Assembly (NCBI GenBank): GCA_964646345.1
Contig: CAZYDU010000002.1
Location: 38,802-102,801 of the forward strand
Reading direction: 5' to 3'
From: an uncultured Lachnospiraceae bacterium
GTDB lineage: Bacteria; Bacillota; Clostridia; Christensenellales; UBA1242
DNA: 64,000 nt
In this document: positions 1 through 64,000 of the stretch, piece by piece
Layout: the number at the start of each line of letters is the position of its first letter
How positions within the stretch are numbered: position 1 is the first letter of the stretch
Made by a program: the position numbers and the translations under genes
Notes under the pieces: model-generated
The model's input: only the letters and a program-made list of their open reading frames with translations
Databases searched by the model: none
What the model was told of the DNA's origin: nothing

Positions 1-431
1 GCAACTATAATTGTATATACAATAACCAACCTTTTCATTCTTTTTGTATACTTTAAAGGTGTTTTTTGTTTTGCATTAAACAAATTAATAATAAACATTG
101 AGCAAAATAATAAGTAAAAGATAATGCTACAATATGTAAAAATATGCAACCTTCCAACAAAAAATTCTTCCAGGAGAACATTTGTTAAAGTCATTGAAAG
201 AACCGATAAAAAAGCCAACATAAAAAGCCTAGAAACATAAGAACACTTAGTTTCTTTAAACCATTTCAAATACGACTTAAATTTATAACCAGTTAATTGC
301 AACATTTGCAAAAGCCTATAACCCACAAAAATCATCAAAACAGTTGAAATAACTGCAATAACTGAAAACATTATCAAGTCAAATTTACTTTCAAACATAA
401 AAGTCGACAAAAAAGATACTCTATTAATCAT
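1..431 (-). CDS. Hydrophobic membrane protein, N-terminal part (gene continues past window start)
   Basis: Own translation. ATG at 431-429 is preceded by GGAG, and the frame is stop-free to position 1. The product (MINRVSFLSTFMFESKFDLIMFSVIAVISTVLMIFVGY...) is strongly hydrophobic. It is missing from the ORF track because it is truncated. Confidence 0.45.
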   Translation of the reverse strand, partial: MINRVSFLSTFMFESKFDLIMFSVIAVISTVLMIFVGYRLLQMLQLTGYKFKSYLKWFKETKCSYVSRLFMLAFLSVLSMTLTNVLLEEFFVGRLHIFTYCSIIFYLLFCSMFIINLFNAKQKTPLKYTKRMKRLVIVYTIIV

Positions 432-452
432 ATAAACTCCAACTAAATTTTA

Positions 453-1175
453 TTAGTTTTTCATGAATGTGTCAAGGATTATAACAAATTCTTCTTTTTT
501 TTCTAAAAAGCAAAAATGCCCAGCATTATCAATAACTTTTAGCTCAGAATTTACAATAAGCTTATTAAGTTTTTTCGCCATATACATTTTTGTTTCTTTA
601 TCATCTTTGCCCCAAATAATTATAGTCTTGCATTTTAAAAATTTTGCATAGCAAGACAAGTCTTCGTTGACAACATTTTTAAATGTCTCCTTCATAACCG
701 GACTTAATATTTTATAATCATCAGAACCAAAATCATTTAACTTATTCTTCAGTTTTTGATTTGTTTCAGCTTTCCTTTTTAGCCATTTATAATATTTAAC
801 TTTAAAATAATATCTCAATCCACGTCTTGGCTTAATCCCTGCAGAATCAACCAAACACAACTTAATACTTTTATATTCACTCTGATGGAAAAACAAATAT
901 TTTATTGCAACTCTACCGCCAAAAGAATGTGCAACAAAAGTTAATTCATCAATCTCAAAATTATTCAAAAGATTATATAAATTATTCACATAGTCGGATA
1001 CAAACATGGCATTCAAATTTCCTTTACTTTTGCCAAAGCCATAAAAATCCAAAAAAATAAGCGAATAATCATCAATAAAAAAGTCTTTTAACCAAAGAAA
1101 CGAATTTAAATCCGCACCCCACCCATGCAAGAAAACAATAAACTTTTTTGAGTTACCAAATTTTAAATAGTACAT
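453..1175 (-). CDS. Alpha/beta-fold hydrolase
   Basis: HGWGAD motif, nucleophile elbow AHSFGG (GxSxG) and a C-terminal NAGH histidine. About 240 aa, typical of small esterases. Confidence 0.8.
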   Translation of the reverse strand: MYYLKFGNSKKFIVFLHGWGADLNSFLWLKDFFIDDYSLIFLDFYGFGKSKGNLNAMFVSDYVNNLYNLLNNFEIDELTFVAHSFGGRVAIKYLFFHQSEYKSIKLCLVDSAGIKPRRGLRYYFKVKYYKWLKRKAETNQKLKNKLNDFGSDDYKILSPVMKETFKNVVNEDLSCYAKFLKCKTIIIWGKDDKETKMYMAKKLNKLIVNSELKVIDNAGHFCFLEKKEEFVIILDTFMKN

Positions 1176-1188
1176 ATTTTAAACATAA

Positions 1189-1650
1189 TCAATTTCTTTC
1201 CAATTTCATTAAAATAGCATCATCATCGCCATAATATTTTTTTCTTTCGCCATAGGAAATAAAACCAAATTTTTTGTACAATGAAATAGCCTTACTATTA
1301 ATTTTATTCACTTCCAAAAAAATTGTTCTAACATTCCTTTTTTCACAAAAATCCAAAAAGAATTTCATCAAAATATTTGAATAACCCTTGCCTTGAAACT
1401 TAACATCAATCGCAATTTCGAACAATTCAGCCTCATCTAGAACTATACTACATTCCAAAAAACCAACCAAATTTTCATCGACATATAACAAAAAATATTG
1501 CAAGGTTTCACTATTCAAACTAGTCTCAATAGAATCTGAATTTTGCACATCAAAAAATGTCTTTTCAATTTGAAAGACACTTTCTACATTTTCTTTTTTC
1601 AATTTTTCTATTTTGATTTTTTCCATACTACATTCTTTTTTCTCGTTCAA
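1189..1650 (-). CDS. rimI: GNAT N-acetyltransferase, RimI-like (ribosomal-protein-alanine acetyltransferase)
   Basis: GNAT acetyl-CoA motif (VKFQGKGYSNILM). It follows tsaE-tsaB as in the conserved operon. The true start is probably the ATG at 1626, abutting the tsaB stop. Confidence 0.75.
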   Translation of the reverse strand: MNEKKECSMEKIKIEKLKKENVESVFQIEKTFFDVQNSDSIETSLNSETLQYFLLYVDENLVGFLECSIVLDEAELFEIAIDVKFQGKGYSNILMKFFLDFCEKRNVRTIFLEVNKINSKAISLYKKFGFISYGERKKYYGDDDAILMKLERN

Positions 1651-2257
1651 TTTCAGCTTGAGATGCTCTTAAATATATTGGATAAATTTGATTAAGTTCC
1701 ACACTATCCCCAGAATTAATTTTTTCATTTAACGCAGAAATAATTATATTTTGAATGATTTTTGATTGAATTTCGTATTTTTTAAACATGTTTTGCGTTT
1801 TTTCCGTTGTAACATAAACAGGATAATTTGTCTTACTAATATCTTTAATTAAATCTTCAAGATCAATGCATTCGTCTTTAAAACAACCGTTTTCAGATTT
1901 TCTCGAATAAACAAAACTTGAAAAACCATCTAACACCATATAAAAATTTTCATGATTTTCTGCATCAAAAATATCAAAATTAGTAAGTGTAAAAACTTTT
2001 GCATTTGTTCCAATAGCAAGTCCTTTTGCTATAGAAATAGCAACACGAACACCAGTAAAAGAACCAGGCCCAACACACACACAAATGTTATCAATGTTTT
2101 TTATATTCGTTTTTGATTCAATCAATAAATTATCAATAATTTTTAAAATCTCATCAGAATGTTTATTTTGAGTTTTATCAACATAAGAAACAACTTTTCC
2201 ATCTAAATCCAAGTAAACACTCATTCCGCAAGAACAATCTAAAATTAAATTTCTCAT
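1628..2257 (-). CDS. tsaB: tRNA t6A37 biosynthesis protein TsaB
   Basis: GPGSFTGVRV motif and about 210 aa, located between tsaE and rimI. Confidence 0.85.
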   Translation of the reverse strand: MRNLILDCSCGMSVYLDLDGKVVSYVDKTQNKHSDEILKIIDNLLIESKTNIKNIDNICVCVGPGSFTGVRVAISIAKGLAIGTNAKVFTLTNFDIFDAENHENFYMVLDGFSSFVYSRKSENGCFKDECIDLEDLIKDISKTNYPVYVTTEKTQNMFKKYEIQSKIIQNIIISALNEKINSGDSVELNQIYPIYLRASQAEIEREKRM

Positions 2258-2685
2258 TATCTTTCAATCCTTATTTTTCTTTCATTTTCGCCTAGTTTAA
2301 TTATATCAACTTTTATTGCTTTCTTTGGAAAATATCCTTCTGCTCTTTCAGGCCATTCAACAAAACTAATACCATTGCCATAAAGATATTCTTCTGCGCC
2401 TATTGCATCAAGCTCACTTATATCATCAATTCTATATAAATCAAAATGATAAATTGGTGGAGTTGTTTCATAAACATTAACTATCAAAAAAGTTGGAGAC
2501 ACAGCAATAGTATTTCCATTCGAAAATTTATCAGTTACCGACTTAACAAACACAGTTTTTCCAGCACCCAAATCCCCATTCAGCAAAACAATATCGCCAA
2601 CATTCAAACTATCAGCAAAAGTGCTAGCAATATTATATGTATCATTAATTGATTTTGAAATAAATTCTTCTACCATTTTTATCAC
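2257..2685 (-). CDS. tsaE: tRNA t6A37 biosynthesis ATPase TsaE
   Basis: Walker A GDLGAGKT, SPTF and HFDLYR motifs, about 140 aa. Confidence 0.85.
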   Translation of the reverse strand: MIKMVEEFISKSINDTYNIASTFADSLNVGDIVLLNGDLGAGKTVFVKSVTDKFSNGNTIAVSPTFLIVNVYETTPPIYHFDLYRIDDISELDAIGAEEYLYGNGISFVEWPERAEGYFPKKAIKVDIIKLGENERKIRIER

Positions 2686-2726
2686 CCAAATTATTATAAC
2701 ACAATATAAACAAAAATAAAAGTAAA

Positions 2727-3392
2727 TTACAAAATATAACTTGTACCTATTCTACTTGCTCCAGCATTTATAAAATCAATAGCTTGTTCCCTTGACCTAA
2801 TTCCACCAGAAGCTTTAACCAAGCAACAACCTTTAACAGTATCATAAATTAACTTAACATCTTCTAAATTTGCACCAGACGTTCCAAAACCTGTTGAAGT
2901 TTTCACAAAATTAATTTTTGTTTGCATGCAAATTTTTGAAAGTTTTACAATCTCATTTTTATCCAAATAACACGTTTCAATTATTGCTTTAACAGTTTTC
3001 TTTTTTGCTAAAGCCCTAATCTTTTTCATTTCACTTTTTACGCAATCAAACTTACCTTGCTTAACCTTTCCAATATTTACTACAAAATCAATTTCATCAA
3101 CTCCATTATTTATCAATTCTTTAATTTCGGATAATTTAGTATTGGTTGTTGAAGCACCCAAAGGAAAACCAACAACAGCCACAACTTTTATAGCACCACC
3201 AAAATTCTTATTAATATATCCTTTAACATATGAAACATTGCATGGATTTACACAAACAGAATAATAGGAATGTTTGTAAGCAATATCACAAAGTTTCTCC
3301 AAATCAGATTCTGTTGCCCTTGCATCTAACAAAGTAAAATCAATTTTACTTTCCAGTGAAATAATTTGATTATCATTATTCATTCTTTTCAT
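2727..3392 (-). CDS. deoC: Deoxyribose-phosphate aldolase
   Basis: DeoC-length class I aldolase. Carries the VKTSTGF active-site lysine motif and ASGGIR near the C-terminus. Confidence 0.9.
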   Translation of the reverse strand: MKRMNNDNQIISLESKIDFTLLDARATESDLEKLCDIAYKHSYYSVCVNPCNVSYVKGYINKNFGGAIKVVAVVGFPLGASTTNTKLSEIKELINNGVDEIDFVVNIGKVKQGKFDCVKSEMKKIRALAKKKTVKAIIETCYLDKNEIVKLSKICMQTKINFVKTSTGFGTSGANLEDVKLIYDTVKGCCLVKASGGIRSREQAIDFINAGASRIGTSYIL

Positions 3393-3541
3393 AATAACCC
3401 CAAATATAGTTTATTTTGTATTATTTGAATAAATATTTATAAAATTATACATTTTATTTAAAAACGCAAATTTAATAAATTTTCTTTAAATTCATTAATA
3501 CTAATTTAATAAAATTAAATTAATTTGTCAACAATTAGAAT

Positions 3542-4360
3542 ATGGTTAAGACAAAAACAGCACTTATTTTTGATTCGTTATTTATTTCCTTTCTTACAAC
3601 CCTATTAATTTATATTTGGTGTAATAATAAAATAAAAAACGCAAATCTTCTCCATTTTATTCTAATTTTAATTAATATTATGCTATTTATTTTAATTTTA
3701 TTTATTTTATTAAAACACAATAATAAAAAATTATTTAAATCAAACAATGAAAAATTTTTAAATTCATGCATTAATTTTTTAATCCAATGCGACTATAAAT
3801 CCTACGATGAATTTATATGTAAGTTAATTGGTTGCAAGAAACTCTCAAACTTTTTTTATAAATATAAAAATCAATTTTTGTATATTAATATAAAAACAAA
3901 CCTTTCATCTCATGATTATTTTAGAGCTCAAGAACTATATTTTGAAAATAAATTAAGTGACGAAAAACTATTATTTATCTATAACACAAAAGATTCTTCT
4001 TTCGATGAAATTGTTAAAATTTCAAAATTAAATTTTTCACTAGAACCTAAAACAATTCTATTAAAATTAATGCAAGAAAAACAATGTTTTCCAATTAACA
4101 AAAAGGATTCAAATTCTCCTTCTCTTATACAAAAAATAAAATCTTCAATAAAAGCAAAATCTTCCACAATTACAAAATCACACTTCAAAGAAATATTTTT
4201 TACAAGTTTATCTTTATTATTTTTATCTTTGGTTGTGCCATTTTCCAAATTATATTTAATCACAGGAACAATTCTTTTGATTATTTCTTTAATTTCAATT
4301 TTCAAAAAAGACCTACCAGAAAAACAAAATGATTCAAATATTTTTGATATAAAAAAATAG
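3542..4360 (+). CDS. Hypothetical membrane protein
   Basis: TM segments at both N- and C-terminal ends. No recognisable family. Confidence 0.45.
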   Translation: MVKTKTALIFDSLFISFLTTLLIYIWCNNKIKNANLLHFILILINIMLFILILFILLKHNNKKLFKSNNEKFLNSCINFLIQCDYKSYDEFICKLIGCKKLSNFFYKYKNQFLYINIKTNLSSHDYFRAQELYFENKLSDEKLLFIYNTKDSSFDEIVKISKLNFSLEPKTILLKLMQEKQCFPINKKDSNSPSLIQKIKSSIKAKSSTITKSHFKEIFFTSLSLLFLSLVVPFSKLYLITGTILLIISLISIFKKDLPEKQNDSNIFDIKK

Positions 4361-4390
4361 GAAAAGTACACTTTCCTATTTTTTATTTTA

Positions 4391-6766
4391 TTAAGTTCTA
4401 AGTTCCAAACCATTGCGTTTAATATAATCTTCAAATTCTTTTCTGAAATTATCAATTTCTTCACCAGAAAGTGTATGATCAAGACTAGCTAAATTAAATC
4501 TTAATGTCATTGATTTTTTATCACCCAAAACTTCTTTATTTTCATAAATATCAACTAAGCTATATCCAACCATAATCTTAGATTTAAATTTTGCAAGTTT
4601 CTTGACTAGTTCAGCATAAACTAAATCTTCTGGAACAAGCAAATTATAATCAATTTCAACAGCTTGATATTTTGAAACTTGTTTAATCTTTTTTGAATAA
4701 ACAACAGTATTAGCTAATTTTTCAAAATCAATCTCCAATAAACAAACATTAAATCTTTTATCAATACTCTTTTTTACTTCTGGGTGCAAAATTCCAACCA
4801 CGCCATAATCATCAGTTCTTGATTTGATTCTAAATGAATTTACTGGGTGCAAATATGGTACAGTTTCTCCCATATCAAGTTCAACATCAACCCCCATCAA
4901 ATTTTTAGCTATATCAACATTAATCGTTTTCATTTCAAAGAATAAATCTTTTTCAGTCTTCTTTTGTGATGCAAGTAATATAGCAAGTTTTTTATTTTCA
5001 ATAGCTAAATTATCTTCAGTTAGCCCTGAAACAACTCTGCCAATTTCAAAAACACGAACATCTTGATAATTATTTTTATTTTCATCTAAAGTTCTAAGTA
5101 ATGTTGGCAATAATTCGCTTCTAATTCCACTTTGACCGGCATTTGAAGAATCCAAAAGAGACAAATAAGATTTTGTACTAACTTTATGTGCTTTATTGAA
5201 ATCTTCATAATTCCAAAGATACGAATGAATTTCATTTGCATCATATTTTTGTGCTAAAAACAACTTTGTTTCATATTCATATTCAATAGATTTTATTAAT
5301 TCTTGTGGTTTTGTGTCAAATGCAAGTGGTTTTGGCTCAATATTATCATAACCATAAAGTCTTGCAACTTCTTCAACCAAATCTTCTTTTATTGAAATAT
5401 CTTTTGTTGCTCTAAATGAAGGAACATCAATTTTTAGCATTTCGCCATTTTCTTCAACACCAAAATCTAGAGCTTTTAATGTTTTTATTATAAAATCTTT
5501 CGATATATCTGTTCCAACTATCCTGCCGATAAATTTAGGGTCAAGATTTATTGTAACCTTGTCATATTTTTTCTTATAATTATCCGATAATCTTGAACTA
5601 ACCTTTGCACCACTATCAATTTGTTTTAACAAATAAACAATTCTAGCAAGAGCTTTTGGTGTAAGTTCTGGGTCAAGAGACTTTTCATAACGCTGAGATG
5701 CATCAGTAATAAGCCCAATACCACGAGCTGTTTTTCTAATATTTTCAGAATCAAATACAGCTGCTTCAAATAAAACTGAATTAGTTTCATCAGTGATACC
5801 AGATTTAAGTCCACCTTTAACGCCAGCTATAGCAACAGGTTCTCCTGTTTTATCACAAATAAGGGTCGCACCTTTGGGTGGTTTATGTTCTTCCCCTTCT
5901 AATGTTTCCATTACAGTTTCCCCATCAGAAGATTTTACACAAATTCCATCAACAATTTTGTTATCGAAAGCATGCATAGGAAGCCCCAAGTCAAGCATTA
6001 CATAGTTTGTAAGGTCAGCAAGTAAGTTGATATCACGCATACCTGCATAAGTTAATCTAATAGCCATATCTCTTGGAGATTTTTTTACATTGATATTTTG
6101 CACACAAACACTTGAATACCTAAAACAATTATCAGTCTCTATTTTAATATCAACTTCTGGTAAGCTATTGTAAGAATCTAAATTTTCAACATTCATTCCT
6201 TTTAATGGACGATTAAAAATAGCTGAAAATTCACGAGCCAATCCATAGTGACCCCAAAGGTCAGGACGATTTGTGAGAGATTTATTATCAATTTCCAAAA
6301 CTACATCATCAACCGGCCAAACTTCTTTTATATCTTGCCCTATTACAACATCTTCTTTAATATCCATAATTCCAGTGTTGTCTGCACCAATACCTAGTTC
6401 ATCTTCAGCACAACACATGCCATTAGACTCAACACCAGCTAATTTGCATGGCTTGATTTTTCCAGCAATAACACTTCCACCTGGCAAGCAAACTGCTGTA
6501 ACCATATTTTCTCTAACATTTGGTGCACCACAAACAATTTGCAAAGTTTCACCACCAACATCAACTTGCAAAATATGCAAATGGTCTGAATTTGGGTGGT
6601 TTTCCACTTTTAAAATTCTACCAAAAACAACGTTTTGTATACTTTTTCCCTTTTCTTCAAAACCTTCAATTTCAGCTGTTGCGAGATTAAATCTTTTAAC
6701 AAGTTCTTCAGTTTCAATACCCAAAAGGTCAACATAATCATTAATCCAATTCATTGAAATATACAT
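4391..6766 (-). CDS. pheT: Phenylalanine--tRNA ligase beta subunit
   Basis: 791 aa with an N-terminal tRNA-binding OB domain, B3/4 and B5 regions, and a C-terminal FDX-ACB-like domain. Immediately downstream of pheS. Confidence 0.95.
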   Translation of the reverse strand: MYISMNWINDYVDLLGIETEELVKRFNLATAEIEGFEEKGKSIQNVVFGRILKVENHPNSDHLHILQVDVGGETLQIVCGAPNVRENMVTAVCLPGGSVIAGKIKPCKLAGVESNGMCCAEDELGIGADNTGIMDIKEDVVIGQDIKEVWPVDDVVLEIDNKSLTNRPDLWGHYGLAREFSAIFNRPLKGMNVENLDSYNSLPEVDIKIETDNCFRYSSVCVQNINVKKSPRDMAIRLTYAGMRDINLLADLTNYVMLDLGLPMHAFDNKIVDGICVKSSDGETVMETLEGEEHKPPKGATLICDKTGEPVAIAGVKGGLKSGITDETNSVLFEAAVFDSENIRKTARGIGLITDASQRYEKSLDPELTPKALARIVYLLKQIDSGAKVSSRLSDNYKKKYDKVTINLDPKFIGRIVGTDISKDFIIKTLKALDFGVEENGEMLKIDVPSFRATKDISIKEDLVEEVARLYGYDNIEPKPLAFDTKPQELIKSIEYEYETKLFLAQKYDANEIHSYLWNYEDFNKAHKVSTKSYLSLLDSSNAGQSGIRSELLPTLLRTLDENKNNYQDVRVFEIGRVVSGLTEDNLAIENKKLAILLASQKKTEKDLFFEMKTINVDIAKNLMGVDVELDMGETVPYLHPVNSFRIKSRTDDYGVVGILHPEVKKSIDKRFNVCLLEIDFEKLANTVVYSKKIKQVSKYQAVEIDYNLLVPEDLVYAELVKKLAKFKSKIMVGYSLVDIYENKEVLGDKKSMTLRFNLASLDHTLSGEEIDNFRKEFEDYIKRNGLELRT

Positions 6767-6777
6767 TTTTCTTCCCC

Positions 6778-7812
6778 CTATATCCTTGTTTTAAATTGAC
6801 TTAAAACCTTTAAGTTATTGCTATTTAAATATCTGATATCATCAAGATTTGTTCTAATCATAACAAGCCTATCAAATCCCAAACCAAAAGCAAAACCATT
6901 ATATTCTTCTGGGTCAATTCCAGCCATTTTCAATACATTTGGGTGAATCATACCACATGGGCAAAGTTCAAGCCAACCACTACCCCCGCAAGTATGACAA
7001 CCACGGCCTGAACAGAATGGGCATTTTGCGTCCATTTCATAACTAGGTTCTGTAAATGGAAAGAATCCAGGACGAAGTCTAACATCAATATCTTTTTTAA
7101 ACAACGCTTTTAACATTGCTTTTTCAAAATAGATAAGATTTGCAACGGTTACATTTTTCCCAACAACGACACCTTCAAGTTGGAAGAAAGTGTTTTCATG
7201 TCGAGCATCTAATGCTTCATTTCTAAATACTCTGCCCGGGAAAATAACTTTACAAACAGGTCCATAAGTTCTAAGAATTCTATTTTGAGCAGCTGAAGTT
7301 TGAGTTTTTAAAAGTTGTCCATTGTCAAGCCAGAAAGTATCTTGAGTATCTCTAGCTGGGTGATTTTTTGGAACGTTAACTGATTCAAAGTTATTGTATT
7401 CCGTTTCAACTTCTGCACCGTCTTCAACAACAAATCCCATATTTTTAAAAATGTCAACTACCTGCTTTTGAATAATAGTTCTTGGGTTAAGCGAACCTGT
7501 TTTTGTGTCAACTGGAAGCGAATAGTCAAACATTTTTGTGTGTTTGATTTCGTTTTGAATTTGTTTTTCTGCAAGATTAGTTTTAATGCTTTCAATATTT
7601 TCTTCAATCTTGTTTTTTAAACCATTAACTTTTTGCCCAAACTCTTTTTTAAGCTCTACAGGAACTTCTCTAAATTTTGCCATAATATCAGCAATAAGAC
7701 CCTTTTTACCTAAAAACTTCAATCTTAAATTTTCCAAAGCATTTAAATCTTCGACTGATTTTGAACTTTCTTGATACTCTTTTTCTGCATCTTCAATAAT
7801 TTTTAAATCCAT
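6778..7812 (-). CDS. pheS: Phenylalanine--tRNA ligase alpha subunit
   Basis: Class II aaRS motifs (FRNEALDARH, GFAFGLGFDRL), 344 aa, with a T-box leader upstream. Confidence 0.95.
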   Translation of the reverse strand: MDLKIIEDAEKEYQESSKSVEDLNALENLRLKFLGKKGLIADIMAKFREVPVELKKEFGQKVNGLKNKIEENIESIKTNLAEKQIQNEIKHTKMFDYSLPVDTKTGSLNPRTIIQKQVVDIFKNMGFVVEDGAEVETEYNNFESVNVPKNHPARDTQDTFWLDNGQLLKTQTSAAQNRILRTYGPVCKVIFPGRVFRNEALDARHENTFFQLEGVVVGKNVTVANLIYFEKAMLKALFKKDIDVRLRPGFFPFTEPSYEMDAKCPFCSGRGCHTCGGSGWLELCPCGMIHPNVLKMAGIDPEEYNGFAFGLGFDRLVMIRTNLDDIRYLNSNNLKVLSQFKTRI

Positions 7813-7825
7813 TATATTCTCCTTT

Positions 7826-8106
7826 TTGTAAAATAAAAATCTCTCGTATCCTTTTTATAAGGACGCCGAGAGACAACGTGTTACCACCTTAATTCGTGAA
7901 AAATTCACCTCATTTTGCCATAACGGAAGCATATCCCGAGATATATTTCTATATCCAGCTCCAGTGTCGAAATTCATTTATAGTTCCATTATTTTCGCTT
8001 CCAGCCCATGACGAAAACTCTCTAAAACTTTCCTATAAACTACTAAATCACCTTCGTAGCTTTTCATAAACAAAGTTATTTTATCACTAAAACCAACCTT
8101 TGTCAA
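7826..8106 (-). promoter_or_regulatory. Promoter plus T-box riboswitch leader (Phe) of pheST
   Basis: Read on the minus strand. The promoter is TTGACA (8106-8101), a 17-nt spacer, then TAAAAT. An AGAGAG box and GCUGGAA are present, with a candidate UUC specifier at 7971-7969. The T-box motif AATTAAGGTGGTAACACG lies at 7894-7877. The terminator stem TCTCTCG/CGAGAGA (7873-7840) is followed by a U-run. Confidence 0.85.
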
Positions 8107-8835
8107 TTATTGTTTTACTAATAAATCAGAAACTTTGCCAAAAGAATTTAATTTTTGCACAATAAACTCTTTATTTTGATAAAACATTTTATAACTACAA
8201 ACATCTTGATTTGTCTGAATAAGCTCAAAATTTTCTCCATTGATAGCCAAAGCACATAGTTCATCTAATCCAATAGCAACATAGTTTGATTTATTTTTCA
8301 TAATCCTTGGCATATCATCTTTTCTTCCAGAATTTGAAAAATGCGGAGCTAGAAAAATATCTAAAAAGCCTAAACCATTTGCCGATGTAAATTTATTCAT
8401 ATTTTTATAATGTCTTGAATCTGAACTCCCAAATCTAGACAAAATTATCGCACCTGCAGACAATCCCACTAATACTTTATTTTGGCTAACACTTTCTTTT
8501 AGCTTTTCATCAAGTTTAAATTTCTTAATCATCTGCATATATTGAATTGTATTACCGCCACCAAGATAAATTATATCCGTTCTTTTGAATTTACAATCTA
8601 TAGTTTTTTGATTGTCAAACTCGGTATAATTCAAATATTCACATTGAACACCTTTTTCTAACATATGCTTTTTAAGTGCTCCAAAAATACGATTAGCCCT
8701 AATATTAAACCCAACAAACAAAAGTCTTGGGTGCGACTTTTCTACAAGTTCCAATATTTTCTCATCAATTACATCAAGATTATATTCTTTTTCATGAATT
8801 CCAAAACTACCGCCACCAATCAATACTAGTTTCAT
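8107..8835 (-). CDS. Peptidase S51 family (dipeptidase E / cyanophycinase-like)
   Basis: Class I glutamine-amidotransferase-like fold signature GLSAGAIIL around the nucleophile serine. About 240 aa. Confidence 0.7.
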   Translation of the reverse strand: MKLVLIGGGSFGIHEKEYNLDVIDEKILELVEKSHPRLLFVGFNIRANRIFGALKKHMLEKGVQCEYLNYTEFDNQKTIDCKFKRTDIIYLGGGNTIQYMQMIKKFKLDEKLKESVSQNKVLVGLSAGAIILSRFGSSDSRHYKNMNKFTSANGLGFLDIFLAPHFSNSGRKDDMPRIMKNKSNYVAIGLDELCALAINGENFELIQTNQDVCSYKMFYQNKEFIVQKLNSFGKVSDLLVKQ

Positions 8836-8844
8836 TTTCAGCTC

Positions 8845-9138
8845 CTAAAATTCAATATGTTTTAAACCTTTCTTGTTTGACATTTTATAAAGGACAAACT
8901 TCCTACCAATAGAACAAACTTCTTCAGCTCCAAGTTTTTCAGCTGAATCATGCAAATAATCTTTAGCTGATAATTCAGCACCTTCAAGTACTGAAATCTT
9001 TACCATTTCATGAGCAAAAAGTTGATTTTCTATTTGCATTAAAACATTATCAGTTAGCCCATCTTTTCCAATAATAATCATTGTCTCTAACCCAGAAGCA
9101 ATGCTTCTTAATTTTGCTCTTTGTTTTGAATTTAACAT
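8845..9138 (-). CDS. yhbY: RNA-binding ribosome assembly protein YhbY (CRM domain)
   Basis: LNSKQRAKLRSIA...IIGKDGLTDNV...HEMVKI is the typical CRS1/YhbY pattern. Start placed at ATG 9138 with an AAGGAG RBS; the track ORF extends to 9174. Confidence 0.8.
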   Translation of the reverse strand: MLNSKQRAKLRSIASGLETMIIIGKDGLTDNVLMQIENQLFAHEMVKISVLEGAELSAKDYLHDSAEKLGAEEVCSIGRKFVLYKMSNKKGLKHIEF

Positions 9139-9148
9139 ACATTCTCCT

Positions 9149-9793
9149 TTATCTTTCGCCATTCCATTCGGCAAAAAATTCTTCCAAAAATTCTTTCATA
9201 TAAATAGTTCTGTTTTTAGCAATTTTCTTACCTTCTGATGTATTCATCAAATCTTCCAGCAGTAAAAGTTTTTCATAAAAATGATTTATCGTTGGAGAAT
9301 TAGATTTTTTATACTCATCTTTATTACGACTTAAATTTGGCTTAATATCTGGATTATAAATTTCTCTACCGTGATTTCCACCATAAGCAAAAGTCCTAGC
9401 AATCCCTATCGCACCTATAGCATCTAACCTGTCACTATCTTGAACCAACTGACTTTCAATAGATTCAGGCTTGCCATCATTTTCTCCAAAAGATACTTCC
9501 GAAATAACCTTGCAAATAAAATCAATTTTATCTTTATCATAACCATTATCAGTTAAAAACCATCTGGCATTATCTTTATTTTCGTGAGTCTCTGGCGATA
9601 TTTTTAAATCATCAACATCATGCAATATTGCACCAAGCAAACAAATTTCTCTATCTGCTTCTGGAGTATTACTTAACAAATATTCTGCATTTTTATAAAC
9701 TCTAAGCGTATGAAAGTAATCATGTCCGCTAGCTTCTCCGCTAAAAAATTCTTTTGCAAAATCTAAAGCTTTATCAATAATACTCTTTTCCAT
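9149..9793 (-). CDS. HD-domain metal-dependent phosphohydrolase
   Basis: H...HD...D pattern (YFHTLRV, ILHDVDD, DSDRLDA). Start placed at ATG 9793 with a GGGAG RBS, just after the obg stop. Confidence 0.75.
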   Translation of the reverse strand: MEKSIIDKALDFAKEFFSGEASGHDYFHTLRVYKNAEYLLSNTPEADREICLLGAILHDVDDLKISPETHENKDNARWFLTDNGYDKDKIDFICKVISEVSFGENDGKPESIESQLVQDSDRLDAIGAIGIARTFAYGGNHGREIYNPDIKPNLSRNKDEYKKSNSPTINHFYEKLLLLEDLMNTSEGKKIAKNRTIYMKEFLEEFFAEWNGER

Positions 9794-9803
9794 AATTTCT
9801 CCC

Positions 9804-11078
9804 TTATTCTTTAATTTCAAACTCAATGTCTTTTATTCTAATAGTCGAAGTTTCATCTGCACCTTGTTTCTTTAACTCTTTAATAATTCCCTTGTCTTTC
9901 AAAACCTTTTGAAAATATGAGAACGATTGAAAATCATTAAGAACAACCCCACGCACAAGCTCATCAATAAATCCACCAACCACTTCAAAAGAACCATCAT
10001 CATATTTCACAACTTCCCATCTGTTAGGATTTGGTCTTTCATAAATAAAAGGCTCAAACTCCAACTTTTGTTTTGGTGGAAGTTGTTTAAGTTCATCAAT
10101 AATTACTTTTAATAAACTGTCCAAATTATTATTTGATACAGCTGAAATTTCAACCACCTGATAATTCTTCTTAAGTTTAGATAATTTATTTTTAAAATCC
10201 TTAATTATCTTTTCATCTTGAACCAAATCAATTTTATTAAGTGCTACAATTTGTGGCAAACTTTCGACCTTGTTACCGTATTTTTTAAGCTCGTTATTTA
10301 CAATTTTAAAATCTTCATAAGGGTCTCTATCTTCACTACCTGATATATCAATAACGTGAATTAGCAGTCTTGTTCTTTCAATATGTCTTAAAAAATAGTG
10401 TCCAAGACCAACACCTTCACTAGCACCTTCAATTAAACCTGGAATATCAGCAATAACAAATGATGAACCAAAATATTTGCAAACACCAATATTTGGAGCA
10501 AGCGTTGTGAAATGGTAATTTGCAATCTTTGGTTTAGCATTCGTAAGCATAGAAAGTATTGTGCTTTTCCCAACATTTGGAAACCCAATCAAGCCAACAT
10601 CGGCAATGGTTTTAAGTTCTAGTATTACTTCCTTTTCTTCGCATAGTTGACCTGTTTGTGAAAATGAAGGTCGTTGTCTAGTTGACGACTTAAACCTAGC
10701 ATTTCCAAGCCCACCTTGACCACCTTTAAGCACAGTTATACTTTCTCCATCATCAAACAAATCTGCAATAATATTATTAGTTTCGTTATCACGAATCACA
10801 GTACCACAAGGAACTTTTATAACCAAATCTTTACCATTTTTACCACGCATGTTTGTGCTTCCACCATTAGCCCCAGCTTCAGCTCTGTAATGCTTTGTAA
10901 ATCTAAAATCCACCAAACTATCAATGGTTCTATCTGCAATAAAAATAATAGACCCGCCATTACCGCCATCGCCACCATCAGGTCCACCTTTTTCAACATA
11001 CTTTTCAGAATGAAAGCTGGTTTTACCATTACCGCCATCTCCAGCTTTTATGAAAATTTTAACTCTATCAAGATACAT
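9804..11078 (-). CDS. obg: GTPase Obg/CgtA
   Basis: Glycine-rich Obg fold (GGDGGNGG), G1 GFPNVGKST, G3 DIPGLIEGA, NKID, and a C-terminal OCT-like domain. Confidence 0.95.
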   Translation of the reverse strand: MYLDRVKIFIKAGDGGNGKTSFHSEKYVEKGGPDGGDGGNGGSIIFIADRTIDSLVDFRFTKHYRAEAGANGGSTNMRGKNGKDLVIKVPCGTVIRDNETNNIIADLFDDGESITVLKGGQGGLGNARFKSSTRQRPSFSQTGQLCEEKEVILELKTIADVGLIGFPNVGKSTILSMLTNAKPKIANYHFTTLAPNIGVCKYFGSSFVIADIPGLIEGASEGVGLGHYFLRHIERTRLLIHVIDISGSEDRDPYEDFKIVNNELKKYGNKVESLPQIVALNKIDLVQDEKIIKDFKNKLSKLKKNYQVVEISAVSNNNLDSLLKVIIDELKQLPPKQKLEFEPFIYERPNPNRWEVVKYDDGSFEVVGGFIDELVRGVVLNDFQSFSYFQKVLKDKGIIKELKKQGADETSTIRIKDIEFEIKE

Positions 11079-11087
11079 AACCTTCTC

Positions 11088-11714
11088 CTATCTATTCTTA
11101 TAAAATTTGCAATAATTTTTTATCCCACAACCATCACAATTTGGACTTTGCGATTTGCAAACATATCTTCCATGTAACACCAAAGCATAATGAAATTTAA
11201 TCCACATTTCTTTTGGTAAAACTTTTTCTAGTTGCTTTTGTGTTTTTGCAACGTCTGTAGCATTAGCAAGTCCTAGTCTATTTGACACTCTAAATACATG
11301 TGTATCAACAGCAATGGCAGGAATATTAAACCCCACAGCCAAAACAACATTTGCAGTCTTCTCACCAACACCCGCCAGTGACATTAATTGTTGTTTATCA
11401 CTTGGCACATCGCCATTAAATTTTTCAATCAATTCTTTTGACATATCTAAAATATGTTTAGCCTTGTTATGAAAAAAGCCACAAGAATGAATTTTTTGTT
11501 CAAGTTCATCTTGTGACAGTGTTATCATTTTATATGGAGTATTAAACTCTTTAAAAAGTTCACTCGTCACTTGATTTACCCTTCTATCTGTGCATTGAGC
11601 AGAAAGTATTACAGCCACGAGCAATTCATAGTTACTTGAAAATAAAAGCTCACATTTTGGGTCTACATAAAGCTCGTTAACAGTTTTAATAATATCCAAA
11701 ATATTTTGTTTCAT
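11088..11714 (-). CDS. nth: Endonuclease III
   Basis: HhH-GPD motif (LAGVGEKTANVV...D) and a C-terminal 4Fe-4S cluster loop (CKSQSPNCDGCGIKNYC). Confidence 0.9.
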   Translation of the reverse strand: MKQNILDIIKTVNELYVDPKCELLFSSNYELLVAVILSAQCTDRRVNQVTSELFKEFNTPYKMITLSQDELEQKIHSCGFFHNKAKHILDMSKELIEKFNGDVPSDKQQLMSLAGVGEKTANVVLAVGFNIPAIAVDTHVFRVSNRLGLANATDVAKTQKQLEKVLPKEMWIKFHYALVLHGRYVCKSQSPNCDGCGIKNYCKFYKNR

Positions 11715-12181
11715 TATTTTCTCCCAAGTCGTTCACTCATTTTTTCATAAATAATAGTCAAAAATTTAAAGGTCATAGCATCATCAAAATTTCTGATATT
11801 TAGCTTAGTAATTCTATTGATTTTTTCTATTCTATATAAAAGAGTGTTTCTATGCAAAAAAGCATTTCTGCTCGTTTCGGAAATATTTAAGTTGTTTTTA
11901 AAGAATGCATTGATACAATCAACTAGTTCCTTATCTTCCAAAACTGATATAATTTCTGGAGTTAAAAATTTCTCGCATATAACAGCTTGTTGGTCAACTG
12001 AAAGACATGAAAGAATTGATTTTTCAAGTTTAGAAAATTGAGACTCTTGTTTTTTTGCATGCTTGCCGATGGTTTCATTTTTGTCTTGCATTCCGTTATT
12101 AATATTCTTTCCAGCTAAATAATCCATAATTATCTCCTTAAATACATCAATCATTATAGCAAATTCGTTTATTAATTTCAA
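11714..12181 (-). CDS. PucR-type C-terminal HTH domain protein
   Basis: The C-terminal SETSRNAFLHRNTLLYRIEKINRITKLNI resembles the PucR/CdaR HTH. Confidence 0.5.
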   Translation of the reverse strand: MKLINEFAIMIDVFKEIIMDYLAGKNINNGMQDKNETIGKHAKKQESQFSKLEKSILSCLSVDQQAVICEKFLTPEIISVLEDKELVDCINAFFKNNLNISETSRNAFLHRNTLLYRIEKINRITKLNIRNFDDAMTFKFLTIIYEKMSERLGRK

Positions 12182-12199
12182 TAATTTTTGACATATTTT

Positions 12200-13189
12200 T
12201 TATATTACTCTACTTCTATCCAATTTTGAAAAAATTTTAATATTCCTTTCAATCAACTGTTTATTTATATCATTATTTTTCGAAAAATCAACTTCTAGCT
12301 GATTATCAAAAACAATTTCGACATCTTCATTTTCATTATCCGCAAGTTTTAATTTATCAAAACAAGAATCCAGTTTGCTGTCAATTTTAACCACAAACCT
12401 TTCTTCTACCGATAAATAATACCTTCCATTTTGTTTTACACAGTAACCTTCTTTATGATTTAAACCATCGTTAAAATTACATGCATCTAAGTCAGCAGGA
12501 TTAGATAATAACCCGCTGATTGTCTTATATTCTGTCACTGTCGCCAAATTTAGATATAATATTTTATCTGCACCAAACCATTCATAAAAGGATTTGTTAT
12601 TTAAATAACTTTTATCACTAACACACAAAAAAATTAGTTTATTTTTACAAACAAAGCTTAAAATACTTTTTAATTCTTCAATTTCTTCTTCGCTAAACTC
12701 ATTTTTCATTATATCATCAATAAAAATAATTCTCGGATTTTTAATATAAGTTCTAAGGATACAAAGCTTAAATTTCTCAAATTTAGTTAATTTATTTATT
12801 TTCGTGTTTAGGTTGTAACCAATATTGAATTTATTTAATAAGCCTAATTTTTCTTCTTTTGATATAAGTTCTTTATCCAAAACCTTATATACATAATCTA
12901 TATTTTTTTCAATTTTCCCATTAAGCAAAGTTGGATAATCTAAAATCAAAGAAACTTGTTTTTCTTCATCTGTTATTAACTTAAGTTCTTGCCCTGAAAT
13001 TTTTATAGAGCCAAAATATTTTTCATCAAATCCTGAAAGCGTTTTTATGAAAGTAGATTTACCTGAATCTTTTACACCACAAATCAATACCTTTTCATTT
13101 TTTTTAGCAGAAAAAGAAATATCCTTTAAACATAAAGGCTTTTTTATATATGAATAGCACAAATGAGACACATTAAAAAATTCTTCCAT
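12200..13189 (-). CDS. ABC-type ATPase-like protein with degenerate motifs
   Basis: Walker A-like GVKDSGKST and Walker B IIFIDD are present. The LSGGQ signature position reads LTKFEKF. Confidence 0.5.
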   Translation of the reverse strand: MEEFFNVSHLCYSYIKKPLCLKDISFSAKKNEKVLICGVKDSGKSTFIKTLSGFDEKYFGSIKISGQELKLITDEEKQVSLILDYPTLLNGKIEKNIDYVYKVLDKELISKEEKLGLLNKFNIGYNLNTKINKLTKFEKFKLCILRTYIKNPRIIFIDDIMKNEFSEEEIEELKSILSFVCKNKLIFLCVSDKSYLNNKSFYEWFGADKILYLNLATVTEYKTISGLLSNPADLDACNFNDGLNHKEGYCVKQNGRYYLSVEERFVVKIDSKLDSCFDKLKLADNENEDVEIVFDNQLEVDFSKNNDINKQLIERNIKIFSKLDRSRVI

Positions 13190-13236
13190 AAAAACCCCAT
13201 AAAAAAGGCATACAAAATATGTATGCCTAATAAACT

Positions 13237-13764
13237 TTATCTTGTTTTAATCAAACCGTAATTTCCATCACCACGTCTATAAAGCACATTTACAAGCCCA
13301 GTTTGGTTATCTCTATAAACATAGAAATCATTACCAATAAGTTCAAGTTGGTCAATCGCTTGTTCTTCTGACAAAATATCAAGTTCAAACTCTTTAGTTT
13401 TCACAATTTTAGCTGGCTCAATTTCAGGAACATCATCAATAAACAATAAGTCCATTGGGTCAACATTTTTGATACTGTCTTTAAATTTACCAGCAACTCT
13501 AACAACTTGTCTTTCAATTTTAGCTAAACATGTATCAAGGTTAACATACATATTATCAGATTGAACTTCGCTTCTAACAAACAAATTCTTGTCTTTAATT
13601 GTAATTTCCATTTTATACTTGTCTTGGTTTCCCGCTTTAGATAAAACAACTTTAGCTGTAACTGAATCAGACAAATACTTTTCAAATCTTTGAAGTTTTT
13701 TGTTGATTAAATCAAGTAGTTTTTCTCTTGCAACATAATTTCTTTGAACAACATCTATTTTCAT
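13237..13764 (-). CDS. hpf: Ribosome hibernation promoting factor, long form
   Basis: N-terminal YfiA/HPF fold plus a C-terminal dimerisation domain (FYVYRDNQTGLVNVLYRRGDGNYGLI). Confidence 0.9.
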   Translation of the reverse strand: MKIDVVQRNYVAREKLLDLINKKLQRFEKYLSDSVTAKVVLSKAGNQDKYKMEITIKDKNLFVRSEVQSDNMYVNLDTCLAKIERQVVRVAGKFKDSIKNVDPMDLLFIDDVPEIEPAKIVKTKEFELDILSEEQAIDQLELIGNDFYVYRDNQTGLVNVLYRRGDGNYGLIKTR

Positions 13765-13829
13765 AATTTTATCTCCTTCAAATGTTCTACCTTAATTATA
13801 ACCAAATATCATAAAAATTCAAAATAATT

Positions 13830-16229
13830 TTAACAAATAATTTCAAAAGTAAAATCTTTATTTTTTTCATCAATTTGAATTACAGAATTTTCATGAAGTT
13901 CCCCACTAATAATCATATTGGCTAAAACATCTTTTATTTTTTTATCAATAACTTTTTTTATCGGTCTTGCTCCATATTCTTCATCATACCCTAAGTCACA
14001 AATCAAATTTCTGGCATTGTCAGTTATAATTACTTTAATATTCTTTTTAGCAATACGTTTGATAAATGAGTCAAGCATTAGTCCACTAATTTTCAAAACA
14101 CTTTGTTTTGATAATGTATCAAATATTACAACTTGGTCAATTCTGTTTAGTAGTTCTGGCTTGAATTTCTCACGAAGCTTATTCATCAAGAAGTCTTCAG
14201 TTGTAATTTTGCTTTCGCCTGACATTTTTTCCATCTTTTTATATTTAATCAAATCTTGGACACCATTGTTGCTAGTTAAAATAATTATCGTATTTCTAAA
14301 ATTAATATGTTTACCTTTTGAATCAGTTAGTCTTCCTTCATCTAAAATTTGCAAGAACAAGTTAAATATATCTGGGTGTGCTTTTTCAATTTCATCAAAT
14401 AACACAACTGAGTATGGATTATTTTTTACAGCATCAGTAAGTTCTCCACCAGCATCATATCCAACATATCCAGGTGGTGCACCAATTAATCTTGCAACTG
14501 ACGCTTGTTCCATGAACTCACTCATATCAAATCGCAAAATGCTGTTTTCTGAATTAAATACAACATCACTAACAGCTTTAGCAAGTTCTGTTTTACCAAC
14601 ACCCGTTGGACCTAAAAACAAGAACGAACCGATTGGTCTATTAGGGTCATTAATATCAGCCTTTGACCTTCTAATTGCACTAGCCACAGCTGACACCGCT
14701 TTATCTTGACCAATAACTCTATCGCCAATAATTTTTTCTAGATTTAAAAGTTTTTCTTTCTCAGTTGAAGATAATCTATTAACAGGAATTTTTGTCCAAT
14801 TCGAGACAACTTCTCTAATATGCTCAGCAGTTATAATATTTGCAAAATTTCCACTAATTTGTTGATTTTTAGCCTGAATTTCGGTAATTTTTTCTAAAAT
14901 TTGCGTTTTTTTATTATTAATTTCATTCGCTTTTAAATAATTTTGATTTTCAGATGACAAACAAATTTCTTTTTCTCTTTCTAAAACATTTAACATTTTA
15001 TAAAGTTCTGCAAGCTTCTCAGAATATGGCGATGATGTTAATTTAACTTTACTGCAAGCTTCATCAATCAAATCAATCGCTTTGTCTGGTAAAAATCTAT
15101 TTGTAATATATCTAATAGATAATGATACCGCCGATTCAATAGCATCATCGGAAATTGAAACTTTATGAAATTTTTCAAAAGATGGTCTAATATTTTTTAT
15201 TATTGAAATAGTATCACTTTCAGTCGGTTCTTCAACGCTGACCACTTGAAATCTTCTCTCCAAAGCAGAATCTTTTTCAATGTAATCTTTATACTCTTTT
15301 AATGTTGTTGCACCAACACAATGAATTTCTCCACGTGCAAGATATGGCTTTAAAATATCAGCTGGAGAAATTTCTCCGTCTTTGCTTCCAGCCTGAGCTA
15401 GTATATGAATTTCATCAATAAACACAATTATATTTGAATTATTCAAAATAGCATTTATTGCTTTCTTTAGTTTTTCTTCCATTGTGCCACGAAATTTTGT
15501 TCCCGCCATTAGCGAAGCAACATCTAAAGAAAATATAATTTTATTCTGCAAAAGTTCTGGCACATTCCCCTGATTAATCTTCAAAGCCAACCCTTCAACC
15601 ACTGTAGATTTTCCAACACCAGGTTCTCCAACTAAAACAGGATTATTTTTTGTTTTACGACAAAGAATTTCAATTACCCTTTCAATTTCTTCATCTCGAC
15701 CAATCACGTTTGTCATATCAGAATTTGCAAGCTTTGCATTAAGATTATATCCAAGGTTCTTTAATTCATCGGGCAAATTATCCACAACATCAACAGTTGT
15801 TTTTTGAACCTTTTTATTTTTTGAAAAAACCGCTAAATTTGGTTCAATCTTCTTTAAAACAACATTAACATCTAATCCAAAAACCGAAGAAATAATAACA
15901 AACGACTTAAATTCTTTTTTTGATAAAAGCAAATACAAAACATCTTGAATGTTTCCTTCTTGCGACACCTTATTAAAAATTAAACTAACATTTTTTGATG
16001 GTACTGCTTTTTGTCTTATTGGTTCATGCTCCTTAGAAATCAATTTAACAACTTTGCTATAATTTTGTTTATTCACACCAAAACTATTTAGTACTTTAGC
16101 ACTAAAACTTTCTTCTTCACATAAAACGCCAAAAAGCAAATGTTCAGTTTCAATAGTTCTTGAGTAAACACTTTCAGCAAATTTCATAGCACTATTAAAA
16201 ACATTTTGTATTTGTTCACTTCCCGCCAT
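13830..16229 (-). CDS. clpC: ATP-dependent Clp protease ATP-binding subunit ClpC
   Basis: Clp_N repeats and two AAA+ modules (GEPGVGKS, GPTGVGKT). Last gene of the ctsR-mcsA-mcsB operon. Confidence 0.9.
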   Translation of the reverse strand: MAGSEQIQNVFNSAMKFAESVYSRTIETEHLLFGVLCEEESFSAKVLNSFGVNKQNYSKVVKLISKEHEPIRQKAVPSKNVSLIFNKVSQEGNIQDVLYLLLSKKEFKSFVIISSVFGLDVNVVLKKIEPNLAVFSKNKKVQKTTVDVVDNLPDELKNLGYNLNAKLANSDMTNVIGRDEEIERVIEILCRKTKNNPVLVGEPGVGKSTVVEGLALKINQGNVPELLQNKIIFSLDVASLMAGTKFRGTMEEKLKKAINAILNNSNIIVFIDEIHILAQAGSKDGEISPADILKPYLARGEIHCVGATTLKEYKDYIEKDSALERRFQVVSVEEPTESDTISIIKNIRPSFEKFHKVSISDDAIESAVSLSIRYITNRFLPDKAIDLIDEACSKVKLTSSPYSEKLAELYKMLNVLEREKEICLSSENQNYLKANEINNKKTQILEKITEIQAKNQQISGNFANIITAEHIREVVSNWTKIPVNRLSSTEKEKLLNLEKIIGDRVIGQDKAVSAVASAIRRSKADINDPNRPIGSFLFLGPTGVGKTELAKAVSDVVFNSENSILRFDMSEFMEQASVARLIGAPPGYVGYDAGGELTDAVKNNPYSVVLFDEIEKAHPDIFNLFLQILDEGRLTDSKGKHINFRNTIIILTSNNGVQDLIKYKKMEKMSGESKITTEDFLMNKLREKFKPELLNRIDQVVIFDTLSKQSVLKISGLMLDSFIKRIAKKNIKVIITDNARNLICDLGYDEEYGARPIKKVIDKKIKDVLANMIISGELHENSVIQIDEKNKDFTFEIIC

Positions 16230-16240
16230 AGCAAGCTCCT

Positions 16241-17251
16241 TTATTTAATTCTTTTAGACTTTAATACATTAGCCAAAAATGTAGCTCTATATTTATCAAG
16301 TTCCGATGCCGAAACTTTCATTTCGGATATTTTTGTTAAAGAATAAGGCATAACATCTTTTATTAAATTTTCCAAACATGAAACTTCCTTAAATCTAACA
16401 AAGTCCAAAGCAACACCAATTTTAAGTTCTGTAATAATCTTTTGAGCTTCAATTTCTGAAATTTTATAACAATTCGTGGCAATACCCCAAGCTCTAAAAA
16501 CCATATCCCTTACATCATCAACATATTTTTTTGAAAGCAATTCACTACGAGCCAATATTTCCATTTCACAGATTCTAATAACAAGTTCTGTAATTTTAAT
16601 AACATAATCGCTTTCACGTTTTCCTATAGTTTGATTATTTCTAACAACAAATAAATATTCATTATCTCTAAAATTTTCATCTCTTTGCAAACTAAGCTCT
16701 ACCCATTGATTGTTTATGTCTTGTTGCAGATTTTTAATTTTTCCAGTCAAGCTTAAACCAGGTAAAAACAATTTTGCACTAGCTTCAAGTCCTGTACCAA
16801 GTTTCGATATATTTGAAGTCATAAAACCCAAGGAATCATCGAAAGCAATATCCAACTTTGACAAGATTTCATTATCTAGACCATTCAAAGTATCGTAGGA
16901 TAAAATGAGATTCAAACCTGACTTCGTACAACTTTCCAGAATATGGTCTTCTTCATTAATCATAATAGAAACATCTTCATCTTTTGAAAGAATTGTTGCA
17001 CTAAAATCTTCATTTTCTAAAATTTTTTCAGTGATAAGTTCCTTTTCTAGCATAATATTTTTATCTAATTCAGAAAGAGTTTTTAACTTATAAATTTTAA
17101 AGTCGTCATCAAGTTTCAAAACCGTATCTGCAACCTTATTTAGAACCTTTATTCCCGTTATTTCATCAAGAGTCAATGGAAAATTAAACCCAACCAAGTT
17201 GCGTCTTAATTTAATATTACTAGAAACCACTATTGAGCTATAATCTTTCAT
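16241..17251 (-). CDS. mcsB: Protein-arginine kinase McsB
   Basis: Guanidino-kinase motifs (NEEDHI, LGTGLEAS) in the operon position between mcsA and clpC. Confidence 0.8.
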   Translation of the reverse strand: MKDYSSIVVSSNIKLRRNLVGFNFPLTLDEITGIKVLNKVADTVLKLDDDFKIYKLKTLSELDKNIMLEKELITEKILENEDFSATILSKDEDVSIMINEEDHILESCTKSGLNLILSYDTLNGLDNEILSKLDIAFDDSLGFMTSNISKLGTGLEASAKLFLPGLSLTGKIKNLQQDINNQWVELSLQRDENFRDNEYLFVVRNNQTIGKRESDYVIKITELVIRICEMEILARSELLSKKYVDDVRDMVFRAWGIATNCYKISEIEAQKIITELKIGVALDFVRFKEVSCLENLIKDVMPYSLTKISEMKVSASELDKYRATFLANVLKSKRIK

Positions 17252-17598
17252 TAAATAGAACTCCTTAATTTTTCAATCTGATTTTTTAGCGACTCAGCCA
17301 AAATAAAATCTTCCGCTTCAACCGCTTCTTGTTTTTGCCTTTCTAGTTCCTTAATTTTGTTATCCATTTTCTGCTTTGAAAAACGTTTTGTTGCAACTTT
17401 TCCAACATGGTTAAAACAACCTTGTTTTTGCAAAAGATTATTTCTAATCTCATCTTGAAAAGTAACATAACAATTACAACAACCAACCAGCCCACTAGTC
17501 AAAATATCCGAAAGCGAAGTATTGCAGTTAACACAATGTTTTTCACTTGACATCTTATCTCTAAACATAATGTTTGAATTATCATTAAAATACAACAT
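17251..17598 (-). CDS. mcsA: McsA-like activator (Zn-finger CxxC pairs plus UVR motif)
   Basis: CVNC...CCNC cysteine pairs and a C-terminal UVR-like EDFILAESLKNQIEKL. The start is uncertain. Confidence 0.65.
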   Translation of the reverse strand: MLYFNDNSNIMFRDKMSSEKHCVNCNTSLSDILTSGLVGCCNCYVTFQDEIRNNLLQKQGCFNHVGKVATKRFSKQKMDNKIKELERQKQEAVEAEDFILAESLKNQIEKLRSSI

Positions 17599-17606
17599 AC
17601 TTCCCC

Positions 17607-18065
17607 CTAATTATTCATAAGCTTGGCTATAACATTTTTGAATGCCTTAGCTCTAACTTTGTCACGAACCGTAAAAGGCATTGCAAGCGAATCATCTGAT
17701 AAAGATGTTTCAACTAGTTCCATTTCTCTTTGATTTAAAATATTTTCACTAACCAATTTATCCAAAATCTGACAAAATCTTTTTTCATTGAGTTCATCAC
17801 CAACACTTTCTAAAAATAAAGTTTTTAGATAATCCGAGTTAGAATCAGATTTGATTTTTGTTATTTTAACATAACCACCACCGCCACGTTTGCTTTCGAC
17901 TAAAAATCCCCTATCAACAGTAAATCTAGTTTCCAAAACATAATTAATCTGACTAGGAACACAAGAAAAAAACTCTGCAAGCGAATTTCTTGTTATATCA
18001 ATAGAATCATTATCTCCAAGTGTGGTAATAATAAATTTCTCAATTTGGTCTGAAATATTTGCCAT
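17607..18065 (-). CDS. ctsR: Class III stress gene repressor CtsR
   Basis: MANISDQIEKFI... with the RGGGGY glycine loop (SKRGGGGYVKI). ATG at 18065 with a GGGGGAG RBS; the track ORF start at 18137 is upstream of the promoter elements. Confidence 0.85.
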   Translation of the reverse strand: MANISDQIEKFIITTLGDNDSIDITRNSLAEFFSCVPSQINYVLETRFTVDRGFLVESKRGGGGYVKITKIKSDSNSDYLKTLFLESVGDELNEKRFCQILDKLVSENILNQREMELVETSLSDDSLAMPFTVRDKVRAKAFKNVIAKLMNN

Positions 18066-18082
18066 AAAATCTCCCCCATGAA

Positions 18083-18137
18083 AATCAAAGTTAGTCAATA
18101 CACAATTATAATACAATAATCCAAAGTTTTTAGTCAA
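18083..18137 (-). promoter_or_regulatory. ctsR operon promoter with candidate CtsR operator
   Basis: On the minus strand: TTGACT (18137-18132), an 18-nt spacer, then TATTAT (18113-18108). The direct heptad repeat AATCAAA-GTT-AGTCAAT at 18083-18099 resembles the CtsR box (A/G)GTCAAANAN(A/G)GTCAAA. Confidence 0.45.
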
Positions 18138-18218
18138 ATAAAACTGCTCAAATTTCCAGTCATGGCAATTTTTTGCAACAAAAAAGGAAATAAAATTTAA
18201 TTTTACTTCCCCTTTATT

Positions 18219-19076
18219 TTACTCTTTTACAAAAATTATACCAACAGTTCCAGGACCTGCATGAGCACCAATAACCGGTCCAACTTCAAACCTGCGAATT
18301 TTCACATTTTTACCTGAGTTTCTAATTTTTTCAGCAAGTTCATCGCCAACTTCTTTGTTGCTAGCATCTAATATGTAAACTTCATATTTATCATCATTTA
18401 AATACTCTTTATTAAACTTTTCATACAAGAAATCTATTGCTTTTTTCTTTCCCTTAACCACAGTCAACTTTTCAAGTTTTCCATCATCAGTAATAGTTAA
18501 AATAGGCTTTAAATTCAACAATGTCCCCATAACATTAGACACTGCCGAAATTCTACCACCACGTCTTAGATATTGAAGTGAATCAACATAAAAATACAAA
18601 CCAATCTTTTCTCTAAAGGTTTTCAAAAATTCCAAAACTTGTTCATCACTCGCACCTGAGTTGTGAAGTTTGCAAGCTTCTATTGCTTGAATCCCAGCAC
18701 CGATACTAATGTTTAATGTATCAAACTCAATAAGTTTTCTTTCTGGATATTTTTCTTTCAATATCTCAAGAGCCTTGTGCATAGAATCAAAAGTACATGA
18801 AAGTTGTGATGAAAAATGAACATAGAAAATATCTTCACCACTTTTAAAAACTGGTTCAAAATAATTCAAATAGTCTTGAGTATTAAGTGCTGAAGTTGTA
18901 GCAACTTTTCCATCTCTCATTTCCTTATAAAACGCTTCAAAATCGGTATTTTTACCAAAATCATAAACATATTCTTGCCCGTTAATTGTGTATGGCATAC
19001 CGATAACATTCATTTTTAGATTTTCAGCATCAGTAAACCACATTTCGCAATCCGTGTCCGTAAAAAATACACTCAT
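18219..19076 (-). CDS. DegV family fatty-acid-binding protein
   Basis: DegV length and motifs (TDTDCEMWF..., TSALNT, RGGRIS). Confidence 0.9.
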   Translation of the reverse strand: MSVFFTDTDCEMWFTDAENLKMNVIGMPYTINGQEYVYDFGKNTDFEAFYKEMRDGKVATTSALNTQDYLNYFEPVFKSGEDIFYVHFSSQLSCTFDSMHKALEILKEKYPERKLIEFDTLNISIGAGIQAIEACKLHNSGASDEQVLEFLKTFREKIGLYFYVDSLQYLRRGGRISAVSNVMGTLLNLKPILTITDDGKLEKLTVVKGKKKAIDFLYEKFNKEYLNDDKYEVYILDASNKEVGDELAEKIRNSGKNVKIRRFEVGPVIGAHAGPGTVGIIFVKE

Positions 19077-19085
19077 AATTCACCC

Positions 19086-19898
19086 CTAAAAAATTTCTAA
19101 TTCGCTAAATTGTTCTTCATAAAGTTTTCTATCAAAGTCATTATAAACACAAAAAACAACATTAATTGGATAATTATGTTCTTCTAGCCACTGCGAAACA
19201 GTTGTGACAGCAATCTTAGATGCTAAGTCACGTGGGAATTTAAATTGTCCTGTTGCGATACAACAAAAAGCTATACTTTTAAACCCATTCTCCACCGCCA
19301 AGTCTAGACTAGATTTATAACAATTTGCAAGGTCAATTTTATCATGGTATGACACTTTACCTAAAATCAATGGCCCTACAGTATGGATTATGTAGTTTGC
19401 TGGCAAATTATAACCTTTCGTAAGTTTCGCTTTTCCATTAGGTTCTGGTCTATAATTTTGTTTAGACATCAAATAGTTTAATTCCTGACGAATTTGAAGT
19501 CCACCTGCCGACATTATAACATTATCAATAGATGAATCGCAAGGTTCAAAACTGCCAAGCATTCTTTGATTTGCAGCATTAACAATCGCATCAGCACGAA
19601 GTGTTGTGATATCGCCTTGAAAAATAGACATGTTTTTTGAATACATCAAGTTATTCACATCAACAATAATCTTATGTTCACGTTCATAAGATAAAATCTC
19701 ATCTTGCAAACGCATAAATTCAGCTGAAAGTGGTTCAGGTTTTCTTTGATTAGATAACCCCCTAAAAATCACACGTTTATCGCCAATAGAAAGCTCTTGC
19801 AAATGAAATTTATTGATATCAATATTTTCATCTTTGCAAAGAATTGCAATTAGTCTATTAAGTTTACCATCAAGTTCTTCGATTGTATATTCTTCCAT
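19086..19898 (-). CDS. Macro-domain protein (ADP-ribose / O-acetyl-ADP-ribose hydrolase type)
   Basis: IFQGDITTLRADAIVNAAN and GGLQ...HTVGP macro motifs behind an N-terminal extension of about 90 aa. Start set at the internal ATG 19898; the track start at 19934 is a TTG. Confidence 0.75.
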   Translation of the reverse strand: MEEYTIEELDGKLNRLIAILCKDENIDINKFHLQELSIGDKRVIFRGLSNQRKPEPLSAEFMRLQDEILSYEREHKIIVDVNNLMYSKNMSIFQGDITTLRADAIVNAANQRMLGSFEPCDSSIDNVIMSAGGLQIRQELNYLMSKQNYRPEPNGKAKLTKGYNLPANYIIHTVGPLILGKVSYHDKIDLANCYKSSLDLAVENGFKSIAFCCIATGQFKFPRDLASKIAVTTVSQWLEEHNYPINVVFCVYNDFDRKLYEEQFSELEIF

Positions 19899-19954
19899 AA
19901 TCTCTCCAATACAAAAATTATAACACTTAGTCAAAAATTTATCAAATAAATGTG

Positions 19955-20347
19955 TTACATTTCCTTAACTGACTCATTGGATTTTTTCTTTTTGCGTTTT
20001 ACAACAACATTACCATTAATATTTTCAACTTCATTTAAAGTTTCAGCCAAAATGCCAATTTCATCTTTTAATTTATCAGAATCTTCTCTAAGTTCCACAA
20101 CTGCAGTTGTAATGCTTTGCATACTTTCTTCTTCTCCAGTAAGTTCTTCAAGTTTACTAGCCGTTTTTTCATACTCATCAAACAATTTTTCAACTGCTTT
20201 TACTTTTAAAACATAATTTTTCAAGCTTTTTACAACATCTTTCCTATCTAAATTAAAATCCACTTCAAGTTTGGTACTTTGAAGTTTATCAACAATTTCA
20301 TCTTCTAATTTTCTAAACTTTTCAACTAATTCTTCTTCTCTTTTCAT
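19955..20347 (-). CDS. Hypothetical acidic coiled-coil protein
   Basis: E/K-rich heptad-like sequence with a basic tail. Lies 7 nt downstream of 20355-20822. Confidence 0.45.
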   Translation of the reverse strand: MKREEELVEKFRKLEDEIVDKLQSTKLEVDFNLDRKDVVKSLKNYVLKVKAVEKLFDEYEKTASKLEELTGEEESMQSITTAVVELREDSDKLKDEIGILAETLNEVENINGNVVVKRKKKKSNESVKEM

Positions 20348-20354
20348 TTTTCAC

Positions 20355-20822
20355 CTACAAATTATTTTTCCTTAATAAATAATTTATCCTTTCTTTTTGA
20401 CCATCAATAATCACATCAATTCGACTCAAAAATTTATTCAGTCTTTGAATAAGCTCCTTTAGTGCTGTAAATTCTTCTACTATAAATTTTTCTCCTTGTC
20501 CAGCAAAATTTGTATATTTAAAATACTCATGAGCAAAATAATTACGTTTTTCAAGTAATGTTTTCAATTCAATAATTTCATCTTTATTCAAACTTTGTGA
20601 ATCTCTCAAAACACCAATCATCGCCCCAAAAGTCATTGTTCGCATCTTTTCTTTGATATATCCAGCATCATCAACGACTTGCTCATAATCATTTTTTGAC
20701 ATTTTAACGTGCCTGCCAAATTCCTTGATGATTTCACTATTTTCACACAAATTCCCAAGTTCAAGTTCGATTTTTTGGGTTAACTCAACTATTTTTCCTA
20801 TTGCACAATAAATTCTATTCAT
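20355..20822 (-). CDS. Hypothetical protein with RNxxAH (HEPN-like Rx4H) motif
   Basis: LLEKRNYFAHEYF at residues 90-102 in a predicted all-helical 155-aa protein. Confidence 0.4.
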   Translation of the reverse strand: MNRIYCAIGKIVELTQKIELELGNLCENSEIIKEFGRHVKMSKNDYEQVVDDAGYIKEKMRTMTFGAMIGVLRDSQSLNKDEIIELKTLLEKRNYFAHEYFKYTNFAGQGEKFIVEEFTALKELIQRLNKFLSRIDVIIDGQKERINYLLRKNNL

Positions 20823-20959
20823 AATTCTTTTCCTAAGTTTATTTTAAATAAATATGTAACATCTGTCAAATTTAACAAGAATAAATATGATTTTACAAAT
20901 AAAATAAATGCAAAAATAATTTTTAAATGTTATAATACTCTTAAGAAGGAGAAAATAAA

Positions 20960-21766
20960 ATGAAATCAGTAGTAATAACAGGAAGTGCCGGTGGCTTTGG
21001 CTACGAAATGGCAAAAATTTTTAGAAAAAATAATTTTAATGTCATGCTTTCGGATATAAACGAAACAGCATTAAACAATGCAAAAAACGAACTTTATAAA
21101 GAATCTGGAGATGGTATCATTGAAACAGTTGTTTGTGATGTAACTAACTCAGATAACCTTGAAAACTTATGGAAACAAAGCTTAAAAAGCTTTAAACAAG
21201 TTGATATTTGGATTAACAATGCAGGTGTAAATCAACCAGACCAGCCCGTTGAAAAACTCAGCGAAAAAGACATTGATTTTTTATTAAATATCGATTTAAA
21301 AGGCACAATTAACGGAAGTCGAATAGCTTTTCGTGGTATGGAAAAACAAGGATTTGGTCAAATTTTTAATGTTGAAGGCTATGGAAGCAACGATGCAATG
21401 ATGCCAGGATTAACAATTTACGGAACAGCAAAAAGAGCAGTAACCTATTTCACACAAGCACTTGCAAAAGAAAGCAAACAACTTTATGGCAATTCAATCA
21501 AAGTTTCAAGATTAACCCCTGGAATAATGATTACTAACTTTTTAACAAATGCAAACGGTGGAAAAACAAAAGTTGAACTCAGAGAAAAAACAAAAAAGGT
21601 ATACAATATTTTAGGAGACTACCCTTCAACAATCGCAGAATATGTCGTGCCAAAAATGATTAAAAACAAGAAAAACAATAACCAAATTGTATGGCTAACC
21701 AACTCAAGAGCATTTGGAAGATTTTTAACCGCAGGCTTTAAAAAACGTAATTTATTTGAAAAATAA
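20960..21766 (+). CDS. Short-chain dehydrogenase/reductase (SDR)
   Basis: TGSAGGFG cofactor motif, NNAG, and the YGTAK catalytic YxxxK. Confidence 0.85.
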   Translation: MKSVVITGSAGGFGYEMAKIFRKNNFNVMLSDINETALNNAKNELYKESGDGIIETVVCDVTNSDNLENLWKQSLKSFKQVDIWINNAGVNQPDQPVEKLSEKDIDFLLNIDLKGTINGSRIAFRGMEKQGFGQIFNVEGYGSNDAMMPGLTIYGTAKRAVTYFTQALAKESKQLYGNSIKVSRLTPGIMITNFLTNANGGKTKVELREKTKKVYNILGDYPSTIAEYVVPKMIKNKKNNNQIVWLTNSRAFGRFLTAGFKKRNLFEK

Positions 21767-22082
21767 TACGTTTCACGTAAAACATTTTTTATCAGACTTG
21801 ATTTTAAAGCAATTTCCAAAAGAATGCTTAATTGCAGAAGATTAATGTACTTTATCATACTTTACTTCGTATCATTTCGGACGGAGAGAATTTTTATGTC
21901 ATTTCGACTTTTCTCTTTTTGTGCCATTTCGACTGGAACGTTAGCGGAATGGAGAAATCCCTTTGTTAGAGCCACTCTATTTTTCCAAAATAAAAAAATC
22001 TCCAAACAAACATCAAACAACACAAAACGTATTGAAATTTGTTAATTTAGAGATTTAAGCGAAAAGGTATAAACCTTTATCT

Positions 22083-22111
22083 ATATACACCTATTACGGT
22101 GTATATTTTTA
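22083..22111 (+). terminator. Rho-independent terminator
   Basis: Stem ATATACACC/GGTGTATAT with a 6-nt loop, followed by TTTT. Confidence 0.55.
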
Positions 22112-22141
22112 TTATGTGACAAATTTAAAATATTATACCAA

Positions 22142-22576
22142 TTACATTTCTAAAATATAAGTTCCAGGTCCATCTAAAACGGTTTCAATTTCCATATATG
22201 TTTGAAAAACTCCGGTTTTAATTTCTCTTTGAGTTTTTAAATATTCACAGAATTTATTATAAATTTTTTCAGCCTGTTCAGCCTTGGCACTATAAATAAA
22301 GTCTGGTCTATTTGTGCCTTTTAAGTTAGCATAAAGCGTAAAGTTGCTAACAACAATCATCTCGCCACTAACATCTGAAAGCGAAAGATTGGTCTTGCCA
22401 TTTTCATCATCAAAAATGCGAAGCTTTAAAAGTTTATCTGCAAATTTCTTAATATTTTCTTCAGTATCATCTGCAGAAACCCCAAACAAAACAAGTTCCC
22501 CTTCACCAATTTCACTATATTTTTTCCCATTAGAGTAAAGCACACACTTTTTAACTTTTTGAATAACTGCTTTCAT
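22142..22576 (-). CDS. dtd: D-aminoacyl-tRNA deacylase
   Basis: MKAVIQKV start, the SNFTLYA (SQFTL-type) motif and a GPxT C-terminus. 144 aa. Confidence 0.9.
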   Translation of the reverse strand: MKAVIQKVKKCVLYSNGKKYSEIGEGELVLFGVSADDTEENIKKFADKLLKLRIFDDENGKTNLSLSDVSGEMIVVSNFTLYANLKGTNRPDFIYSAKAEQAEKIYNKFCEYLKTQREIKTGVFQTYMEIETVLDGPGTYILEM

Positions 22577-22616
22577 AACTTCTCCTTAATCTAATTCTAA
22601 ATCATTCAATTTTAAT

Positions 22617-22648
22617 AAAAAAATCGTATCAATAAAGATACGATTTTT
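22617..22648 (-). terminator. Hairpin terminator abutting the orphan tRNA-Tyr 3' fragment
   Basis: Stem ATCGTATC/GATACGAT (22623-22644) flanked by A- and T-runs. Read on the minus strand it follows the tRNA 3' end. Confidence 0.6.
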
Positions 22649-22705
22649 TGGTGGGAAGAAGTGGATTCGAACCACTGAAGTCGAAAGACGACGGATTTAC
22701 AGTCC
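22649..22705 (-). repeat. attL: orphan 3' 57 nt of tRNA-Tyr (direct repeat copy 1)
   Basis: Identical to 37031-37087 at every base I compared. Sequences diverge immediately outside on both sides. Confidence 0.85.
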
Positions 22706-22724
22706 ACCTAAAAATTCGTACAAT

Positions 22725-22823
22725 CACTGATTTTATCAGCTTTTACAAGATTTTTGACACAATTTTTTGACACAATTTTTTTAAATTTATCGTACTTAAA
22801 CACTGATTTTTTCAGCATTTACA
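22725..22823 (+). repeat. Left-end repeat cluster (candidate recombinase arm sites)
   Basis: Two copies of CACTGATTTT(A/T)TCAGC(T/A)TTTACA at 22725-22747 and 22801-22823. Between them is a tandem pair of TGACACAATTTT at 22755 and 22768. Confidence 0.5.
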
Positions 22824-22896
22824 TACTTTGGTAAAAAACTCAAAACCATGATTTTTTACTTGTAATGTATTCATTATAAGCAATAATTATTAAAAA

Positions 22897-23040
22897 TCAA
22901 AAGCTTTTTTCGATTTTAACCCTATTCTTCTTTAATTCTTCCATTGAACATTCAAACATTGCACATTCTTTACAATAACATTCATATCTGTACTTTACAT
23001 ATTCTTCCGGGCTTAATTCCCATTCTTCTTCTAATTCCAT
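22897..23040 (-). CDS. Small Cys-rich ORF (47 aa) coupled to rep
   Basis: Own translation: MELEEEWELSPEEYVKYRYECYCKECAMFECSMEELKKNRVKIEKSF. A GGAG overlaps the rep stop. The ORF is below the track size cutoff. Confidence 0.35.
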   Translation of the reverse strand: MELEEEWELSPEEYVKYRYECYCKECAMFECSMEELKKNRVKIEKSF

Positions 23041-23051
23041 AATTTTATCTC

Positions 23052-24179
23052 CTAAAATACCGGGTCATCATCTATCGGCTCAAATATTTTCATTTGCTTT
23101 CTTAAATCTTCTGCAGGTACTCCTAAGTACTTTGTGTCAAGTTTCTCCCACATACTTGGCGGAAGTATTCGCTTCAATTCATCTAAAGATTTATCTGCTT
23201 TTTCCAATATAATCTTTTCTCGACTTTCATACCTTAATATAAAATGTAATCTCTTTTCAAAACCTTGCCATGATTTATAATCACTACTTTTTTGAAATGA
23301 ATACTGCTCAAGTGGAGACCAGTTCGAAGATATAAAGACCGTATTATAATTGCCAAACTTATTATTATATCTACAACTTAAATCTAATGGGTACGCATCA
23401 GCTAAATTTAAAAAGATTGAAAAATCTATTTGTGAACGGAACTCGTCAAATATTACTACATTCTGATTTCTAAACTCGTCAAAATAGTTTTTCTCATATT
23501 GCTTAACCCAATATGCTTTGCTGTTTCCAAAGTACTTAAATAAATTATAAGTTTTTCCAACTCTCGAGGGACCATAGATATATACACATATAAAATCTTG
23601 TTTTTGAACATCTTCCATATCGTGCCTTAATAACTCTTGTCTCATTCGTTGAATTTTATCCAGATTCTTAAAAAAATGATTTGGATATGCTTTACTAATT
23701 TCATAATCAGTTGCACCATTCCTTATCATTTCAAGTAAGTTTGTTATATCCGTCCTTGCTCTTTCTTCAGCAAATACTCCAAGTTCATAAGGTCCTGAGA
23801 CTCTTGTATCAGATTTTGTACAATAATCACGACATTGTACATTACTACCTTTTGCCTTTTCAATATGTGCTTTCGGAAATAATTTCTTTATTGTCGAAAA
23901 TCTTTTACCAATCGAAAATACTAAAAACATTTGAAAATGTTCGGTTTCTTTTTCCTTTCCCCTTTCTCTCTGCAGAGCTGAATATTTAAAATGTTCTAAA
24001 TGTTCAATATACTCACACATTTCTTCGTCAGACTCGGTTGAATTATTAATTGTTAACATATATCGTCTAGCTTGTGAATTTTCGTCAATAATTTCTTCTT
24101 CTTTAACTATTTCAGAATCAGCATTAATTTCTTCTTCTTTTTTATTTTCTGAAACAGCTTCAATTTTTTCTTCTTCCAT
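23052..24179 (-). CDS. rep: Rolling-circle replication initiator, HUH endonuclease plus SF3 helicase (CRESS-type Rep)
   Basis: Motif I YMLTINN (aa 40-46), motif II HFQMF (81-85), motif III YCTK (119-122). Walker A GPSRVGKT (203-210), Walker B VVIFDEF (241-247), motif C ISSN (283-286). Confidence 0.8.
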   Translation of the reverse strand: MEEEKIEAVSENKKEEEINADSEIVKEEEIIDENSQARRYMLTINNSTESDEEMCEYIEHLEHFKYSALQRERGKEKETEHFQMFLVFSIGKRFSTIKKLFPKAHIEKAKGSNVQCRDYCTKSDTRVSGPYELGVFAEERARTDITNLLEMIRNGATDYEISKAYPNHFFKNLDKIQRMRQELLRHDMEDVQKQDFICVYIYGPSRVGKTYNLFKYFGNSKAYWVKQYEKNYFDEFRNQNVVIFDEFRSQIDFSIFLNLADAYPLDLSCRYNNKFGNYNTVFISSNWSPLEQYSFQKSSDYKSWQGFEKRLHFILRYESREKIILEKADKSLDELKRILPPSMWEKLDTKYLGVPAEDLRKQMKIFEPIDDDPVF

Positions 24180-24217
24180 TCGTATTCCCCCTGTGTAAGA
24201 AATTTAATGAAATTTGA

Positions 24218-24472
24218 TTAAAATATAAATACAACCCCCAAAATTACATTTAACATTAAAATAATTAACTCAAAAATTAAATATATCTTTCTTCTAAACA
24301 CAACCGACTTAATTATTTTTAAAATCGTTATAATCAGGTTTAAAACCAAAACCCCAATCGCAAATGGACTAAGTAAAACCATTCTCACAGCTTCATTAAC
24401 CCCATATGCTCCGAATAATGGAAGAAACACCCAACATTCGAATATCAATAATAATATTTGAATTATAATCAT
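24218..24472 (-). CDS. Small membrane protein (84 aa, about 3 TM)
   Basis: ATG at 24472 with an AAGGAG RBS. The longer track ORF starts at a TTG inside the iteron array and is unlikely. Confidence 0.5.
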   Translation of the reverse strand: MIIIQILLLIFECWVFLPLFGAYGVNEAVRMVLLSPFAIGVLVLNLIITILKIIKSVVFRRKIYLIFELIILMLNVILGVVFIF

Positions 24473-24487
24473 ATATACTCCTTTTGT

Positions 24488-24603
24488 GCGACACAGTGTG
24501 ACTTTTGCGACACAGTGGCGACACAATGCGACACAGAGAAACGATTTTAAAAATCGGCTCTAAAGTTCGATAAAATAACCATTTACAAGAATTGTGCGAC
24601 ACA
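24488..24603 (-). repeat. Five iterons (plus strand GCGACACA; minus strand TGTGTCGC)
   Basis: Copies start at 24488, 24507, 24518, 24528 and 24596, all in the same orientation. The last one abuts the ori stem. Confidence 0.65.
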
Positions 24604-24604
24604 G

Positions 24605-24643
24605 TGACGCAGTTGCTAGGTAATACTACCCGCAACTGCGTCA
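24605..24643 (-). promoter_or_regulatory. Putative rolling-circle origin stem-loop with TAGTATTAC nonanucleotide
   Basis: Perfect 12-bp stem (24605-24616 / 24632-24643). The 15-nt loop reads GGGTAGTATTACCTA on the minus (rep-sense) strand. Confidence 0.7.
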
Positions 24644-24845
24644 AAAATTCTTTCGCACATTCTCTCTTTTTAACGACTTTCCAAGTCGTCCTAGTAAGCT
24701 TTCAGCTTATTATTAATAAGAGAAATCTTTTTCTCAACGCAAAAATTGCTCTTAAAAACCCTGTTTTTATCTTACGTATAAATTGCACATTGCACTTTCT
24801 CTCCAGGTTTTAGTGTAAAAAATAATCTTATTTTTAATTATCCTG

Positions 24846-24947
24846 TTGACTTTTCTCAAATCTTGCATATAATATTAAGTATCAAAGCGAAGAAATTCGC
24901 CATGCTGTTTCAGACAGCCAAAAGTGGAAGAAATTCCACTTTTTTTA
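24846..24947 (+). ncRNA. Candidate small RNA (promoter, three hairpins, T-run)
   Basis: TTGACT (24846), a 16-nt spacer, TATAAT (24868). Hairpins at 24887-24900, 24904-24918 and 24923-24940, followed by T7. The last hairpin could equally be the minus-strand terminator of 25015-25299. Confidence 0.3.
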
Positions 24948-25014
24948 TTGCAAATATTTTCCAATAAAAAAATAATGACGTTTCTTTATTTTCTTTTTAC
25001 CTATATCTTGTATC

Positions 25015-25299
25015 TTAGAAATATCTAACATTCTTTATTGGTTTTTTATTTACACCCGACCAACGGGAAAAATTTGTATCAAAATAAGGCAAAGCATAAG
25101 TATTTCCTACACGAACTTGTTTTATTTTCTTACGATTTATCTTTTTATCCCTATCTTCTAACGAAGTTACTACATTTACATCACACATTCCATTATTATT
25201 AACTTCACGTATATAAACATAATGTCCACCAGGTCGTGGAATACCAAGATATTTATTCTCTATGTACCCTATTTGGTTCTTTATTTTCTTATAATTCAT
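25015..25299 (-). CDS. Hypothetical small basic protein
   Basis: ORF inside the element operon. No recognised family. Confidence 0.45.
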   Translation of the reverse strand: MNYKKIKNQIGYIENKYLGIPRPGGHYVYIREVNNNGMCDVNVVTSLEDRDKKINRKKIKQVRVGNTYALPYFDTNFSRWSGVNKKPIKNVRYF

Positions 25300-25320
25300 A
25301 AGCTTTATCCCTTTATATTT

Positions 25321-25749
25321 TTATCCAAAATCACTATCAAACTCACTTTCTTCCTGTATCGGTTCAATATTTGCTACCTGCTTCTGAACTATTACTGCAG
25401 GAACTAAAATATCAGGTTTTTGCTCAGGCGGTTTTTCAGAACCTTTTTCGGGTTTCTTATCCGTTTCTTTTTGATCTTTCATTATCTTTTTCATTTTTGC
25501 CCATAACCTAGAATGAAACATTTTCCATATCCAATTATGTGGCATTGTTTCAAAAGCTGTACGGAGTTCCAACTCCCTTTTTTCTCTTTCAAAAAGGGGT
25601 TTTTTATAAAGCTTTGTATATTCTCTTATAGACTTTTCTACAAATTTTATAGACTTTTCCGGCAAAGCATTAAGTCCAAATGAATCAGATAATTTATCAT
25701 ATTCTCCATAAATAAAACTACTTAAATCAGAAAAATCGTCAAATTCCAT
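25321..25749 (-). CDS. Hypothetical protein
   Basis: ORF with a GGGGGA-type RBS, directly downstream of the Zot-like gene. Confidence 0.45.
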   Translation of the reverse strand: MEFDDFSDLSSFIYGEYDKLSDSFGLNALPEKSIKFVEKSIREYTKLYKKPLFEREKRELELRTAFETMPHNWIWKMFHSRLWAKMKKIMKDQKETDKKPEKGSEKPPEQKPDILVPAVIVQKQVANIEPIQEESEFDSDFG

Positions 25750-25775
25750 ATAAATCCCCCCTTTTCTTTATTTTA

Positions 25776-26615
25776 TCATGCTACATCATTAACTTTTTTC
25801 TTTAAATAACCGGCAGGTGCTATAAAGTAATTTTCATTATTAAACTTTGTAATACCTTCCATTGAAAATTGATAACCACTTTCAGTGAAATATTCATATT
25901 TCAATTTCAAATTTTTTGTATATGAAACATCATAAAAAGCAAGCTTATTAGAATGACTATCATAGAAATTAAAAACATTAACATTAGTTGAATATTCAAC
26001 AGTTTTTCCAAGGTCTGAGTTAGCACCACTTTCTTTTGCCATTTGATATTTTTCAGCTGTTTCACAAGACTCAAATTCATGTGTTTTCCAAGTAATTTTA
26101 ATAACCCTACCAAACTCATCTTTCTTAACATCTAGCTTATCTATTACTATAAATTTATCACATAAAGCTCGAATATTTACGTCTATGTTTGCTAACCTTT
26201 GAGCTGTTAAATAAATCTTATAATCGTTATGTCTATGAATTTGAAAAAATCCATAAACTTCTTTTCGTAAATACATGCTCAAACGACTATCAAAATAACG
26301 TTGAGCTTCATCTAAAAATATACTTGAACCAACAGGAAAAAATTTTGTTTCAAAAAACTCATTGGGTAGTCCAATTTCAAAACCACTTACTTTATATCTA
26401 CTCCACTTTTTATTGATTTTAAAATCATAATCAGCAAAACATAAATGTTTTTGTGGTGGAAGCTCTAAATCAGAATAACCAACACATCTTAAATGTTCTA
26501 TTTCTCGTTTTGCAATATAATAGTCTTTAACATTATAAACCATTGTTTCATGTTGAAAATTAGTTAATAAAGCGGTTTTTCCGCTTCCACACTTACCAAT
26601 AATTCCAATCATCAT
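25776..26615 (-). CDS. Zot / pI-like P-loop morphogenesis ATPase
   Basis: Walker A GKCGSGKT at the N-terminus, Walker B IFLDEAQRYF, then FQIHRHNDYKIYLTAQRLANIDVNIR. This matches the Zot-family HRH...D...TQ...IR pattern. Confidence 0.75.
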   Translation of the reverse strand: MMIGIIGKCGSGKTALLTNFQHETMVYNVKDYYIAKREIEHLRCVGYSDLELPPQKHLCFADYDFKINKKWSRYKVSGFEIGLPNEFFETKFFPVGSSIFLDEAQRYFDSRLSMYLRKEVYGFFQIHRHNDYKIYLTAQRLANIDVNIRALCDKFIVIDKLDVKKDEFGRVIKITWKTHEFESCETAEKYQMAKESGANSDLGKTVEYSTNVNVFNFYDSHSNKLAFYDVSYTKNLKLKYEYFTESGYQFSMEGITKFNNENYFIAPAGYLKKKVNDVA

Positions 26616-26746
26616 AATATTAAATTCTCCCTATGTTATTTTTTCTTTACGCCTTGATTTTTGAGAAAGTTTGAGTATAATAATATATAGAACAACTCAG
26701 CCGATAAGGCACATTCTAAGCGGCAACGCTACAAAGAGTTGTTTTT

Positions 26747-27085
26747 TTATTGCTTAATTTTTTTATTATACCTTTTAATTGATTTTCTTGTCTTATTAGA
26801 AAATCTAAAATTAGATAATTTTTCAGAACTAAATTGTTTTTCAGTCTGCCAATATGGTGGACTGATTTTTGTTTTTCTTCTATCACGAGTTAACTTATCC
26901 GGGTTTTCATCCAAAATATAATAATCAACGCCTTTAACATTCTTTGAATGAGTAATTAAATTTGCTTTATAACTATGATTATATTTTGCAGAAATATAAG
27001 CCGGATGCGCTTTTTTATCTTTACCCATATGATTAGGGTTAGTATCTAATCTAAACTCGTTTTTTCTAAGATATTTTTTACTCAA
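26747..27085 (-). CDS. Hypothetical small basic protein
   Basis: K/R-rich 112-aa ORF between the repeat protein and the Zot-like gene. Confidence 0.45.
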   Translation of the reverse strand: MSKKYLRKNEFRLDTNPNHMGKDKKAHPAYISAKYNHSYKANLITHSKNVKGVDYYILDENPDKLTRDRRKTKISPPYWQTEKQFSSEKLSNFRFSNKTRKSIKRYNKKIKQ

Positions 27086-27160
27086 TATTTTTCTCCTTAG
27101 TTAAAAATTAATTGTGGGTAGTCTGCTTTTAAATCGTTTCCCACTCGTGGATTTTGTCTT

Positions 27161-30007
27161 TTACTCTTTTACATAAATGTTTGATGTTTGGTCATTTTCT
27201 GAAAATAATGAAATAGCAAAAATATCAGAAGTGATATCAGTGGAACTAGTTAATAAAGAAATAGAAAGTTCTTTACCTATTAATTCACTATCACCTGAAC
27301 CTATAAACTCAATATTTGCAATAGTTTCGCCATTTTCATTTAATTCTGTAGACTTAATTTTCCAACATACATTCTCATTGAAAATATCTAAAATAGTTGT
27401 TTCAGTATATTTATTAAAACCAATAGAATTATTAATCTTAGAAATTAAATCATCTAAAGAAACATAGCCAAATTTATTATTAGAAATTAAATCATTATAA
27501 TTAGCTTTGATTGTAGGAGCTTCACTTATTCTAATTGAATAAACAGAACTATATTCATTAGTTAAAGGAAAATCAGAAGAAGTAATAAAATTCCCACCTT
27601 CATAAAACTGAACTTGAAAATCAATTTGCGAAACAGTTTCTGGAACTGTCCAAGTATATAATCCAGTATCACTATTAAAAGTATTAACTAGACCATTTGT
27701 TACTATTGAAAAATCAGCGGAATCTAGTTCATTGCATGAGAATGAGCAACCTTGAAAATAATAATTATATGAAATTTCATTAAATTCATAATGATTTAAT
27801 TCTTCATTCCATGTATAAAAATATATTCTCTTAAAATCAAAATCGTCTCTCATATCATAAACATAAATATATTTAGAAACATAGGTAATATAGTTATTTA
27901 AAATATTATCCGGTACTACGTTTTCTTCAGAAAAAGAATTTTCATATAGAACATAAGAACCTAAACCATTATCACTATAGTTTTTAAAAAGAGTACTATA
28001 AGTTTTACTACCATAAGTAACATAAGTAGTGGCAATAGACTCAAGACTATTTGAAGAAATATCGTCAGTTATAACCAATCTCTCAAATTCAATCTTATAA
28101 TGTTGAGTAGAATATTGACAAGCGACAACTATATCAGCTTTTACATTAGAAAATTTTAAAAGAACATAAGAATAATCTTTTTTATAATCTGAATAATTAA
28201 CATCAACATTTAAATTATTATCTTCAAAATTAAATTCATTTTCATTATAAGAGCAATTAAAAATCTCTAGATTATCATAAGCTGAAGATAATGAGCCTGT
28301 AGATGTTAAAGTTCCATTAAATGTAATCATGTGAGTTGTTTGGTCAAAACTTAATACATATGTAGAAGTTTTTTGAGAAGAACCGGGAATAGTATAAAGA
28401 ATATAAATTTTTGAAAGATATTCCCCAGCATTATAAGGTAAAATTAAAGAATAAACATTAGTATCTTCAATAACTTCTTTTTCACTTACAAAATCAGCTA
28501 TAGAACCTGTAGACTCACTTAAATTATTAATAGAACTAGTATAATTTGTTGAAGAAAAAACACTATAAAGACCTTTTCCTGTAGAGTCAGAATTATTATC
28601 GCCTATAGCAAAAGAATAGGTTGGTAATTTTTCAAACACTGCAATATATGTTACCTGTTCAGTTATAGCTGTTGTTTCTATGTCTTCAACTAAGTTTTCT
28701 CCGTCAACCGACCAACCTAAAAAGGTGTAACCTGTTTTTGTTGGTGCTTCAGGTAAAATTATATAATCATTCTTTTCTACGTTTTTAGAAAAATATACAA
28801 CATCATCTACCATAAACTGAACTAGTGGGTGCTTTTCATTCCAATAATAAACGTAAGATTTTTCAAGTATTTCTCGACTGGTCATATCTTCCGTTACTCC
28901 ATGAGAACTATATGCAACTACATAAACTCTCTTTGCGGTCTCAATATCCACTTCGTCTTCACTTTTTCCACTAATTGCTGAAGCAATAGAAATTATAAAC
29001 TTGTCGTTTGTTGCTCTAAAATTATCTTCGTAAACTCCTACTGCTGTATCATTCATTCCAAGATTTGGATAAATCCATAATTGTAAATCCTGGTCGGTTA
29101 ATAAGCTTGGGTCAGATGTATAATTTAAATAATTCCAACGTAAAGAAATTATTATTTCACTTACATCTTTTAGGTCATAAGGCAAGTCTTCTTTCGTTAA
29201 AATATTACCTGAATTATCATAATAATAAAGACTATCTAGACTACTATTATAGCTTGCTTCAGAAAGTGTTTTTGGGTTCATGGTGTCGAACTTTATTACA
29301 TATTTTGTAAATTCATAATTTTCTTTTATTGGATTAGAAAAAATAATTTTTTCGTCAAAATCCTGAATAAAATTAAAATCAGATGTATAAGTTACACCAT
29401 TATATGTTAAGCTTTCTCCAGCATTCAATTTAACATCTACCTGCAGGGCATTTACTTGCCATACTGCATAGTATTCAGTTTCAGCATTTTCAACAAGAAC
29501 TTCAGATAAATCTATAACATTTTCTCCGTCAACCGACCAACCTAGAAATTTATAGTTTGCACGTTTTGGCTCAGAAATTGTAAGTGTATCTAAGGTTTCG
29601 CCTTTAATATATCCATTTCTGCACACTAGCTCTTGACTATAGTTATTTACAGGAGTCTTTATGTTATAAAAGTTTACATAATTTAAATCTTCATAAATTC
29701 CGTATATTCTTTGGGAAAAACCAGTAGTTACTTTATTACCTTCAATTAAAGTTTTCCCGTCAAAAGAATAACCCATAAAACGCTTATCTTCAACTTCAGG
29801 TAAGTCAGCTAGTGTATACTCAGTACCTACAGGTATAACCACTTTATTAACAATTTCATTGTCTACCACTACAGATAAAGTAGCTGTATTTGACTCAGAT
29901 ACATATGTATCAGCAGTTGTAGATACATTTACTTTAAAATCATTTTTATCAAAATATGAATTCCACAATGCCACAGCTTCAGAACTGCCTTTTGTAGATA
30001 CTACCAT
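27161..30007 (-). CDS. Large surface/adsorption-type protein with Listeria-Bacteroides (Flg_new-type) repeats
   Basis: Repeated GY(T/K)FLGWSVDGEN...Y(I/Y)AV(F/W) modules, also visible as a DNA repeat near 28694 and 29519. The frame stays open for 97 more codons upstream, to 30298. Confidence 0.7.
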   Translation of the reverse strand: MVVSTKGSSEAVALWNSYFDKNDFKVNVSTTADTYVSESNTATLSVVVDNEIVNKVVIPVGTEYTLADLPEVEDKRFMGYSFDGKTLIEGNKVTTGFSQRIYGIYEDLNYVNFYNIKTPVNNYSQELVCRNGYIKGETLDTLTISEPKRANYKFLGWSVDGENVIDLSEVLVENAETEYYAVWQVNALQVDVKLNAGESLTYNGVTYTSDFNFIQDFDEKIIFSNPIKENYEFTKYVIKFDTMNPKTLSEASYNSSLDSLYYYDNSGNILTKEDLPYDLKDVSEIIISLRWNYLNYTSDPSLLTDQDLQLWIYPNLGMNDTAVGVYEDNFRATNDKFIISIASAISGKSEDEVDIETAKRVYVVAYSSHGVTEDMTSREILEKSYVYYWNEKHPLVQFMVDDVVYFSKNVEKNDYIILPEAPTKTGYTFLGWSVDGENLVEDIETTAITEQVTYIAVFEKLPTYSFAIGDNNSDSTGKGLYSVFSSTNYTSSINNLSESTGSIADFVSEKEVIEDTNVYSLILPYNAGEYLSKIYILYTIPGSSQKTSTYVLSFDQTTHMITFNGTLTSTGSLSSAYDNLEIFNCSYNENEFNFEDNNLNVDVNYSDYKKDYSYVLLKFSNVKADIVVACQYSTQHYKIEFERLVITDDISSNSLESIATTYVTYGSKTYSTLFKNYSDNGLGSYVLYENSFSEENVVPDNILNNYITYVSKYIYVYDMRDDFDFKRIYFYTWNEELNHYEFNEISYNYYFQGCSFSCNELDSADFSIVTNGLVNTFNSDTGLYTWTVPETVSQIDFQVQFYEGGNFITSSDFPLTNEYSSVYSIRISEAPTIKANYNDLISNNKFGYVSLDDLISKINNSIGFNKYTETTILDIFNENVCWKIKSTELNENGETIANIEFIGSGDSELIGKELSISLLTSSTDITSDIFAISLFSENDQTSNIYVKE

Positions 30008-30288
30008 ATCAGTAGAATAACGATTAAATCCGAATGTAAACGTTAATTCATCAGTTAATTTATAAACATTTCCTACATCATAAAAAGCATAATTATAAGT
30101 ACAAGTTAAATGATTGTTTGAATAATCTACAACTTTACATGGCTCGTCATTAACTAATACTTTATAGTTCTCATTTGAATCAAATTTTAAGCTTTTATCA
30201 GAGTGAAACTCAGCTTTATAAAGTGTATCATCAGAACCAGTTAAAACTACTTGGTCAAAGTCAAAATCTATATTTATTACATTATTAG

Positions 30289-30543
30289 TTATTTCAACTT
30301 ATTTGGTTTTATAATATCTTCAATTTTACCAAATATTCCACCTTCAGCGGTGTAATATTCATTTATTTTAATACCACTATACACACCCGAACAGCATATT
30401 AAAACTACACATAAACTAGCTACAATCATTCTGGAACCAGGTACTTTTATTAGAAGAACTACAACACCAATTATTAAGGCAATTAATAAAGAAAAGTTTA
30501 AAATGTCTTGAAATGAAATTCCAAATATCAACCAACTAAGCAT
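30289..30543 (-). CDS. Small membrane protein (84 aa)
   Basis: Two to three hydrophobic segments. Overlaps its upstream neighbour by 8 nt. Confidence 0.5.
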   Translation of the reverse strand: MLSWLIFGISFQDILNFSLLIALIIGVVVLLIKVPGSRMIVASLCVVLICCSGVYSGIKINEYYTAEGGIFGKIEDIIKPNKLK

Positions 30544-31843
30544 ATTCTTCTACCCCCTGTACTTTAAATTCTCCAAATGTATTTGTTTCAAAACCACCAA
30601 AGGTTATTCCACATTTATTCAGGTAATCGGTATCTATTTCTACTTGAATAATAATGTCATTAATGTAAGAGTCATAGTAGAATTTAAAATCAGTCTTTAA
30701 TGCAAATTTATAAACACCAACATCTTCAGTTGCAATTAATTCAAAATCTCTAATGTTTTCATTAAATTCAGCTTTTACAATGGACTTTCCATAAAGATAT
30801 GAACCGGTTTCTGCATCAGGATTAATATTTGCTGAACCATTCAACATTCCCATTAAACTTTCAGAAGATTTTGTCATGTCTCCATCATGCACATTAACTC
30901 GAATAATATAATAACTTTGGATTTCTTTTACTATTTTATTGTAATTATCCCCATCAAGAGATACTTTTGAATAACTTGAACCATCATACTCGTAATAATC
31001 GAAATAATCGCCAAAGTTAAAGATAATGTCTTGACTTGTACCTTTTTCTACACCACGAATTGAGTTGTAGAGAATTGTTGAAAAATAATTTAAGTCAAAT
31101 GATGCATATCCAGAATAACAACTATATGTATGTTTATTTAAAATTAAATAAGTTTGCGTAGAAACCTGTTCATAATAATCAACCTTGAATGTTTCATCGA
31201 GATTGTTTTTTACTTCTTTTTTTAAATCCATGTTATCGACAGAATAATAATAATCATAATAAGTTTTATCGCCTTTGAGTTTCATACCATAAAGTTTTTT
31301 ATTTTCTTCGTCACCAATTTGTATTCTAAAAAGAGAATCAGTATCAAGTGGACTTGCCATATCATTATTAATAGTAGTTTCAAATCCGTCAGCAGAAGCA
31401 TATTGAAATGAATTTAAATATTTAAAACTAGAATTTTGATATAAAAATGAATAACCGATAGTTTTTTCTTGAATTGGCCAACCTTTAGACCACTCCGACT
31501 CAGAACGTTTATCAAACCCAGTTCGATTAAAATAACTTAAGCTAAAATCTAAGCCTTTATCAGAATTTGCAACATATTGCACACCTTTCGAATAAAATGC
31601 ATTTTGGTCTTCGTCTCGCACATAATTAAAAACCACTTCAAATACATTATCATATAAATTAAGCTCTATAAATGGCTTCTTTTCTGTTGTTCCGTCAGCT
31701 TTCTTTATTTGCTGATACCCAATATTAAATGTTTGCGATACTATCTTATCCGGTGCTGTGTTAAGCATGTAAACATACCACACGTCTACACCTATTGCGA
31801 TAAATGATATAATCGCCATAAAAAATATTAAAAATTTCTTCAT
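30536..31843 (-). CDS. Hypothetical protein with N-terminal signal/anchor
   Basis: N-terminus MKKFLIFFMAIISFIAIGV, followed by a 400-aa Y/N/D-rich region. Confidence 0.5.
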   Translation of the reverse strand: MKKFLIFFMAIISFIAIGVDVWYVYMLNTAPDKIVSQTFNIGYQQIKKADGTTEKKPFIELNLYDNVFEVVFNYVRDEDQNAFYSKGVQYVANSDKGLDFSLSYFNRTGFDKRSESEWSKGWPIQEKTIGYSFLYQNSSFKYLNSFQYASADGFETTINNDMASPLDTDSLFRIQIGDEENKKLYGMKLKGDKTYYDYYYSVDNMDLKKEVKNNLDETFKVDYYEQVSTQTYLILNKHTYSCYSGYASFDLNYFSTILYNSIRGVEKGTSQDIIFNFGDYFDYYEYDGSSYSKVSLDGDNYNKIVKEIQSYYIIRVNVHDGDMTKSSESLMGMLNGSANINPDAETGSYLYGKSIVKAEFNENIRDFELIATEDVGVYKFALKTDFKFYYDSYINDIIIQVEIDTDYLNKCGITFGGFETNTFGEFKVQGVEEYA

Positions 31844-31908
31844 AGTTTCTCCTTTTCTTTGGATTTGAATTGACTAACTCGTCAGTGAATATACATCACT
31901 ATATTCAG

Positions 31909-31941
31909 AAAATAGCTAGAGTTTTTATCTAGCTATTTTTT
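31909..31941 (-). terminator. Hairpin terminator inside the element
   Basis: Stem AAAATAGCTAG/CTAGCTATTTT flanked by A/T runs, downstream of 31977-32435. Confidence 0.5.
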
Positions 31942-31976
31942 CGTATTTATTCATATTCCAAATGTTATATACTTTT

Positions 31977-32435
31977 TTATTTGCCTATATTTTCAAGTTG
32001 AGCTTTATATAAATTGTAATAATTAATTAAAGTTCTTCTTGATAATACGGATTTTGGGAAAAGTCGAATTGTTGAGCCGTCAGATAGTTCGTATAACATA
32101 CAAACATACACTCTTTCAATTTCCCCTTCTTCATTAATCTTTGGTTCTTCGATTAATGACTTGGTTTTAACAAAATCTTTTAAACCGGCATTCTTCATTG
32201 AAAGAAGCAAGTCATAAAAATTATCAGGGTCATTAAATTCTACAGTTACTCCATTAAATAAAGTAACAATGTATGGGTGTCTTGTACCATATTTTGACTT
32301 TATCTCGTGAAATTTTGCAGATTTAACAATGCAATTAATGTCTTCCCTAACAGTTAAATCCCTTTTACTTTCAGCTTCATTTACTGAATTTTTTGTTTCA
32401 ATTTCTGAAACATTTTCTACTACTTCGTTTTTCAT
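31977..32435 (-). CDS. Hypothetical protein
   Basis: 152-aa ORF with an AGGAG RBS. Confidence 0.45.
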   Translation of the reverse strand: MKNEVVENVSEIETKNSVNEAESKRDLTVREDINCIVKSAKFHEIKSKYGTRHPYIVTLFNGVTVEFNDPDNFYDLLLSMKNAGLKDFVKTKSLIEEPKINEEGEIERVYVCMLYELSDGSTIRLFPKSVLSRRTLINYYNLYKAQLENIGK

Positions 32436-32591
32436 AATTTTCTCCTACTTTTCGTTTATTTTTGATTTTAAGTAAAGGCTAGTTCCGGACCTATGCCGAT
32501 ACTTAATGGTATCATATACTCTAATAAATACAGGGAAATTAGAATATATGATTGGTAGTGGGTAGTATTTAAAGTGCCCCCACCAACATCA

Positions 32592-32774
32592 CTATTTCGT
32601 GCCTATTTTTGAGAAAAATGTTAAACCAATTTTTTCGAAAATATTAACATTTATCCAATCAGTTATATTTGGCAACCAGTTAAAAGCTTTACACAAGATT
32701 GCTACTAATGTTAAAACTAAAGCTATTAAAACTAGAGAACCTAGTATAATTAATATTCCTTTTAATACCTTCAT
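32592..32774 (-). CDS. Small single-TM protein (candidate virion coat protein)
   Basis: 60 aa with a strong GGGGGAG RBS and one long hydrophobic helix. Sits upstream of the structural block. Confidence 0.4.
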   Translation of the reverse strand: MKVLKGILIILGSLVLIALVLTLVAILCKAFNWLPNITDWINVNIFEKIGLTFFSKIGTK

Positions 32775-32821
32775 AACTCCCCCTTTATAACCAAATTGCT
32801 ATTGCAATCTAATTATTAAAA

Positions 32822-33019
32822 TTAATATCTACCCGGTCGTAATTCATTGATTTTTGAATTTACATCAGTTAAATTTGTATCATTAAAATTCTTTCTTATC
32901 CAATTAGATAAGCTTTCATAAGCTGTTTTCCAATCTTTAACTTGTATCATCAACTTACGTTTTTCAATATTACATTCATGTTTTAGAACTTCAATCTTTT
33001 CTTCAGCTGTTTGTTCCAT
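32822..33019 (-). CDS. Hypothetical small coiled-coil protein
   Basis: ORF overlapping its upstream neighbour by 17 nt. Confidence 0.35.
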   Translation of the reverse strand: MEQTAEEKIEVLKHECNIEKRKLMIQVKDWKTAYESLSNWIRKNFNDTNLTDVNSKINELRPGRY

Positions 33020-33224
33020 TATTAAGCTCCTTCATTAAATTTTTAACAATTTCAAAGGCATTTTGAAAGCCTTTGTCAAAATCAGTTTTAGTATCTAATT
33101 TTGAATAGAAATCAACTTTTTCAGTTAAGTTTCGGATAAAATAGTCCTGTTTTGCGTTTTTTATTCTAAAACATGATAATTCATGCTCTAAACTAATTAT
33201 TCTATTTTGTTGAGTAACACCCAT
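33003..33224 (-). CDS. Hypothetical small protein
   Basis: ORF with a GGGAG RBS. First gene after the structured intergenic region. Confidence 0.35.
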   Translation of the reverse strand: MGVTQQNRIISLEHELSCFRIKNAKQDYFIRNLTEKVDFYSKLDTKTDFDKGFQNAFEIVKNLMKELNNGTNS

Positions 33225-33506
33225 TTGTTTTTATCTCCCATTTTTTATTTTGAGCTGTCTCATCAGTAGTTATTTGCTCAATTCTAACTAGACAAGGGGA
33301 AGTTAGTTAAAAACCCCTTGTTTCGACTTAATTCCGTTGGCAGTTATGCTTCAATTCTTTAGGGCGAAGCAACCTTTTCAGCTGTAAAAATACCCCTGTA
33401 TAACATTAACGATTAAAAACTAATAAAAGGTTTATTATATTTTTATTTGGAGATAAAAAATAATGAAAATACCATACTTATAGTTACCTGTCAGCCACCA
33501 ACGGAG

Positions 33507-33764
33507 TTAATTGTATAAGTCAGGGTGATATGGTCTTGTTAAAAAATCATACATACCGTGGTAAAATTCACGCTTACCTTTAGAGAGTGTTATTCCTGAT
33601 TTGGTTTTTTTCAAATTCATGTCTGAAGCATATTCAGCACAAGTAATTCGAGTTCTTTCATTCTTGTAATAACCACTACTACCATACTTTTCCATGTTGT
33701 CATAAAAAACTTTTTCGCCAACTTTTAAACCAGAATAATATGCACTTGTTTTAGCCATAAGCAC
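33507..33764 (-). CDS. Hypothetical small protein
   Basis: ORF in the element, tightly packed against 33767-34060. Confidence 0.4.
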   Translation of the reverse strand: MLMAKTSAYYSGLKVGEKVFYDNMEKYGSSGYYKNERTRITCAEYASDMNLKKTKSGITLSKGKREFYHGMYDFLTRPYHPDLYN

Positions 33765-33766
33765 AC

Positions 33767-34060
33767 CTAACGTTTCTTTTTCTTTGCATTAAAACAATTA
33801 GCATTGTCTTTACCCCTATCCAGGTAACCAGCTCTATATGCTCTTTGAGCTTTAGTAAGCTTAATACCCTTTCCGTCTTTAGTACGTTTGGTTTCGTTCC
33901 TGTTAGTCTTAGCATAACCATGCTTAAGCTCTACTGCATACTTTCTTGATTTTTCATTAGGATTTAACAATATTACTACATTGCCTGTTTTTGGATTAAT
34001 CCAATCATGACCTTCTCCCGAATGAAATTTTGCAGGTTTTCCCTTTTTGTAATTTGACAT
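33767..34060 (-). CDS. Hypothetical small basic protein
   Basis: K/R-rich 97-aa ORF with a GGGGGG-type RBS. Confidence 0.4.
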   Translation of the reverse strand: MSNYKKGKPAKFHSGEGHDWINPKTGNVVILLNPNEKSRKYAVELKHGYAKTNRNETKRTKDGKGIKLTKAQRAYRAGYLDRGKDNANCFNAKKKKR

Positions 34061-34117
34061 AAAATTATTTCCCCCCCTTATTTGATTTTTATATTCACAG
34101 CTTTTAGCTGAAAATAT

Positions 34118-34438
34118 CTAATAAAATTTACAACCCTTTATATTCTTATATTTTTCCTTATTTGCTTTAGATAACTTATTAGATGCCGATATTAAATCAT
34201 AAACAACTCTTTCACCGGTGTCTAAATCATTAACAATATGTGTTACTTTTTTATTTAAATTACCTTTTGTTGGAGAAGTTTGATAACTTGTTGAAAATCT
34301 GCCTTTATGTGGTTTATCTAATTCAATACTTCTATCCCACCTACCGGTATCATGCGGAGCTTCAACAATTTTCTTTCCTTTTAAATAAAACTTACCATTT
34401 CTATCTCTATCATAGATTGTTTGTAAAAATATACCCAT
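34118..34438 (-). CDS. Hypothetical small basic protein
   Basis: First gene of the long leftward operon. Confidence 0.4.
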   Translation of the reverse strand: MGIFLQTIYDRDRNGKFYLKGKKIVEAPHDTGRWDRSIELDKPHKGRFSTSYQTSPTKGNLNKKVTHIVNDLDTGERVVYDLISASNKLSKANKEKYKNIKGCKFY

Positions 34439-34511
34439 ATTTTCAATCCTTTCCCCTTGACTTTATTTTTTTAATTTTGATATCATATTTTCAACAAGGG
34501 GGATTAAAAAT

Positions 34512-34742
34512 ATGAATATAGAACAAGCTTTAAAAAATGCCAAAGAATTTATTGATTTTAACTTAGGACAAAATAGAATTTCAAATTTTAACCTAAATGA
34601 ACCAATTATTTATGTAGCAAGCAAAAAAATTTTAGAAGACGACCCAGATTTAAAAATCTTTAAATCTAAATTAAATAAAATCGGTTATCAAATCTCGTCT
34701 ACAGAACAATCAAACAAATTTACAATCAATAAAATTCTCTAA
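34512..34742 (+). CDS. Hypothetical small protein
   Basis: GGGGGA RBS, with the terminator hairpin 34742-34770 immediately after. Confidence 0.4.
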   Translation: MNIEQALKNAKEFIDFNLGQNRISNFNLNEPIIYVASKKILEDDPDLKIFKSKLNKIGYQISSTEQSNKFTINKIL

Positions 34743-34771
34743 GTAACAGCTTTTGCTGTTACTATTTTTAT

Positions 34772-35005
34772 TTAATATTCAAAATCTGTTGTAACTTTTC
34801 GAGTTCCTTTTATTGCAGACCAATCTCCATAAACATCATTTGTTTTTGAACAAAAAAATACTTTATCCGAAAAATTATAATCATCTTTTATATAAATTGT
34901 CCTACTTGGTTTTCCATTTTTATCAAGTAATTTAAAATGTGTTCCTTTAGGTAAAAACCTTAATTCACAAGTTCCAATAAAACTTTTACTATGTTTCTTA
35001 ATCAT
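34772..35005 (-). CDS. Hypothetical small protein divergent from the XRE regulator
   Basis: 77-aa ORF with an AGGAGCAAAG RBS region. Confidence 0.4.
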   Translation of the reverse strand: MIKKHSKSFIGTCELRFLPKGTHFKLLDKNGKPSRTIYIKDDYNFSDKVFFCSKTNDVYGDWSAIKGTRKVTTDFEY

Positions 35006-35028
35006 ATATCTTTGCTCCTTTTTTATTG

Positions 35029-35145
35029 AATTTTAGATTTATATTCTATATTTACAATTAAAATATAGACAACTATTCTATTTTTGTCAAATAAAATTAG
35101 AATATATTTCTATTTTTTTTTAAAAAATTAGATTTTATTGAAAAT
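35029..35145. promoter_or_regulatory. Divergent promoter/operator region of the XRE regulator
   Basis: Three direct copies of AA(T/A)(T/A)TTAGA(T/A)TT(A/T)TAT-like sequence start near 35029, 35094 and 35125. There is also a 9-bp inverted repeat TCTATATTT/AAATATAGA (35045-35069). Confidence 0.4.
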
Positions 35146-35186
35146 GCAAAAAAAAATATATAATATCTACTTAGGAGATAAAAAAA

Positions 35187-35510
35187 ATGGAAATAAACCA
35201 AAATCTAAAAAAAATAAGAAATCAAAATAAAATAACTCAAAAAGAATTAGCAGAAAAATCAGGTGTTCCATATGCAAATTACAACAAATATGAAACAACA
35301 ACAACAATTCCAGATATTGAAACACTAATAAAATTAGCTAATTTTTACAACATCTCGCTAGATTATTTAGTGGGAAGAAAATTCGGAAACGATATCGGTT
35401 TTCTAACCGACGACCAATTCCAAAACTTAAAAATTATTCTTTCACTATCTGAAAAAAATCAATATAAAGTGTTTGGCTATGCCCTATCACTTTTACAAAA
35501 TCAAAATTAA
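35187..35510 (+). CDS. XRE-family (Cro/CI-type) HTH regulator
   Basis: ITQKELAEKSGVPYANYNKYE...LIKLANFYNISLDYLVGR is the classic HTH_3 pattern. Confidence 0.85.
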   Translation: MEINQNLKKIRNQNKITQKELAEKSGVPYANYNKYETTTTIPDIETLIKLANFYNISLDYLVGRKFGNDIGFLTDDQFQNLKIILSLSEKNQYKVFGYALSLLQNQN

Positions 35511-35613
35511 ATGAGAAAATAATCAACTAAACCACCCTATTGAAAATCTAAACAATTAGTTATATAATACCTTAACCACTTTAGTGGAATAAAAATTAAG
35601 GAGTTATATAAAA

Positions 35614-35679
35614 ATGAGTAATGAAGAAATTAGGCAAAAAATTGCCGAAAATTTTTATATAACACAACTATTCAACTAG
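35614..35679 (+). CDS. Mini-ORF (21 codons) with strong RBS upstream of the integrase
   Basis: AAGGAG at 35598-35603 and ATG at 35614. The -1 frame is open from 35634 into the integrase ATG. Confidence 0.25.
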   Translation: MSNEEIRQKIAENFYITQLFN

Positions 35680-35879
35680 AAACTAAATTAACAAACATTC
35701 AACAAGAACTAAATAAGCTAGAAGTTGAAACTAACCAATGTATTAATGCTGTTGCACTACTACAAGGCTATTTTCGGGCTAAATTATCAGAAGAAAACAA
35801 ATCAGATAAAAAGATAAACAAAGATAAATCTAAAGAAAAAAGTGTCAACATAAAACAGCAAAAAAGGAGCGATGTTGAC

Positions 35880-36875
35880 ATGAAATATATATCTTATAGA
35901 CTATCCGATAACAGATATATCGGAAGAAAAACAATAAATAAAAAACAAATTTCCGTTTACGGAAAAACACAAAAAGAGTGTTTAAATAAATTAAAACAAG
36001 CTATAGATAAATTTTATCAGCCTACACTATTGATTGAACAAAAACCTAAAAGTAAAACATTAATTGATTATTTTAATGAATGGTATACTCAAAATAAAGA
36101 ACCTTTTATTTCTGAAGGAACTAAAAAAGACATCATGCTTGTAAAATCTAAAATTGAACCACTACATAACTTAGCAATTAATAAAATAAATAAAACAATA
36201 ATTTTTGACTTTTTACAGACTCTTGAAAATAACCGAAGTAAAGAAAAAGTAATTTTATATTTAAAAGCAGTATTCAAATCAGCTATTTTAGATAATGAAA
36301 TAAAAGACAATCCTTTTAATAATTTAAAAACTGCACCTAGAATAATAAAAACAAAACCCGCATTTACTTATGAAGAACAAAAGAAAATAATAAAATTAAT
36401 CCAAAATTCCCCACTCAAACCAATTATTTTAATTTATCTTGTTACTGGAATGAGAAAAAATGAATTTAACTTTACAAGCATAGAAAAAGATATTGATTTT
36501 AAAACAAATATCTTAAAAGCGGTTAATTTAAAAGGTAGAAATAAAATTACAAGGTATAAGCAAATTAAACTTAATAAACAAGCAATAAGTCTTATAATGA
36601 ATAATTTAGACGTAATTCACAAATATAATTCAGAAACAACATATAGGGAATTTAATGAGTTATTAAAAATAAATAATATAAATGGTTCAATAGTTACCTG
36701 TAGACACACATTTGCAACAAATTGCTTTTATTTAGGAAAACCCGAATTATTAATATCTAGAGAAATGGGACATTCAAAAAGTCAAATAACAAAAGATGTA
36801 TACACTGATATTGACTATAATTTATCTAAAGAAAAGATTATTAAATTATATAATAATTTATATAATTTAGACTAA
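35880..36875 (+). CDS. int: Tyrosine site-specific integrase
   Basis: N-terminal arm-binding-type domain (RYIGRKTINKKQISVYGKTQKECLNKL). Catalytic residues: R (TGMRKNE), HxxR (CRHTFAT), H (GHS) and Y (DVYTD). Confidence 0.9.
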   Translation: MKYISYRLSDNRYIGRKTINKKQISVYGKTQKECLNKLKQAIDKFYQPTLLIEQKPKSKTLIDYFNEWYTQNKEPFISEGTKKDIMLVKSKIEPLHNLAINKINKTIIFDFLQTLENNRSKEKVILYLKAVFKSAILDNEIKDNPFNNLKTAPRIIKTKPAFTYEEQKKIIKLIQNSPLKPIILIYLVTGMRKNEFNFTSIEKDIDFKTNILKAVNLKGRNKITRYKQIKLNKQAISLIMNNLDVIHKYNSETTYREFNELLKINNINGSIVTCRHTFATNCFYLGKPELLISREMGHSKSQITKDVYTDIDYNLSKEKIIKLYNNLYNLD

Positions 36876-36881
36876 AAATTT

Positions 36882-37017
36882 TGACACAATTTCTGACACA
36901 GTTTTTTAAGATTTTACTTAATATTTGTTACAAAATCTTATTTTTTGTAACAGAGAATAAACAAAAAATATATAACAATAAAAAAAGTTGTAAACACTGA
37001 ATTTTCCAGCATTTACA
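36882..37017 (+). repeat. Right-end repeat cluster (candidate recombinase arm sites)
   Basis: TGACACAATTT at 36882 and TGACACAGTTT at 36894. CACTGAATTTTCCAGCATTTACA at 36995-37017 lies inside a GTTGTAAA/TTTACAAC hairpin. Confidence 0.5.
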
Positions 37018-37030
37018 ACCCCAAAACATA

Positions 37031-37087
37031 TGGTGGGAAGAAGTGGATTCGAACCACTGAAGTCGAAAGACGACGGATTTACAGTCC
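37031..37087 (-). repeat. attR: direct repeat copy 2 (3' part of the intact tRNA-Tyr)
   Basis: Identical to 22649-22705. Confidence 0.85.
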
Positions 37088-37116
37088 GTTGCATTTGGCC
37101 GCTCTGCAATCTTCCC
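37031..37116 (-). tRNA. tRNA-Tyr (GUA), class II with long variable arm, CCA encoded
   Basis: Hand-folded cloverleaf: acceptor GGGAAGA/TCTTCCC, anticodon loop CUGUAAA, T-arm AGTGG-TTCGAAT-CCACT. Confidence 0.9.
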
Positions 37117-37152
37117 AAAAATAAAACTAACAATCATAAGATTATTAGTTAA

Positions 37153-37227
37153 TGGAGCTGGTGGTCGGAATTGAACCAACAACCGTCTGATTACAAGTCA
37201 GATGCTCTACCATTGAGCCACACCAGC
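37153..37227 (-). tRNA. tRNA-Thr (UGU)
   Basis: Acceptor GCTGGTG/CACCAGC, anticodon loop CUUGUAA, CCA encoded. Confidence 0.85.
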
Positions 37228-37229
37228 AT

Positions 37230-37305
37230 TGGTGCCGCGGGGCGGAATCGAACCACCGACACTGAGATTTTCAGTCTCATGCTCTACCGACTGAGCTACC
37301 GAGGC
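37230..37305 (-). tRNA. tRNA-Phe (GAA)
   Basis: GCCTCGGTAGCTCAGTCGGTAGAGC 5' half, anticodon loop CUGAAAA, CCA encoded. Confidence 0.9.
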
Positions 37306-37343
37306 AAAATCTATTTTTTTTATTTGAAATAGACAAAACAATA

Positions 37344-37420
37344 TGGCGACCCAGAACGGGCTCGAACCGTCGACCTCCAGCGTGACAGGCTGGCGCTCTA
37401 ACCAACTGAGCTACTGGGCC
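37344..37420 (-). tRNA. tRNA-Asp (GUC)
   Basis: GGCCCAGTAGCTCAGTTGGTTAGAGC 5' half, anticodon loop CUGUCAC, CCA encoded. Confidence 0.9.
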
Positions 37421-37436
37421 ATGATATAAAAAACAT

Positions 37437-37513
37437 TGGTGGGCCTTCACGGACTTGAACCGCGGACCAACCGGTTATGAGCCGGTCGCTCTAACCAACT
37501 GAGCTAAAGGCCC
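37437..37513 (-). tRNA. tRNA with CAU anticodon (elongator Met or lysidine-type Ile2)
   Basis: GGGCCTTTAGCTCAGTTGGTTAGAGC 5' half and anticodon loop CUCAUAA. Met versus Ile2 identity cannot be decided by eye. Confidence 0.8.
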
Positions 37514-37533
37514 AATTAATTTGTTTGCAACTA

Positions 37534-37610
37534 TGGTCGGGGTAGCGAGACTCGAACTCACGACCTCACGGACCCAAACCGCGCGCGCTACCAAACTGCG
37601 CTATACCCCG
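37534..37610 (-). tRNA. tRNA-Pro (UGG)
   Basis: CGGGGTATAGCGCAGTTTGGTAGCGC 5' half, anticodon loop UUUGGGU, CCA encoded. Confidence 0.85.
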
Positions 37611-37767
37611 CTATTTCGGTTACATCAAACTAACGACATTAATATACACTAACTTTTCAACTTTGTCAACAAAAAAATTCAAAAAATTTAATTTTTCAGG
37701 GATAGTTTTTTAACTACCCCCAAAAAACTCGATTTTACACGTTAATTTTTACTCTTTTATCTAAAAA

Positions 37768-39339
37768 TTAATCCAACCCCAAGTAACTATTATAGGTTGT
37801 AACTTTATCATAAATAATAGTCTTATCAATTTCAATGATACGATTGGCAACAGTTTGCAAAAGTTCATGGTCCTGACTATTAAACAAAATTGGCGATTTA
37901 TAATTAATCATGCCCTTATTTAAACTTGTAATACTTTCAAGGTCAAGGTGGTTTGTTGGTTCATCGAACACCAAAACATTTGCACCAGATAGCATTACAC
38001 GAGCAAGCATACATCTTACCTTTTCGCCACCAGATATACAGTTAGCTTTCTTTTTTGCTTCTTCGCCTGAAAACAACATACGACCAAGCCAACTTCTTAA
38101 AAATGTTTGGTCCTTATCATCTGAAAATTGAGCAAGCCAATCAACAAGCGAAAAACCACAATCCTTAAAGAAGGCATCATTGTTTTCTGGTAAATAACCA
38201 ACAGTTACAGTAGACCCCCACTCAAAGTTTCCACCATCAGCAGAATCTTCGCCCATTAATATTTTATAAAGCATAGTAACAACATTTGCATTCTGGCAAA
38301 TAAAAGCAATTTTATCGCCTTTATGAACAGTAAATGAAATATTTTCAAAAAATCCATTTTTGGTTAAATTTGTAACTCTTAAAATTTCATTTCCAACTTC
38401 ACGATTTGGTTTAAAGTCAACATAAGGATATTTTCTAGAACTTGGTTTAATATCCACAAATTCGAGCTTATCAAGTTCTTTTTTACGACTCGTTGCCTGC
38501 TTACTTTTTGATGCATTAGCAGCAAATCTTGCAATAAACTCTTTAAGTTCTTTAGCTCTTTGTTCAGCTCTTTTGTTTTGTTCTTTTGCTTGACGTTGCA
38601 AAAGTTGACTTGTTTCATACCAGAAATCATAGTTTCCGACAAACATTTCAATTTTACCAAAATCAATATCACAAATATGAGTACAAATTTTATTTAAAAA
38701 GTAACGGTTATGCGAAACAACAATAACAAGGTTTTCAAAATCGATTAAGAAGTTTTCAAGCCAGTTAACAGTCTTAGCATCAAGGTTATTTGTAGGTTCG
38801 TCCAAAATCAAAATGTCAGGACTTTTAAAGAGTGCTTTAGCTAAAAGGACTTTGACTTTTAACTTTGGGTCTAAATCACGCATCATTACACCGAAAAATT
38901 CTTCGCCAATTCCTAATTCATTTAAAAGGTTTTGAGCTTCACTTTCAGCTTCCCAACCCCCGATTTCCATAAACTCATTTTCAAGTTCTCCAGCTCTGAT
39001 ACCATCAGCTTCTGTAAAATCAGGTTTAGCATAAAGAGCATCTTTTTCTTCCATAATAGCCATAAGCCTTTCATGACCATGCATAACAGTTGATAAAACT
39101 GTATAATCGTCCCATGCCTTTTGGTCTTGAACTAAGAAACTAAGCCTTTTTCCACGTTCAATAACGATATCTCCTGAACTTGGTTCAATTTGTTTAGTAA
39201 TAAGCTTCAAAAATGTAGATTTACCAGCACCATTAGCACCAATAATACCATAGCAGTTTCCGCTTTCAAATTTTAAATTTACATCTTCAAACAGAACTCT
39301 ACCGCCGAATTGAAGTCTAACATTATTAACATTAATCAT
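37768..39339 (-). CDS. ABC-F family ATPase (two ABC cassettes, no TM domain)
   Basis: Walker A GANGAGKST, two signature/Walker B sets (ILILDEPTNNLD; ISGGEKVRC...LVFDEPTNHLD), and a charged interdomain linker. Confidence 0.85.
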   Translation of the reverse strand: MINVNNVRLQFGGRVLFEDVNLKFESGNCYGIIGANGAGKSTFLKLITKQIEPSSGDIVIERGKRLSFLVQDQKAWDDYTVLSTVMHGHERLMAIMEEKDALYAKPDFTEADGIRAGELENEFMEIGGWEAESEAQNLLNELGIGEEFFGVMMRDLDPKLKVKVLLAKALFKSPDILILDEPTNNLDAKTVNWLENFLIDFENLVIVVSHNRYFLNKICTHICDIDFGKIEMFVGNYDFWYETSQLLQRQAKEQNKRAEQRAKELKEFIARFAANASKSKQATSRKKELDKLEFVDIKPSSRKYPYVDFKPNREVGNEILRVTNLTKNGFFENISFTVHKGDKIAFICQNANVVTMLYKILMGEDSADGGNFEWGSTVTVGYLPENNDAFFKDCGFSLVDWLAQFSDDKDQTFLRSWLGRMLFSGEEAKKKANCISGGEKVRCMLARVMLSGANVLVFDEPTNHLDLESITSLNKGMINYKSPILFNSQDHELLQTVANRIIEIDKTIIYDKVTTYNSYLGLD

Positions 39340-39466
39340 TAATTCACACTACTCCTATTATAATAACCATATTATAAATGATTTATTCAAACCTTGTCAA
39401 TGGAAAAAGCTTAAATAAAAAGTATATAAATTTTTCTTTTGTCAAAGATTAAATTAGGAGTAAATT

Positions 39467-39997
39467 ATGCAAAATAACAATCAAAGTGTACAAAATAAAA
39501 GAAATAATCCTTGGTGGACAGTGAAACACAAATGGTGGATTGATTCTTTATTATTTATTCTAGGCACAATACTTCTAGGTGGACTTGCAACTCTCCTTGG
39601 CGGAAAAATGTTCAATTTTCAAAATTATAAAATGCCACCGGCAACTGCACCAAAAATTGTCTTCCCTATTTTTTGGTCAATTATTTATATTGCAATCGGT
39701 GTATCAACCTTTTTAATGTGGCGTGATAAAGAAATAAAAAGCAAAGACAGAAAACTAAATTTAATCCTTTATTTTATTCATATGTTTTTCAATGTATTAT
39801 GGCCATTATTTTTCTTTAGATTAAATCTCCCAATTTTTTCTTGTGTATGGCTAGTGTTTGTTATCGCAAGTGCATGTATTGTTATGTATCGATATTTTTA
39901 TTGTAATTTACCCGCCGGGATAATTTTCAACGTCTATACACTTTGGCTTATATATGCCATGTATTTAAACCTTGGATTAGTACTTATTAATTTCTAA
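39467..39997 (+). CDS. tspO: TspO/MBR family tryptophan-rich membrane protein
   Basis: Five TM segments with W-rich motifs (FPIFWSIIYIAIG, LWPLFFF). Confidence 0.75.
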   Translation: MQNNNQSVQNKRNNPWWTVKHKWWIDSLLFILGTILLGGLATLLGGKMFNFQNYKMPPATAPKIVFPIFWSIIYIAIGVSTFLMWRDKEIKSKDRKLNLILYFIHMFFNVLWPLFFFRLNLPIFSCVWLVFVIASACIVMYRYFYCNLPAGIIFNVYTLWLIYAMYLNLGLVLINF

Positions 39998-40093
39998 AAA
40001 AACGCAGAATTGGTTAAATTTTTCCGAAATTATGTCAATTTTTAAAGAAACACAAAGAAAAAATCGCAATTTCTTGCGATTTTTCTTTATTAA

Positions 40094-42175
40094 TTATTCA
40101 TTAATTTCTAATTGACTTGGGTGTTTTTTAAAGAAATCAAATCTAGCTTCAATAAATTTTGGTTTATGATTTTGCTTGTTTTCAAACCAATTATAAATTG
40201 GTTCATTACATCTATCATATTCAAATATTGATTCATCAACATTTAAATACTTTGCAACATTCTCGATAGAACTTGGAGCAACCGAGTGAAGCATAACCAT
40301 TGCAACCTTTGCATAGTGCAATGTGTTAACTATACACATTTTCTCTTTTTCTTTGTCAGTAGCATCAAAATTCTTAGTCCAATATTTATTAATATTTCTT
40401 AAAAAGCTATCTAACTCGTACATGCACAAATGAAATTTATTTTCCATCATACACTTTTCAAATTTCAAAATTGACATCTCACATTCCAAGCTAACCTGTT
40501 CATCAATTTCTCCATAAGGAATAATACCATCAAAATCTTTTTGCCATGTGTAAAACAAAGTTCTAAGCGTTCTATTATAAACATTAGTCAACAAATTACC
40601 ATCTTTAACAACTGGGTCAACATCATCTGGTTTTGCTTCTGGGTCAAAAACTTTTGGATTAAATGAAGATGATGTATTACCAACCGAAAGAGCCAAGAAA
40701 TGTGCTCGGAGTTGTTCATGTGTATAATAATTCAATAACTCATCAGCCATAGGTGGTTTTATCGCACCTGAAGAACTTGCTTTATTACCCATAAACAAAG
40801 AGTGCTTGTTAACAATAAGTTGACTAATTTGCAAATCCCCTTCATCTGCATCAACTTTTGGTTTGCCTTTTTGAGTCGCAAGCCACATAGCGTGCTGTGC
40901 TGGACCATAAAAGTAAGTGTTATCTTCCCCTAAAATTTGATAAACTTTTGCATCTTTACTACACCAATACTTTTTCCATTCATCTTCAGGGAAACCAAAA
41001 TGTTTTAAATAAGTTCTAGTAAACGAAATAGGAGCCCACAAAGATTCAGGCCAGCAATAAAATGTTAAATCTTTTAAACCATCTTTTTCAGGAACAGGAA
41101 CACCCCATGAAATATTGCCAGACAATCTGAATGGAACAAGAGTTTTTCCAGTTCTATAACGTATTGCACCTGACGAAATCGCTTCGATTTTTTCTTCCGG
41201 AGCAACTTCACTTTTCTCCCAATCTGGAGTTTGTTTCCCTGATAAAATCTCACAAGCCTTTTCTCTATCTTCCAAACAATCAAAAGTTATAACAAAACTA
41301 GCTTTACTTTTATCTTCAAATTGAGTAAATTTTGGAAGTTTATCAGCAATTTTATTGAAATCTTCCATAAATTCACGTTTGATATATATTTCAGGTTTTT
41401 TCAAAAATTCTTTAATCTCTTTTGTAACAAATTCACGAGTTGGGGTTTTTGTTTCCAACACATTTATCCAATCTTTTAAAATGTCAGTATAATTTTGAAG
41501 ATTAAAATACCAATTTTCAATTTTCCTAAGTTCTGGCTTGGTTCCCGACAAAGTCGAAACCGGGTCAATGAGTTGTTCTGGTAAATATTGATGCCCCAAA
41601 TCACATTCATCTGCATATCCTTTTTCACTTTTGCAACCATCTATTGGACATTTTCCAATAACCTGTCTGCCATTCAAAAAACTCTTAGCTTTTGTATCAT
41701 AGAATTGATAAGTTGCCATTTTCGAAAGTGTACCATTATTATAAAGCATTTCAAAAAACTCATCACTAACTTTTTTATGCATTTCCTTAGCTTCGCCAAT
41801 AGCAGAACCTTCAAACCAATCAAATCCGATTTCATATTTTTTTATAGTTTCAATATGGTTTTTATTATATTCTGAAACCATATCTTCAATAGTTCCCTTA
41901 TAACCATCAGCAACCCTTTTTCTGTAAGTTTCAAGTGCAGGAGAACCATAGCAATCCGTGCCAGAAACAAAAATTACATTTTCTTTGCCAAGCTTATCTT
42001 TCAAAAATCTTGCTATAAAATCAGCATAAACCATCATGCCACAAACATGACCATAATGCAGATTTTTATTACCATAAGGCATACCGGCAGTAACTATTGC
42101 ACGCTTTGGAAACTTTGGACGATTTTCTTTCATTCGTCCAACCACTTCTCTCATTTTTTCTAAATCCATTCCCAT
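40094..42175 (-). CDS. metG: Methionine--tRNA ligase-like class I aaRS (atypical)
   Basis: PYGNKNLHYGH (HIGH region), zinc knuckle CPIDGC...ECDLGH, WGVPVP, and ILGEDNTYFYGPAQHAMW. The KMSKS position reads NKASSS. An extra insertion of about 100 aa follows the knuckle. Confidence 0.75.
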   Translation of the reverse strand: MGMDLEKMREVVGRMKENRPKFPKRAIVTAGMPYGNKNLHYGHVCGMMVYADFIARFLKDKLGKENVIFVSGTDCYGSPALETYRKRVADGYKGTIEDMVSEYNKNHIETIKKYEIGFDWFEGSAIGEAKEMHKKVSDEFFEMLYNNGTLSKMATYQFYDTKAKSFLNGRQVIGKCPIDGCKSEKGYADECDLGHQYLPEQLIDPVSTLSGTKPELRKIENWYFNLQNYTDILKDWINVLETKTPTREFVTKEIKEFLKKPEIYIKREFMEDFNKIADKLPKFTQFEDKSKASFVITFDCLEDREKACEILSGKQTPDWEKSEVAPEEKIEAISSGAIRYRTGKTLVPFRLSGNISWGVPVPEKDGLKDLTFYCWPESLWAPISFTRTYLKHFGFPEDEWKKYWCSKDAKVYQILGEDNTYFYGPAQHAMWLATQKGKPKVDADEGDLQISQLIVNKHSLFMGNKASSSGAIKPPMADELLNYYTHEQLRAHFLALSVGNTSSSFNPKVFDPEAKPDDVDPVVKDGNLLTNVYNRTLRTLFYTWQKDFDGIIPYGEIDEQVSLECEMSILKFEKCMMENKFHLCMYELDSFLRNINKYWTKNFDATDKEKEKMCIVNTLHYAKVAMVMLHSVAPSSIENVAKYLNVDESIFEYDRCNEPIYNWFENKQNHKPKFIEARFDFFKKHPSQLEINE

Positions 42176-42185
42176 AATATCTCCT

Positions 42186-42340
42186 TAAAATAAAAAATCA
42201 TCAAGCATGTTGCTTGACGACTTATTTCACAAGCAACAAAAAGCTTGCGTAGAAATTTTCTACACAAATTAAAATTGTTGTTGTTGCTTGAATATATTTT
42301 TAACTTTCATAACTTTATGATACCCCATAAAAAAACTATT
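42186..42340 (-). promoter_or_regulatory. metG promoter and terminator/antiterminator leader (not a T-box)
   Basis: On the minus strand: TTGACA, a 17-nt spacer, TATCAT. The terminator UCGUCAAGCA-ACA-UGCUUGAUGA (42220-42198) is followed by a U-run running into the RBS. Upstream UGUUGCUUG and CAAGCAACAA segments allow alternative pairings. Confidence 0.55.
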
Positions 42341-42387
42341 GTCAAGAAAAAGCATAATTTTTTAGGATAAACGTTCCAAAACAAAAC

Positions 42388-43146
42388 TTAATCCATTGCT
42401 TTTTCTTCGTCTTCATCTTCCTTTTTAGGTTCAGCATCTTCTGACTGTCCATGTTTATCTTGATGTTCTTCCGTTTCGTTTTCTGTCTCTGTTTTATTTT
42501 CAGGCTTTTTATCAGAATTTTCCGAACCAAGAGTATTCAATGTGCCATTTTTTAACGTTGTTTTTACCGAAAATTTAAAAAACAATGAAGGCTCGCTCTT
42601 TGGTTCGAAATAATTACCCGATATCTTAGAAAGTTTATAACCAACTTTCTCAATAGGATTAGCACCTTGTAAATCTCTCATTTCTTCTTGTTTTTCATTT
42701 ATATAGTTTTGTTTTATTTCATTACACTTAGCTTCAGCAAATTCAGACATTTCAAGTATTGACATACCCTGTCCTTTTAAGTCTTTTAAAACAGCGATAA
42801 TATTTTGATTAAACTCCGTTTCTTGTGGTTCTCCATACAAATAATAGATTATATTACCAGGACTCATTAATAATTTCCAAGGTAATTTTGCTTCATTTGG
42901 CATTACAACTCCAGCCCCTTCAGAATCTTTCTCGTTACCATTTTCTTTTTCCCATTTTTCAAGTTTTTTGAGACATTTTTTTTCTTCATCAACTAACTCT
43001 TTTTCTTTACCAGTAGCTTTCATTTTTCTTAAATATTCAACGAAATCTTCTCCGCCTGAAAGTCCAGTCCATGGAGCATCTTGATGATAAAGATGTTCAA
43101 ACTCACTATTTCTTTTTTCTTCAGCCATAGCCATCTCCCTTAACAA
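42388..43146 (-). CDS. Hypothetical acidic protein
   Basis: ORF overlapping the gmk stop, with a D/E/K-rich tail. No family recognised. Confidence 0.45.
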   Translation of the reverse strand: MLREMAMAEEKRNSEFEHLYHQDAPWTGLSGGEDFVEYLRKMKATGKEKELVDEEKKCLKKLEKWEKENGNEKDSEGAGVVMPNEAKLPWKLLMSPGNIIYYLYGEPQETEFNQNIIAVLKDLKGQGMSILEMSEFAEAKCNEIKQNYINEKQEEMRDLQGANPIEKVGYKLSKISGNYFEPKSEPSLFFKFSVKTTLKNGTLNTLGSENSDKKPENKTETENETEEHQDKHGQSEDAEPKKEDEDEEKAMD

Positions 43147-43772
43147 TCAGAAGTATCAAAACCAATCAAATTATAATAATCATTTAAAACTCTTGATGCA
43201 CACAAATGTTCACTTTCAATAATTGAAATAACTTCATCAACTGCCTGTTCAACCTTGTCATTTATAACAATATAATCATATGTTCCAGCAAGTCGAATCT
43301 CGGTCTCCGCTTTTTTCAGTCTTTTTTCAATCACTTCAGGAGAATCTGTATTTCTTCCCACTAAACGTTCTTTTAAAGCATCTAAACTTGGTGGTGCAAC
43401 AAAAATTGACACACAATTCGGCATTTTTTCTTTAATTTGTTTAGCCCCATTAACATCAATTTCCAAAACTACGTCTTTACCTTGATTAATTTTCTCTAAA
43501 ACAACATCTTTTGGTGTACCATAGAAATTTCCAACATATTCATTGTATTCAAGAAGATTATCTCTATCTAATTCCTTCAAAAATTGTTCCTTAGCTACAA
43601 AATAATAATCCACTCCATTTTTTTCGCCTTCACGAATACCACGTGTGGTCATTGAAATAGAAAAATATAATTTATCTCCAAGTTTGTCAAACACACCTTT
43701 CCTAACAGTACCCTTACCAACACCACTTGGTCCAGAAAAAACTATCAATAAACCTTTTTTATCAAAACGCAT
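43140..43772 (-). CDS. gmk: Guanylate kinase
   Basis: P-loop GPSGVGKGT, SMTTR, and the YYF...EYNEY...YGT pattern. Confidence 0.95.
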   Translation of the reverse strand: MRFDKKGLLIVFSGPSGVGKGTVRKGVFDKLGDKLYFSISMTTRGIREGEKNGVDYYFVAKEQFLKELDRDNLLEYNEYVGNFYGTPKDVVLEKINQGKDVVLEIDVNGAKQIKEKMPNCVSIFVAPPSLDALKERLVGRNTDSPEVIEKRLKKAETEIRLAGTYDYIVINDKVEQAVDEVISIIESEHLCASRVLNDYYNLIGFDTSDC

Positions 43773-43941
43773 AAAAACCCCTTCTTTTTATTTTATTATA
43801 TCACAAAAAAAATTAATTTATCAAGCAAAGTATCAAACATATAAAATTTGTTCAAAATAAATATTAAGCTTATCTTTCTTGACTTTAAAAATTAAATTAG
43901 ATATAATTAACCCATAAAAAAGAAAACTAATAAGGTGGATT

Positions 43942-44298
43942 ATGAAAGATATTTATACAATCATTCTCGATAGCGACATTTTTGAAAAAGTTGTTTCAGG
44001 CAAAAAAACTATACAACTCGAAATTAACGATAACAAACACAAGGTTTTAGCCGTTGGAAATCAACTAACGTTTGTATGCGACAACAATGACGAACACAAA
44101 GAAGTTAAAGCCGTTATCGAAAATCTTTTGTATTTTGGAAATATAAAAGAAGCTGTTGAAACTCTAGGCAAAGAACCATGTGGTTTTAGACCAAGTGCAA
44201 CCTATGATAAAGCTTCTGATGTATTCATGGTCGGCGAAGATTATGAAAATATTGAAAAATACGGAATAGTTGCTATGGTATTCAAAACCATGGAGTAA
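43942..44298 (+). CDS. ASCH-domain protein
   Basis: Small beta-barrel-type ASCH pattern (FEKVVSGKKTIQLE...). 118 aa. Confidence 0.6.
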   Translation: MKDIYTIILDSDIFEKVVSGKKTIQLEINDNKHKVLAVGNQLTFVCDNNDEHKEVKAVIENLLYFGNIKEAVETLGKEPCGFRPSATYDKASDVFMVGEDYENIEKYGIVAMVFKTME

Positions 44299-44576
44299 CA
44301 TTCAATCCAACACCAACTAAAATTAAAAAGCATGCAATTAAACATGCTTTTTTCAATGCAAAAATAATTTTTAACAACTCAAAATTTGTGTTATATAACC
44401 AATGTTTATATTATTAGATTAATAATACTGTCTAAAATTTACGTAATAATAAAATATATTAGCTCAATTCCCCATTAATTTGTCAAATCTTGATTTTTTT
44501 TCAAAAAATACTAGACAAACGATAAAATAATAATTATAATGTAAATCGTAATTTGAAAAAATTACAACTCCCTTTT

Positions 44577-44660
44577 GCGAGGATGGCGGAATGGCAGACG
44601 CGGTCGTTTAAGGGGCGGCTTACGCAAGTAGTGAGGGTTCGACCCCCTTTCCTCGCACCA
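44577..44660 (+). tRNA. tRNA-Leu, class II; hand fold gives anticodon AAG
   Basis: Acceptor GCGAGGA/TCCTCGC, D-arm GCG-GAATGGCAGA-CGC, anticodon stem GTCGT/GCGGC, loop TTAAGGG. Variable arm TTAC-GCAA-GTAG, T-arm GAGGG-TTCGACC-CCCTT, CCA encoded. Confidence 0.8.
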
Positions 44661-44751
44661 AAATAAGAAATCAATCCAAAATGGGTTGATTTTTTATTTT
44701 ACATAAAATCAAAATTCTAGACTATATCTTCTATTATTTCTTATTAAAAAC

Positions 44752-45279
44752 TCACAAACAAAGCAACTTGTTTTTATACACCTTATAATACCCCATTACC
44801 TTATTTAAGTAATTCAACGTTTCAGGATATGAAATCAAATCTCTACTAATTCGTCCATTTTCAATCCAATCCAAAACCTTTGTTTCACCAGCATTATAAG
44901 CACAAACAACTGTCTCTATATCATTAAATTTATCAAATAAATATCTTAAATAAAAGCAACCAAACTCAATATTAACTTTTGGCTCAAATAAATTTTCCTT
45001 ATTGTATTCCACACCAAGTTCTTCAGCTATCCATTTTGCAGTACTTGGCAAAATTTGCATAAGTCCCAACGCACCACTACTTGAAACTGCATTTTTATTA
45101 AAATCACTCTCCTGTTTAATAACAGCATAAACAAGTGCAATCTCTAAGTCATAATTATCACAATTTGTAAGCACAAGATTTTTGTATTTTTTAGGAAAGA
45201 TTATATAGTTAACAAAAATGGCAACAAAAAAAAGAATAACTACACTAAATAAAAAGATAAAATAAATCTTCTTTTTCAT
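44752..45279 (-). CDS. Lytic transglycosylase (SLT domain) with N-terminal anchor
   Basis: ESDFNKNAVSSSGALGLMQILPSTA and AYNAG motifs. ATG at 45279 (MKKKIYFIF...). Confidence 0.8.
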   Translation of the reverse strand: MKKKIYFIFLFSVVILFFVAIFVNYIIFPKKYKNLVLTNCDNYDLEIALVYAVIKQESDFNKNAVSSSGALGLMQILPSTAKWIAEELGVEYNKENLFEPKVNIEFGCFYLRYLFDKFNDIETVVCAYNAGETKVLDWIENGRISRDLISYPETLNYLNKVMGYYKVYKNKLLCL

Positions 45280-45366
45280 ACAAATAGTATATGTTATTCT
45301 TTTTATTTTTAGCAAATTGGCAACAAAAATATTAAAGCTAAAATTTAACTTTATTATTTAATTTAA

Positions 45367-47904
45367 TTAATGCCCATCACTCCACCTATAACTTGCAACA
45401 ACATCAACATCTAAAGGAACAATTAACGAGCAGGCATTTTTCATTTCATTTACCAAAATCTCCTTCACTGCAACTTCTTCTGATTTTGGACAATCAATTA
45501 TAAGTTCATCATGCACTTGCATAATCAACTTAGCTTTATACCCCCCTTTCTCTAATGCATCAAAAATATTAACCATCGCTATTTTGATAATATCCGCTGC
45601 AGTCCCTTGCAAAGGCATATTTTGACTAGCTCGCTCCGCTCTTGAACGAACCATAAAATTACTTGCATTAATGTCAAACATTTTTCTAGTTCTTCCAAAC
45701 AATGTTGTAGCTTTCCCTGTATCTTTTGCCGTTTGGATTAAATTATTCATCAAGTCTTCAACGGCTTTATGTTTTGCATAATAGTTATTTATAAATTCTT
45801 TTGCTTCTTTTGCACTAATATGCAAATCATTTGCCAAACCATATTCACTAATACCATAAATTATGCCAAAATTCACAACTTTTGCAGCTCTACGCATATC
45901 TTTTGTGACCAATTCTTTAGAAACACCATACACAGAACTTGCGGTCTGAGTGTGAATATCTTCTCCCGAATTAAAAGAATCAACAAACAACGGGTCTTTA
46001 GATAGATGTGCCAGTATTCTAAGTTCAATTTGCGAATAATCCGCATCAATTAAAACAGAATCTTCACTAGATGCAACAAACATACTTCTAATTTCTCTGC
46101 TTTCTTCTGACCTAATTGGAATATTTTGCAAATTTGGTTCAGTCGACGAAAGCCTGCCAGTAGTTGTGAAAGTTTGCTTAAAATAAGTATGAACCAAATG
46201 ATTTTTGTCAATATGTGGGTATATTCCAGATATATAAGTATTAAGCAACTTAGAAACTTTTCTATACCTTAAAACAAATTTTACAATCTCATGCTCATTT
46301 TCAATTTCTTGCAAATTCTCAGCACTGGTTGACATTTTCTTTTTATGTGAAAGTCCAAGTTTAACAAATAAAATATCCGCAAGTTGCTTTGGCGAATTAA
46401 TATTAAATTCACAACCAGCAAGTTCATAAATTTTATTAGTTAACTCCTTAAGTTCAGACTCATATTTTTGTTTAAGCTCATCAAGCACTTTCTCATCAAT
46501 CTTAAACCCATTTTGTTCCATTGAAAACAAAACCTTAGCAAGCCTATTTTCTACCATATAGTACAGATAATGTAATTTTTCATTTTCAATCTTTGCAGAG
46601 TAGTCCTTATAAAAATTATACATTTTTAAAGTTATACCCAAGATATTTTCATCAAAAAACACATCTTTTACACTATCAACAGGAACCCCATCAACTAGAT
46701 ATTTTGCAATGCTAATATCGAAATAATTATTTAAACTTACTTTATATCTTTTTAGATTATACATATCTCTCTTTGAATCAAAGGAAATTTTTAAAATATT
46801 TTCATCTTCAAAAATCTCTTTCATATCTTCAAAGAATTTAAAGCTATCAATACCACAAGAAAGTAAGTCATCATATAAATTAATACGAAAAACATCATCT
46901 CCAAAGCACATCTCAATTAAGTTATTTTCAATAAAAAATGAGATTAATTCACGTTTTTTTGCTAGATTTTTAATATTTTTGATAAGATTTGCGTTTTTTA
47001 TTTCAATAACATTTACTTCATTTTCTTGAACTTCATCTTTGCTTAAATCGAATATTTTTGTATTTTTAAGTAAACTTTTAAATTCGAAAATTTTAAAACT
47101 TTCATAAACAGCTCTTGAAAAAGGAAAATCAAATTTACAATCTTCGAGTTTTAAATCAATATCCCCTTTAGTTAAAATTGTAGCAAGCTCTTTCGATAAA
47201 AAAGCCATGTCTTTATTTTGTTCCAACTTTTCTTTTAACTTACCAGGAATTTCATCAATATGTTCATACAAATTTTCAATCGAAGAATATTTCAAAATTA
47301 AATCCGTTGCAGTCTTAGGCCCAACACCCGCAACACCAGGAATATTATCTGAAGCATCGCCTTGCAAAGCCTTTAAATCAATAAACTGTTTTGGTGTTAC
47401 ACCATACTCTTGTTTTAAAGTTTTCACATCAATAATTTTTACATCGCTTGTACCTTTTTTTGTAAAATAAACAGATGTAGCATCATCAACAAGTTGAAAA
47501 GAATCTCTATCTCCTGTCACAATAATTGTTTCAGTATCCAAAAATTTCTTCGATACTATCCCTATAATATCATCGCCTTCAATTCCTTCTTTTTCAACTG
47601 TAACAATATTCATAAGTTTTAACATTTCTTTTAATGGCACAATTTGTTCACGTAATTCATCAGGCATTGGTTTTCTAGTTGCCTTATAACCATCAAACAA
47701 ATCGTTTCGAAAAGTATGTTTACCAGCATCAAAAGCAACAACCATATATTTTGGTTTTATATTATTTATTATATTAATTATCTGCATAGCAAAACCATAA
47801 ATAGCATTTGAAAATTCTCCTTCACTATTTGCGAGAAGTGGCAACGCATAAAACGAACGATACATAATACTATTTCCATCAATAATAACAAGTTTATCCG
47901 ACAT
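45367..47904 (-). CDS. polA: DNA polymerase I
   Basis: 5' nuclease N-terminus and a family A pol domain with motifs DYSQIELR, RRAAKVVNFGIIYG and QVHDE. Confidence 0.95.
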   Translation of the reverse strand: MSDKLVIIDGNSIMYRSFYALPLLANSEGEFSNAIYGFAMQIINIINNIKPKYMVVAFDAGKHTFRNDLFDGYKATRKPMPDELREQIVPLKEMLKLMNIVTVEKEGIEGDDIIGIVSKKFLDTETIIVTGDRDSFQLVDDATSVYFTKKGTSDVKIIDVKTLKQEYGVTPKQFIDLKALQGDASDNIPGVAGVGPKTATDLILKYSSIENLYEHIDEIPGKLKEKLEQNKDMAFLSKELATILTKGDIDLKLEDCKFDFPFSRAVYESFKIFEFKSLLKNTKIFDLSKDEVQENEVNVIEIKNANLIKNIKNLAKKRELISFFIENNLIEMCFGDDVFRINLYDDLLSCGIDSFKFFEDMKEIFEDENILKISFDSKRDMYNLKRYKVSLNNYFDISIAKYLVDGVPVDSVKDVFFDENILGITLKMYNFYKDYSAKIENEKLHYLYYMVENRLAKVLFSMEQNGFKIDEKVLDELKQKYESELKELTNKIYELAGCEFNINSPKQLADILFVKLGLSHKKKMSTSAENLQEIENEHEIVKFVLRYRKVSKLLNTYISGIYPHIDKNHLVHTYFKQTFTTTGRLSSTEPNLQNIPIRSEESREIRSMFVASSEDSVLIDADYSQIELRILAHLSKDPLFVDSFNSGEDIHTQTASSVYGVSKELVTKDMRRAAKVVNFGIIYGISEYGLANDLHISAKEAKEFINNYYAKHKAVEDLMNNLIQTAKDTGKATTLFGRTRKMFDINASNFMVRSRAERASQNMPLQGTAADIIKIAMVNIFDALEKGGYKAKLIMQVHDELIIDCPKSEEVAVKEILVNEMKNACSLIVPLDVDVVASYRWSDGH

Positions 47905-47990
47905 ATTCTTATCTCCTAAATTTAGTATATCATTATTTCATCAAAATAAAAAATAAAAAAGAGACAAATCTCCTTTTTATTTTTAACTAT

Positions 47991-48527
47991 CTAATCAGAA
48001 ACAGCTGTAACTAAATCAGCATCAATCATTATTTTTATAACCGACTCAGTACTATCAGAATATTTGCACGTTAAAACATAATTTTTGGTGTTAGCAGATA
48101 ATATCAAATTACAATAAGCATCTTCACTAGGTTTATTATCCAAAAGATTAGAAATTGAATCAACATAATTTTCTGTATTTTTATCAGTTGAGTAAACCTT
48201 TGTGATATCCCCTTTAATTTCAAAACTATCAATAGTCCTTTCATCGTCAAACTCAAATTTTATAACAAACACATGTGTAGCGTCATTAACACCAAAAGCA
48301 CTTTTTTGAGCCCTACTCATAGCTTCAATCTCTCCAGTTATTTTTATCTCATCATTACTTTGTTTTAATTCAACTTTATCAGAATTTTCAAATTCAACTT
48401 CATTTAAAACAACTTTTGCAAGTGTAACTTTTTCAGCAACACTATTTTTCATATTGCCACAAGCCACACCACAAATTGAAATAAATAACATCATTACAGT
48501 AATTGCTCTTTTTATAAATTTTCTCAT
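47991..48527 (-). CDS. Putative lipoprotein
   Basis: Signal peptide with a lipobox-like ICGVAC. Paralogous pattern to 48580-49065. Confidence 0.55.
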   Translation of the reverse strand: MRKFIKRAITVMMLFISICGVACGNMKNSVAEKVTLAKVVLNEVEFENSDKVELKQSNDEIKITGEIEAMSRAQKSAFGVNDATHVFVIKFEFDDERTIDSFEIKGDITKVYSTDKNTENYVDSISNLLDNKPSEDAYCNLILSANTKNYVLTCKYSDSTESVIKIMIDADLVTAVSD

Positions 48528-48579
48528 AAATTCTCCTACTTTTATTGTTTTTTAATTATTTTTACTATATTTTGCGTTT

Positions 48580-49065
48580 TTATTTTAATATTAAATTTTC
48601 ATCAAATTTAATAACATAACTGTTTTTATCTTCTCCATTCCATGAAACAGTTATTGAAATAGTTTTATTTTTAACCGCTTCCAAAATTATAAAAGTATAA
48701 TCAGAACCGTTCAAATGTTCAGCATCATAAGCCCTAACACCATCGACTTTTATATTAAGTTTTTCTCTATCAATTTCTTTACCGTTGGCAGACAACTTAA
48801 TCGCAACCACATGACTTATATCACTATCTATATCAAATTCCTTCTTTACACTTTCATCGGTTAAACCTTCCACATTACCACGAATCTCATAAACATTATC
48901 TTCCATCTCCACAATCTTAACACCACTATTAGCAAAAGTGTAAGAATCATGAATTCTATCCCCTGCACCCATTAATTCAATATCTTTACTTTTATTCATT
49001 TTTGAACACGATGCAATAACCAACGAAAATAAAATACAACATAAAACAACACAAAAATTTTTCAT
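48580..49065 (-). CDS. Putative lipoprotein (paralog of the neighbour)
   Basis: ATG at 49065 with an AGGTGA RBS and lipobox VIASC. Confidence 0.55.
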   Translation of the reverse strand: MKNFCVVLCCILFSLVIASCSKMNKSKDIELMGAGDRIHDSYTFANSGVKIVEMEDNVYEIRGNVEGLTDESVKKEFDIDSDISHVVAIKLSANGKEIDREKLNIKVDGVRAYDAEHLNGSDYTFIILEAVKNKTISITVSWNGEDKNSYVIKFDENLILK

Positions 49066-49156
49066 GATTTCACCTAATAATAATATTTGCAAAAAGAAAA
49101 ATAATTATACAAAAAAAATACAGCCCAAAAGCTGTATTTTTTATTTAAATTATTCT

Positions 49157-49702
49157 TTACTCATCTTTATTATCTTTTTCAAATGCTTCTTCAAAAGCCT
49201 TAACACATTCTTCAATGGTATCAACAGCATCATTTCTGCCACTAATACTTTCAATTTTTACAGGTTTATTTTCAAGCTGTTTATATACGGTCAAGAAATG
49301 AATTAATTCATCAAAGATATGTTTTGGCAATTCTGAAATATCTGTATAGCAATTATTTTGCGGATCACCAAAAGGAATTGCAATAATTTTTTGGTCAAGT
49401 TCATTACCATCAATCATTTTAATTACACCTATTGGATAGCAACGCACCAAACTCATTTTTTCAATAGGCTGACTGCACATTACAAACACATCTAACGGAT
49501 CGTTATCTGGACTCAAAGTTCTTGGAATAAATCCATAATTCATTGGATAATGAGTGGCTGTAAATAAAACCCTATCCAAAATAATCAAAGATGTTTCCTT
49601 ATCAAGTTCATATTTATTTTTACCACCTTGTTCAATTTCTATAAAACAAACAAAGTCGTCTTTTTTTATTCTTTCTTTATTTATATCTTTCCAAATATTC
49701 AT
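49157..49702 (-). CDS. ppa: Inorganic pyrophosphatase, family I
   Basis: IEIEQGGKNKYELD, YPMNYGFIP and DNDPLDV motifs. Confidence 0.9.
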   Translation of the reverse strand: MNIWKDINKERIKKDDFVCFIEIEQGGKNKYELDKETSLIILDRVLFTATHYPMNYGFIPRTLSPDNDPLDVFVMCSQPIEKMSLVRCYPIGVIKMIDGNELDQKIIAIPFGDPQNNCYTDISELPKHIFDELIHFLTVYKQLENKPVKIESISGRNDAVDTIEECVKAFEEAFEKDNKDE

Positions 49703-49777
49703 TATAATCTCCTTAACTAGTTCATTATATCATTAACAAAACTTCAAGTCAAATTTAAATTTATAATGAAAAATAAA

Positions 49778-50623
49778 CTATTTTTTCTTTTTCCTTTTAA
49801 AATATGTATCAGCAATCAAAGCTGTTTTCATATTAATTTTTACTTCATCTTCAATCAAATCAACATTTTGGTTAGAAAAATCACTTGCAAATAAGCTAGA
49901 ATCATCATCAGTAACATTAACCTTATTATCACTATTAACCATCATGCTATCTGTTCTTGAAAATAAAGATTTATGAAAATTTTCATCTAAATTTAAGTGC
50001 TTGTCAGAATTAATATTTAAATACCTATCCGATATATGAGATGCGAACATATTATCATGATTATCATCTTTCATAACTGAAGACAACCTTATTGAATGGT
50101 CAAAATGTTTAACTTTATCATGACAATACTCACAATCATCTTTTGTTTCAGCAACAAAACCAAATTCATCATTTGTTTCTTCGTTTTCATTATTTCGTCC
50201 TTGCTCTTTTGTTTCATCAACAAATGATTTAAATTTTGCTATGTTCTTTGAAGTGTTTACAAACTCAACATTTCTATCATAAATCGGGTCTATTTTTGTC
50301 TCCGTTTTACCACTTTCATCTTTTTGTTCTCTTTTATAAACTTGAACAATTTTTGGTTTTTTATCTATTTTTTTAGATTTTTTATCTTCGTTTTGCGTTT
50401 TTTCTTCCAGTTGTTCAACAGGTATTTGTGCCGGTTTTACATCTTTTTCAGCATCTTTTTTCGTTTCTTTTTTCTCAGATGTTTCCTTTTTATCATTTTT
50501 AACTTCTTCTTTTTTTTCAACCTTAGTTGGCAATTTTTTTATAAATAAATACATCAAAAAAAGAATTAAAACAATACCCAGCACAATCAATATTGATTTG
50601 TTATTGTATAAAAACGCTACCAT
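49778..50623 (-). CDS. Hypothetical membrane-anchored K/E-rich protein
   Basis: One N-terminal TM followed by a low-complexity charged region. Confidence 0.4.
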   Translation of the reverse strand: MVAFLYNNKSILIVLGIVLILFLMYLFIKKLPTKVEKKEEVKNDKKETSEKKETKKDAEKDVKPAQIPVEQLEEKTQNEDKKSKKIDKKPKIVQVYKREQKDESGKTETKIDPIYDRNVEFVNTSKNIAKFKSFVDETKEQGRNNENEETNDEFGFVAETKDDCEYCHDKVKHFDHSIRLSSVMKDDNHDNMFASHISDRYLNINSDKHLNLDENFHKSLFSRTDSMMVNSDNKVNVTDDDSSLFASDFSNQNVDLIEDEVKINMKTALIADTYFKRKKKK

Positions 50624-50631
50624 AACATCTC

Positions 50632-51840
50632 CTATTTTTTAGTATCAGAATCTGTTGTAGAATTATTTTTTCTTTGAGCAGCGGCAAGAGAAGCAAATCT
50701 AGCAGCCAAAGGATTCATTGATGGCGTTGAGCTTGGCATAGATTGAGAGAATTGTGAAAATCCAAAACCCGAACCACCACTTGGTTGCGGTGTATATTTA
50801 GGAAAACTTGATGTTGTTTCCTTTTTTGATGCAAGTTTTTCAGTTTTTTCATTCTCTGCATTGCTTAATGATTTTCTCATCGCAGTATCTGCCTGAATAT
50901 TTTGCATTTCATAATAATCATTAACCGAAATTTTACCCATTGAAAGAGCTTTTGCTAATGCTTTTGGAACTTCAGCTTCAGCCTTAATTACTTCTGCTCT
51001 CATTTCCTGAACTCTTGCCTTCATTTCATTTTCAGCTGCAATCGCCATGCTTTTTCTTTCTTCAGCCTTAGCTTGAGCTATTCGTTTCTCAGCTTCAGCC
51101 TTAGCAATATTAAGTTCCGCATCAATATTTCTTCCAACATCAATATCTGCAATATCAAGAGAAGAAATATAATATGCTGTACCACGATCAAGTCCTTTTT
51201 CAAGAACAGTAGACGATATAAGCTCTGGACTTTCCAAAATCATTTTATGTGAAGTTGTCGAACCAACAGTAGTAACGATACCTTCACCAACACGAGCAAT
51301 AATTGTATCTTCGCCAGCACCCGAAATCTGCATTAACATATTTGATATAACTGTTACCTTTGCCTTAACAATCAATTCAATACCATCTTTTGCTACAGCA
51401 GAAATTTCAGGAGTTTCAATTATTTTTGGAACAACTGTATTTCTAACAGCTTCATAAACATCTCGACCAGCAAGGTCAATCGCTTTTGCTTTCGAAACCG
51501 TCAAATCAATATTTGCCGAATATGCCGCAACCAAAGCTTTCACAACATTCTCGACATTACCACCAGCCATAAAGTGGGTTTCGAGTTCATCAACAGAAAT
51601 TCTAAGTCCAGCCTTTTTAGCAGTAATATAATTAAGCGTAATAAGTTGACAATCAACTTTTCTAAGTTTCATACCAATAAGTTTCATCATTGAAATGTGT
51701 GCTGACGAAACCATAGCCCTAAACCATAACTTAAATGGAACAAGTATCAGCATGATAATCAATAAGGTTAACAGCACCGCACCAGCGATCGACAACCCAA
51801 CTATCCAGCCTGCACTTAAAGTAAAACCACAAATAAACAT
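50632..51840 (-). CDS. floA: Flotillin-like protein FloA with low-complexity C-terminal extension
   Basis: N-terminal hairpin anchor and the UPF0365/YqfA core (LIGMKLRKV...ITAKKAGL...). About 70 extra S/P/G-rich residues at the C-terminus. Confidence 0.8.
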   Translation of the reverse strand: MFICGFTLSAGWIVGLSIAGAVLLTLLIIMLILVPFKLWFRAMVSSAHISMMKLIGMKLRKVDCQLITLNYITAKKAGLRISVDELETHFMAGGNVENVVKALVAAYSANIDLTVSKAKAIDLAGRDVYEAVRNTVVPKIIETPEISAVAKDGIELIVKAKVTVISNMLMQISGAGEDTIIARVGEGIVTTVGSTTSHKMILESPELISSTVLEKGLDRGTAYYISSLDIADIDVGRNIDAELNIAKAEAEKRIAQAKAEERKSMAIAAENEMKARVQEMRAEVIKAEAEVPKALAKALSMGKISVNDYYEMQNIQADTAMRKSLSNAENEKTEKLASKKETTSSFPKYTPQPSGGSGFGFSQFSQSMPSSTPSMNPLAARFASLAAAQRKNNSTTDSDTKK

Positions 51841-52075
51841 TTTTGGTCCTCCTATAATTGGTTTTATTATATCATAATTATTTTAGAAAATCAATACAAC
51901 TTTTAAAAATTATAAAAATATAACAAGTTTGATTGATTTATCCATTTGCAAAATTCAACATAAACATTGATTTTATCAATATTTACACTCACTTCTCTCC
52001 TATTGAAAAAAATTTTGCTAACTTATTGAATTTTTCATTAAACTATGCTATAATACAGCCAAGGAAGTGATAAAA

Positions 52076-52486
52076 ATGATTAAATTTAATAACAATAATT
52101 TTTCTAAATCTTTAGAACTCTTACCACCTGAATTAATTGAAATTATATATCAATTTAAAAATAATGGTTATATTCTTGCTGAAAAACCTTCAACTGAATC
52201 AGTAAAAATGTCTCAGGTTGTTCTCATTGACCCTATTAATGATGAAATTTCTCTTTCAAGAATCACAATAAAACCAAATCCAAATTATAAAGATTACTTA
52301 AAAGAAACTCATGAATATCAAGTCAATGAACGACCTAACACAATTTTACCTTACACACTTGATGAAGAAGCTCACATAACATCATCTCAATCCGGAGTAT
52401 TAAATGAAGCTGAATTTAATGCATTAAAAGCAAGTCCATCATTTCATTTGTTACCACAAAATTCAAATGCTGAACCTGGAAAATAA
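52076..52486 (+). CDS. Hypothetical protein
   Basis: ATG at 52076 with an AAGGAAG RBS; terminator hairpin downstream. Confidence 0.4.
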   Translation: MIKFNNNNFSKSLELLPPELIEIIYQFKNNGYILAEKPSTESVKMSQVVLIDPINDEISLSRITIKPNPNYKDYLKETHEYQVNERPNTILPYTLDEEAHITSSQSGVLNEAEFNALKASPSFHLLPQNSNAEPGK

Positions 52487-52694
52487 TTTATACAAAAAGA
52501 CCTTTTCATAATAAGCAAAACCTTATTAAAAGGTCTTTTTCTTTCGTTTTTTATAAACTCAGCTTCCCACTATTCAAAATCATATTTTAAAATTTAGTCA
52601 TAAAAAAAGAACATACTCGGGTGAAGATATAAGTATGTTCTCTACACAAAAGGAGTTTAGGGATACGTAAAACTATAATTTTCAGTAACAAAGG

Positions 52695-53390
52695 TTATTG
52701 TGGAAGTTGTGGAAATACAACTTCTCTTTGCATGAAATAATCACGCATATCATCAAGGGTATCATAATCTTCATCAAAACCCACAATTTCCTTAAAATCG
52801 TCCATACCTATTCTATGCTTTTCAAATGGTACGTCATTCAACCCAAATTCAACCATCTTAATTTTCACAACCTGCTCAAAATGATTGAGATTTTTTGATT
52901 GAATTTCATTACTATCATTAAAAGCAAAAAGTTTAATTTTTCTACCATCTCTATTAAAATTTTCAAAATATCCCAGATTTCTAATTACAGCCATCAATCT
53001 ACTCAAACATTCGTCAAAACCCAAGTTTTTAAATTCTTTTAATTCTTTAGCAGTTACAACACCATTCGCATCATCATTCAAAGCACAAATATTTATAACC
53101 TTATCTTTTTTATCAGTTGTAATACATATCGAAGGATTAATTTCCAAAATATAAGAAGTTAGTCCAACGGTTTCATTTTTATTTTGCAGAAATAAACTTG
53201 AAACACATAAAGCCATAAATACAAAACACGTAAAACAAATCGCCAACTTAAAAATACTAAATTTCTTACAACTGCAAGTAATAGTTTTATCTTTTATAGC
53301 AAGTTCAGTATTATTCAACTTTTCAGACATTTCAATATCAAGCTTTAAATTTTCTTCTTTTAGCTTTGCTTTAAAATCTTTTACTTTCAT
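52695..53390 (-). CDS. Putative anti-sigma factor (single TM)
   Basis: Translationally coupled downstream of the ECF sigma gene, with one central TM segment. Confidence 0.5.
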   Translation of the reverse strand: MKVKDFKAKLKEENLKLDIEMSEKLNNTELAIKDKTITCSCKKFSIFKLAICFTCFVFMALCVSSLFLQNKNETVGLTSYILEINPSICITTDKKDKVINICALNDDANGVVTAKELKEFKNLGFDECLSRLMAVIRNLGYFENFNRDGRKIKLFAFNDSNEIQSKNLNHFEQVVKIKMVEFGLNDVPFEKHRIGMDDFKEIVGFDEDYDTLDDMRDYFMQREVVFPQLPQ

Positions 53391-53391
53391 C

Positions 53392-53910
53392 TTAATCCCC
53401 CTTTATTTTATTTTTTAAATCTTTCAACGCTCTATTATATCTCCACAAAACCGTACCAAGTGGTAGATTTAATATTTCAGCAATTTCCCTATTTTTGTAA
53501 CCATGCAAAACATGCAACAAAACAATCTGCCTATCTATAACTGACAAATATTTATTAAGCAAATCATGTACATACATTTTTGTATCCGGCTCAAAGCTTT
53601 TTTCAAGCACAACTTCATCAATCGGAATTAATTCCCTAGATGTAGGTTTTTTCAAATAATCCAAACAAAGATTTTTAGCTATTTGAAATAGCCATGCCGT
53701 AACATTCGTACCTAAAACATATTTATTAACATTAAGTTTCACTTTAATATACGTTTCTTGCATTAAATCTTCACTTGTGTGCCAATTCTTAACATAAGAA
53801 TAAATAAAACTAAATAAACCCTTATACGTCTCATGATAAAATAAGGCAAAGGATTCTTCATCACCCGCCTGCACCAGCTCCATAAGTTTATCAAGTTCTT
53901 TTTTATTCAT
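53392..53910 (-). CDS. ECF-type RNA polymerase sigma-70 factor
   Basis: Region 2 (DLMQETYIKV) and region 4 HTH (NREIAEILNLPLGTVLWRYNRA). Confidence 0.85.
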   Translation of the reverse strand: MNKKELDKLMELVQAGDEESFALFYHETYKGLFSFIYSYVKNWHTSEDLMQETYIKVKLNVNKYVLGTNVTAWLFQIAKNLCLDYLKKPTSRELIPIDEVVLEKSFEPDTKMYVHDLLNKYLSVIDRQIVLLHVLHGYKNREIAEILNLPLGTVLWRYNRALKDLKNKIKGD

Positions 53911-54001
53911 TTGTTTACACTCTAATCAACGATTATAACATTTATTTTATTGGTAGATTAAATAAAAAGTGTATCACTTTTCTATAAGCAATACACTCAA
54001 A

Positions 54002-54592
54002 TTAGTATCTCGAGTTTTTTCTAACCTTGCGATTTATCTTTTGTTTATAAAATAGGCCGTATTTTTTTCTAGCATCTTCATCAGCCTTTTCATACCTATC
54101 CAGCACAGCATTAAAAGTTTTAACATAATCTGGGTCATCATATTTATGTTTCTGCAAAAATTTAATCGAATACTTTTGAGCATCACGTTCAACAACTTGA
54201 TTATTATACATCAAATTATCAGTCGTAGATGAAAAATACCCTTGCCAATTTTCACGCCATTTTTTTGCAGTAAACTCGTACCATTTCAATTTTCTTGAAA
54301 TAACCGAAAACTGATAAGCATGTCTCGTTTCATGAGCAATAGTCTCCATACCATGAAACCTGTATTTTGGTTGTTCTAACAATATAGAATTTATAATTAT
54401 TTTTTTATTAACTGAATCCGTTGTAAAAGCACCAAAACAATTCCAATCTTCATACTTAATTTCAAGTTTCACTGGCTCAATCTTGAGTTTTTTTGCAACT
54501 CTTTTTTCTAGTTCCACAAAAATTTTAAATCGTTTTTCATATGAATATTTTTGCCATTTTTTTGCTTTAAACTTTGAATATAAAAACCACAT
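54002..54592 (-). CDS. Putative zinc metallopeptidase (HExxH)
   Basis: A single HETRH motif in IAHETRHAYQ. Otherwise unrecognised. Confidence 0.4.
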   Translation of the reverse strand: MWFLYSKFKAKKWQKYSYEKRFKIFVELEKRVAKKLKIEPVKLEIKYEDWNCFGAFTTDSVNKKIIINSILLEQPKYRFHGMETIAHETRHAYQFSVISRKLKWYEFTAKKWRENWQGYFSSTTDNLMYNNQVVERDAQKYSIKFLQKHKYDDPDYVKTFNAVLDRYEKADEDARKKYGLFYKQKINRKVRKNSRY

Positions 54593-54676
54593 TTCATATC
54601 ACCTTAAGTAAATCTTATCATATTTTTAACATTAAAACAAGAATATTTGCCAAACATAAAAAATATATTGTATAAT

Positions 54677-55504
54677 ATGCTTATGATTTATGAGCTTTCA
54701 AATAATATTATAAAGGTTTTTGATAAAACACAATTTAATCCAAAACATATCTTAGAGTGCGGTCAAGTTTTTAGATACGGAAAAGACGAAAATAACAATT
54801 ATTATGTAATTGCACACAAATATAAAGCAACCATCATCGAAAAAGAAAACTACTATGAGATTCACTCGAACAATCCTAATTTTTTTATTGATTATTTCGA
54901 CCTTAACACCGATTATAATAAAATTAAAACCATACTTATGAAAAATAAAATTCTTGCACCTATGGTTAAATTTGGTTATGGCATTAGAATACTAAAAGCT
55001 GACCCTTTAGAAATGATTTTTTCGTTTACAATTTCACAAAATAATAATATAAAAAGAATAAAACAAATCATCGAAAGACTTTGCGAGCTTGGTGAAGAAA
55101 ATGATAATTTTAAATCATTTCCAACTATTGATAGACTTTTTAATGCTCCGCTTTCTTTTTATGAATCCTTGGGAGCTGGATATAGAGCAAAATTTCTAAA
55201 AGAACTTTCAATTTCTTTAACAAATATAAATTTAGAAGAAATTAACAAACTTTCCACTGATGAAATTTACGATTTTTTAATAAATCTAAAAGGTATTGGC
55301 CCAAAAGTCGCTAGTTGCATATTATTATTTGGTTTCCATCGCCTTGAAAAATTTCCCGTTGACACTTGGATTGAACAAGTTTATTATAATCATTTCTCCA
55401 CAGAAAAAAGAACAAGACCCCAAATTCAAAAATACCTTGAAGAAGAATTTAAAGAATTTTCGGGACTTGCACAACAATACTTATTCTATTATGAAAGAAA
55501 ATAA
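54677..55504 (+). CDS. 8-oxoguanine DNA glycosylase (Ogg, HhH-GPD)
   Basis: LKGIGPKVASCILLFG...PVDTW HhH-GPD motif. The start is uncertain; the track begins at a TTG at 54647. Confidence 0.8.
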   Translation: MLMIYELSNNIIKVFDKTQFNPKHILECGQVFRYGKDENNNYYVIAHKYKATIIEKENYYEIHSNNPNFFIDYFDLNTDYNKIKTILMKNKILAPMVKFGYGIRILKADPLEMIFSFTISQNNNIKRIKQIIERLCELGEENDNFKSFPTIDRLFNAPLSFYESLGAGYRAKFLKELSISLTNINLEEINKLSTDEIYDFLINLKGIGPKVASCILLFGFHRLEKFPVDTWIEQVYYNHFSTEKRTRPQIQKYLEEEFKEFSGLAQQYLFYYERK

Positions 55505-55542
55505 AAATCTCCACTAACAATGCGGAGATTTTTTTAACCAAA

Positions 55543-55935
55543 TTAACAAATAATTTCTGGCTCAATATTGTTTGAATGAATTGTTGCTTGCATATTGCTT
55601 AGATAAAAAACTTCAAAGATTTTATCATCAACTGAATACATTGACTTAAGTTCTGGATTTGCATCAAGCATAGCTTGCTTAACTTCAGGTCTATAGTCAT
55701 AAACAACTTTACCATTAACTCTAAGCCATCTATCTTCACTAATCATTGCACAAAGCTCAACAAATGGATTATCTGCAATTTGTTTGAAAGCATGAGTACG
55801 CTTATTTGTGTAAAAATAAACCTTATCTTCAAATTCAACAACTGCATTATAAGGTCTAACTCTTGGTTGACCACCTTCATTTGTTGCAAAGAAAAATGGT
55901 TTTGATTGATTTAAAATATTAACGATTCTGTTCAT
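55543..55935 (-). CDS. Pyridoxamine 5'-phosphate oxidase-like FMN-binding protein
   Basis: FFATNEGGQPRVRPY pattern. 130-aa split-barrel size. Confidence 0.65.
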   Translation of the reverse strand: MNRIVNILNQSKPFFFATNEGGQPRVRPYNAVVEFEDKVYFYTNKRTHAFKQIADNPFVELCAMISEDRWLRVNGKVVYDYRPEVKQAMLDANPELKSMYSVDDKIFEVFYLSNMQATIHSNNIEPEIIC

Positions 55936-56294
55936 AATAACTCCTAAGTAAACTTATATTAATAGCATATCACTAAACGCAAAAATTAACAAATGAATTT
56001 GAAATAATTTTTCAAAATTATTTAACGATTCATCTCTTTTTATATCCTAGTTAATGAGTTTATGTTTTGAATCACGTCAAAAAGCATTCACAAACATAAA
56101 CTTTGTGAATGTCTAATTTACATGTCTCCAATCAAAACTTTTAACTAAAATTTTCATGATATTATTTCCTTGCAATTTCACTATATACCATATATTTCTT
56201 TTTTGTCAAGCACCGATACTTCATTCACAAAGAAACAAGTTAAATTTCTGGCAATAAAAAAACTTTCCTTTTACTCAAGGAAAGTTTATATTAA

Positions 56295-56582
56295 CTATTT
56301 TTCGTTAGCAATAACAGAAACTCTTTTCTTGTCTTTGCCAAATTTTTCAAATTTAACAATTCCATCAATTTTTGCATAAAGTGTATCATCATCACCAATA
56401 CCAACGTTTTCGCCTGGGTGAACATTTGTTCCTCTTTGACGAACGATGATGTTTCCACCTTTAACTGTTTCGCCTGAATATTTTTTAACGCCAAGTCTTT
56501 GAGCATTAGAATCACGGCCGTTTTTAACAGAACCACCACCTTTGTGGTGTGCAAATAATTGGATATTCATAAACATTGTCAT
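56295..56582 (-). CDS. rpmA: Ribosomal protein L27 with N-terminal propeptide
   Basis: The propeptide ends at LFA|HHKGGGS, followed by [13 protein letters not shown]. Confidence 0.95.
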
Positions 56583-56914
56583 AAGTTTTTTACCTCCAAT
56601 TCTATAAAATCAGAAAAACTTTCATTCAAGTCAGATATACCGCAAAGCATAGTATCTAGAATAGCTGATGCTTGGATTTTCTGAGTACTCGATAATTTTT
56701 CTGGTAATGTGAATTTTAAATAGCCTTTTTCATCGTCTCTTTTCATATCAAGCTCAAGTCCCGCAACCATCAAAAGGCCCAAAACTGAAGTTTGAACAAT
56801 ACTCGAAAGTGACGCACAAACTATATCTTCACCTTTTTCTCCGTAATTAGTGTGACCATCACACTCAACATCGAAAATAAAATTATTTTTTCTCAAAATA
56901 ACTACTTTTGTCAT
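56579..56914 (-). CDS. prp: Ribosomal-processing cysteine protease Prp
   Basis: Sits between rplU and rpmA, with GH...C catalytic residues ([20 protein letters not shown]). ATG at 56914. Confidence 0.85.
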
Positions 56915-56927
56915 TTTGCACCTACCA

Positions 56928-57230
56928 TTAACCGATTGAAACAACTTTCAATTTTGTGTATGGTTGACGATGACCTTGTTTTTTACGAACATTCTTTTTT
57001 GCTTTGTATTTGTAAACAACAACTTTTGATTCTTTTCCAAATTCAAGAACTTCGCAAACGGCTTTAGCCTTTTTATCTCCAGAAGCGATTGTAACTTTTT
57101 CGCCATCAGCAACAAGCAAACATGGAAGTTCAACTTTATCGCCAACATGAGCATCAATCTTTTCTGTTTTAAAGTAAGTGTTTGGTTCAACTTTATATTG
57201 TTTTCCACCAACTTCAACAATAGCGTACAT
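56928..57230 (-). CDS. rplU: Ribosomal protein L21
   Basis: MYAIVEVGGKQYKV start. ATG at 57230 with a GGAGAGAGGAGG RBS. Confidence 0.95.
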   Translation of the reverse strand: MYAIVEVGGKQYKVEPNTYFKTEKIDAHVGDKVELPCLLVADGEKVTIASGDKKAKAVCEVLEFGKESKVVVYKYKAKKNVRKKQGHRQPYTKLKVVSIG

Positions 57231-57340
57231 AACTTTTCCTCCTCTCTCCAGTCTCACTACGAAGGTGCAACAAATGCTGACTTAATTACCTTTTGTAAGT
57301 GGCACGAGAGTATAATACACCTTGCAAGGTCTTTTGTCAA
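57231..57340 (-). promoter_or_regulatory. rplU promoter and structured 5' leader (candidate L21-type ribosomal leader)
   Basis: TTGACA (57340-57335), a 17-nt spacer, TATTAT (57317-57312). The roughly 75-nt leader has CUCUC...GAGAG pairing that reaches the RBS. Confidence 0.4.
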
Positions 57341-57361
57341 GTATTTTTAGTCTTTTATATT

Positions 57362-58222
57362 TTATATAAAACCTAATTTTTTCAGCAATTCAAACTCATC
57401 AATTCTCTGCAACTCTTTAAAATTATCATCGACAAATACAAAAACGAAGTAATGGTCAGAATCAATAAACTTCAAAAGATAAAGCTCATTATAATCATTT
57501 TTTACATAAATAATTTTCTGCATCAGACCTTTTGATAACCTTTCTTGCTTTTTCCGAATTGCAAATTCTCTTTTAAACGAAGTGCCATTTGCAGATTCAA
57601 ATAACAAAATACACAAATTCACACAAGCAAAACTAAACGACAAGTTAAATGTAAATAAAAAAATAAAAATAGAAATAATAAACAAAACAATCATAAAACA
57701 AAATGAAGCTTTTTTAATTACCCCAACAGCTTCCATTCTTCCTTTTTTGATAGAACACAAACAAAGCAATATTCTTCCACAATCAAGTGGAAAAATTGGC
57801 AAAATATTAAAAAATAATATCGCCTGGTTAACGATTAAAACATCATTTAAAAATTCAAAACTTTCCGGCCAAAACCAAAACGATAAATAACACATGATAA
57901 TAACAAAAAAATTAAACATTGGTCCAGCAAGAATAATTTTAATTTCATCTAAAGTCAAAAAGTCATCAAAACCTTCCAGCGATGCTCCAAAAACTGTAAT
58001 TTTTAACTGCTTTGGGAAATAACCTAATCTTCTAGCAACAAATAGATGAGACAATTCATGAAGCAAAATAAACACAATATACAAAAAATAAACTTTTAAC
58101 ATATCCAAAAAGATAAGTAGAACAAGAAACAATAAAAAAGAATAATCAACTTTTACAAACTTAAATAGTCTTTTCAATTTTTCATAAATTTTTCCCATAG
58201 TAAAATATATGATTTTTTTCAA
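57362..58222 (-). CDS. Site-2 protease family (M50) membrane metalloprotease, SpoIVFB-like
   Basis: HELSHLF in a TM helix, multiple TM segments, and a C-terminal soluble domain. Confidence 0.75.
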   Translation of the reverse strand: MKKIIYFTMGKIYEKLKRLFKFVKVDYSFLLFLVLLIFLDMLKVYFLYIVFILLHELSHLFVARRLGYFPKQLKITVFGASLEGFDDFLTLDEIKIILAGPMFNFFVIIMCYLSFWFWPESFEFLNDVLIVNQAILFFNILPIFPLDCGRILLCLCSIKKGRMEAVGVIKKASFCFMIVLFIISIFIFLFTFNLSFSFACVNLCILLFESANGTSFKREFAIRKKQERLSKGLMQKIIYVKNDYNELYLLKFIDSDHYFVFVFVDDNFKELQRIDEFELLKKLGFI

Positions 58223-58426
58223 TAAATAATTTGCAAAACAATATTTTAATTAAAATTATCATAATTTGATGTATTTTATTTATTTTTTGGAAATTTTTAA
58301 ACTGTTTTGCGTTTTTTGTTTTTACACTTAAAACAAACCTTAGCTTTAATTTTATTCAATAAATTTCACAATTTTATTGTACAATTAGCCAAAATATTGT
58401 ATAATAAATACAGGAGTGATAGATTA

Positions 58427-59434
58427 ATGTCAACACAATATATTGGGCTAAAACTCGGCTCAACAAACACAAGTATATACAAACCTGGAAATGGCTTAGT
58501 TTTAAAAGAAGCCAGTCTTATTGCCATGCCAACAAATCCAAAAAATAAAGAAATTTATGCCGTTGGCGATAATGCAAAATTAATAAAAGATAGATTACCA
58601 CAAAATGTTGCAGTTTACTCACCTATCACAAACGGAGTAATACAATATGAAGAACTTGCAACTTTAATGTTAAAATCTTTTATAAGAAAAATATTTCCAA
58701 ATAAAACACTTGGACGAAACATCAAAGCTCTTGTTTGTGTTCCAATAGGATTATCTCCTGATGAAAAGAAGTCCTTAGAACTAACTTGTTATAAATCAGG
58801 CATCGCTGATGTAACACTAATCCCTGAAGTTATTTGCCATGCAATAGGTTCAGCAATAGATATTCAAAATGAAAAAGCATGTATGATTGTTGATATTGGC
58901 GGAAATATCACAGATATAGCAATTATTTCTAACTTCGGCATAATTGATGCATTTAACATTTCAATCGGTGGCGAAATAATTAATTCAGCAATAATAAAAT
59001 ATATTAATGAAACTTATAAAATAGTCATTGGAAACAAACAAGCAGATAAAATCAAAATTGAAATTTGTGCACTTATCGAAAACTACCAAGCACAAATCGA
59101 AGTTACGGGTTACAATTATTTAACAAATACAAAAGAAAATATCAATATCACATCAACTGAGCTTTACCCTATTATCAAACATTATTATGGAAAAATTGCA
59201 AGCGTAATCAATTCAGTAATAAAAAATAATGACCCACAAGTCATCTCAGATATTAATGAAAACGGAATCTATTTTTTAGGCGAAGCATCAACAATGATTG
59301 GATTAGACAAATTCTTCCAAAAAGCAACATCATTAAAAACAATCACAGCTAATAACCTAAACTCTAGTATGGTTGGAACTGGAGAACTTATAAATCACCC
59401 ACAACTTCTACATAAAATTTTGAAAAAACTATAA
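58427..59434 (+). CDS. Actin-like ATPase, divergent MreB/Mbl family
   Basis: GLKLGSTNTSIY phosphate-1 and DIGGNITDIAIIS phosphate-2 motifs. ATG at 58427 with an AGGAG RBS. Confidence 0.7.
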   Translation: MSTQYIGLKLGSTNTSIYKPGNGLVLKEASLIAMPTNPKNKEIYAVGDNAKLIKDRLPQNVAVYSPITNGVIQYEELATLMLKSFIRKIFPNKTLGRNIKALVCVPIGLSPDEKKSLELTCYKSGIADVTLIPEVICHAIGSAIDIQNEKACMIVDIGGNITDIAIISNFGIIDAFNISIGGEIINSAIIKYINETYKIVIGNKQADKIKIEICALIENYQAQIEVTGYNYLTNTKENINITSTELYPIIKHYYGKIASVINSVIKNNDPQVISDINENGIYFLGEASTMIGLDKFFQKATSLKTITANNLNSSMVGTGELINHPQLLHKILKKL

Positions 59435-59554
59435 TAAATTTATAAACTAAAATAAAACCTTACATAATTGGTTAAATCCAAACCATATGTAAGGTTTTTT
59501 TCATAAAAAAACATAGATTGTAAAATTAGATATTCTACTAATCTATGTTTATTT

Positions 59555-61075
59555 TTATAAAATTTCAATCTTTTTATGGAATACTTTTTCAAAGTCACGA
59601 CCAACTTCCATTCCACGTTGAATTTCAAAAGAAGCATCAGCTATAGTAATGGTTTTCATAATAACTGAATCCCCTAAAATATCACAATTAACATCAACAA
59701 TAACACTATTTTTTGTTCTATCGAAACATTCAGCCAACCTTAAGATTAAACCAAGTTTTTTAACAGCATCAATATCTTCAACTGTTAATATTCCATTATA
59801 TTTAGCCCAATCACTCATTTTGATTTCACCACCCGAATGAAGTGACGCAACGAAACTAGCAAGGATTAATTCTCTATGAGTTAACCCATAAATTTCACTA
59901 TTTAAAATTACTTCAAATGAATGATTTGCATGATGCTTATAGCTAATACGTCTACCCACGTCATGCATATATGACGCAACCCTTAGTACTCTAACATAAC
60001 CCCTTGGCAATTTATGAAGCACACGGAGTTGTTTGTAAAGAAGCATTGACAAATTATAAACCTGTTCATTATGTTTTATTGAATTTGCTTCATACTCTGA
60101 TGTTTGAGCCATAACCGAAAAACCAACAATATCAGCATTAGGTTTTTCAAGAGTTGTTGGAATAACAGTGTTAAACAACACCCCTTCAACCATTGACCTT
60201 GTTGTAATTGTCACAGTTTCTTTATTAATAAAATCTGAAATAGCTTTGATAATTTGAACACCATATCCAAACACATCAGCTCGTGTTTCATGCAAGTTCT
60301 TAAGTCTTTTTGTTCCATTCAAATCAAGTGCTTTAATTTGGTTTAAAATATATTCAATATCTTTAGTCTCAAAAACATAACCATCATCTTTATCGAGTGA
60401 ATATTTTTTATAAATTCTATCCATATTCGATAAATCTTCAAAATACAAACCATTACCAACAAAAACATACTCAGGTTCAATATTTTTAAGCCAATCAAAA
60501 TCAGAAAGTTCTTGCTTTATATATTTCTCGACCTTATCAAAAGCATCATCTTTCCCCAACTTATCAATAGGATACATCGAAATTAAATTTTTAGGGCCAA
60601 TAGGCAAAAATGCTTGATTTAAAATATTACGTCTATTGTAATGAACAATATGAATATTATCTGCCCCAACATTAACAATAACAGCTTTTGGAATATCGTA
60701 GCTATTTAACACACCGGTATAAATTGCAGCATTTTGTTCTTCTGGTGTAAACAAAGAAAATCTAAAGCCACAGGTAACAAAAACTTCATCAAAGAAACTA
60801 TAGATATTCATAGGCTTTGTATCTTTAACAAAACTTGCAATAGCGATTGTTTTTGAAACAGCATACATATCACAAATTTTTCTAAAGTTCTTCAAAATAT
60901 TAATAATTGAAGCAATTTGATTTTTCTTTAAAAAGTGGTCATCGTCCATTTCCAAACCAGTTGGAATAGTCTCGTACTCCGCATCACAAATTGAAAAGAA
61001 ATTGTCTTGATTTGCATTTGCTATAATTAATTTTGCAGTATAGGTTTCAACAACAACAACAGCGATTTTTTCCAT
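59555..61075 (-). CDS. Ppx/GppA-family phosphatase with C-terminal HD domain
   Basis: N-terminal ASKHA fold pattern and a C-terminal HD (ASYMHDVGR). ATG at 61075 with an AAGGAG RBS. Confidence 0.75.
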   Translation of the reverse strand: MEKIAVVVVETYTAKLIIANANQDNFFSICDAEYETIPTGLEMDDDHFLKKNQIASIINILKNFRKICDMYAVSKTIAIASFVKDTKPMNIYSFFDEVFVTCGFRFSLFTPEEQNAAIYTGVLNSYDIPKAVIVNVGADNIHIVHYNRRNILNQAFLPIGPKNLISMYPIDKLGKDDAFDKVEKYIKQELSDFDWLKNIEPEYVFVGNGLYFEDLSNMDRIYKKYSLDKDDGYVFETKDIEYILNQIKALDLNGTKRLKNLHETRADVFGYGVQIIKAISDFINKETVTITTRSMVEGVLFNTVIPTTLEKPNADIVGFSVMAQTSEYEANSIKHNEQVYNLSMLLYKQLRVLHKLPRGYVRVLRVASYMHDVGRRISYKHHANHSFEVILNSEIYGLTHRELILASFVASLHSGGEIKMSDWAKYNGILTVEDIDAVKKLGLILRLAECFDRTKNSVIVDVNCDILGDSVIMKTITIADASFEIQRGMEVGRDFEKVFHKKIEIL

Positions 61076-61233
61076 AAATAATAGCTCCTTTTCTAGCTTT
61101 TCTACTATCAAAATTATAACATAAAAAAAACCAAAAGTATACAAATATAAAGATAATTTAAAATAAACTTTTAGTTATATTAAAAATTTATTTCACAGAA
61201 AAATTTAAAATTTATTTGACAAAATAATTTTGG

Positions 61234-62016
61234 CTAAATTCGAGATATAACATGATTTGGACAAGCCGCAACACACTTTCCACAACGTCTACATTTGCTG
61301 TGGTCAATATTTGGAAGCCCACCAACCATTTGAATAGCACCATAAGGACAAGCCACTACACAAGCTTCACAATGCAAACATGAAACCTTACAATTTCTTG
61401 TTATAGCAGAATCTTCAGATGAGTTTTTACAAAGCACTTCAACATACTTATCACTTGGAACTAGCGTAATCAATTTATTTGGACAAGAATATAAACATTC
61501 TCCACAACCAACACATTTATATGGGTCAATTACAGCACAACCCTTTTCGGAAATTGAAATCGCACCGTAAACACAAGATTTCACACAGTCTCCACAACCC
61601 AAACACGCATAAGGGCATGCTTTTTCACCACTATGTAATAAATCTTTACAAGCACAAGTGTTATCACCATTATAAATAAATTTGTTTTGGCAATCTTCTC
61701 CACCTTTACATTTAACTACAGCCACGCTATCAAAATGCACTTTACGTTCACGCTTAATCATTTGTCTGATTTTTAAATAATTTTTTGAACCAATAGCAAA
61801 TGGACATTCATGCACATTTGTTTTTCCTTTAGACAAATCAACAGCAAACTTAGAGCAACTTTGCCTGCCACATTTACCACAATTAAGTCCAGGCAAAAGT
61901 TCTCTTATAATTTCGGCGTTTTTATTTAATTTTTTATTTTTTGCAGTCGCAATCGAAACAATCACTATTGTTAAAATAAGCACTACAAATACTATGATAA
62001 CCAACGCAAGTTTCAT
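61234..62016 (-). CDS. rnfB: Rnf complex subunit B (polyferredoxin)
   Basis: N-terminal anchor, LNCGKCGRQSC, and several CxxCxxCxxxCP clusters. Confidence 0.8.
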   Translation of the reverse strand: MKLALVIIVFVVLILTIVIVSIATAKNKKLNKNAEIIRELLPGLNCGKCGRQSCSKFAVDLSKGKTNVHECPFAIGSKNYLKIRQMIKRERKVHFDSVAVVKCKGGEDCQNKFIYNGDNTCACKDLLHSGEKACPYACLGCGDCVKSCVYGAISISEKGCAVIDPYKCVGCGECLYSCPNKLITLVPSDKYVEVLCKNSSEDSAITRNCKVSCLHCEACVVACPYGAIQMVGGLPNIDHSKCRRCGKCVAACPNHVISRI

Positions 62017-62026
62017 AATTATCTCC

Positions 62027-62602
62027 TTAAATTAGCATATTTAAATAATACAAAAGTACTGCAAAAATCGCAACTAAATACAATCTTGCCGACACATTTC
62101 TAAAGCACAATCTCAAACTTGATTTATTGATGCCTTCAATAAAGAAACCTATTATAAAGACAGTTAAAAATACAACCAAAACAACTGCACCCACACATAA
62201 AATAAAAGGTAAAATTTCAAGTGTAAAATCTAAACTCATAACAACGAAAACTGTAAAAATTGTATCAAAAACATACGAACATGAACGCTCATAAAGATAA
62301 TGACCAAAAAGTGACATTTTGCTCCAAAGTTTAGAAATTAAAAGATTGTATAAGCATGCAATCAAAACTGCAACACCAATAAAAATTTCAGATAAATCGA
62401 GCTTAAAAAAAACATATTTATCCAAAAAATACATAGCCACCGAGCAAATGCAAATACCAAGCATTAAAAACAAAGTATCAACATATCTAAATAATCTATA
62501 CTTTTTTTCTCTGCCAAACAAAAGCACCCCAGCACCTGAATTAACAACAATATTATTAGACAATCCAAAGCCAGCAAGGTTTGCTAAAAATAAATCTAAC
62601 AT
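62027..62602 (-). CDS. rnfA: Rnf complex subunit A-like membrane protein
   Basis: Six TM segments, 191 aa, positioned between rnfE and rnfB. The sequence is divergent. Confidence 0.6.
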   Translation of the reverse strand: MLDLFLANLAGFGLSNNIVVNSGAGVLLFGREKKYRLFRYVDTLFLMLGICICSVAMYFLDKYVFFKLDLSEIFIGVAVLIACLYNLLISKLWSKMSLFGHYLYERSCSYVFDTIFTVFVVMSLDFTLEILPFILCVGAVVLVVFLTVFIIGFFIEGINKSSLRLCFRNVSARLYLVAIFAVLLYYLNMLI

Positions 62603-63517
62603 CTATTTTTTACCCCCCTTTTTCTTCTTTTTCTTTCCCTTCTCATCTTCAGTTTTTAAATCAACATTTATATCAGGATTTTCAATTTTTTCTTCTTCAA
62701 CTTCTTCAGGTTCTACAATTTCACTTTCTTCAGTAACAGCATCTTTAACAGATTCTATTGCTTCATTTTCTGATTGCTTTTGAGCAAGTTTTTCAGCATC
62801 TACTTTGTTTATTTTATTAACTTCAATTTCATTTGTAAGCAATTTCTCTCTACGCAAAATATCATACTGAAAAGCTTTTTCACTACGAATAATTTTAACA
62901 TATTTCTGATAAACCATGTCTTTTGTCTCTTTCTTTCTATCAATAAGCCTAACAACATAATCAAAAATAGCACACAAACTTGCAAGCAAAATCAAATCAA
63001 AAATTATTAACCTGCAAAATTCCACACCGGAAAACTTGAATAATTGTTTGCCATAAATTGAACCAAACGCCAAAAATTCTTTAATAACAGCATACACACC
63101 AGTAATAAGAGCAAATATGAACAATATTTTTAAAATACTCATAAAATAATGCTTTGTTGTTGCCTTATTTCTAAAATAAATAAACTCAGCCGAAAGAATT
63201 GTTGTCGAAAATATAATAAAGTAAGAATTTTCAGGCAAAACTTTATCAGTGTTTTCTTTAACCAAAATTATGGCAACCGTAACCAACATTGCCGATATAA
63301 TCGCAGTTAGCATGGCTTTTACATTATTGGTTAAATACTTATTAAAAATCATCAAAAATAACTGTGAAACCAGCAAACAAATAGCAGTTCCACACACAAA
63401 AAACACCGCTTCATCAACACTTGAAACAGCCATAAGCAGTGGACAAATTGCAAGCACAATTATTTGCACAGAACTATGCTCAATATTAGTCTTAATGTGC
63501 ATATCTAACACCCCCAA
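62603..63517 (-). CDS. rnfE: Rnf complex subunit E-like membrane protein with charged C-terminal tail
   Basis: LAICPLLMAV-type N-terminal motif and about 190 aa of TM core, then about 110 aa of K/E-rich extension ending KKKKKKGGKK. Confidence 0.6.
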   Translation of the reverse strand: MGVLDMHIKTNIEHSSVQIIVLAICPLLMAVSSVDEAVFFVCGTAICLLVSQLFLMIFNKYLTNNVKAMLTAIISAMLVTVAIILVKENTDKVLPENSYFIIFSTTILSAEFIYFRNKATTKHYFMSILKILFIFALITGVYAVIKEFLAFGSIYGKQLFKFSGVEFCRLIIFDLILLASLCAIFDYVVRLIDRKKETKDMVYQKYVKIIRSEKAFQYDILRREKLLTNEIEVNKINKVDAEKLAQKQSENEAIESVKDAVTEESEIVEPEEVEEEKIENPDINVDLKTEDEKGKKKKKKGGKK

Positions 63518-64000
63518 GTGGTTTTTGTTTTATAACTAAATACTTATCCATAAAAGGAACTAAAACATTAACAATTAGTCCAGCAACAAAAATGGTTTCT
63601 TCCCCCATTTTTGAAATATTCCAAAGCACAGCGGAAAGCATACCAAAAATTATAGAGTATAATAATTTACCTAGGAACGTATTTGGCGATGTGTTAGGGT
63701 CAGTCATCATGAATACACTAACAAAAATAAACGAACCTGAGCAAAGATTTAAAATAGCAAACTCCATACCATTTATAACGAAAGCAGTCACAAAATAAGC
63801 AATAATACTAAATAATGGAATTTTCCAATCAATAACACTCATATATACCAAAAAAACATAAGCTATCAAAATTACAATCACACAGGTAGTTCCTATACCA
63901 CCAACTGCTTTACCTGACAACAAATTCATAATTGAATTTTCGCCACCAGCGGTAAATGACACGTAATATTCACCGTTCAAAGTAAAATCATAAAGATTAG
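63492..64000 (-). CDS. rnfD: Rnf complex subunit D, C-terminal part (gene continues past window end)
   Basis: FMMTDPNTSP motif (RnfD/NqrB FMN-attachment region). The frame is open to the window edge. Confidence 0.65.
   Translation of the reverse strand, partial: NLYDFTLNGEYYVSFTAGGENSIMNLLSGKAVGGIGTTCVIVILIAYVFLVYMSVIDWKIPLFSIIAYFVTAFVINGMEFAILNLCSGSFIFVSVFMMTDPNTSPNTFLGKLLYSIIFGMLSAVLWNISKMGEETIFVAGLIVNVLVPFMDKYLVIKQKPLGGVRYAH

Follow-up and report, generated by a model that had tools for sequence, protein, structure and literature searches.

The window, by which we mean the whole stretch of 64,000 nucleotides that was analyzed, comes from a low-GC, gut-type Firmicute (Bacillota) and carries a mobile element of 14.4 kb that has integrated into a tRNA-Tyr gene. 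The flanks consist of housekeeping genes (dtd, pheST, obg, ctsR-mcsB-clpC, ABC-F, polA and mreB), in agreement with the core-gene context given in the initial annotation. The tRNA-Tyr(GTA) gene, which was located with ARAGORN and Rfam, is at the 3' end of a cluster of six tRNA genes. The element is bordered by the following features:

22617 to 22648, minus strand: native terminator of the tRNA operon; outside the element, adjoining the orphan tRNA fragment
22649 to 22705, minus strand: left att core (direct-repeat copy 1), an orphan fragment made up of the last 57 nt of tRNA-Tyr
22722 to 22811, no strand: putative Rep-side attP arm with arm-type repeats; TGACACAATTT twice at 22751-22780 and AAACACTGAxTTTT-like motifs at 22722 and 22796
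36878 to 37022, no strand: putative integrase-side attP arm; TGACACA(A/G)TTT twice (36878-36905), a AAACACTGAATTTT motif (36990) and a hairpin
37031 to 37116, minus strand: intact tRNA-Tyr(GTA); right att core at 37031-37087, its 3' 57 nt (direct-repeat copy 2)

The two copies of the 57-bp repeat are identical, and the identity stops at both ends. With the tRNA placed at 37031-37116, the repeat corresponds to positions 30-86 of tRNA-Tyr, from the anticodon stem to the encoded CCA; the claim that the repeat is the tRNA 3' end was thus borne out. The segment 22617-22648 folds directly after the CCA into a 13-bp stem followed by a U-run (dG -14.2, z = -8.1). The same hairpin stands directly 3' of the complete tRNA-Tyr in two contigs with an empty site (L002 and L004), which confirms the earlier view that the orphan fragment still abuts the native terminator. 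When attP is reconstructed, the direct repeats of the Rep-side arm recur in the integrase-side arm. Judged from their sequence, the arm repeats are putative recombinase sites, and the Rep-side arm would have the same function. The integrase-side arm also contains an 18-pair hairpin with a T-run (37022 to 36984, minus strand) just downstream of the intact tRNA, where it may act as a replacement terminator.

Next to this border are the integrase and the presumed control genes:

35880 to 36875, plus strand: tyrosine integrase; Pfam PF00589 (Phage_integrase), PHROG 1 at 1e-32
35187 to 35510, plus strand: HTH_3 (Cro/CI-type) regulator, presumed repressor; Pfam HTH_3 1e-17, PHROG repressor families 8/4/3
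35006 to 35186, no strand: control region from which the HTH gene and the long minus-strand operon diverge
34512 to 34742, plus strand: 76-aa ORF, then a terminator-like hairpin

The integrase ORF ends 155 nt from the repeat, so that the complete tRNA indeed lies beside it. The best promoter-like site in the control region (35090 to 35062, minus strand; TTGACA-17-TATATT) agrees with the consensus at 11 of 12 positions and is a consensus match only. Relatives also carry an HTH gene beside the integrase; in one of them it is HTH plus Peptidase_S24.

The empty-site alleles anticipated in the initial annotation are present in L002 and L004, and contig L003 contains an occupied junction; all three are from sibling SRA runs. 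A further contig from a sibling run, L001, also has the empty site, but by a single base beyond the repeat. Over 7-10 kb, the longer contigs L001 and L002 match the flank at 99.98-100% identity. Furthermore, a Logan contig of 14,386 bp covers exactly the element interior. Since public assemblies thus contain the empty and the occupied site in one strain background, the element is mobile now or was so recently. Its relatives likewise adjoin tRNA genes. In one of these (L008) the order is permuted to Rep, tRNA 3' fragment and integrase; the interval between Rep and integrase holds four short ORFs, with neither a complete tRNA nor a recognized host gene.

The opposite end of the element contains the replication genes and a putative origin:

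22897 to 23040, minus strand: Cys-rich ORF of 47 aa that follows Rep; gene calling on the Logan contig predicts it as well
23052 to 24179, minus strand: Rep with HUH (HUQ-type) endonuclease and SF3 helicase, pCRESS2 family
24218 to 24526, minus strand: small membrane protein between origin and Rep, three predicted TMs
24488 to 24610, minus strand: five GCGACACA(G/A)TG iterons (direct-repeat family D1), presumed Rep-binding sites
24605 to 24643, minus strand: rolling-circle origin with a 12-bp hairpin; z -5.0

The initial annotation had named a Rep of the HUH plus SF3 type, a Zot protein and an integrase, and the HMMs accept all three above their curated cut-offs. Rep matches Viral_Rep (1e-13) and RNA_helicase (7e-8) and has all of the motifs: I, II (EHFQ), III (YCxK), Walker A and B, motif C and Arg. 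Its profile aligns with the full-length Rep of porcine circovirus PCV2 (7lar) with an E value of 3.6e-35, and both domains are covered. Two relatives of this Rep (L056 and L045) are listed as pCRESS2. The predicted origin was also found as described: TAGTATTAC (24620-24628, minus strand) is in the loop of a hairpin whose 12-bp stem is perfect. A hairpin with (T/A)AGTATTAC is located upstream of Rep in 74 of 86 loci (34/36 with Zot and 40/50 others). The stems differ among the conserved loci, and the iteron word also builds hairpin stems in relatives. Neither the Cys-rich ORF nor the 3-TM protein has a family match. The latter probably starts at an internal Met, giving about 84 aa; L008 has a homologous 88-aa ORF in the same place.

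Upstream of the origin is a block of genes around an ATPase:

25015 to 25299, minus strand: 94-aa basic protein, net +12; its homologue is one of the four Rep-integrase ORFs of L008
25321 to 25749, minus strand: 142-aa protein directly downstream of Zot; no family match, 120-143-aa ORF in the same place in relatives
25776 to 26615, minus strand: P-loop ATPase of the Zot/pI type, a short form lacking a transmembrane helix
26747 to 27085, minus strand: 112-aa very basic protein, net +19; L162 has a 112-aa ORF in the same place

The ATPase matches Pfam Zot at 9e-9 and PHROG 197 at 2e-16, and 48 of 49 close homologues carry PF05707. The best folds for its AF2 model (pLDDT 82) are 2r2a, the N-domain of a Neisseria Zot (E 2e-10), and an Inoviridae Zot in BFVD. 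TM prediction detected no TMD in this protein, nor in 34 of 37 homologues, whereas Roux et al. demanded a transmembrane helix of a genuine pI.

The remainder of the minus-strand operon encodes large anchored and small proteins:

27161 to 30543, minus strand: giant surface protein, 1127 aa if intact; N-terminal membrane anchor and Flg_new/List_Bact repeats
30536 to 31843, minus strand: protein of 435 aa, N-terminal TM or signal segment; its position upstream of the giant gene is conserved
31977 to 32435, minus strand: 152-aa protein, in 12 related loci
32592 to 32774, minus strand: 60-aa protein with one predicted TM, best candidate for the major coat protein
32822 to 35005, minus strand: small early ORFs of 65, 73, 85, 97, 106 and 77 aa, several strongly basic

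The giant protein, to judge from its sequence a candidate adsorption protein, had been described as a giant repeat protein. It is indeed large, but it has only about three Flg_new-type repeats and its gene is split. A deletion of 1 nt at about 30297-30299 (an A3 run reduced to A2) shifts the frame, so that the 1127-aa protein ends after 82 residues. The ORF is intact on Logan contig SRR14160743_15805, and relatives encode comparable proteins of 740-1127 aa. Because the truncation falls after the membrane anchor, the window copy is probably unable to make infectious particles. This copy might even be a decaying, non-infectious remnant that may still excise and replicate, which would fit either a viral or a plasmid reading of the intact element. 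In favor of this are the deletion itself and the intact ORF in the Logan copy, from which the window copy is otherwise only 6 SNPs apart. We consider it doubtful: every other ORF is intact and the same as, or almost the same as, its Logan counterpart; the deletion affects a short homopolymer, where an error of sequencing or assembly could have produced it; and the two alleles of the site in near-identical backgrounds point to recent activity.

The 435-aa protein has no family match; its place is taken in relatives by proteins of 427-476 aa. The 152-aa protein has only four close database homologues, and its AF2 model is unusable (pLDDT 51). The small early ORFs have no matches in Pfam, PHROG or NCBIfam; the family of the 97-aa ORF occurs in 15 loci. 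The small-protein family of the coat candidate is present in 22 of 36 loci with Zot and in none of 50 without it, and the protein does not match known coat families. Indeed, no protein of the element matches the known inovirus coat, pIII, pVI or ssDNA-binding families in these three databases.

The arrangement of integrase, repressor, small ORFs, one-TM protein, ~440-aa protein, giant adhesin-like protein, Zot and Rep recurs in Clostridia and in circular genomes from fecal viromes that are filed as Inoviridae. Of the 36 loci closest by Rep, 32 extend far enough upstream to be assessed, and 30 of these have Zot. The combination of integrase, Zot and CRESS-type Rep is not new, contrary to the initial annotation, which was correct about the anatomy of the element (a 14.4-kb tRNA-Tyr insertion with Zot module, HUH plus SF3 Rep and origin). 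It is already catalogued among inoviruses and pCRESS2 elements, yet uncharacterized. Roux et al. 2019 list an inovirus family, iPF_00203 ('RCR + helicase', Viral_Rep, 56 sequences), with an 'S3H motif typical of eukaryotic ssDNA viruses'. Kazlauskas et al. 2019 defined the Rep family as pCRESS2, and their supplement includes a Zot/pI gene on the contig of the pCRESS2 element HugHat-E1 from Hungatella hathewayi. In GenBank, the circular Inoviridae genomes of bajarodino viruses 13 and 74 have Zot followed by a pCRESS2-type Rep, with the hairpin and nonamer upstream of Rep; they are metagenomic circles, and we found no paper describing them. A scan of IMG/VR with Zot found no relative, and one with the Rep profile found distant small CRESS contigs only.

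IME-like elements use this Rep-ori cassette as well, and Kazlauskas et al. 2019 classed pCRESS2 elements as integrated plasmids; in their account pCRESS1-3 have FtsK-like ATPases and Sec10/PgrA surface proteins and are without viral structural genes. Coluzzi 2017 and Guedon 2017 regarded PF02407 Reps with TcpA as IME relaxases. The element could accordingly be a non-viral integrated plasmid or mobilizable element that spreads by conjugation, possibly helper-dependent. In it the Rep would initiate replication and/or act as a relaxase, the Zot-like ATPase would move or segregate DNA, and the giant protein would serve in cell contact or surface exclusion. The absence of a recognized coat protein is in line with this, as are 26 related loci with an ATPase of ~250 aa, FtsK-like, exactly at the Zot position, followed by Rep and a Tn916-type integrase. 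We nevertheless consider a plasmid unlikely. Both the curated HMM and the fold assign the ATPase to the Zot family, while its match to the FtsK-like class is confined to Walker A (28 columns, 75% probability). The conserved block of small-TM and large envelope proteins is absent from FtsK-class elements, and no relaxase accessory, T4SS or coupling-protein gene was found in the element. Moreover, relatives are found as circles of 9-10 kb in fecal virome data.

The virus might also be non-filamentous, with a pleomorphic or membrane-derived particle like those of plasmaviruses or pleolipoviruses, served by the TMD-less ATPase; its envelope would then contain the one-TM protein along with the two large anchored proteins. 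Further matches of the ATPase model are an ORF of Acholeplasma plasmavirus L2 (E about 1e-6) and packaging ATPases of the FtsK/HerA kind, for example STIV B204. Three envelope-type proteins have N-terminal anchors, and genomes of Izemoplasma and Erysipelotrichaceae contain some of the relatives. The N-terminus of the coat candidate is basic, and its relatives often have an acidic C-tail, a charge layout opposite to that of pVIII. However, inovirus Zot proteins are the top matches in both fold and sequence, and the host encodes MreB and has the look of a walled Firmicute, so that budding is unlikely. In addition, inoviruses of gut Enterocloster are reported to be secreted (DNase-protected pI by qPCR in four strains; TEM of E. 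bolteae and E. clostridioformis), and the sole Enterocloster Zot checked, that of E. citroniae, is also short and TMD-less. Taken together, a non-filamentous particle appears very improbable.

The best explanation, to which we assign a probability of roughly 70%, is a temperate inovirus-like (Tubulavirales-type) prophage that joins assembly genes of the filamentous-phage type to a circovirus-type pCRESS2 Rep and origin and would replicate by a CRESS-type rolling circle. The Zot ATPase travels with the one-TM, the ~440-aa membrane-anchored and the giant adhesin-like proteins in many Clostridia genomes. In such a prophage the integrase would excise a circle of 14,382 bp, or of 14,383 bp if the giant gene were intact. 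Rep would bind the iterons, nick the coding-sense strand inside the nonamer and use its own helicase in rolling-circle synthesis. At the membrane, the Zot ATPase would take over the single strand, which would then be extruded, and a secretin would be unnecessary because the host has no outer membrane. The small TM protein would coat the emerging strand, and the giant protein would form the adsorption tip.

The two 57-bp copies at the ends of the element (22649-22705 and 37031-37087) are identical, and an alignment of the element ends shows that the identity stops at both sides. By ARAGORN and Rfam, the minus strand carries tRNA-Tyr(GTA) at 37031-37116, where it closes a cluster with the order Pro-Met-Asp-Phe-Thr-Tyr. 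As the initial annotation had proposed, the repeat thus corresponds to the last 57 nt of this tRNA with its encoded CCA. The orphan tRNA copy is directly adjoined on its outer side by a 13-bp hairpin with a U-run (dG -14.2, z = -8.1). The flanking genes (dtd, pheST, obg, ctsR-mcsB-clpC, an ABC-F protein, polA, floA and mreB) indicate the chromosomal housekeeping context of a Firmicute; the host GC content is about 30%. The pheS gene is preceded by an ordinary T-box leader (7856-8066).

The exact dtd protein was located in five Logan contigs, which are public assemblies of sibling SRA runs. The initial annotation had proposed a search for an empty-site allele, and this allele is present: in contigs L002 and L004, dtd, the hairpin and the repeat are followed by the 5' part of tRNA-Tyr (...ACAGTCCGTTGCATTTGGCC), and window positions 37100-37031 equal their first 70 nt. 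L001 reaches past the repeat into the tRNA 5' part by one base only. The occupied junction is seen in L003, in which the repeat continues into the element (...ACAGTCCACCTAAAAATTCG). The flank of the window agrees with the empty-site contigs in 7302/7302 and 10562/10564 bases. The data thus represent one strain background with and without the element; runs SRR14160743, SRR14160765 and SRR14160763 are carriers, and SRR14160747, SRR14160758 and SRR14160769 have the empty site. A Logan contig of 14,386 bp from another run of the series corresponds to 22676-37060, that is the interior plus 30 nt of each repeat. Six SNPs and one indel set it apart from the window. Its ends lie 30 nt inside each repeat, as a k=31 graph would give for an integrated copy; hence it does not inform on circularity.

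The reconstructed attP, which joins 37030 through the core to 22706, contains four TGACACA(A/G)TTT repeats, two per arm, plus three AAACACTGAxTTTT motifs. Within the element and immediately 3' of the intact tRNA-Tyr, positions 36984-37022 (minus strand) form an 18-pair hairpin with a T-run; this hairpin may substitute for the native terminator, which integration displaced by 14 kb. The element thus has the tRNA 3'-end repeats, adjoining integrase, empty-site allele and arm-type repeats of tRNA-targeting elements with a tyrosine recombinase. These data show a site-specific insertion at the 3' end of tRNA-Tyr, next to a tyrosine integrase, which is polymorphic for presence and absence. We consider the integration and mobility of the element practically certain; as to its own excised form, the evidence consists of the empty-site alleles.

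The following features of the element have Pfam matches above the curated threshold.

23052-24179, minus strand, Rep with the domains Viral_Rep and RNA_helicase
25776-26615, minus strand, Zot
27161-30007, minus strand, Flg_new repeats of the giant protein
35187-35510, plus strand, HTH_3 regulator
35880-36875, plus strand, Phage_integrase

PHROGs agree with Pfam for Zot, the integrase and the repressor. The remaining ORFs, which comprise small ORFs and proteins of 435, 152, 142, 112 and 94 aa, have no match in Pfam, PHROGs or NCBIfam, and there is no paralogy among the proteins of the element. The 142-aa protein has an acidic C-terminus (...EFDSDFG). The 152-aa protein, a hoped-for ssDNA-binding protein, has only four close homologues; its AF2 model reached a pLDDT of 51 and was left out of the fold search. 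Hydropathy analysis restricts TM segments to four proteins. These are a 60-aa protein, the 435-aa protein (at its N-terminus), the product of the giant gene (within its first 84 aa) and a 102-aa ORF located between the origin and Rep. The small 3-TM protein between the origin hairpin and Rep (24218-24526) is conserved in the closest relative, L008 (3232-3498), and is absent from the gene calls of the Logan contig, where the caller missed it. It may serve as a membrane partner of the TMD-less ATPase or of Rep. The regulator of the window consists of an HTH domain alone, while the one beside the integrase of the relative L167 (1398-2006) joins an HTH domain to Peptidase_S24 (CI/LexA type); some members of the lineage may accordingly be induced in an SOS-linked manner.

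The Rep contains all the motifs of the CRESS type, in which an HUH endonuclease with motifs I-III is fused to an SF3 helicase. An alignment of 26 homologues (A2) shows motif I (LTINNP), motif II (EHFQ, the HUQ variant) and motif III (YCxK), together with Walker A, Walker B, motif C and a conserved Arg; the Pfam families are PF02407 and PF00910. The Rep profile matches the full-length Rep of porcine circovirus 2 (7lar) over both domains with an E-value of 3.6e-35, and also matches the endonuclease domains of nanovirus and other CRESS Reps. On the Rep strand, a hairpin with a perfect 12-bp stem (z = -5.0) has in its loop the nonamer TAGTATTAC (24620-24628), the origin sequence of circoviruses and nanoviruses, and is adjoined by five GCGACACA(G/A)TG iterons. 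The close neighborhood of nonanucleotide hairpin, iterons and rep is that of a CRESS-type origin. With 0.45 occurrences expected per window, a second TAGTATTAC within obg (10620-10628) is put down to chance.

We examined 86 related loci for the same arrangement. The sequence (T/A)AGTATTAC occurs in a hairpin loop on the Rep strand, usually 50-170 nt upstream of Rep, in 74 of them (34/36 Zot-bearing loci and 40/50 others), plus bajarodino viruses 13 and 74. The stems of these hairpins vary in sequence while the nonamer is constant, which is good comparative evidence for a functional origin with presumed nicking. Rolling-circle replication driven by this Rep and origin is very probable.

An acidic C-terminal tip [DE][LIVMP][PV][FW] is present in 39/120 Rep homologues, most commonly as DDDLPF; the Rep of the window ends in DDDPVF (23052-23075). 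The C-terminal tail of bacterial SSB resembles this tip, and the tip may recruit host proteins that bind the SSB tail.

Next to this replication module the element encodes, like inovirus-like elements, a morphogenesis ATPase of the Zot/pI family. The protein scores 35.5 bits with PF05707 (cut-off 20.3) and 2e-16 with PHROG 197, and PF05707 is found in all but one of its 49 close homologues. A profile search of 1.8 billion representatives returned 259 clusters at E <= 1e-10, nearly all of 240-300 aa. The AF2 model (pLDDT 82, pTM 0.80) has as its top fold matches 2r2a (E 1.8e-10), the crystal structure of the Zot N-domain from a Neisseria filamentous prophage, and the BFVD models of several Inoviridae Zots. 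Lower scores were obtained for an ORF of the Acholeplasma plasmavirus L2 and for packaging ATPases of FtsK/HerA type (STIV B204). The identification of a Zot/pI-type ATPase and of an HUH plus SF3 Rep with a TAGTATTAC origin, both initially read from the DNA alone, thus agrees with PF05707, PHROG 197 and the 2r2a fold for the former, and with Pfam, the motifs, the 7lar match, the hairpin and the iterons for the latter.

The Zot protein has no TM helix; no hydrophobic 19-mer exceeds 0.89. The helix is also missing in 34/37 genomic homologues and in 3/3 bajarodino Zots, so that its absence is lineage-wide. Roux et al. 2019 (PMC6813254) demand 1-2 TMDs of pI, and the Zot of the window does not have them. 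The Zot of an inovirus from E. citroniae, the only Enterocloster Zot examined, is short and TMD-less too. For this reason we regard the lack of the helix as setting this protein apart from Ff-type pI, without counting it against a phage. On this analysis the criterion of 1-2 TMDs may be invalid in inoviruses of Gram-positive gut bacteria.

The 60-aa protein (32592-32774, minus strand) belongs to a family of small proteins with a basic N-terminus, one TM helix and then an L(V/I)xEW(K/Q)xWFG-like motif. Members occur in 22/36 Zot loci and in 0/50 Zot-less loci, and many carry a long acidic C-terminal tail; besides the window protein, the family includes L011 2443-2730, L015 5678-5953, L019 4329-4592 and others. 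A small, highly hydrophobic alpha-helical major coat protein is a hallmark of Tubulavirales/inovirus-like elements (PMC13595969). The 60-aa protein is the best candidate for a coat protein. It has no similarity to known coat families, and its charge layout is unusual: the one-TM family, with a basic N-terminus and often an acidic C-tail, is the reverse of pVIII-type coats, which have an acidic N-terminus and a basic C-terminus.

The giant gene is a single ORF of 1127 aa on the Logan contig. The window reads CCAAATAAGTTG at 30289-30310 (minus strand) instead of CCAAATAAAGTTG, a difference of 1 nt by which an A3 run becomes A2. The gene is thereby split into an 84-aa anchor ORF and a 948-aa ORF, with the cut after the membrane anchor. 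An assembly error could account for this difference, as could phase variation at the site or a genuine inactivating mutation. The frameshift speaks for a defective copy in the window, while the ORF of the near-identical Logan copy is intact; we consider a defect rather unlikely, and it would be compatible with any of the other readings of the element.

The element is not unique. A large protein database contains at least 150 Rep homologues, of which some lie on chromosomal contigs as long as 463 kb, and relatives down to about 43% Rep identity keep the gene order. This order comprises the integrase on the opposite strand, an HTH regulator, small ORFs, a 430-470-aa protein, a 740-1127-aa Flg_new/LRR protein, further small ORFs, a 270-310-aa Zot-like protein, a 120-140-aa protein and Rep. 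Judged by these comparisons the element type is a lineage and not a one-off chimera. A scan with the Rep profile over one genome per species resulted in 79 loci, nearly all from Clostridia (among them Lachnospiraceae, Oscillospiraceae, Acutalibacteraceae and Christensenellales) and a few from Izemoplasma or Erysipelotrichaceae, with a best match of 49% identity. Cultured hosts include Roseburia inulinivorans, Pseudoflavonifractor and Clostridium rectalis; cultured matches such as R. inulinivorans DSM 16841 belong to the Zot-less class, and other hosts are represented by MAGs. Of the 36 loci with the closest Reps, which include the same element from several sources, 32 extend far enough upstream, and 30 of these have Zot; several relatives adjoin tRNA genes. 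In IMG/VR the Zot protein found no relatives, and the matches of the Rep profile were confined to small contigs of the eukaryotic CRESS or nanovirus-like type with Reps of 22-34% identity. One MAG contig, L021, carries two Zot-like genes (8366-9211 and 16928-17773) and three giant-protein-like ORFs within 10 kb, which suggests a duplication or two related elements side by side.

In the relative L008, whose Rep shows 61% identity and whose Zot region shows 73% DNA identity, the contig is circularly permuted and bears an attP. It runs from Zot through the origin, Rep, four small ORFs, a tRNA 3'-end fragment (GGGTTCGAGTCCCCGAAGGTCCACCA, about 100 nt beyond the integrase stop), the integrase, HTH and early genes to the structural genes, and the giant gene is divided between the contig ends. 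It has no complete tRNA. Between Rep and the integrase there is no recognisable host gene; the four short ORFs there have no family match, and one of them is homologous to the 94-aa protein of the window. This gene order is the one expected of an episomal circle or a tandem copy. Other contigs of relatives with 11-15 kb proved to be integrated copies. Inovirus-like elements package circular ssDNA in a filament that is extruded without lysis; the permuted L008 contig and circular relatives in faecal viromes agree with this indirectly.

A second group of relatives bears on the question of whether the element is a virus at all. In 26 loci with Reps of 30-35% identity, a ~250-aa FtsK/SpoIIIE-like (FtsK/TcpA-like) ATPase lies directly upstream of Rep and a Tn916-type integrase downstream; none of them has a Zot or a structural block. 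An example with the same Rep-origin cassette is L056 (8268-12381) from Roseburia inulinivorans DSM 16841. This layout resembles both the integrative mobilizable elements (IMEs) with a 'Rel_PF02407' relaxase and a TcpA coupling protein (Coluzzi 2017, Guedon 2017) and pCRESS1-3, which are described as 'integrated plasmids' with FtsK-like ATPases (Kazlauskas 2019, PMC6668415). Two loci recovered by our Rep profile, L056 and L045, are RosInu-E1 (NZ_ACFY01000152) and MolHR2-E1 (NZ_JRFF01000028), which are both listed as pCRESS2. The Rep of the window therefore belongs to pCRESS2, an assignment that is based on profile recovery of listed members and not on a tree. It follows that one Rep-origin cassette has been joined to two different ATPase modules.

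The element could accordingly be a non-viral integrated plasmid or an IME. The pCRESS2 elements share with it the Rep family, the origin type, a tyrosine integrase and frequent tRNA targets. They differ from it in having the ~250-aa FtsK/TcpA-like ATPase and in lacking Zot, the small-TM family and the giant protein. The ATPase of the window is of the Zot family, and the element has no Pfam match to FtsK_SpoIIIE; it does not have the FtsK/TcpA coupling ATPase beside Rep that characterizes the IMEs. A profile-profile comparison (hhalign) aligned the Zot family with the FtsK-like class in the Walker A region only (28 columns, 75% probability). Together these results indicate that a plasmid or IME is improbable.

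We favor, with a probability of about 0.7, a temperate inovirus-like prophage with a pCRESS2 replication module. The data show that the CRESS-type Rep is complete and accompanied by iterons and a conserved nonamer hairpin, and that the Zot-fold ATPase lies in a conserved block of membrane-anchored proteins. The element would excise to a circle of 14,382 bp (14,383 bp if the giant gene is intact). Rep would bind to the presumed site GCGACACAGTG and nick within the nonamer (TAGTATT|AC) on the coding-sense strand, and rolling-circle synthesis would then proceed with the aid of its own helicase. The single strand would be passed to the Zot ATPase at the membrane and coated by the small TM protein, with the giant Flg_new protein as adsorption protein. 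That intact copies make filamentous particles is somewhat favored. A non-filamentous particle is very improbable.

In Ff the cyclic gene order is replication, small proteins, a small hydrophobic protein, a large adsorption-type protein and pI. The element shares this order, and like Ff, CTXphi and Pf it has a Zot/pI ATPase and almost all genes on one strand. These phages differ in that their pI has a TMD and their Reps have no helicase (Kazlauskas 2019); secretin use and pVIII polarity differ as well. With Circoviridae and Nanoviridae the element has in common HUQ motif II, YCxK motif III, the SF3 helicase and the nonamer in a hairpin loop beside iterons. Unlike these viruses, it has a genome about 7 times larger, no jelly-roll capsid gene and a bacterial host, integrates into the chromosome with a tyrosine recombinase and carries a Zot-type assembly module. 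Its length of 14.4 kb and the absence of any capsid family match in Pfam, PHROGs and NCBIfam also separate it from Cressdnaviricota in general (about 2-6 kb with a jelly-roll capsid gene beside rep).

Counterparts are also found among cataloged inoviruses. Roux et al. 2019 (PMC6813254), who report that integrases and replication modules are swapped freely among inoviruses, list a Rep family iPF_00203 of 56 sequences ('RCR + helicase', Viral_Rep), which is covered by a figure-legend remark and a table row only. By annotation, its members resemble the element in being integrated and Zot/pI-anchored, with a Viral_Rep, HUH motifs and a C-terminal S3H; they differ in the pI TMDs that Roux et al. 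demand. In INPHARED, bajarodino viruses 13 (9,273 nt, PQ006184) and 74 (10,183 nt, PQ006121) are circular and filed as Inoviridae. Both have a short TMD-less Zot directly followed by a Viral_Rep plus RNA_helicase Rep (32% identical) and a TAGTATTAC hairpin about 160 nt upstream of Rep. In contrast to the element they are smaller, have an rve-type transposase in place of the tyrosine integrase and other genes without detectable similarity. The Zot nearest to that of the window (30% identity) belongs to bajarodino virus 12, which also encodes an integrase and a repressor; a Rep of this type is not detectable in it. A literature search on 'bajarodino' found no paper.

Integrated inoviruses are also reported from Enterocloster, gut Lachnospiraceae (PMC10061712, Microbiome 2023); that study assayed culture supernatants of four strains, E. 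citroniae among them, for DNase-protected pI DNA and applied TEM to E. bolteae and E. clostridioformis 455. The E. citroniae inovirus has, like our element, a short TMD-less Zot and an integrase. The Enterocloster inoviruses are smaller (7-8.4 kb), their Zot is weakly related (E 4e-4) and their Reps differ, being an RCR initiation protein without a reported helicase match, which we read as Rep_trans-like, or phiX/G4 A-like; the E. citroniae one has a G8P-like coat. We considered whether the secreted E. citroniae inovirus is CloCit-E1, a pCRESS2 element of the same strain; its phiX/G4 A-like Rep shows that it is not.

Kazlauskas 2019 (PMC6668415) states that inovirus Reps have no helicase domain and that no pCRESS element has viral structural homologues. 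The contig that carries the pCRESS2 element HugHat-E1 of Hungatella hathewayi has, in supplementary file 2 of that paper, a Zot gene among its annotations (CUP05435.1, 'PHA00012 I assembly protein'), and the main text is silent on it. The anatomy given in the initial annotation (repeat, tRNA-Tyr, integrase, Zot, Rep and origin) is real; its view that integrase, Zot and CRESS-type Rep had not been described in combination does not hold, since iPF_00203, bajarodino 13/74, pCRESS2 and the HugHat-E1 contig precede it. The listings of iPF_00203, bajarodino and HugHat-E1 mean that the combination was cataloged, but without analysis. For this catalog-only group, the present element provides a clean example with exact borders and demonstrated mobility. 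It joins three literatures that do not cite each other here: the catalog of cryptic inoviruses, the scenario in which CRESS-DNA viruses originate from pCRESS plasmids, and the Firmicute IMEs with RCR-type relaxases.

There is about an even chance that the pCRESS2 elements with Zot form a clade at family level, made up of real ssDNA phages, filamentous or at least particle-forming, that infect Gram-positive gut bacteria and replicate by means of a circovirus-type Rep, its helicase and a TAGTATTAC origin. In that case, bona fide bacterial viruses use CRESS-type replication modules, which would contradict the claims that the Reps of prokaryotic ssDNA viruses lack a helicase and that pCRESS elements lack virus genes. 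The Rep-origin cassette, with its circovirus nonamer, would then shuttle between phages, where it is paired with Zot-type assembly, and mobilizable elements, where it is paired with an FtsK/TcpA-type transfer module; assembly would be unlike that of Ff, with a TMD-less pI and a coat of inverted charge polarity. Existing ideas are refined rather than overturned. That inoviruses exchange modules and that CRESS Reps have bacterial relatives is already established. Beyond this element, interest attaches to the Rep-origin cassette as a link between pCRESS2 'plasmids', IMEs and inoviruses, to the nonamer, which is strictly conserved in bacterial elements, and to a Zot without TMD and a coat candidate of unusual kind. 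If a carrier can be cultured, it would provide a bacterial system for the circovirus-type Rep and origin, including the question of phage packaging.

Follow-up and report, generated by a model that had tools for sequence, protein, structure and literature searches.

Background

Rep proteins of the CRESS type have been described beside filamentous-phage genes before. Roux 2019 delimited an inovirus protein family, iPF_00203, comprising 56 sequences with the description 'RCR + helicase, Viral_Rep'. Tisza 2020 reported genomes from virion-enriched stool (ctbe30/ctbc27) in which a CRESS Rep accompanies ZOT and inovirus-like capsid genes, and mentioned prophage forms in Clostridia-type genomes. GenBank holds complete circular 'bajarodino' virus genomes from faecal viromes, deposited as Inoviridae (for example, PQ006121); we found no mention of that name in the literature. 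A 2026 taxonomy commentary ranks Rep_trans first in frequency among the initiators of filamentous phages and gives HUH enzymes as a minority.

A second set of relatives comes from Kazlauskas, Varsani, Koonin and Krupovic (Kazlauskas 2019), who placed the pCRESS2 group in a p4M-like cluster, pCRESS1-3, that is sister to the circo-, nano- and smacoviruses. Most pCRESS2 elements are described there as plasmids without structural genes, and the supplement lists one, from Hungatella hathewayi, with a Zot gene.

We compared these systems with an element found in a 64-kb stretch of bacterial DNA (the window). Like iPF_00203 and ctbe30/ctbc27, to which it can be likened by description, and like the bajarodino viruses, the window element joins a Viral_Rep nuclease and an S3H/SF3 helicase in one fused protein and, within a small genome, has a Zot/pI ATPase gene beside it. 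The pairing of Rep and Zot is not new, having appeared in Roux 2019, Tisza 2020 and the GenBank bajarodino viruses; the window locus is a clean further example of it.

The Rep protein

The gene and the parts of its product are as follows (the call draws on the open reading frame list, Pfam, PDB, the alignment and the structure model; all nucleotide positions in this list are on the minus strand):

23052..24179: rep, CRESS-type Rep, 375 aa, ATG start
aa 1-35: acidic disordered tail
aa 36-134 (approximate): HUH nuclease
aa 40-46, 24042-24062: motif I, YMLTINN
aa 81-85, 23925-23939: motif II, HFQMF
aa 119-122, 23814-23825: motif III, YCTK
aa 137-188 (approximate): helical linker/oligomerisation region
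aa 195-330 (approximate): SF3 helicase
aa 203-210, 23550-23573: Walker A, GPSRVGKT
aa 241-247, 23439-23459: Walker B, VVIFDEF
aa 283-286, 23322-23333: motif C, ISSN
C-terminus: acidic disordered tip, ...DDDPVF

The original prediction had named these six motifs as the mark of a CRESS-type Rep, and all six were found, in the order it gave and at verified positions. Two Pfam profiles matched the protein: Viral_Rep (PF02407; E 1.1e-13, 51.6 bits against a cut-off of 26) and RNA_helicase (PF00910; E 6.7e-8, 33.4 bits against 21.5). A phmmer search of the PDB aligned residues 38-295, covering both domains, with the PCV2 Rep 7LAR at E 1.9e-21. In an alignment of 27 Rep sequences, T43, N45, N46, H81, Q83, Y119, C120 and K122 were invariant, as were G203, G208, K209, E246 and N286 in the helicase.

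The AlphaFold model of the protein (mean pLDDT 81.4) led to the same family. The top Foldseek matches were all CRESS Reps, among them the vientovirus structure 9pqq over the full length (E 2e-13) and PCV2 7lar. By domain, the nuclease superimposed on the FBNYV M-Rep nuclease 6h8o with a TM score of 0.90 and an rmsd of 1.4, and the helicase on the PCV2 ATPase 8xms with TM scores of 0.80-0.84; AAV Rep68, enterovirus 2C and norovirus NS3 came next. Profile, sequence-to-structure and fold searches thus agree on a CRESS-type HUH domain followed by an SF3 domain, and none placed either domain outside its superfamily. The identity of the open reading frame as a CRESS-type Rep with HUH nuclease and SF3 helicase is confirmed. 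Its predicted functions, judged from the sequence, are site-specific nicking and joining, a covalent Tyr-DNA link and 3'-5' helicase activity. PHROGs, searched with the genes of the element, had no family matching Rep.

The acidic N-terminal tail of about 35 aa is real: 15 D/E fall within the first 35 residues, and pLDDT is below 50 at residues 1-29. It contains a 36-nt tandem duplication and is missing from many homologues. At the other end of the protein, an SSB-like tip is present on many family members.

Compared with the Reps of Circoviridae and Nanoviridae (7LAR, 6WDZ, 6H8O), the window Rep has the same domain order, folds and motifs, the counterparts there being FTLNN, HLQ and YCSK in the nuclease and GPPGCGKS, VIDDF and ITSN in the helicase. 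It differs in being only about 25-30% identical, in belonging to an integrase-bearing prophage of a bacterial host, and in being accompanied by a Zot ATPase rather than a jelly-roll capsid gene. Unlike circovirus Reps, it also has the disordered acidic N-terminal tail and the SSB-like acidic C-terminal tip.

Classical filamentous-phage initiators have no fused helicase and depend on host Rep/PcrA-type helicases. That the window Rep is not of the gpII or Rep_trans type, as had been claimed, was borne out: neither Ff gpII (Phage_CRI) nor Rep_trans showed any sequence or fold relationship to it in any search. It resembles them in setting, its gene adjoining a hairpin-rich intergenic region, and probably in role, since it would likewise nick a plus-strand origin in that region and yield circular single-stranded DNA for extrusion.

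The replication origin

Upstream of rep, the intergenic region 24473-25014 contains a putative origin and a block of conserved hairpins:

24605..24643, minus strand: plus-strand origin, with a perfect 12-bp stem TGACGCAGTTGC / GCAACTGCGTCA and a 15-nt loop GGGTAGTATTACCTA
24620-24628, minus strand: nonanucleotide TAGTATTAC in the hairpin loop, of circovirus/nanovirus type
24596..24603, minus strand: fifth iteron, immediately 3' of the origin hairpin
24488..24542, minus strand: four tandem iterons with the core TGTGTCGC, with 16 nt between their end and the ATG of an 84-aa ORF
24858..24957, minus strand: conserved non-coding block of three consecutive hairpins, about 96% identical to the related locus L050 while the flanks diverge; fold z = -5.0

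The origin hairpin folds at -21.8 kcal/mol (z = -6.95). Within the 64 kb of the window the TGTGTCGC iteron occurs five times, always between 24488 and 24603, against 0.36 copies expected by chance. The iterons are conserved in L050. The nick site given in the InterPro entry on PF02407, which the supplement of Kazlauskas 2019 quotes, is AGTATTAC; a cognate origin of CRESS Reps, with (N)AGTATTAC in the loop and iterons adjacent, is present here.

The same layout of hairpin and iterons, on the rep strand and upstream of rep, recurs in about 44 related loci, in which the stem sequences vary and the pairing is always kept. As a control we permuted the nonanucleotide: 42 of 48 TAGTATTAC sites were inside stems of at least 8 bp, against 1 of 431 sites for permuted 9-mers. 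In PCV the hexamer repeats lie directly 3' of the origin stem. Circo- and nanoviruses have in common with the window a hairpin whose loop carries TAGTATTAC and repeats that adjoin the 3' side of its stem, all on the rep-sense strand and upstream of rep.

The triple-hairpin block, within which a terminator-like match occurs at 24920-24943, is a candidate complementary-strand origin, packaging signal or terminator.

The integrated element

The Rep gene had been predicted to lie in a bacterial chromosome. It does, and more exactly it lies within a site-specifically integrated prophage of 14.4 kb at tRNA-Tyr, bounded by 57-nt direct repeats of the 3' end of that tRNA. Apart from rep and its origin, the features of the element are:

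22649..22705, no strand: attL, 57-nt perfect direct repeat of the tRNA-Tyr 3' part, 57/57 identical to 37031-37087 at a spacing of 14382 nt
22897..23040, minus strand: 47-aa ORF with three conserved Cys, directly after rep
24218..24472, minus strand: 84-aa hydrophobic protein with about three membrane segments, first gene past the iterons and just upstream of rep; homologue in L050
25015..25299, minus strand: 94-aa ORF, conserved in close relatives
25321..25749, minus strand: 142-aa ORF with an acidic C-terminus, after the Zot gene; 38-49% identical in L002 and L003
25776..26615, minus strand: morphogenesis ATPase of the Zot/pI family; 279 aa, with no membrane segment predicted
26747..27085, minus strand: basic protein of 112 aa, with conserved counterparts in L001 and L017
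27161..30286, minus strand: large surface/adhesion-like protein with Listeria-Bacteroides repeats (Pfam Flg_new, 7.6e-12); the called ORF is 27161-30007, its frame open to about 30286
30289..30543, minus strand: 84-aa membrane anchor of two segments, 44% identical to residues 1-80 of the L015 protein
30536..31843, minus strand: 435-aa protein whose N-terminus holds a signal or anchor, possibly a minor coat or adsorption protein; homologues in L003, L007, L015, L022, L023 and L026
31977..32435, minus strand: 152-aa conserved protein, present in the window and in 12 related loci (13 sources)
32592..32774, minus strand: 60-aa ORF containing a single hydrophobic helix, a weak major-coat-protein candidate with just one homologue, itself weak, in L015 (E 1.9e-4)
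35187..35510, plus strand: Cro/CI-type HTH regulator (Pfam HTH_3, 1.2e-17)
35880..36875, plus strand: tyrosine integrase (Pfam Phage_integrase, 5e-8; phrog_1 integrase, 1.4e-32)
37031..37116, minus strand: tRNA-Tyr (GTA), whose 3' 57 nt are attR

ARAGORN called no tRNA at attL. Every gene from 34438 down to 22897 is on the minus strand, bar one, and ribosome-binding sites precede the genes of the element. Filamentous phages have small genomes with genes mostly on one strand and a structured intergenic origin, and so does this element, with 14.4 kb at the high end. Most of its genes had no match in PHROGs, only Zot and the integrase being recognised; specifically, the 84-aa hydrophobic protein at 24218..24472, the 152-aa protein and the 47-aa ORF matched neither Pfam nor PHROG families, and the 60-aa ORF had no PHROG match. 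Exact copies of Rep and of the MetRS occurred only on Logan metagenome contigs (SRR14160743 and relatives). A 14,386-nt Logan contig was considered as an excised circle and rejected: its end falls 30 nt inside the att repeat, where a graph break at k=31 would be expected to put it.

The 47-aa ORF had been described as Cys-rich and coupled to the rep stop. Its position fits coupling, as it starts 11 nt past the Rep stop and a GGAG overlaps that stop codon (TAGGAGATAAAATTATG). The Cys-rich character holds in part: only three of the four Cys are conserved in the one relative, a point that also weighed in our consideration of a zinc-ribbon reading. In L050 the ORF is 71% identical (Rep there is 84% identical), and it is missing from more distant loci. 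Both this ORF and the acidic Rep tail, which had been presented as peculiarities, are real, but they are lineage-specific accessories and not features of the family.

The tie of Rep to a virion-assembly module was upheld. The element encodes its Zot/pI-family ATPase 1.2 kb upstream of rep, and this protein matches Pfam Zot (8.9e-9) and phrog_197, 'Zot-like toxin' (1.6e-16); 13 of 19 homologues also match Pfam Zot. An FtsK/HerA identity was rejected, because the family profile matched the Zot N-terminal domain 2R2A at 5.5e-16 and HerA only at 3.4e-5. Canonical pI has a membrane segment. The element has the ATPase family of filamentous phages and is predicted to lack that segment: a simple hydropathy scan (stretches of 19 residues, Kyte-Doolittle score of 1.6 needed) found none in the window Zot, whose maximum was 0.89, or in 26 full-length homologues. 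For a protein to be called pI, Roux 2019 asked for one or two such segments.

In relatives, the anchor at 30289..30543 is the N-terminus of the large surface protein; here the two are parted by a 1-nt frame change, apparently an extra base at about 30286-30291. Single-ORF homologues of anchor plus large ectodomain occur in L003, L007, L015, L022 and L026, and the open frame upstream of ORF 27161-30007 can be aligned with residues 82-344 of the L015 protein, which a single ORF encodes. The frameshift came to light because an iterated HMM of the 84-aa anchor appeared to drift onto the 948-aa ORF; the apparent drift was really due to fused homologues.

Related loci and the position of the window Rep

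We found 48 related bacterial genome loci, on contigs of up to 463 kb. Of these, 25, from different Clostridia MAGs, have Zot, origin and Rep in that order, which recurs in the circular 10.2-kb genome of bajarodino virus 74, filed under Inoviridae, in which Zot is followed by the TAGTATTAC hairpin and then by Rep. Distant copies of the Rep are carried by Faecalispora sporosphaeroides DSM 1294, and its close cluster representatives number 146. Identity between the window Rep and the bajarodino Reps is only 32-36%, and in a neighbour-joining tree the window Rep falls in a different clade, whose members are all Zot-linked. Its element also differs from the known inoviruses with this kind of Rep in size (14.4 kb against 5.7-10.2 kb) and in having its own tyrosine integrase and a tRNA-Tyr target. 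A scan of IMG/VR with the family alignment returned only distant CRESS contigs (24-30% identical), mostly of 2-3 kb; the window clade was not found there.

By sequence, the window Rep appears closest to the pCRESS2 group. The best BLAST match was WP_036328238 from Izimaplasma HR2 (locus L024; 35% identity, 1.6e-57), and SCH60086 matched at 7.7e-55; these two basal pCRESS2 Reps share with it an HxQ motif II and a YCxKxDTR motif III. Site-specific integration by a tyrosine integrase into a Firmicutes genome is likewise common to both (relatives of the window element are in Clostridia MAGs). Most pCRESS2 Reps differ from the window Rep: their motif II is of the HTH type, and their YxxK comes with an additional G-KW...EK insert. 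The window Rep is at most 35% identical to any listed member and belongs to a separate, consistently Zot-linked sub-clade. The pCRESS1-3 Rep sequences compared here were transcribed from the supplement of Kazlauskas 2019. In the neighbour-joining tree, a crude reconstruction built on BLOSUM62 distances and carrying no support values, the window clade adjoins SCH60086 and WP_036328238, and PCV2 and one pCRESS3 Rep join nearby on long branches.

Proposed replication cycle and alternatives

We consider it likely that the protein is the rolling-circle initiator of a temperate inovirus-like (filamentous-phage-type) element of 14.4 kb at tRNA-Tyr. If the window copy is active, the tyrosine integrase would recombine the two 57-nt att repeats and release a circle; alternatively, replication might start from tandem copies, such as the arrangement in L007 suggests. 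Rep would bind the TGTGTCGC iterons beside the origin hairpin and, with a metal ion held by its H81-x-Q83 motif, nick the loop nonanucleotide at TAGTATT/AC, Tyr119 of YCTK becoming covalently joined to the 5' end. The SF3 domain would form a hexamer and unwind the duplex, with the 3'-OH being extended at the same time by a polymerase of the host. After one round Rep would rejoin the displaced strand as circular single-stranded DNA, predicted to have the sense of the rep and morphogenesis genes. Export of this DNA, putatively as filamentous virions, would fall to the Zot/pI-type ATPase and membrane-inserted coat proteins. Through the four iterons upstream of the operon of the 84-aa ORF and rep, Rep probably also represses its own transcription.

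Some observations fit this explanation less well. A length of 14.4 kb is large for an inovirus, neither Rep nor most of the other genes have a PHROG match, and the Zot homologues show no predicted membrane segment such as canonical pI has. No major coat protein was identified by homology in Pfam or PHROG; the candidates are the 60-aa ORF and the 84-aa ORFs. The split surface-protein gene counts against it as well.

The frame change in the surface-protein gene means that the window copy may be defective, or that the assembly may contain an error. In the first case the element could be a decaying prophage that forms no infectious particles, its Rep and origin intact by sequence and Rep itself a relic or a means of episomal maintenance only. 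The separation of anchor 30289-30543 from its ectodomain ORF, single in the loci named above, is what such decay would look like, but a change of one base can also be an assembly error or a ribosomal frameshifting site. The remaining ORFs are all intact, including those for the integrase, the HTH regulator, Zot and Rep, as are the Rep catalytic residues, the hairpin and the iterons, and the att repeats are identical at 57 of 57 positions. We regard decay as unlikely.

An integrated plasmid of pCRESS2 type, forming no virion and using its Zot-like ATPase for DNA segregation or transfer, would account for the closeness of the window Rep to pCRESS2 and for the minimal Rep-integrase elements of Oscillospiraceae and Izimaplasma relatives, which have a like origin and no Zot. 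Nearly all pCRESS1-8 are integrated plasmids without known structural proteins, many with FtsK-like ATPases for which segregation or transfer has been proposed (Kazlauskas 2019), and here the Zot homologues lack a membrane segment and no coat protein was recognised. The window ATPase, however, is favoured as Zot over HerA by its profile and by the Pfam and PHROG matches given above, and its module also encodes adhesin-like proteins and proteins bearing a signal or anchor, of the sort typically seen among adsorption proteins. Circular faecal-virome genomes with the same Zot-origin-Rep order were deposited as Inoviridae, such genomes were recovered from virion-enriched preparations (Tisza 2020), and this type of Rep was counted among inoviruses (Roux 2019). 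On balance a plasmid seems quite improbable.

Sequence from a eukaryotic CRESS-DNA virus, alone or misassembled into a chimera with bacterial DNA, would have the same type of motifs and nonanucleotide as circoviruses and nanoviruses, but it is refuted in practice by the precise att duplication of the tRNA, by an architecture shared among the 48 bacterial loci and by the closeness to pCRESS2 (180 bits against 80 bits for PCV2 Rep), as well as by the bacterial-type integrase, HTH genes and ribosome-binding sites and by a GC content (about 30%) and GC skew that run unbroken through the element and its flanks.

Conclusions

The picture drawn by Roux 2019 and Tisza 2020 is unchanged by this probable temperate inovirus-like element; the SSB-like tip of Rep and a Zot with no predicted membrane segment are small, testable additions to it. 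[quoted passage not shown] Here, in a bacterium, a CRESS replication module, nonanucleotide included, is joined to the morphogenesis module of a filamentous phage. Because the locus is delimited and intact and holds both modules, it offers a convenient template for experiments.

A more far-reaching reading has two parts, neither of which we found described in the literature: that the Zot-linked Rep clade is a long-standing phage lineage that has in common with circo-, nano- and smacoviruses, besides Rep, the whole cis-module, from the identical TAGTATTAC hairpin to the iterons 3' of it, and that the SSB-like ...D-L-P-F tip was gained for bacterial hosts. We think it rather doubtful that both hold together. 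If they do, the eukaryotic CRESS replication module would have passed through, or come from, true single-stranded DNA phages and not only capsid-less plasmids, and the acidic Rep tip would recruit SSB-interacting replisome proteins to the nicked origin.

Identity and fold of the Rep protein

ORF calling places a 375-aa reading frame with an ATG start at 23052..24179 on the minus strand. All six motifs on which the proposal of a CRESS-type Rep had rested were found in its translation, at the following verified positions.

Residues 40-46, YMLTINN
Residues 81-85, HFQMF
Residues 119-122, YCTK
Residues 203-210, GPSRVGKT
Residues 241-247, VVIFDEF
Residues 283-286, ISSN

The protein matches the Pfam families Viral_Rep (E 1.1e-13) and RNA_helicase (E 6.7e-8), both over the curated cut-offs, and a plain sequence search aligned residues 38-295 to the porcine circovirus 2 Rep structure 7LAR (E 1.9e-21), an alignment that spans both the nuclease and the helicase. 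An AlphaFold model built from a 27-sequence alignment has a mean pLDDT of 81.4, with disorder confined to residues 1-29 and to the C-terminal tail (362-375). Searched against the PDB with Foldseek, this model retrieved exclusively CRESS-virus Reps and, ranked after them, further helicases of the SF3 type (AAV Rep68, enterovirus 2C and norovirus NS3). Because Pfam, the 7LAR match and Foldseek agree, the original prediction of an HUH nuclease joined to an SF3 helicase is upheld, with both domains falling inside their superfamilies.

The acidic N-terminal tail contains a 36-nt tandem duplication, 78% identical (24086-24157), and thus probably grew through local duplication. At the other end, 53 of 119 full-length Rep homologues have an acidic stretch and then a terminal [LIMV]-P-[FW], most commonly D-L-P-F (...DDLPF). 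Other frequent endings are D-x-I-F and D-P-V-F, the latter shared with the window Rep (...IDDDPVF, encoded at 23055-23072). These acidic tips resemble the conserved C-terminal tip of bacterial SSB, which is DDDIPF in E. coli and DDLPF in Gram-positive SsbA (PMC5531588). Speculatively, the Rep tip may mimic SSB and so recruit SSB-interacting host replisome proteins.

The integrated element

The 3' part of a tRNA-Tyr gene (37031-37116) is present twice, as a perfect 57-nt direct repeat (22649-22705 and 37031-37087). The 14.4 kb between the two copies carry the following genes, nearly all on the rep strand.

35880-36875, tyrosine integrase
35187-35510, Cro/CI-type HTH protein
In the element, a series of small, unannotatable genes
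In the element, a 435-aa signal- or anchor-bearing protein
27161-30007, large protein with Listeria-Bacteroides repeats
25776-26615, ATPase of the Zot/pI family
After the Zot gene and before an intergenic region, two small ORFs
At the end of the element, in this order, an 84-aa membrane ORF, rep and a 47-aa ORF

There is no break in GC content or skew between the element and the flanking host genes MetRS, PolA and Gmk. A six-tRNA cluster (Tyr, Thr, Phe, Asp, Met, Pro) at 37031-37610 adjoins the prophage and accounts for a local GC peak of 0.41. The exact Rep is also present on a 14,386-nt Logan contig, SRR14160743_15805 (L051). This contig ends 30 nt inside the att repeat, and its length is that of the prophage interior plus k-1 overlaps; we therefore rejected it as proof of a circle and attribute it to a graph break at the repeat.

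Repeated Flg_new (Listeria-Bacteroides) domains occur in the large ORF, where near-identical 29-nt repeats at 28695 and 29520 code for the motif GWSVDGEN. As an adhesin-like receptor-binding protein it would be of unusual size for a filamentous phage. A one-base frame change at 30286-30291 parts an 84-aa two-segment membrane anchor (30289-30543) from a surface protein of about 1,040 aa. The homologues are single ORFs in five loci (L003, L007, L015, L022 and L026); residues 1-80 of these match the 84-aa ORF, and the next residues match the open frame entering the 948-aa ORF. The frame change may represent prophage decay, an assembly error or programmed ribosomal frameshifting.

The Zot-family ATPase and its link to rep

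The ATPase matches Pfam Zot (8.9e-9) and the PHROG family 'Zot-like toxin' (1.6e-16). A profile of 19 homologues, 13 of which individually match Pfam Zot, found the Zot N-terminal domain 2R2A as its best PDB match (5.5e-16), with HerA at 3.4e-5. Since the Zot matches outscore HerA, an FtsK/TraB-like transfer ATPase, as in many pCRESS elements (those of the bacterial plasmid-type Rep groups), is unlikely.

A survey by tblastn and iterated HMMs located a Zot homologue upstream of rep, at a distance of 0.8-1.7 kb, in 25 of 48 genome loci. The 25 loci belong to different uncultured genomes of Clostridia, Acutalibacteraceae, Lachnospiraceae and Christensenellales, and their far end often carries an HTH gene and an integrase. 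Bajarodino virus 74, a complete circular 10.2-kb genome from rodent faeces filed under Inoviridae, has the same order as the window element: Zot, hairpin, Rep. With a Zot-family ATPase in the same element and the order kept in 25 of 48 loci, the proposed tie between Rep and a virion-assembly module stands.

No membrane segment was predicted in the window copy or in any of 26 full-length Zot homologues (245-310 aa; from L001-L026, L040, L049 and L050), whereas canonical pI has one and the pI criterion of Roux et al. (2019) demands one or two. A separate small protein may supply the anchor. A major coat protein was not recognisable in the element, the sole candidate being a weak 60-aa ORF. Given the missing coat protein, the Zot without a membrane segment and the broken surface gene, some weight stays with two other readings: that the element is a plasmid rather than a virus, and that it is a defective prophage.

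The replication origin

A perfect 12-bp stem, TGACGCAGTTGC / GCAACTGCGTCA, lies at 24643-24605 on the same strand as rep, 426 nt upstream of that gene's ATG. Its 15-nt loop, GGGTAGTATTACCTA, includes TAGTATTAC; the Rep nick site is AGTATTAC according to the InterPro text for PF02407, as quoted in the supplement of Kazlauskas et al. (2019). Computed for single-stranded DNA, the folding energy of the hairpin is -21.8 kcal/mol (z = -6.95). The octamer TGTGTCGC occurs once directly 3' of the stem and four more times at 24488-24542, the last 16 nt before the ATG of the 84-aa membrane-protein ORF; these are all 5 copies in the 64-kb window, against 0.36 expected.

We surveyed 48 related genome loci, together with one phage record and one metagenome contig, for the same kind of origin. 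In about 44 of these, a hairpin with (N)AGTATTAC in its loop precedes rep on the same strand, at a distance of between a few tens and a few hundred nucleotides, with tandem repeats directly after it. Stem sequences vary among loci, yet they pair in every case. Across 810 kb of sequence, perfect stems of at least 8 base pairs flank 42 of 48 TAGTATTAC sites; for thirty permuted 9-mers, 1 of 431 sites is flanked in this way. On this comparative sequence evidence, we take the hairpin and iterons of the window to be a conserved, functional CRESS-type origin.

A structured intergenic region of 540 nt separates the two small ORFs after Zot from the 84-aa ORF and rep. Over some 95 nt of non-coding sequence (24858-24957, minus strand), identity to L050, the nearest relative, is about 96%, while the flanks have diverged. 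This block folds as three consecutive hairpins (z = -5.0) and may serve as complementary-strand origin, packaging signal or terminator.

Relatives of the Rep

The family is well populated: of 1.84 billion cluster representatives searched exhaustively with HMMER, 146 reach E<=1e-30 and 5,625 reach E<=1e-10. Against pCRESS1-3 sequences transcribed from the supplement of Kazlauskas et al. (2019), the best match was to pCRESS2: WP_036328238 (35% identity, E 1.6e-57), the Izimaplasma HR2 protein of locus L024, followed by SCH60086 (E 7.7e-55). Scores were lower for pCRESS3 and much lower for pCRESS1, and the pCRESS2 match reached 180 bits versus 80 bits for PCV2 Rep. Both sequences are basal pCRESS2 members that have HxQ and YCxKxDTR in common with the window Rep, while HTH, together with an insert following motif III, is found in most pCRESS2 Reps. 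A crude neighbour-joining tree puts these two basal sequences beside the window Rep's clade, all members of which are Zot-linked.

Reps 30-35% identical occur at other loci (L024, L025, L027-L039, L041-L047), in Oscillospiraceae, Izimaplasma and Faecalispora sporosphaeroides (DSM 1294). There, rep and an integrase form compact elements that share the TAGTATTAC hairpin and iterons, often with the integrase directly after; Zot was not detectable within 10 kb, and these elements fit the 'integrated plasmid' picture of pCRESS2.

Proposed mechanism and significance

Enzyme class, catalytic residues, origin anatomy, integration site and the conserved Zot partnership are demonstrated; the steps of the cycle are modelled on established circovirus, nanovirus and geminivirus Reps and on Ff phages. 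The integrase would excise the element, or replication would initiate out of tandem copies. Rep would then bind the iterons, nick at TAGTATT/AC and become covalently attached through Tyr119; the SF3 hexamer would unwind the duplex as a host polymerase extended the 3' end. Termination by strand transfer would yield circular single-stranded DNA of coding sense. A Zot-driven assembly site, together with coat proteins inserted in the membrane, would then export this DNA. The 84-aa ORF and rep form an operon whose 5' region is overlain by four iterons, which suggests that Rep represses its own expression. Two tandem copies of a related Zot-Rep prophage exist at locus L007 (5701-12251 and 14263-20813; period 8,562 nt), each with its own TAGTATTAC hairpin and rep. 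Integrated filamentous phages such as CTXphi can start rolling-circle replication from tandem arrays without excision.

Roux et al. (2019) include an inovirus family of 56 sequences, iPF_00203, described as 'RCR + helicase' and annotated Viral_Rep. Tisza et al. (2020) reported two circular macaque-stool genomes with a CRESS-type Rep, ZOT and inovirus-like capsid genes, and note prophage relatives within bacterial chromosomes. Kazlauskas et al. (2019), who defined pCRESS1-9 and argued for an origin of CRESS-virus Reps in bacterial replicons of this sort, state in their main text that no element has known structural proteins; their supplement lists a Zot gene for a Hungatella pCRESS2 element. 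A 2026 taxonomy commentary treats HUH enzymes as a minority among filamentous phages, acquired several times. The combination of CRESS Rep and Zot is therefore already documented, and the window locus adds a further case. The earlier observation of a CRESS-type Rep and its interpretation both hold: this is a real feature with clear limits and a coherent mechanism, yet of a kind already described.

Follow-up and report, generated by a model that had tools for sequence, protein, structure and literature searches.

A candidate rolling-circle origin with a circovirus-type nonanucleotide in a Zot-encoding element integrated in a bacterial tRNA-Tyr gene

The integrated element and its genes

The window (the whole stretch of DNA analysed here, 64,000 nucleotides long) comes from a host of 29% G+C and contains a 14.4-kb element inserted in tRNA-Tyr. 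The element is bounded by two copies of a 57-nt att repeat, which are 100% identical and lie 14,382 nt apart, and it carries its own integrase gene; the original prediction, which had placed the site inside a bacterial integrated element, is thus correct on this point. The borders and genes are as follows.

22649 to 22705, no strand: left copy of the att repeat, identical to the 3' part of tRNA-Tyr
23052 to 24179, minus strand: rep, encoding a 375-aa protein with an HUH(Q) nuclease and a superfamily-3 helicase (Pfam Viral_Rep, 1.1e-13; RNA_helicase, 6.7e-08)
24218 to 24472, minus strand: 84-aa membrane ORF between the candidate origin and rep (from the ORF list)
25776 to 26615, minus strand: Zot/pI-like assembly ATPase, two genes upstream of the candidate origin (Pfam Zot, 8.9e-09; PHROG, 1.6e-16)
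35187 to 35510, plus strand: XRE-type repressor (Pfam HTH_3, 1.2e-17)
35880 to 36875, plus strand: tyrosine integrase adjoining the right att copy (Pfam Phage_integrase, 5e-08)
37031 to 37087, no strand: right copy of the att repeat, within an intact tRNA-Tyr gene (repeat and tRNA searches)

That the rep gene is real, as had been proposed from the DNA letters, is borne out by its Pfam domains and by homology to the Rep of PCV2 over both domains: the full-length PCV2 protein (PDB 7LAR) matches the nuclease and helicase domains with an E value of 1.9e-21 (residues 38-295). The motifs LTINN, HFQ, YCTK (with Tyr119), GPSRVGKT, IFDEF and SSN are all present, and the catalytic positions are invariant in an alignment of 43 sequences. 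The start of rep lies 309 nt beyond the last iteron because the 84-aa membrane ORF, which the original prediction had missed, intervenes. This ORF is kept in the relatives L002 (66% identity over 38 aligned residues) and L003 (41%); more distant relatives have no counterpart of it, and their rep follows directly after the distal iterons.

The Zot assignment of the ATPase reaches 35.5 bits in Pfam, against a curated cut-off of 20.3, and the PHROG match is to the Zot-like family 197. The gene order of Zot, an ORF of ~110-145 aa, the candidate origin and rep is conserved in relatives. One of these, the circular contig L003, is a circular permutation of the window element, in which the rep end and the integrase end are joined directly, without intervening host DNA. 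An identical Rep is present in sequencing run SRR14160743. A 14,386-nt Logan contig with the exact Rep was also considered as an excised circle and rejected, since the assembly graph breaks at the 57-bp att repeats, which explains the contig.

Hairpin, nonanucleotide and repeats

Upstream of the small ORF and rep, on the same strand, lie a hairpin and a set of short repeats.

24488 to 24535, minus strand: distal cluster of four TGTGTCGC iterons (24528, 24518, 24507 and 24488) with a phasing of 10-11 nt
24536 to 24595, minus strand: A+T-rich spacer of 60 nt with the conserved blocks TTGTAAAT (24581-24588) and TTTTTAAAATCG (24542-24553)
24596 to 24603, minus strand: proximal iteron TGTGTCGC, 1 nt past the stem
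24605 to 24612, minus strand: degenerate iteron CTGCGTCA, which is the 3' arm of the stem
24605 to 24643, minus strand: candidate origin hairpin, with a perfect 12-bp stem and the 15-nt loop GGGTAGTATTACCTA
24620 to 24628, minus strand: nonanucleotide TAGTATTAC
24653 to 24659, minus strand: inverted partial iteron TGTGCGA, 5' of the stem

A base-by-base check reproduced the predicted stem exactly. On the minus strand, TGACGCAGTTGC (24643-24632) pairs with GCAACTGCGTCA (24616-24605) over 12 bp without a mismatch, and the loop at 24631-24617 has the predicted length and contains TAGTATTAC at 24628-24620. The folding check proposed with the prediction gave the same picture: as single-stranded DNA, a 71-nt stretch folds with -21.8 kcal/mol, compared with -7.8 +/- 2.0 kcal/mol for shuffles (z = -6.95), and none of 200 shuffles was equally stable. 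In the window, just seven perfect stems reach 12 bp or more with a loop of 3-20 nt; random first-order Markov sequences contain 0-2. Among the seven, this hairpin alone has no flanking A and T runs; such runs on the two sides of a stem are a mark of terminators. By itself, the nonanucleotide is not significant, with two copies in the 64-kb window and at least two in 7 of 100 shuffles. The second copy, at 10620, was rejected as an origin and is taken to be a chance match because it has no hairpin and lies outside the element. An Rfam scan of 22000-37700 returned tRNAs only, with no known RNA family at the hairpin.

The loop measures 15 nt because the window has lost the two innermost stem pairs, which its closest relative, L002, has (GCGG/CCGC); most relatives have loops of 9-11 nt, and larger ones also occur in L007 and L066 (14 and 21 nt). 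The fold further predicts a 4-bp mini-helix (GGTA/TACC) that lies partly over the nonamer.

The claimed iterons were recovered in full: the 64 kb contain exactly five copies of GCGACACA, with starts at 24488, 24507, 24518, 24528 and 24596 and all on one strand. The expected number is 0.33, and five copies were reached in none of 100 shuffles. Altogether, the statistics of the fold, the iterons and the rarity of such stems reject a chance origin of the hairpin and repeats. Other repeats had been missed by the original prediction, namely the degenerate iteron in the 3' arm of the stem, a degenerate GTCAC at 24498-24502 within the distal cluster, and the inverted partial iteron, which can pair with 24593-24599 and forms an outer helix in the fold. 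In L002, a pair of other sequence but likewise complementary (ATTACGCG/CGCGTAAT) can be read from the DNA. Relatives have one or two iterons that touch the stem base or extend into it, the overlapping one being the first proximal iteron, as in aactgcGTCGCattGTCGC.

The distal cluster stops 3 nt short of the ribosome-binding site of the next gene (24478-24484), and distal clusters of two to four iterons are found right upstream of a ribosome-binding site in all relatives. The conserved blocks of the spacer were defined by a footprint alignment of the window, L002 and L003, in which conservation runs from the hairpin to the last iteron; a block resembling TTGTAAATGCTGAAAA is also present in L005, L007 and L064. 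A conserved spacer pattern, TTGTAA-N17-YTTTAS, was considered as a promoter and rejected, as the invariant -10 bases are missing. The best rep-sense promoter-like match lies upstream of the hairpin, at 24737-24709.

Conservation among relatives and likeness to known systems

The prediction implied that the motif should persist in elements that keep the same Rep. Hairpin, nonamer and iterons were found in all of the 20 non-redundant relatives with enough upstream DNA, whose Reps show 32-84% identity; one contig, L052, has too little upstream sequence to judge and lies outside this set, and a 21st relative, L053, has the nonamer and iterons with an atypical stem. In each of the 20, a perfect stem of 8-18 bp with xAGTATTAC in its loop lies 100-460 nt before rep. 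Across the 20 aligned origins the loop motif AGTATTACC never varies; over their inner 10 nt, the 5' arms of the stems average just 32% identity, yet every stem pairs perfectly. When scored in fixed columns, covariation reached 0.444, against 0.194 +/- 0.032 in shuffles (0 of 500 as high), and the corresponding pairing of 63% of cells is an understatement because loop lengths vary between sequences. Since the individual stems were chosen as paired, the stem argument rests on the improbability of finding one in 20 out of 20 relatives. Within 262 kb of family loci there are 86 NANTATTAC sites, 18 of them with a stem of at least 9 bp, and every hairpin listed among these loci sits upstream of rep. 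In every relative, as in the window, it is the gene-sense strand that carries the nonamer.

The arrangement of the repeats is shared as well, with one or two stem-abutting iterons followed 50-70 nt on by two to four more in every relative. Their core varies by lineage (GTCGC, GTAAC, GACGC, GTCGA or TGTAAA, with GACGC in the lineage of L062 and L064), and a quick UPGMA tree of the Reps showed no clean sorting by iteron core. A scan of a genome collection yielded one relative, from a Clostridia genome bin, because the single-protein query uses close patterns only. An alignment-based scan of IMG/VR returned CRESS-like relatives only, with identities of 42% or less and almost exclusively from contigs of ~2 kb. 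In pattern searches of IMG/VR, the strict form of the origin had no match, and a looser one retrieved four small CRESS origins together with unrelated matches. The family seems to be absent from the IMG/VR copy scanned.

In circoviruses (PCV1/PCV2 and duck circovirus) an identical nonamer, (T/A)AGTATTAC, occupies the loop of a stem of ~11-12 bp, and short repeats of the same orientation, the hexamers H1-H4, immediately follow the stem at its 3' end, towards rep, as in the window. The circovirus Rep likewise has a motif II of the HUQ type (HFQ), a motif III of the form YCxK and a superfamily-3 helicase. However, a circovirus has ~2 kb and a capsid gene, whereas the window element is temperate, 14.4 kb long and equipped with integrase, repressor and Zot. 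Its iterons are GTCGC-type 8-mers in proximal and distal groups ~60 nt apart, a small membrane ORF separates its candidate origin from rep, and its Rep has an acidic N-terminal extension of ~35 aa. Members of the virus phylum Cressdnaviricota have circular genomes of a few kb with a capsid gene; the putative origin would be CRESS-like in function, yet the element, with its size and gene content, does not belong to this phylum.

The window Rep is 35-36% identical to two pCRESS2 Reps (E about 1e-55), compared with 25% for those of pCRESS1 and p4M (pCRESS3), and it has the motif-C Asn and the motif III YxxK (not YLxH) of pCRESS2. Judged from pairwise scores and motifs, the pCRESS2 group appears to be the closest. 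In their account of these groups, Kazlauskas 2019 (PMC6668415) describe pCRESS2 elements as 3-28 kb long, located mostly in tRNA genes of Clostridia and provided with a tyrosine integrase, and one listed element (Hungatella) is annotated with Zot. The same integration pattern is seen in the window, where the 57-bp repeats are copies of the tRNA-Tyr 3' end and the integrase lies at 35880-36875. That account calls the pCRESS2 elements plasmids, none with known viral structural proteins (PMC6668415). In the p4M plasmid, a comparable hairpin was not found with either the strict or the relaxed motif.

Five bajarodino viruses (PQ006165, PQ006124, PQ006184, PQ006121 and PQ006138), with circular genomes of 5.7-10.2 kb classified in Inoviridae, encode Zot and then a Rep that is 32-36% identical to that of the window. 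Upstream of rep, all five show a CTAGTATTA(C) hairpin and, after it, both proximal and distal iterons; the records annotate no origin. Their genomes are smaller than the window element and have no annotated integrase, and the motif II of their Reps is HTH (HUH), in contrast to HFQ in the window. Roux 2019 (PMC6813254) noted an inovirus Rep family with a superfamily-3 helicase, iPF_00203.

The double-strand origin of pMV158 is likewise bipartite, with a nick site in a hairpin loop, adjoining initiator-binding repeats and, according to the origin description in PMC1851628, a second set of direct repeats 84 bp downstream. The HUH lineage that has been placed at the root of the pCRESS/CRESS Reps includes its RepB, which, unlike the window Rep, has no helicase domain. 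The pMV158 nick sequence, TACTACG/AC, is not NANTATTAC, whereas the motif in the window is TAGTATTAC. The resemblance is confined to the layout, and the window origin is not of the pMV158 type. In the Ff phages (M13/f1) the plus-strand origin is nicked on the gene-sense (packaged) strand and lies next to the initiator gene in an intergenic region rich in hairpins, and an assembly ATPase of the pI/Zot type is common to Ff and the window element. Ff differs in nick sequence and origin architecture, and its initiator gpII lacks a helicase domain and was not recovered as a relative of Rep in any search run.

Interpretation and alternatives

Since the hairpin, motif and repeats are real and conserved in ~20 related elements, we consider it highly probable, on comparative grounds, that the site is the double-strand (plus-strand) rolling-circle origin of a 14.4-kb temperate filamentous-phage-like element in tRNA-Tyr. 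The original interpretation as a CRESS-type origin gains support from the circovirus-type Rep, from the same layout in relatives and from a sequence with the features of CRESS origins. According to the Pfam/InterPro text for PF02407, such Reps nick within AGTATTAC at a hairpin. The duck circovirus Rep cleaves TATTATT/AC and requires a Watson-Crick pair between positions -4 and +1 (PMC9973303); by analogy, the nick in the window is predicted between T24622 and A24621 (TAGTATT/AC), and the required pair exists as T24625/A24621.

From these features we infer Rep-iteron binding, nicking, single-strand production, autoregulation and virion formation along the following lines. Rep would bind the GTCGC-type iterons on double-stranded DNA, the stem-base copies first and the distal cluster next, and the inverted repeat would be extruded or melted so that TAGTATTAC becomes single-stranded. 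Tyr119 would cut between T7 and A8 of the nonamer (24622/24621, minus strand) and stay linked to the 5' end, while the free 3'-OH would prime the host polymerase and the helicase domain would unwind the DNA. One round later, Rep would cut the regenerated site and rejoin the ends, giving a circular single strand of gene sense, which is presumably exported via the Zot/pI-like machinery. The distal iterons, 3 nt before the ribosome-binding site of the small ORF and rep, probably let Rep repress its own synthesis; this step is weakly grounded because a scan for sigma-70-type promoters of rep, from the hairpin to the small ORF and rep, gave no convincing site.

The site could instead be mainly an origin of transfer, with Rep acting as a relaxase that nicks TAGTATTAC, conjugation supplied by a helper, and the element being integrative and mobilizable rather than a phage. 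In the sections of Kazlauskas 2019 that treat them (PMC6668415), pCRESS1-3 are regarded as integrated plasmids, with FtsK-like ATPases, single-strand-binding and surface-exclusion proteins and no known viral structural proteins. In the window element, Pfam and PHROG searches found no capsid-like match and did not identify a major coat protein, and the small membrane ORFs at 32592-32774, 30289-30543 and 24218-24472 match no known coat family. However, the ATPase of the element matches Zot/pI, a scan of 20 ORFs found neither a coupling protein nor a type IV secretion gene nor a MOB relaxase, and relatives that share this kind of Rep, origin and Zot have been deposited as circular genomes classified in Inoviridae, from rodent faeces. 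A site mainly for transfer thus seems quite unlikely, and because the nick chemistry would be identical, roles in transfer and in replication are compatible. It is also unlikely that the family origin is real but the window copy is a decayed, non-firing one in a domesticated or defective prophage. Such decay would fit the two inner stem pairs missing relative to L002 and the loop grown to 15 nt, as well as the outcome that no evidence of excision was found, the Logan contig being a graph break. Against it stand a full-length rep with all catalytic residues, att repeats of 57 nt that are still 100% identical, intact ORFs for integrase, repressor and Zot, five iterons that are all exact copies, and the 14- and 21-nt loops known in relatives.

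That the hairpin and repeats are transcriptional signals only, such as a terminator or attenuator and operators for a rep repressor, with no role in nicking, is highly improbable. The distal repeats do lie right before the ribosome-binding site of the small ORF and rep, and transcripts may cross the hairpin because the best rep-sense promoter-like match is upstream of it. However, an intrinsic terminator was rejected, because the stem is not followed by a T run on either strand and the hairpin is not among the terminators called by the scan. Purely transcriptional signals would also fail to explain an invariant loop on a freely varying stem among Reps down to 32% identity, or a loop that equals the exact cut site of homologous Reps.

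A rolling-circle origin at this place would not surprise a specialist, as the Pfam description of the Rep family predicts the site. Bacterial elements with such Reps (pCRESS, 2019), an inovirus helicase-Rep family (2019) and circular inovirus genomes in GenBank are already known, and an origin of this kind is to be expected in elements of a type already recorded. The literature searched gave no description of the origin itself and no paper on bajarodino, and the relevant passages of the pCRESS2 literature do not describe an origin. In Kazlauskas 2019 (PMC6668415), the words nonanucleotide and stem-loop are absent from the main text and nonanucleotide from the supplements, where the relevant passages have 'hairpin' solely within quoted Pfam text.

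More tentatively, it is possible that Rep, the TAGTATTAC hairpin and the bipartite GTCGC-type iterons together form the standard replicon of temperate filamentous phages that encode Zot and make up a widespread clade in gut Clostridia, the origin being undescribed in the literature searched. Such a clade might be the present-day bacterial counterpart of the ancestor from which circoviruses, nanoviruses and smacoviruses arose, with both origin and protein conserved. Phylogenies of the Rep protein are the basis on which CRESS-DNA viruses have been proposed to descend from plasmid-like elements of bacteria; to this, the Rep family adds a conserved cis-acting site, with the circovirus nonamer at the same position of the hairpin and iterons on the same side. 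Because the elements live in culturable-type Firmicutes, circovirus-type initiation would become open to bacterial genetics. In these temperate gut elements, a replication module characteristic of one virus realm is linked with a morphogenesis module characteristic of another, which bears on how 'CRESS-like' Rep matches in gut viromes are read. If the phage-clade proposal is true, some 'eukaryotic' CRESS contigs may replicate in bacteria or swap modules with such phages; two small metagenome contigs of this kind, L070 and L075, carry the same nonamer and TGTGTCGC-type iterons.

Hairpin, nonanucleotide and iterons

The stem-loop of the original prediction is present: on the minus strand, nucleotides 24643-24632 (TGACGCAGTTGC) pair perfectly with 24616-24605 (GCAACTGCGTCA) around a 15-nt loop, GGGTAGTATTACCTA, that displays the nonanucleotide TAGTATTAC at 24628-24620. 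Folded as single-stranded DNA, the 71-nt stretch reached -21.8 kcal/mol against -7.8 ± 2.0 kcal/mol for shuffled sequences (z = -6.95). The five predicted iterons, GCGACACA, also lie where they had been placed; the 64-kb window holds five copies, all on one strand, with 0.33 expected. The nonanucleotide carries no significance by itself, as the window has two copies, a number reached by 7 of 100 shuffles, and the second copy, at 10620, is without a hairpin. Perfect stems of at least 12 bp number seven in the window, including that of the origin; the other six are bordered by runs of A and T and look like terminators.

The 3' arm of the stem doubles as a degenerate iteron (CTGCGTCA), and a degenerate GTCAC within the distal iteron cluster keeps the 10-11-nt phasing of that cluster. 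On the 5' side of the stem, an inverted partial iteron (24659-24653) is able to pair with 24599-24593. Conserved blocks are also present in the spacer (24536-24595, minus strand) that separates the proximal iterons from the distal ones:

24581-24588, minus strand: conserved block TTGTAAAT, with YTTTAS 17 nt later
24542-24553, minus strand: conserved block TTTTTAAAATCG

A block resembling TTGTAAATGCTGAAAA is also found in three loci of relatives with the same Rep family (L005, L007 and L064). It does not match a sigma-70 -10 box and could be an atypical promoter or a site for a host factor. The non-coding region that holds the origin (24473-25014, 542 nt) forms many small hairpins as single-stranded DNA (z = -7.9). 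Those in the row upstream of the origin hairpin (24644-25014, minus strand) lie in sequence that could not be aligned with L002 or L003, the loci of the two closest relatives; some are candidates that may represent a minus-strand origin, a packaging signal or terminators.

Conservation of the probable origin among relatives

The first search retrieved 150 Rep homologues, and cluster representatives numbered 13,613 at E ≤ 1e-3 and 146 at E ≤ 1e-30. The loci compared were metagenome and genome contigs, together with five circular genomes of 'bajarodino virus', which are assigned to the Inoviridae. The original prediction had named absence of the motif from elements with the same Rep as what would speak against it; instead, a script search found the hairpin and iterons in 20 non-redundant loci (Rep identity 32-84%), 100-460 nt upstream of rep. 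In all 20, a perfect stem of 8-18 bp closes a loop of 7-21 nt (usually 9-11) that contains xAGTATTAC. A further locus, L053, departs from this pattern: its nonanucleotide and iterons accompany a stem of only 5 bp that encloses an inner hairpin; L052 was left out because its upstream DNA is too short to judge. The inner ten stem positions have a mean identity between loci of only 32%, with pairing perfect in each stem, while AGTATTACC is invariant across the aligned family origins. The covariation score from a fixed-column count was 0.444, against 0.194 ± 0.032 in shuffles, a count that understates pairing (63%) since loop lengths vary between loci. In 262 kb of family loci there are 86 NANTATTAC sites, 18 of them with a stem of at least 9 bp, and every hairpin listed in these scans sits upstream of rep. 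Among the window and its two closest relatives, conservation begins at the hairpin and stops at the last iteron, and the flank upstream of the hairpin could not be aligned. These limits bracket the functional unit at about 24488-24660, essentially as originally predicted. Where the sequence extends far enough, nearly every locus keeps the gene order Zot, an ORF of ~110-145 aa, origin and rep; L007 departs from it.

All relatives share a bipartite iteron plan. One or two proximal iterons abut or overlap the stem base with an 8-nt period (for example aactgcGTCGCattGTCGC); after an A+T-rich spacer of 50-70 nt follow two to four distal iterons with a 10-11-nt period and then the ribosome-binding site of rep or, in the window, L002 and L003, that of a small membrane ORF. 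The iteron core varies by lineage (GTCGC, GTAAC, GACGC, GTCGA, TGTAAA), as it should if every Rep is specific for its own repeats; among the relatives, a clear correspondence of iteron types with Rep clades could not be shown. The circovirus origin has hexamer repeats after its stem-loop, on the side facing rep, and the family origins likewise have a stem-loop and then repeats on the rep side. Their two-part layout also resembles the pMV158 origin, which has a nic locus and a bind locus 84 bp away (PMC1851628).

Two CRESS-type viral contigs of ~2.2 kb, L070 (1092-1137, minus strand) and L075 (1770-1812, minus strand), have a TAGTATTAC hairpin followed by three copies of TTGTGTCGC or of TTGTCGC. 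Their Reps are ~33% identical to that of the window in the nuclease domain; their iteron core equals the window core, a likeness that may reflect query selection, as the search pattern required GTCGC.

The Rep gene and the proposed mechanism

Downstream of the iterons lie three ORFs:

24218-24472, minus strand: small membrane ORF of 84 aa between the iterons and rep, with several hydrophobic segments
23052-24179, minus strand: rep, ORF of 375 aa
22900-23041, minus strand: Cys-rich ORF of 47 aa, starting 11 nt past the rep stop codon

Judged by its sequence, the gene beside the origin is a circovirus-type Rep. It has the nuclease motifs LTINN (motif I), HFQ (motif II) and YCTK (motif III, Tyr119) and the helicase motifs GPSRVGKT (Walker A), IFDEF (Walker B) and SSN (motif C), and matches Viral_Rep (1.1e-13) and RNA_helicase (6.7e-08) in Pfam; full-length porcine circovirus 2 Rep (PDB 7LAR) aligns across residues 38-295 with E 1.9e-21. 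In an alignment of 43 homologous sequences, none of the catalytic positions varies. The 5' part of rep contains an imperfect 36-nt tandem duplication (24086-24157, minus strand; 78% identity), encoding an acidic, Glu-rich N-terminal extension of ~35 aa ahead of motif I whose length differs among relatives. The ribosome-binding site of the 84-aa ORF starts 3 nt past the last iteron. Counterparts of this ORF are found in the two closest relatives (66% over 38 aligned residues in L002, 41% in L003); distant relatives have none, and there the distal iterons lead directly to rep. Gene calls on the Logan contig that bears the identical Rep include the 47-aa ORF, whose L002 counterpart shows 66% identity.

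We infer all the biochemical steps as follows. By homology, Rep would bind the iterons on the double-stranded form and then cleave the nonanucleotide, in the exposed loop, between its T7 and A8. Duck circovirus Rep cleaves TATTATT*AC and requires a -4/+1 Watson-Crick pair (PMC9973303), which is present in the window (T24625/A24621), and the Pfam text for the Rep family places nicking within AGTATTAC at a hairpin. Rep would remain attached via Tyr119 while its helicase domain unwinds, and would finally seal the displaced strand. The distal iterons could, by position, also repress the small-ORF/rep unit; this is the weakest step, as no clear promoter for that unit was found in the origin region.

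The reading as a CRESS-type origin is supported by the circovirus-type Rep beside it and by the same hairpin and iterons in 20 loci, and the site is very probably the cognate rolling-circle origin of the element's Rep. The window copy lacks its two innermost stem pairs relative to its closest relative and for that reason might no longer fire, which we regard as improbable.

The integrated element and its relatives

The predicted location in an integrated bacterial element is borne out by 57-nt perfect direct repeats and a tyrosine integrase:

22649-22705 and 37031-37087: att repeats in direct orientation, two identical 57-nt copies of the tRNA-Tyr 3' portion
35880-36875: tyrosine integrase, inside the element
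35187-35510: XRE-type repressor, inside the element
30536-31843, minus strand: 435-aa protein with an N-terminal membrane segment, upstream of Zot
27161-30007, minus strand: 948-aa protein with a Listeria-Bacteroides repeat (Flg_new, 7.6e-12), upstream of Zot
25776-26615: Zot/pI-like ATPase, inside the element

The att repeats bound a unit of 14,382 bp that also holds a run of small ORFs, plus the origin and rep. Homologues with the Listeria-Bacteroides repeat occupy the matching position in L058 and L062, and the 948-aa and 435-aa proteins are possible receptor-binding or tip proteins. Filamentous phages nick and package the strand in gene sense; similarly, genes of the element from ~34.4 kb down to rep all lie on the minus strand, which bears the nonanucleotide.

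The five bajarodino genomes (PQ006165, PQ006124, PQ006184, PQ006121 and PQ006138) are recorded as circular (5.7-10.2 kb), and each shows Zot then rep, along with iterons and a hairpin carrying CTAGTATTA(C). Almost every gene of the window element has a homologue, in circularly permuted order, on L003 (1-14644), a contig from metagenome run SRR13978210 whose Rep is 61-62% identical to that of the window. At its junction rep leads through small ORFs to the integrase with no host genes or DNA between, as expected of an excised circle, and L003 resembles a sister element in its excised, circular state. L081, a Logan contig from run SRR14160743 with the exact Rep, is 14,386 nt long, almost the length of the element unit, and ends inside the att repeat; we rejected it as a circle, the simplest explanation being an assembly-graph break at the 57-bp att repeat. 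Neither protein patterns nor the origin pattern recovered Zot-plus-Rep family members from IMG/VR viral contigs; dozens occur in gut metagenome assemblies, and the family may be under-detected by virus-calling pipelines.

The element type is already on record. Kazlauskas et al. 2019 (PMC6668415) defined pCRESS1-9, bacterial elements with CRESS-like Reps; in that paper, pCRESS2 elements measure 3-28 kb, have tyrosine integrases and lie mostly in Clostridia tRNA genes, the elements are termed plasmids, known viral structural proteins are reported in none, and Zot is annotated in one tabulated pCRESS2 element. The terms nonanucleotide and stem-loop are absent from its main text. The window Rep scores best with two pCRESS2 Reps (35-36%, E ~1e-55; pCRESS1 and p4M 25%), and in motif III it has YxxK, not YLxH. 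An inovirus Rep family bearing a superfamily-3 helicase was already noted by Roux et al. 2019 (PMC6813254). A 2026 taxonomy commentary stresses free swapping of replication modules among filamentous phages. The literature searched yielded no description of the conserved origin architecture, which is what the Rep family predicts and no surprise to a specialist. The element has a CRESS-like origin function, yet is not a member of Cressdnaviricota, since it is 14.4 kb long, encodes Zot and an integrase, and gave no capsid-like hit in Pfam or PHROG. A circovirus-type cis-site, not only the protein, is tied to temperate filamentous-phage-like elements of Clostridia, and this clean, well-conserved origin offers a bacterial test bed for circovirus-type replication.

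Host DNA has a G+C content of ~29%. Six tRNA genes (Tyr, Thr, Phe, Asp, Met and Pro; 37031-37610, minus strand) adjoin the element, which is attached at the last of the cluster (Tyr), with the tRNA-Tyr 3' end restored. Repeats cluster on either side of the att core (22721-22823 and 36866-37017): TGACACARTT has four copies in the window, only flanking the core (22755, 22768, 36882 and 36894; 0.45 expected), and a 27-nt repeat has three (22721, 22797 and 36991). These probably serve the integrase or an excisionase as arm-type binding sites; although without the conserved GTCGC core, they have TGTGTC/GACACA in common with the iterons.
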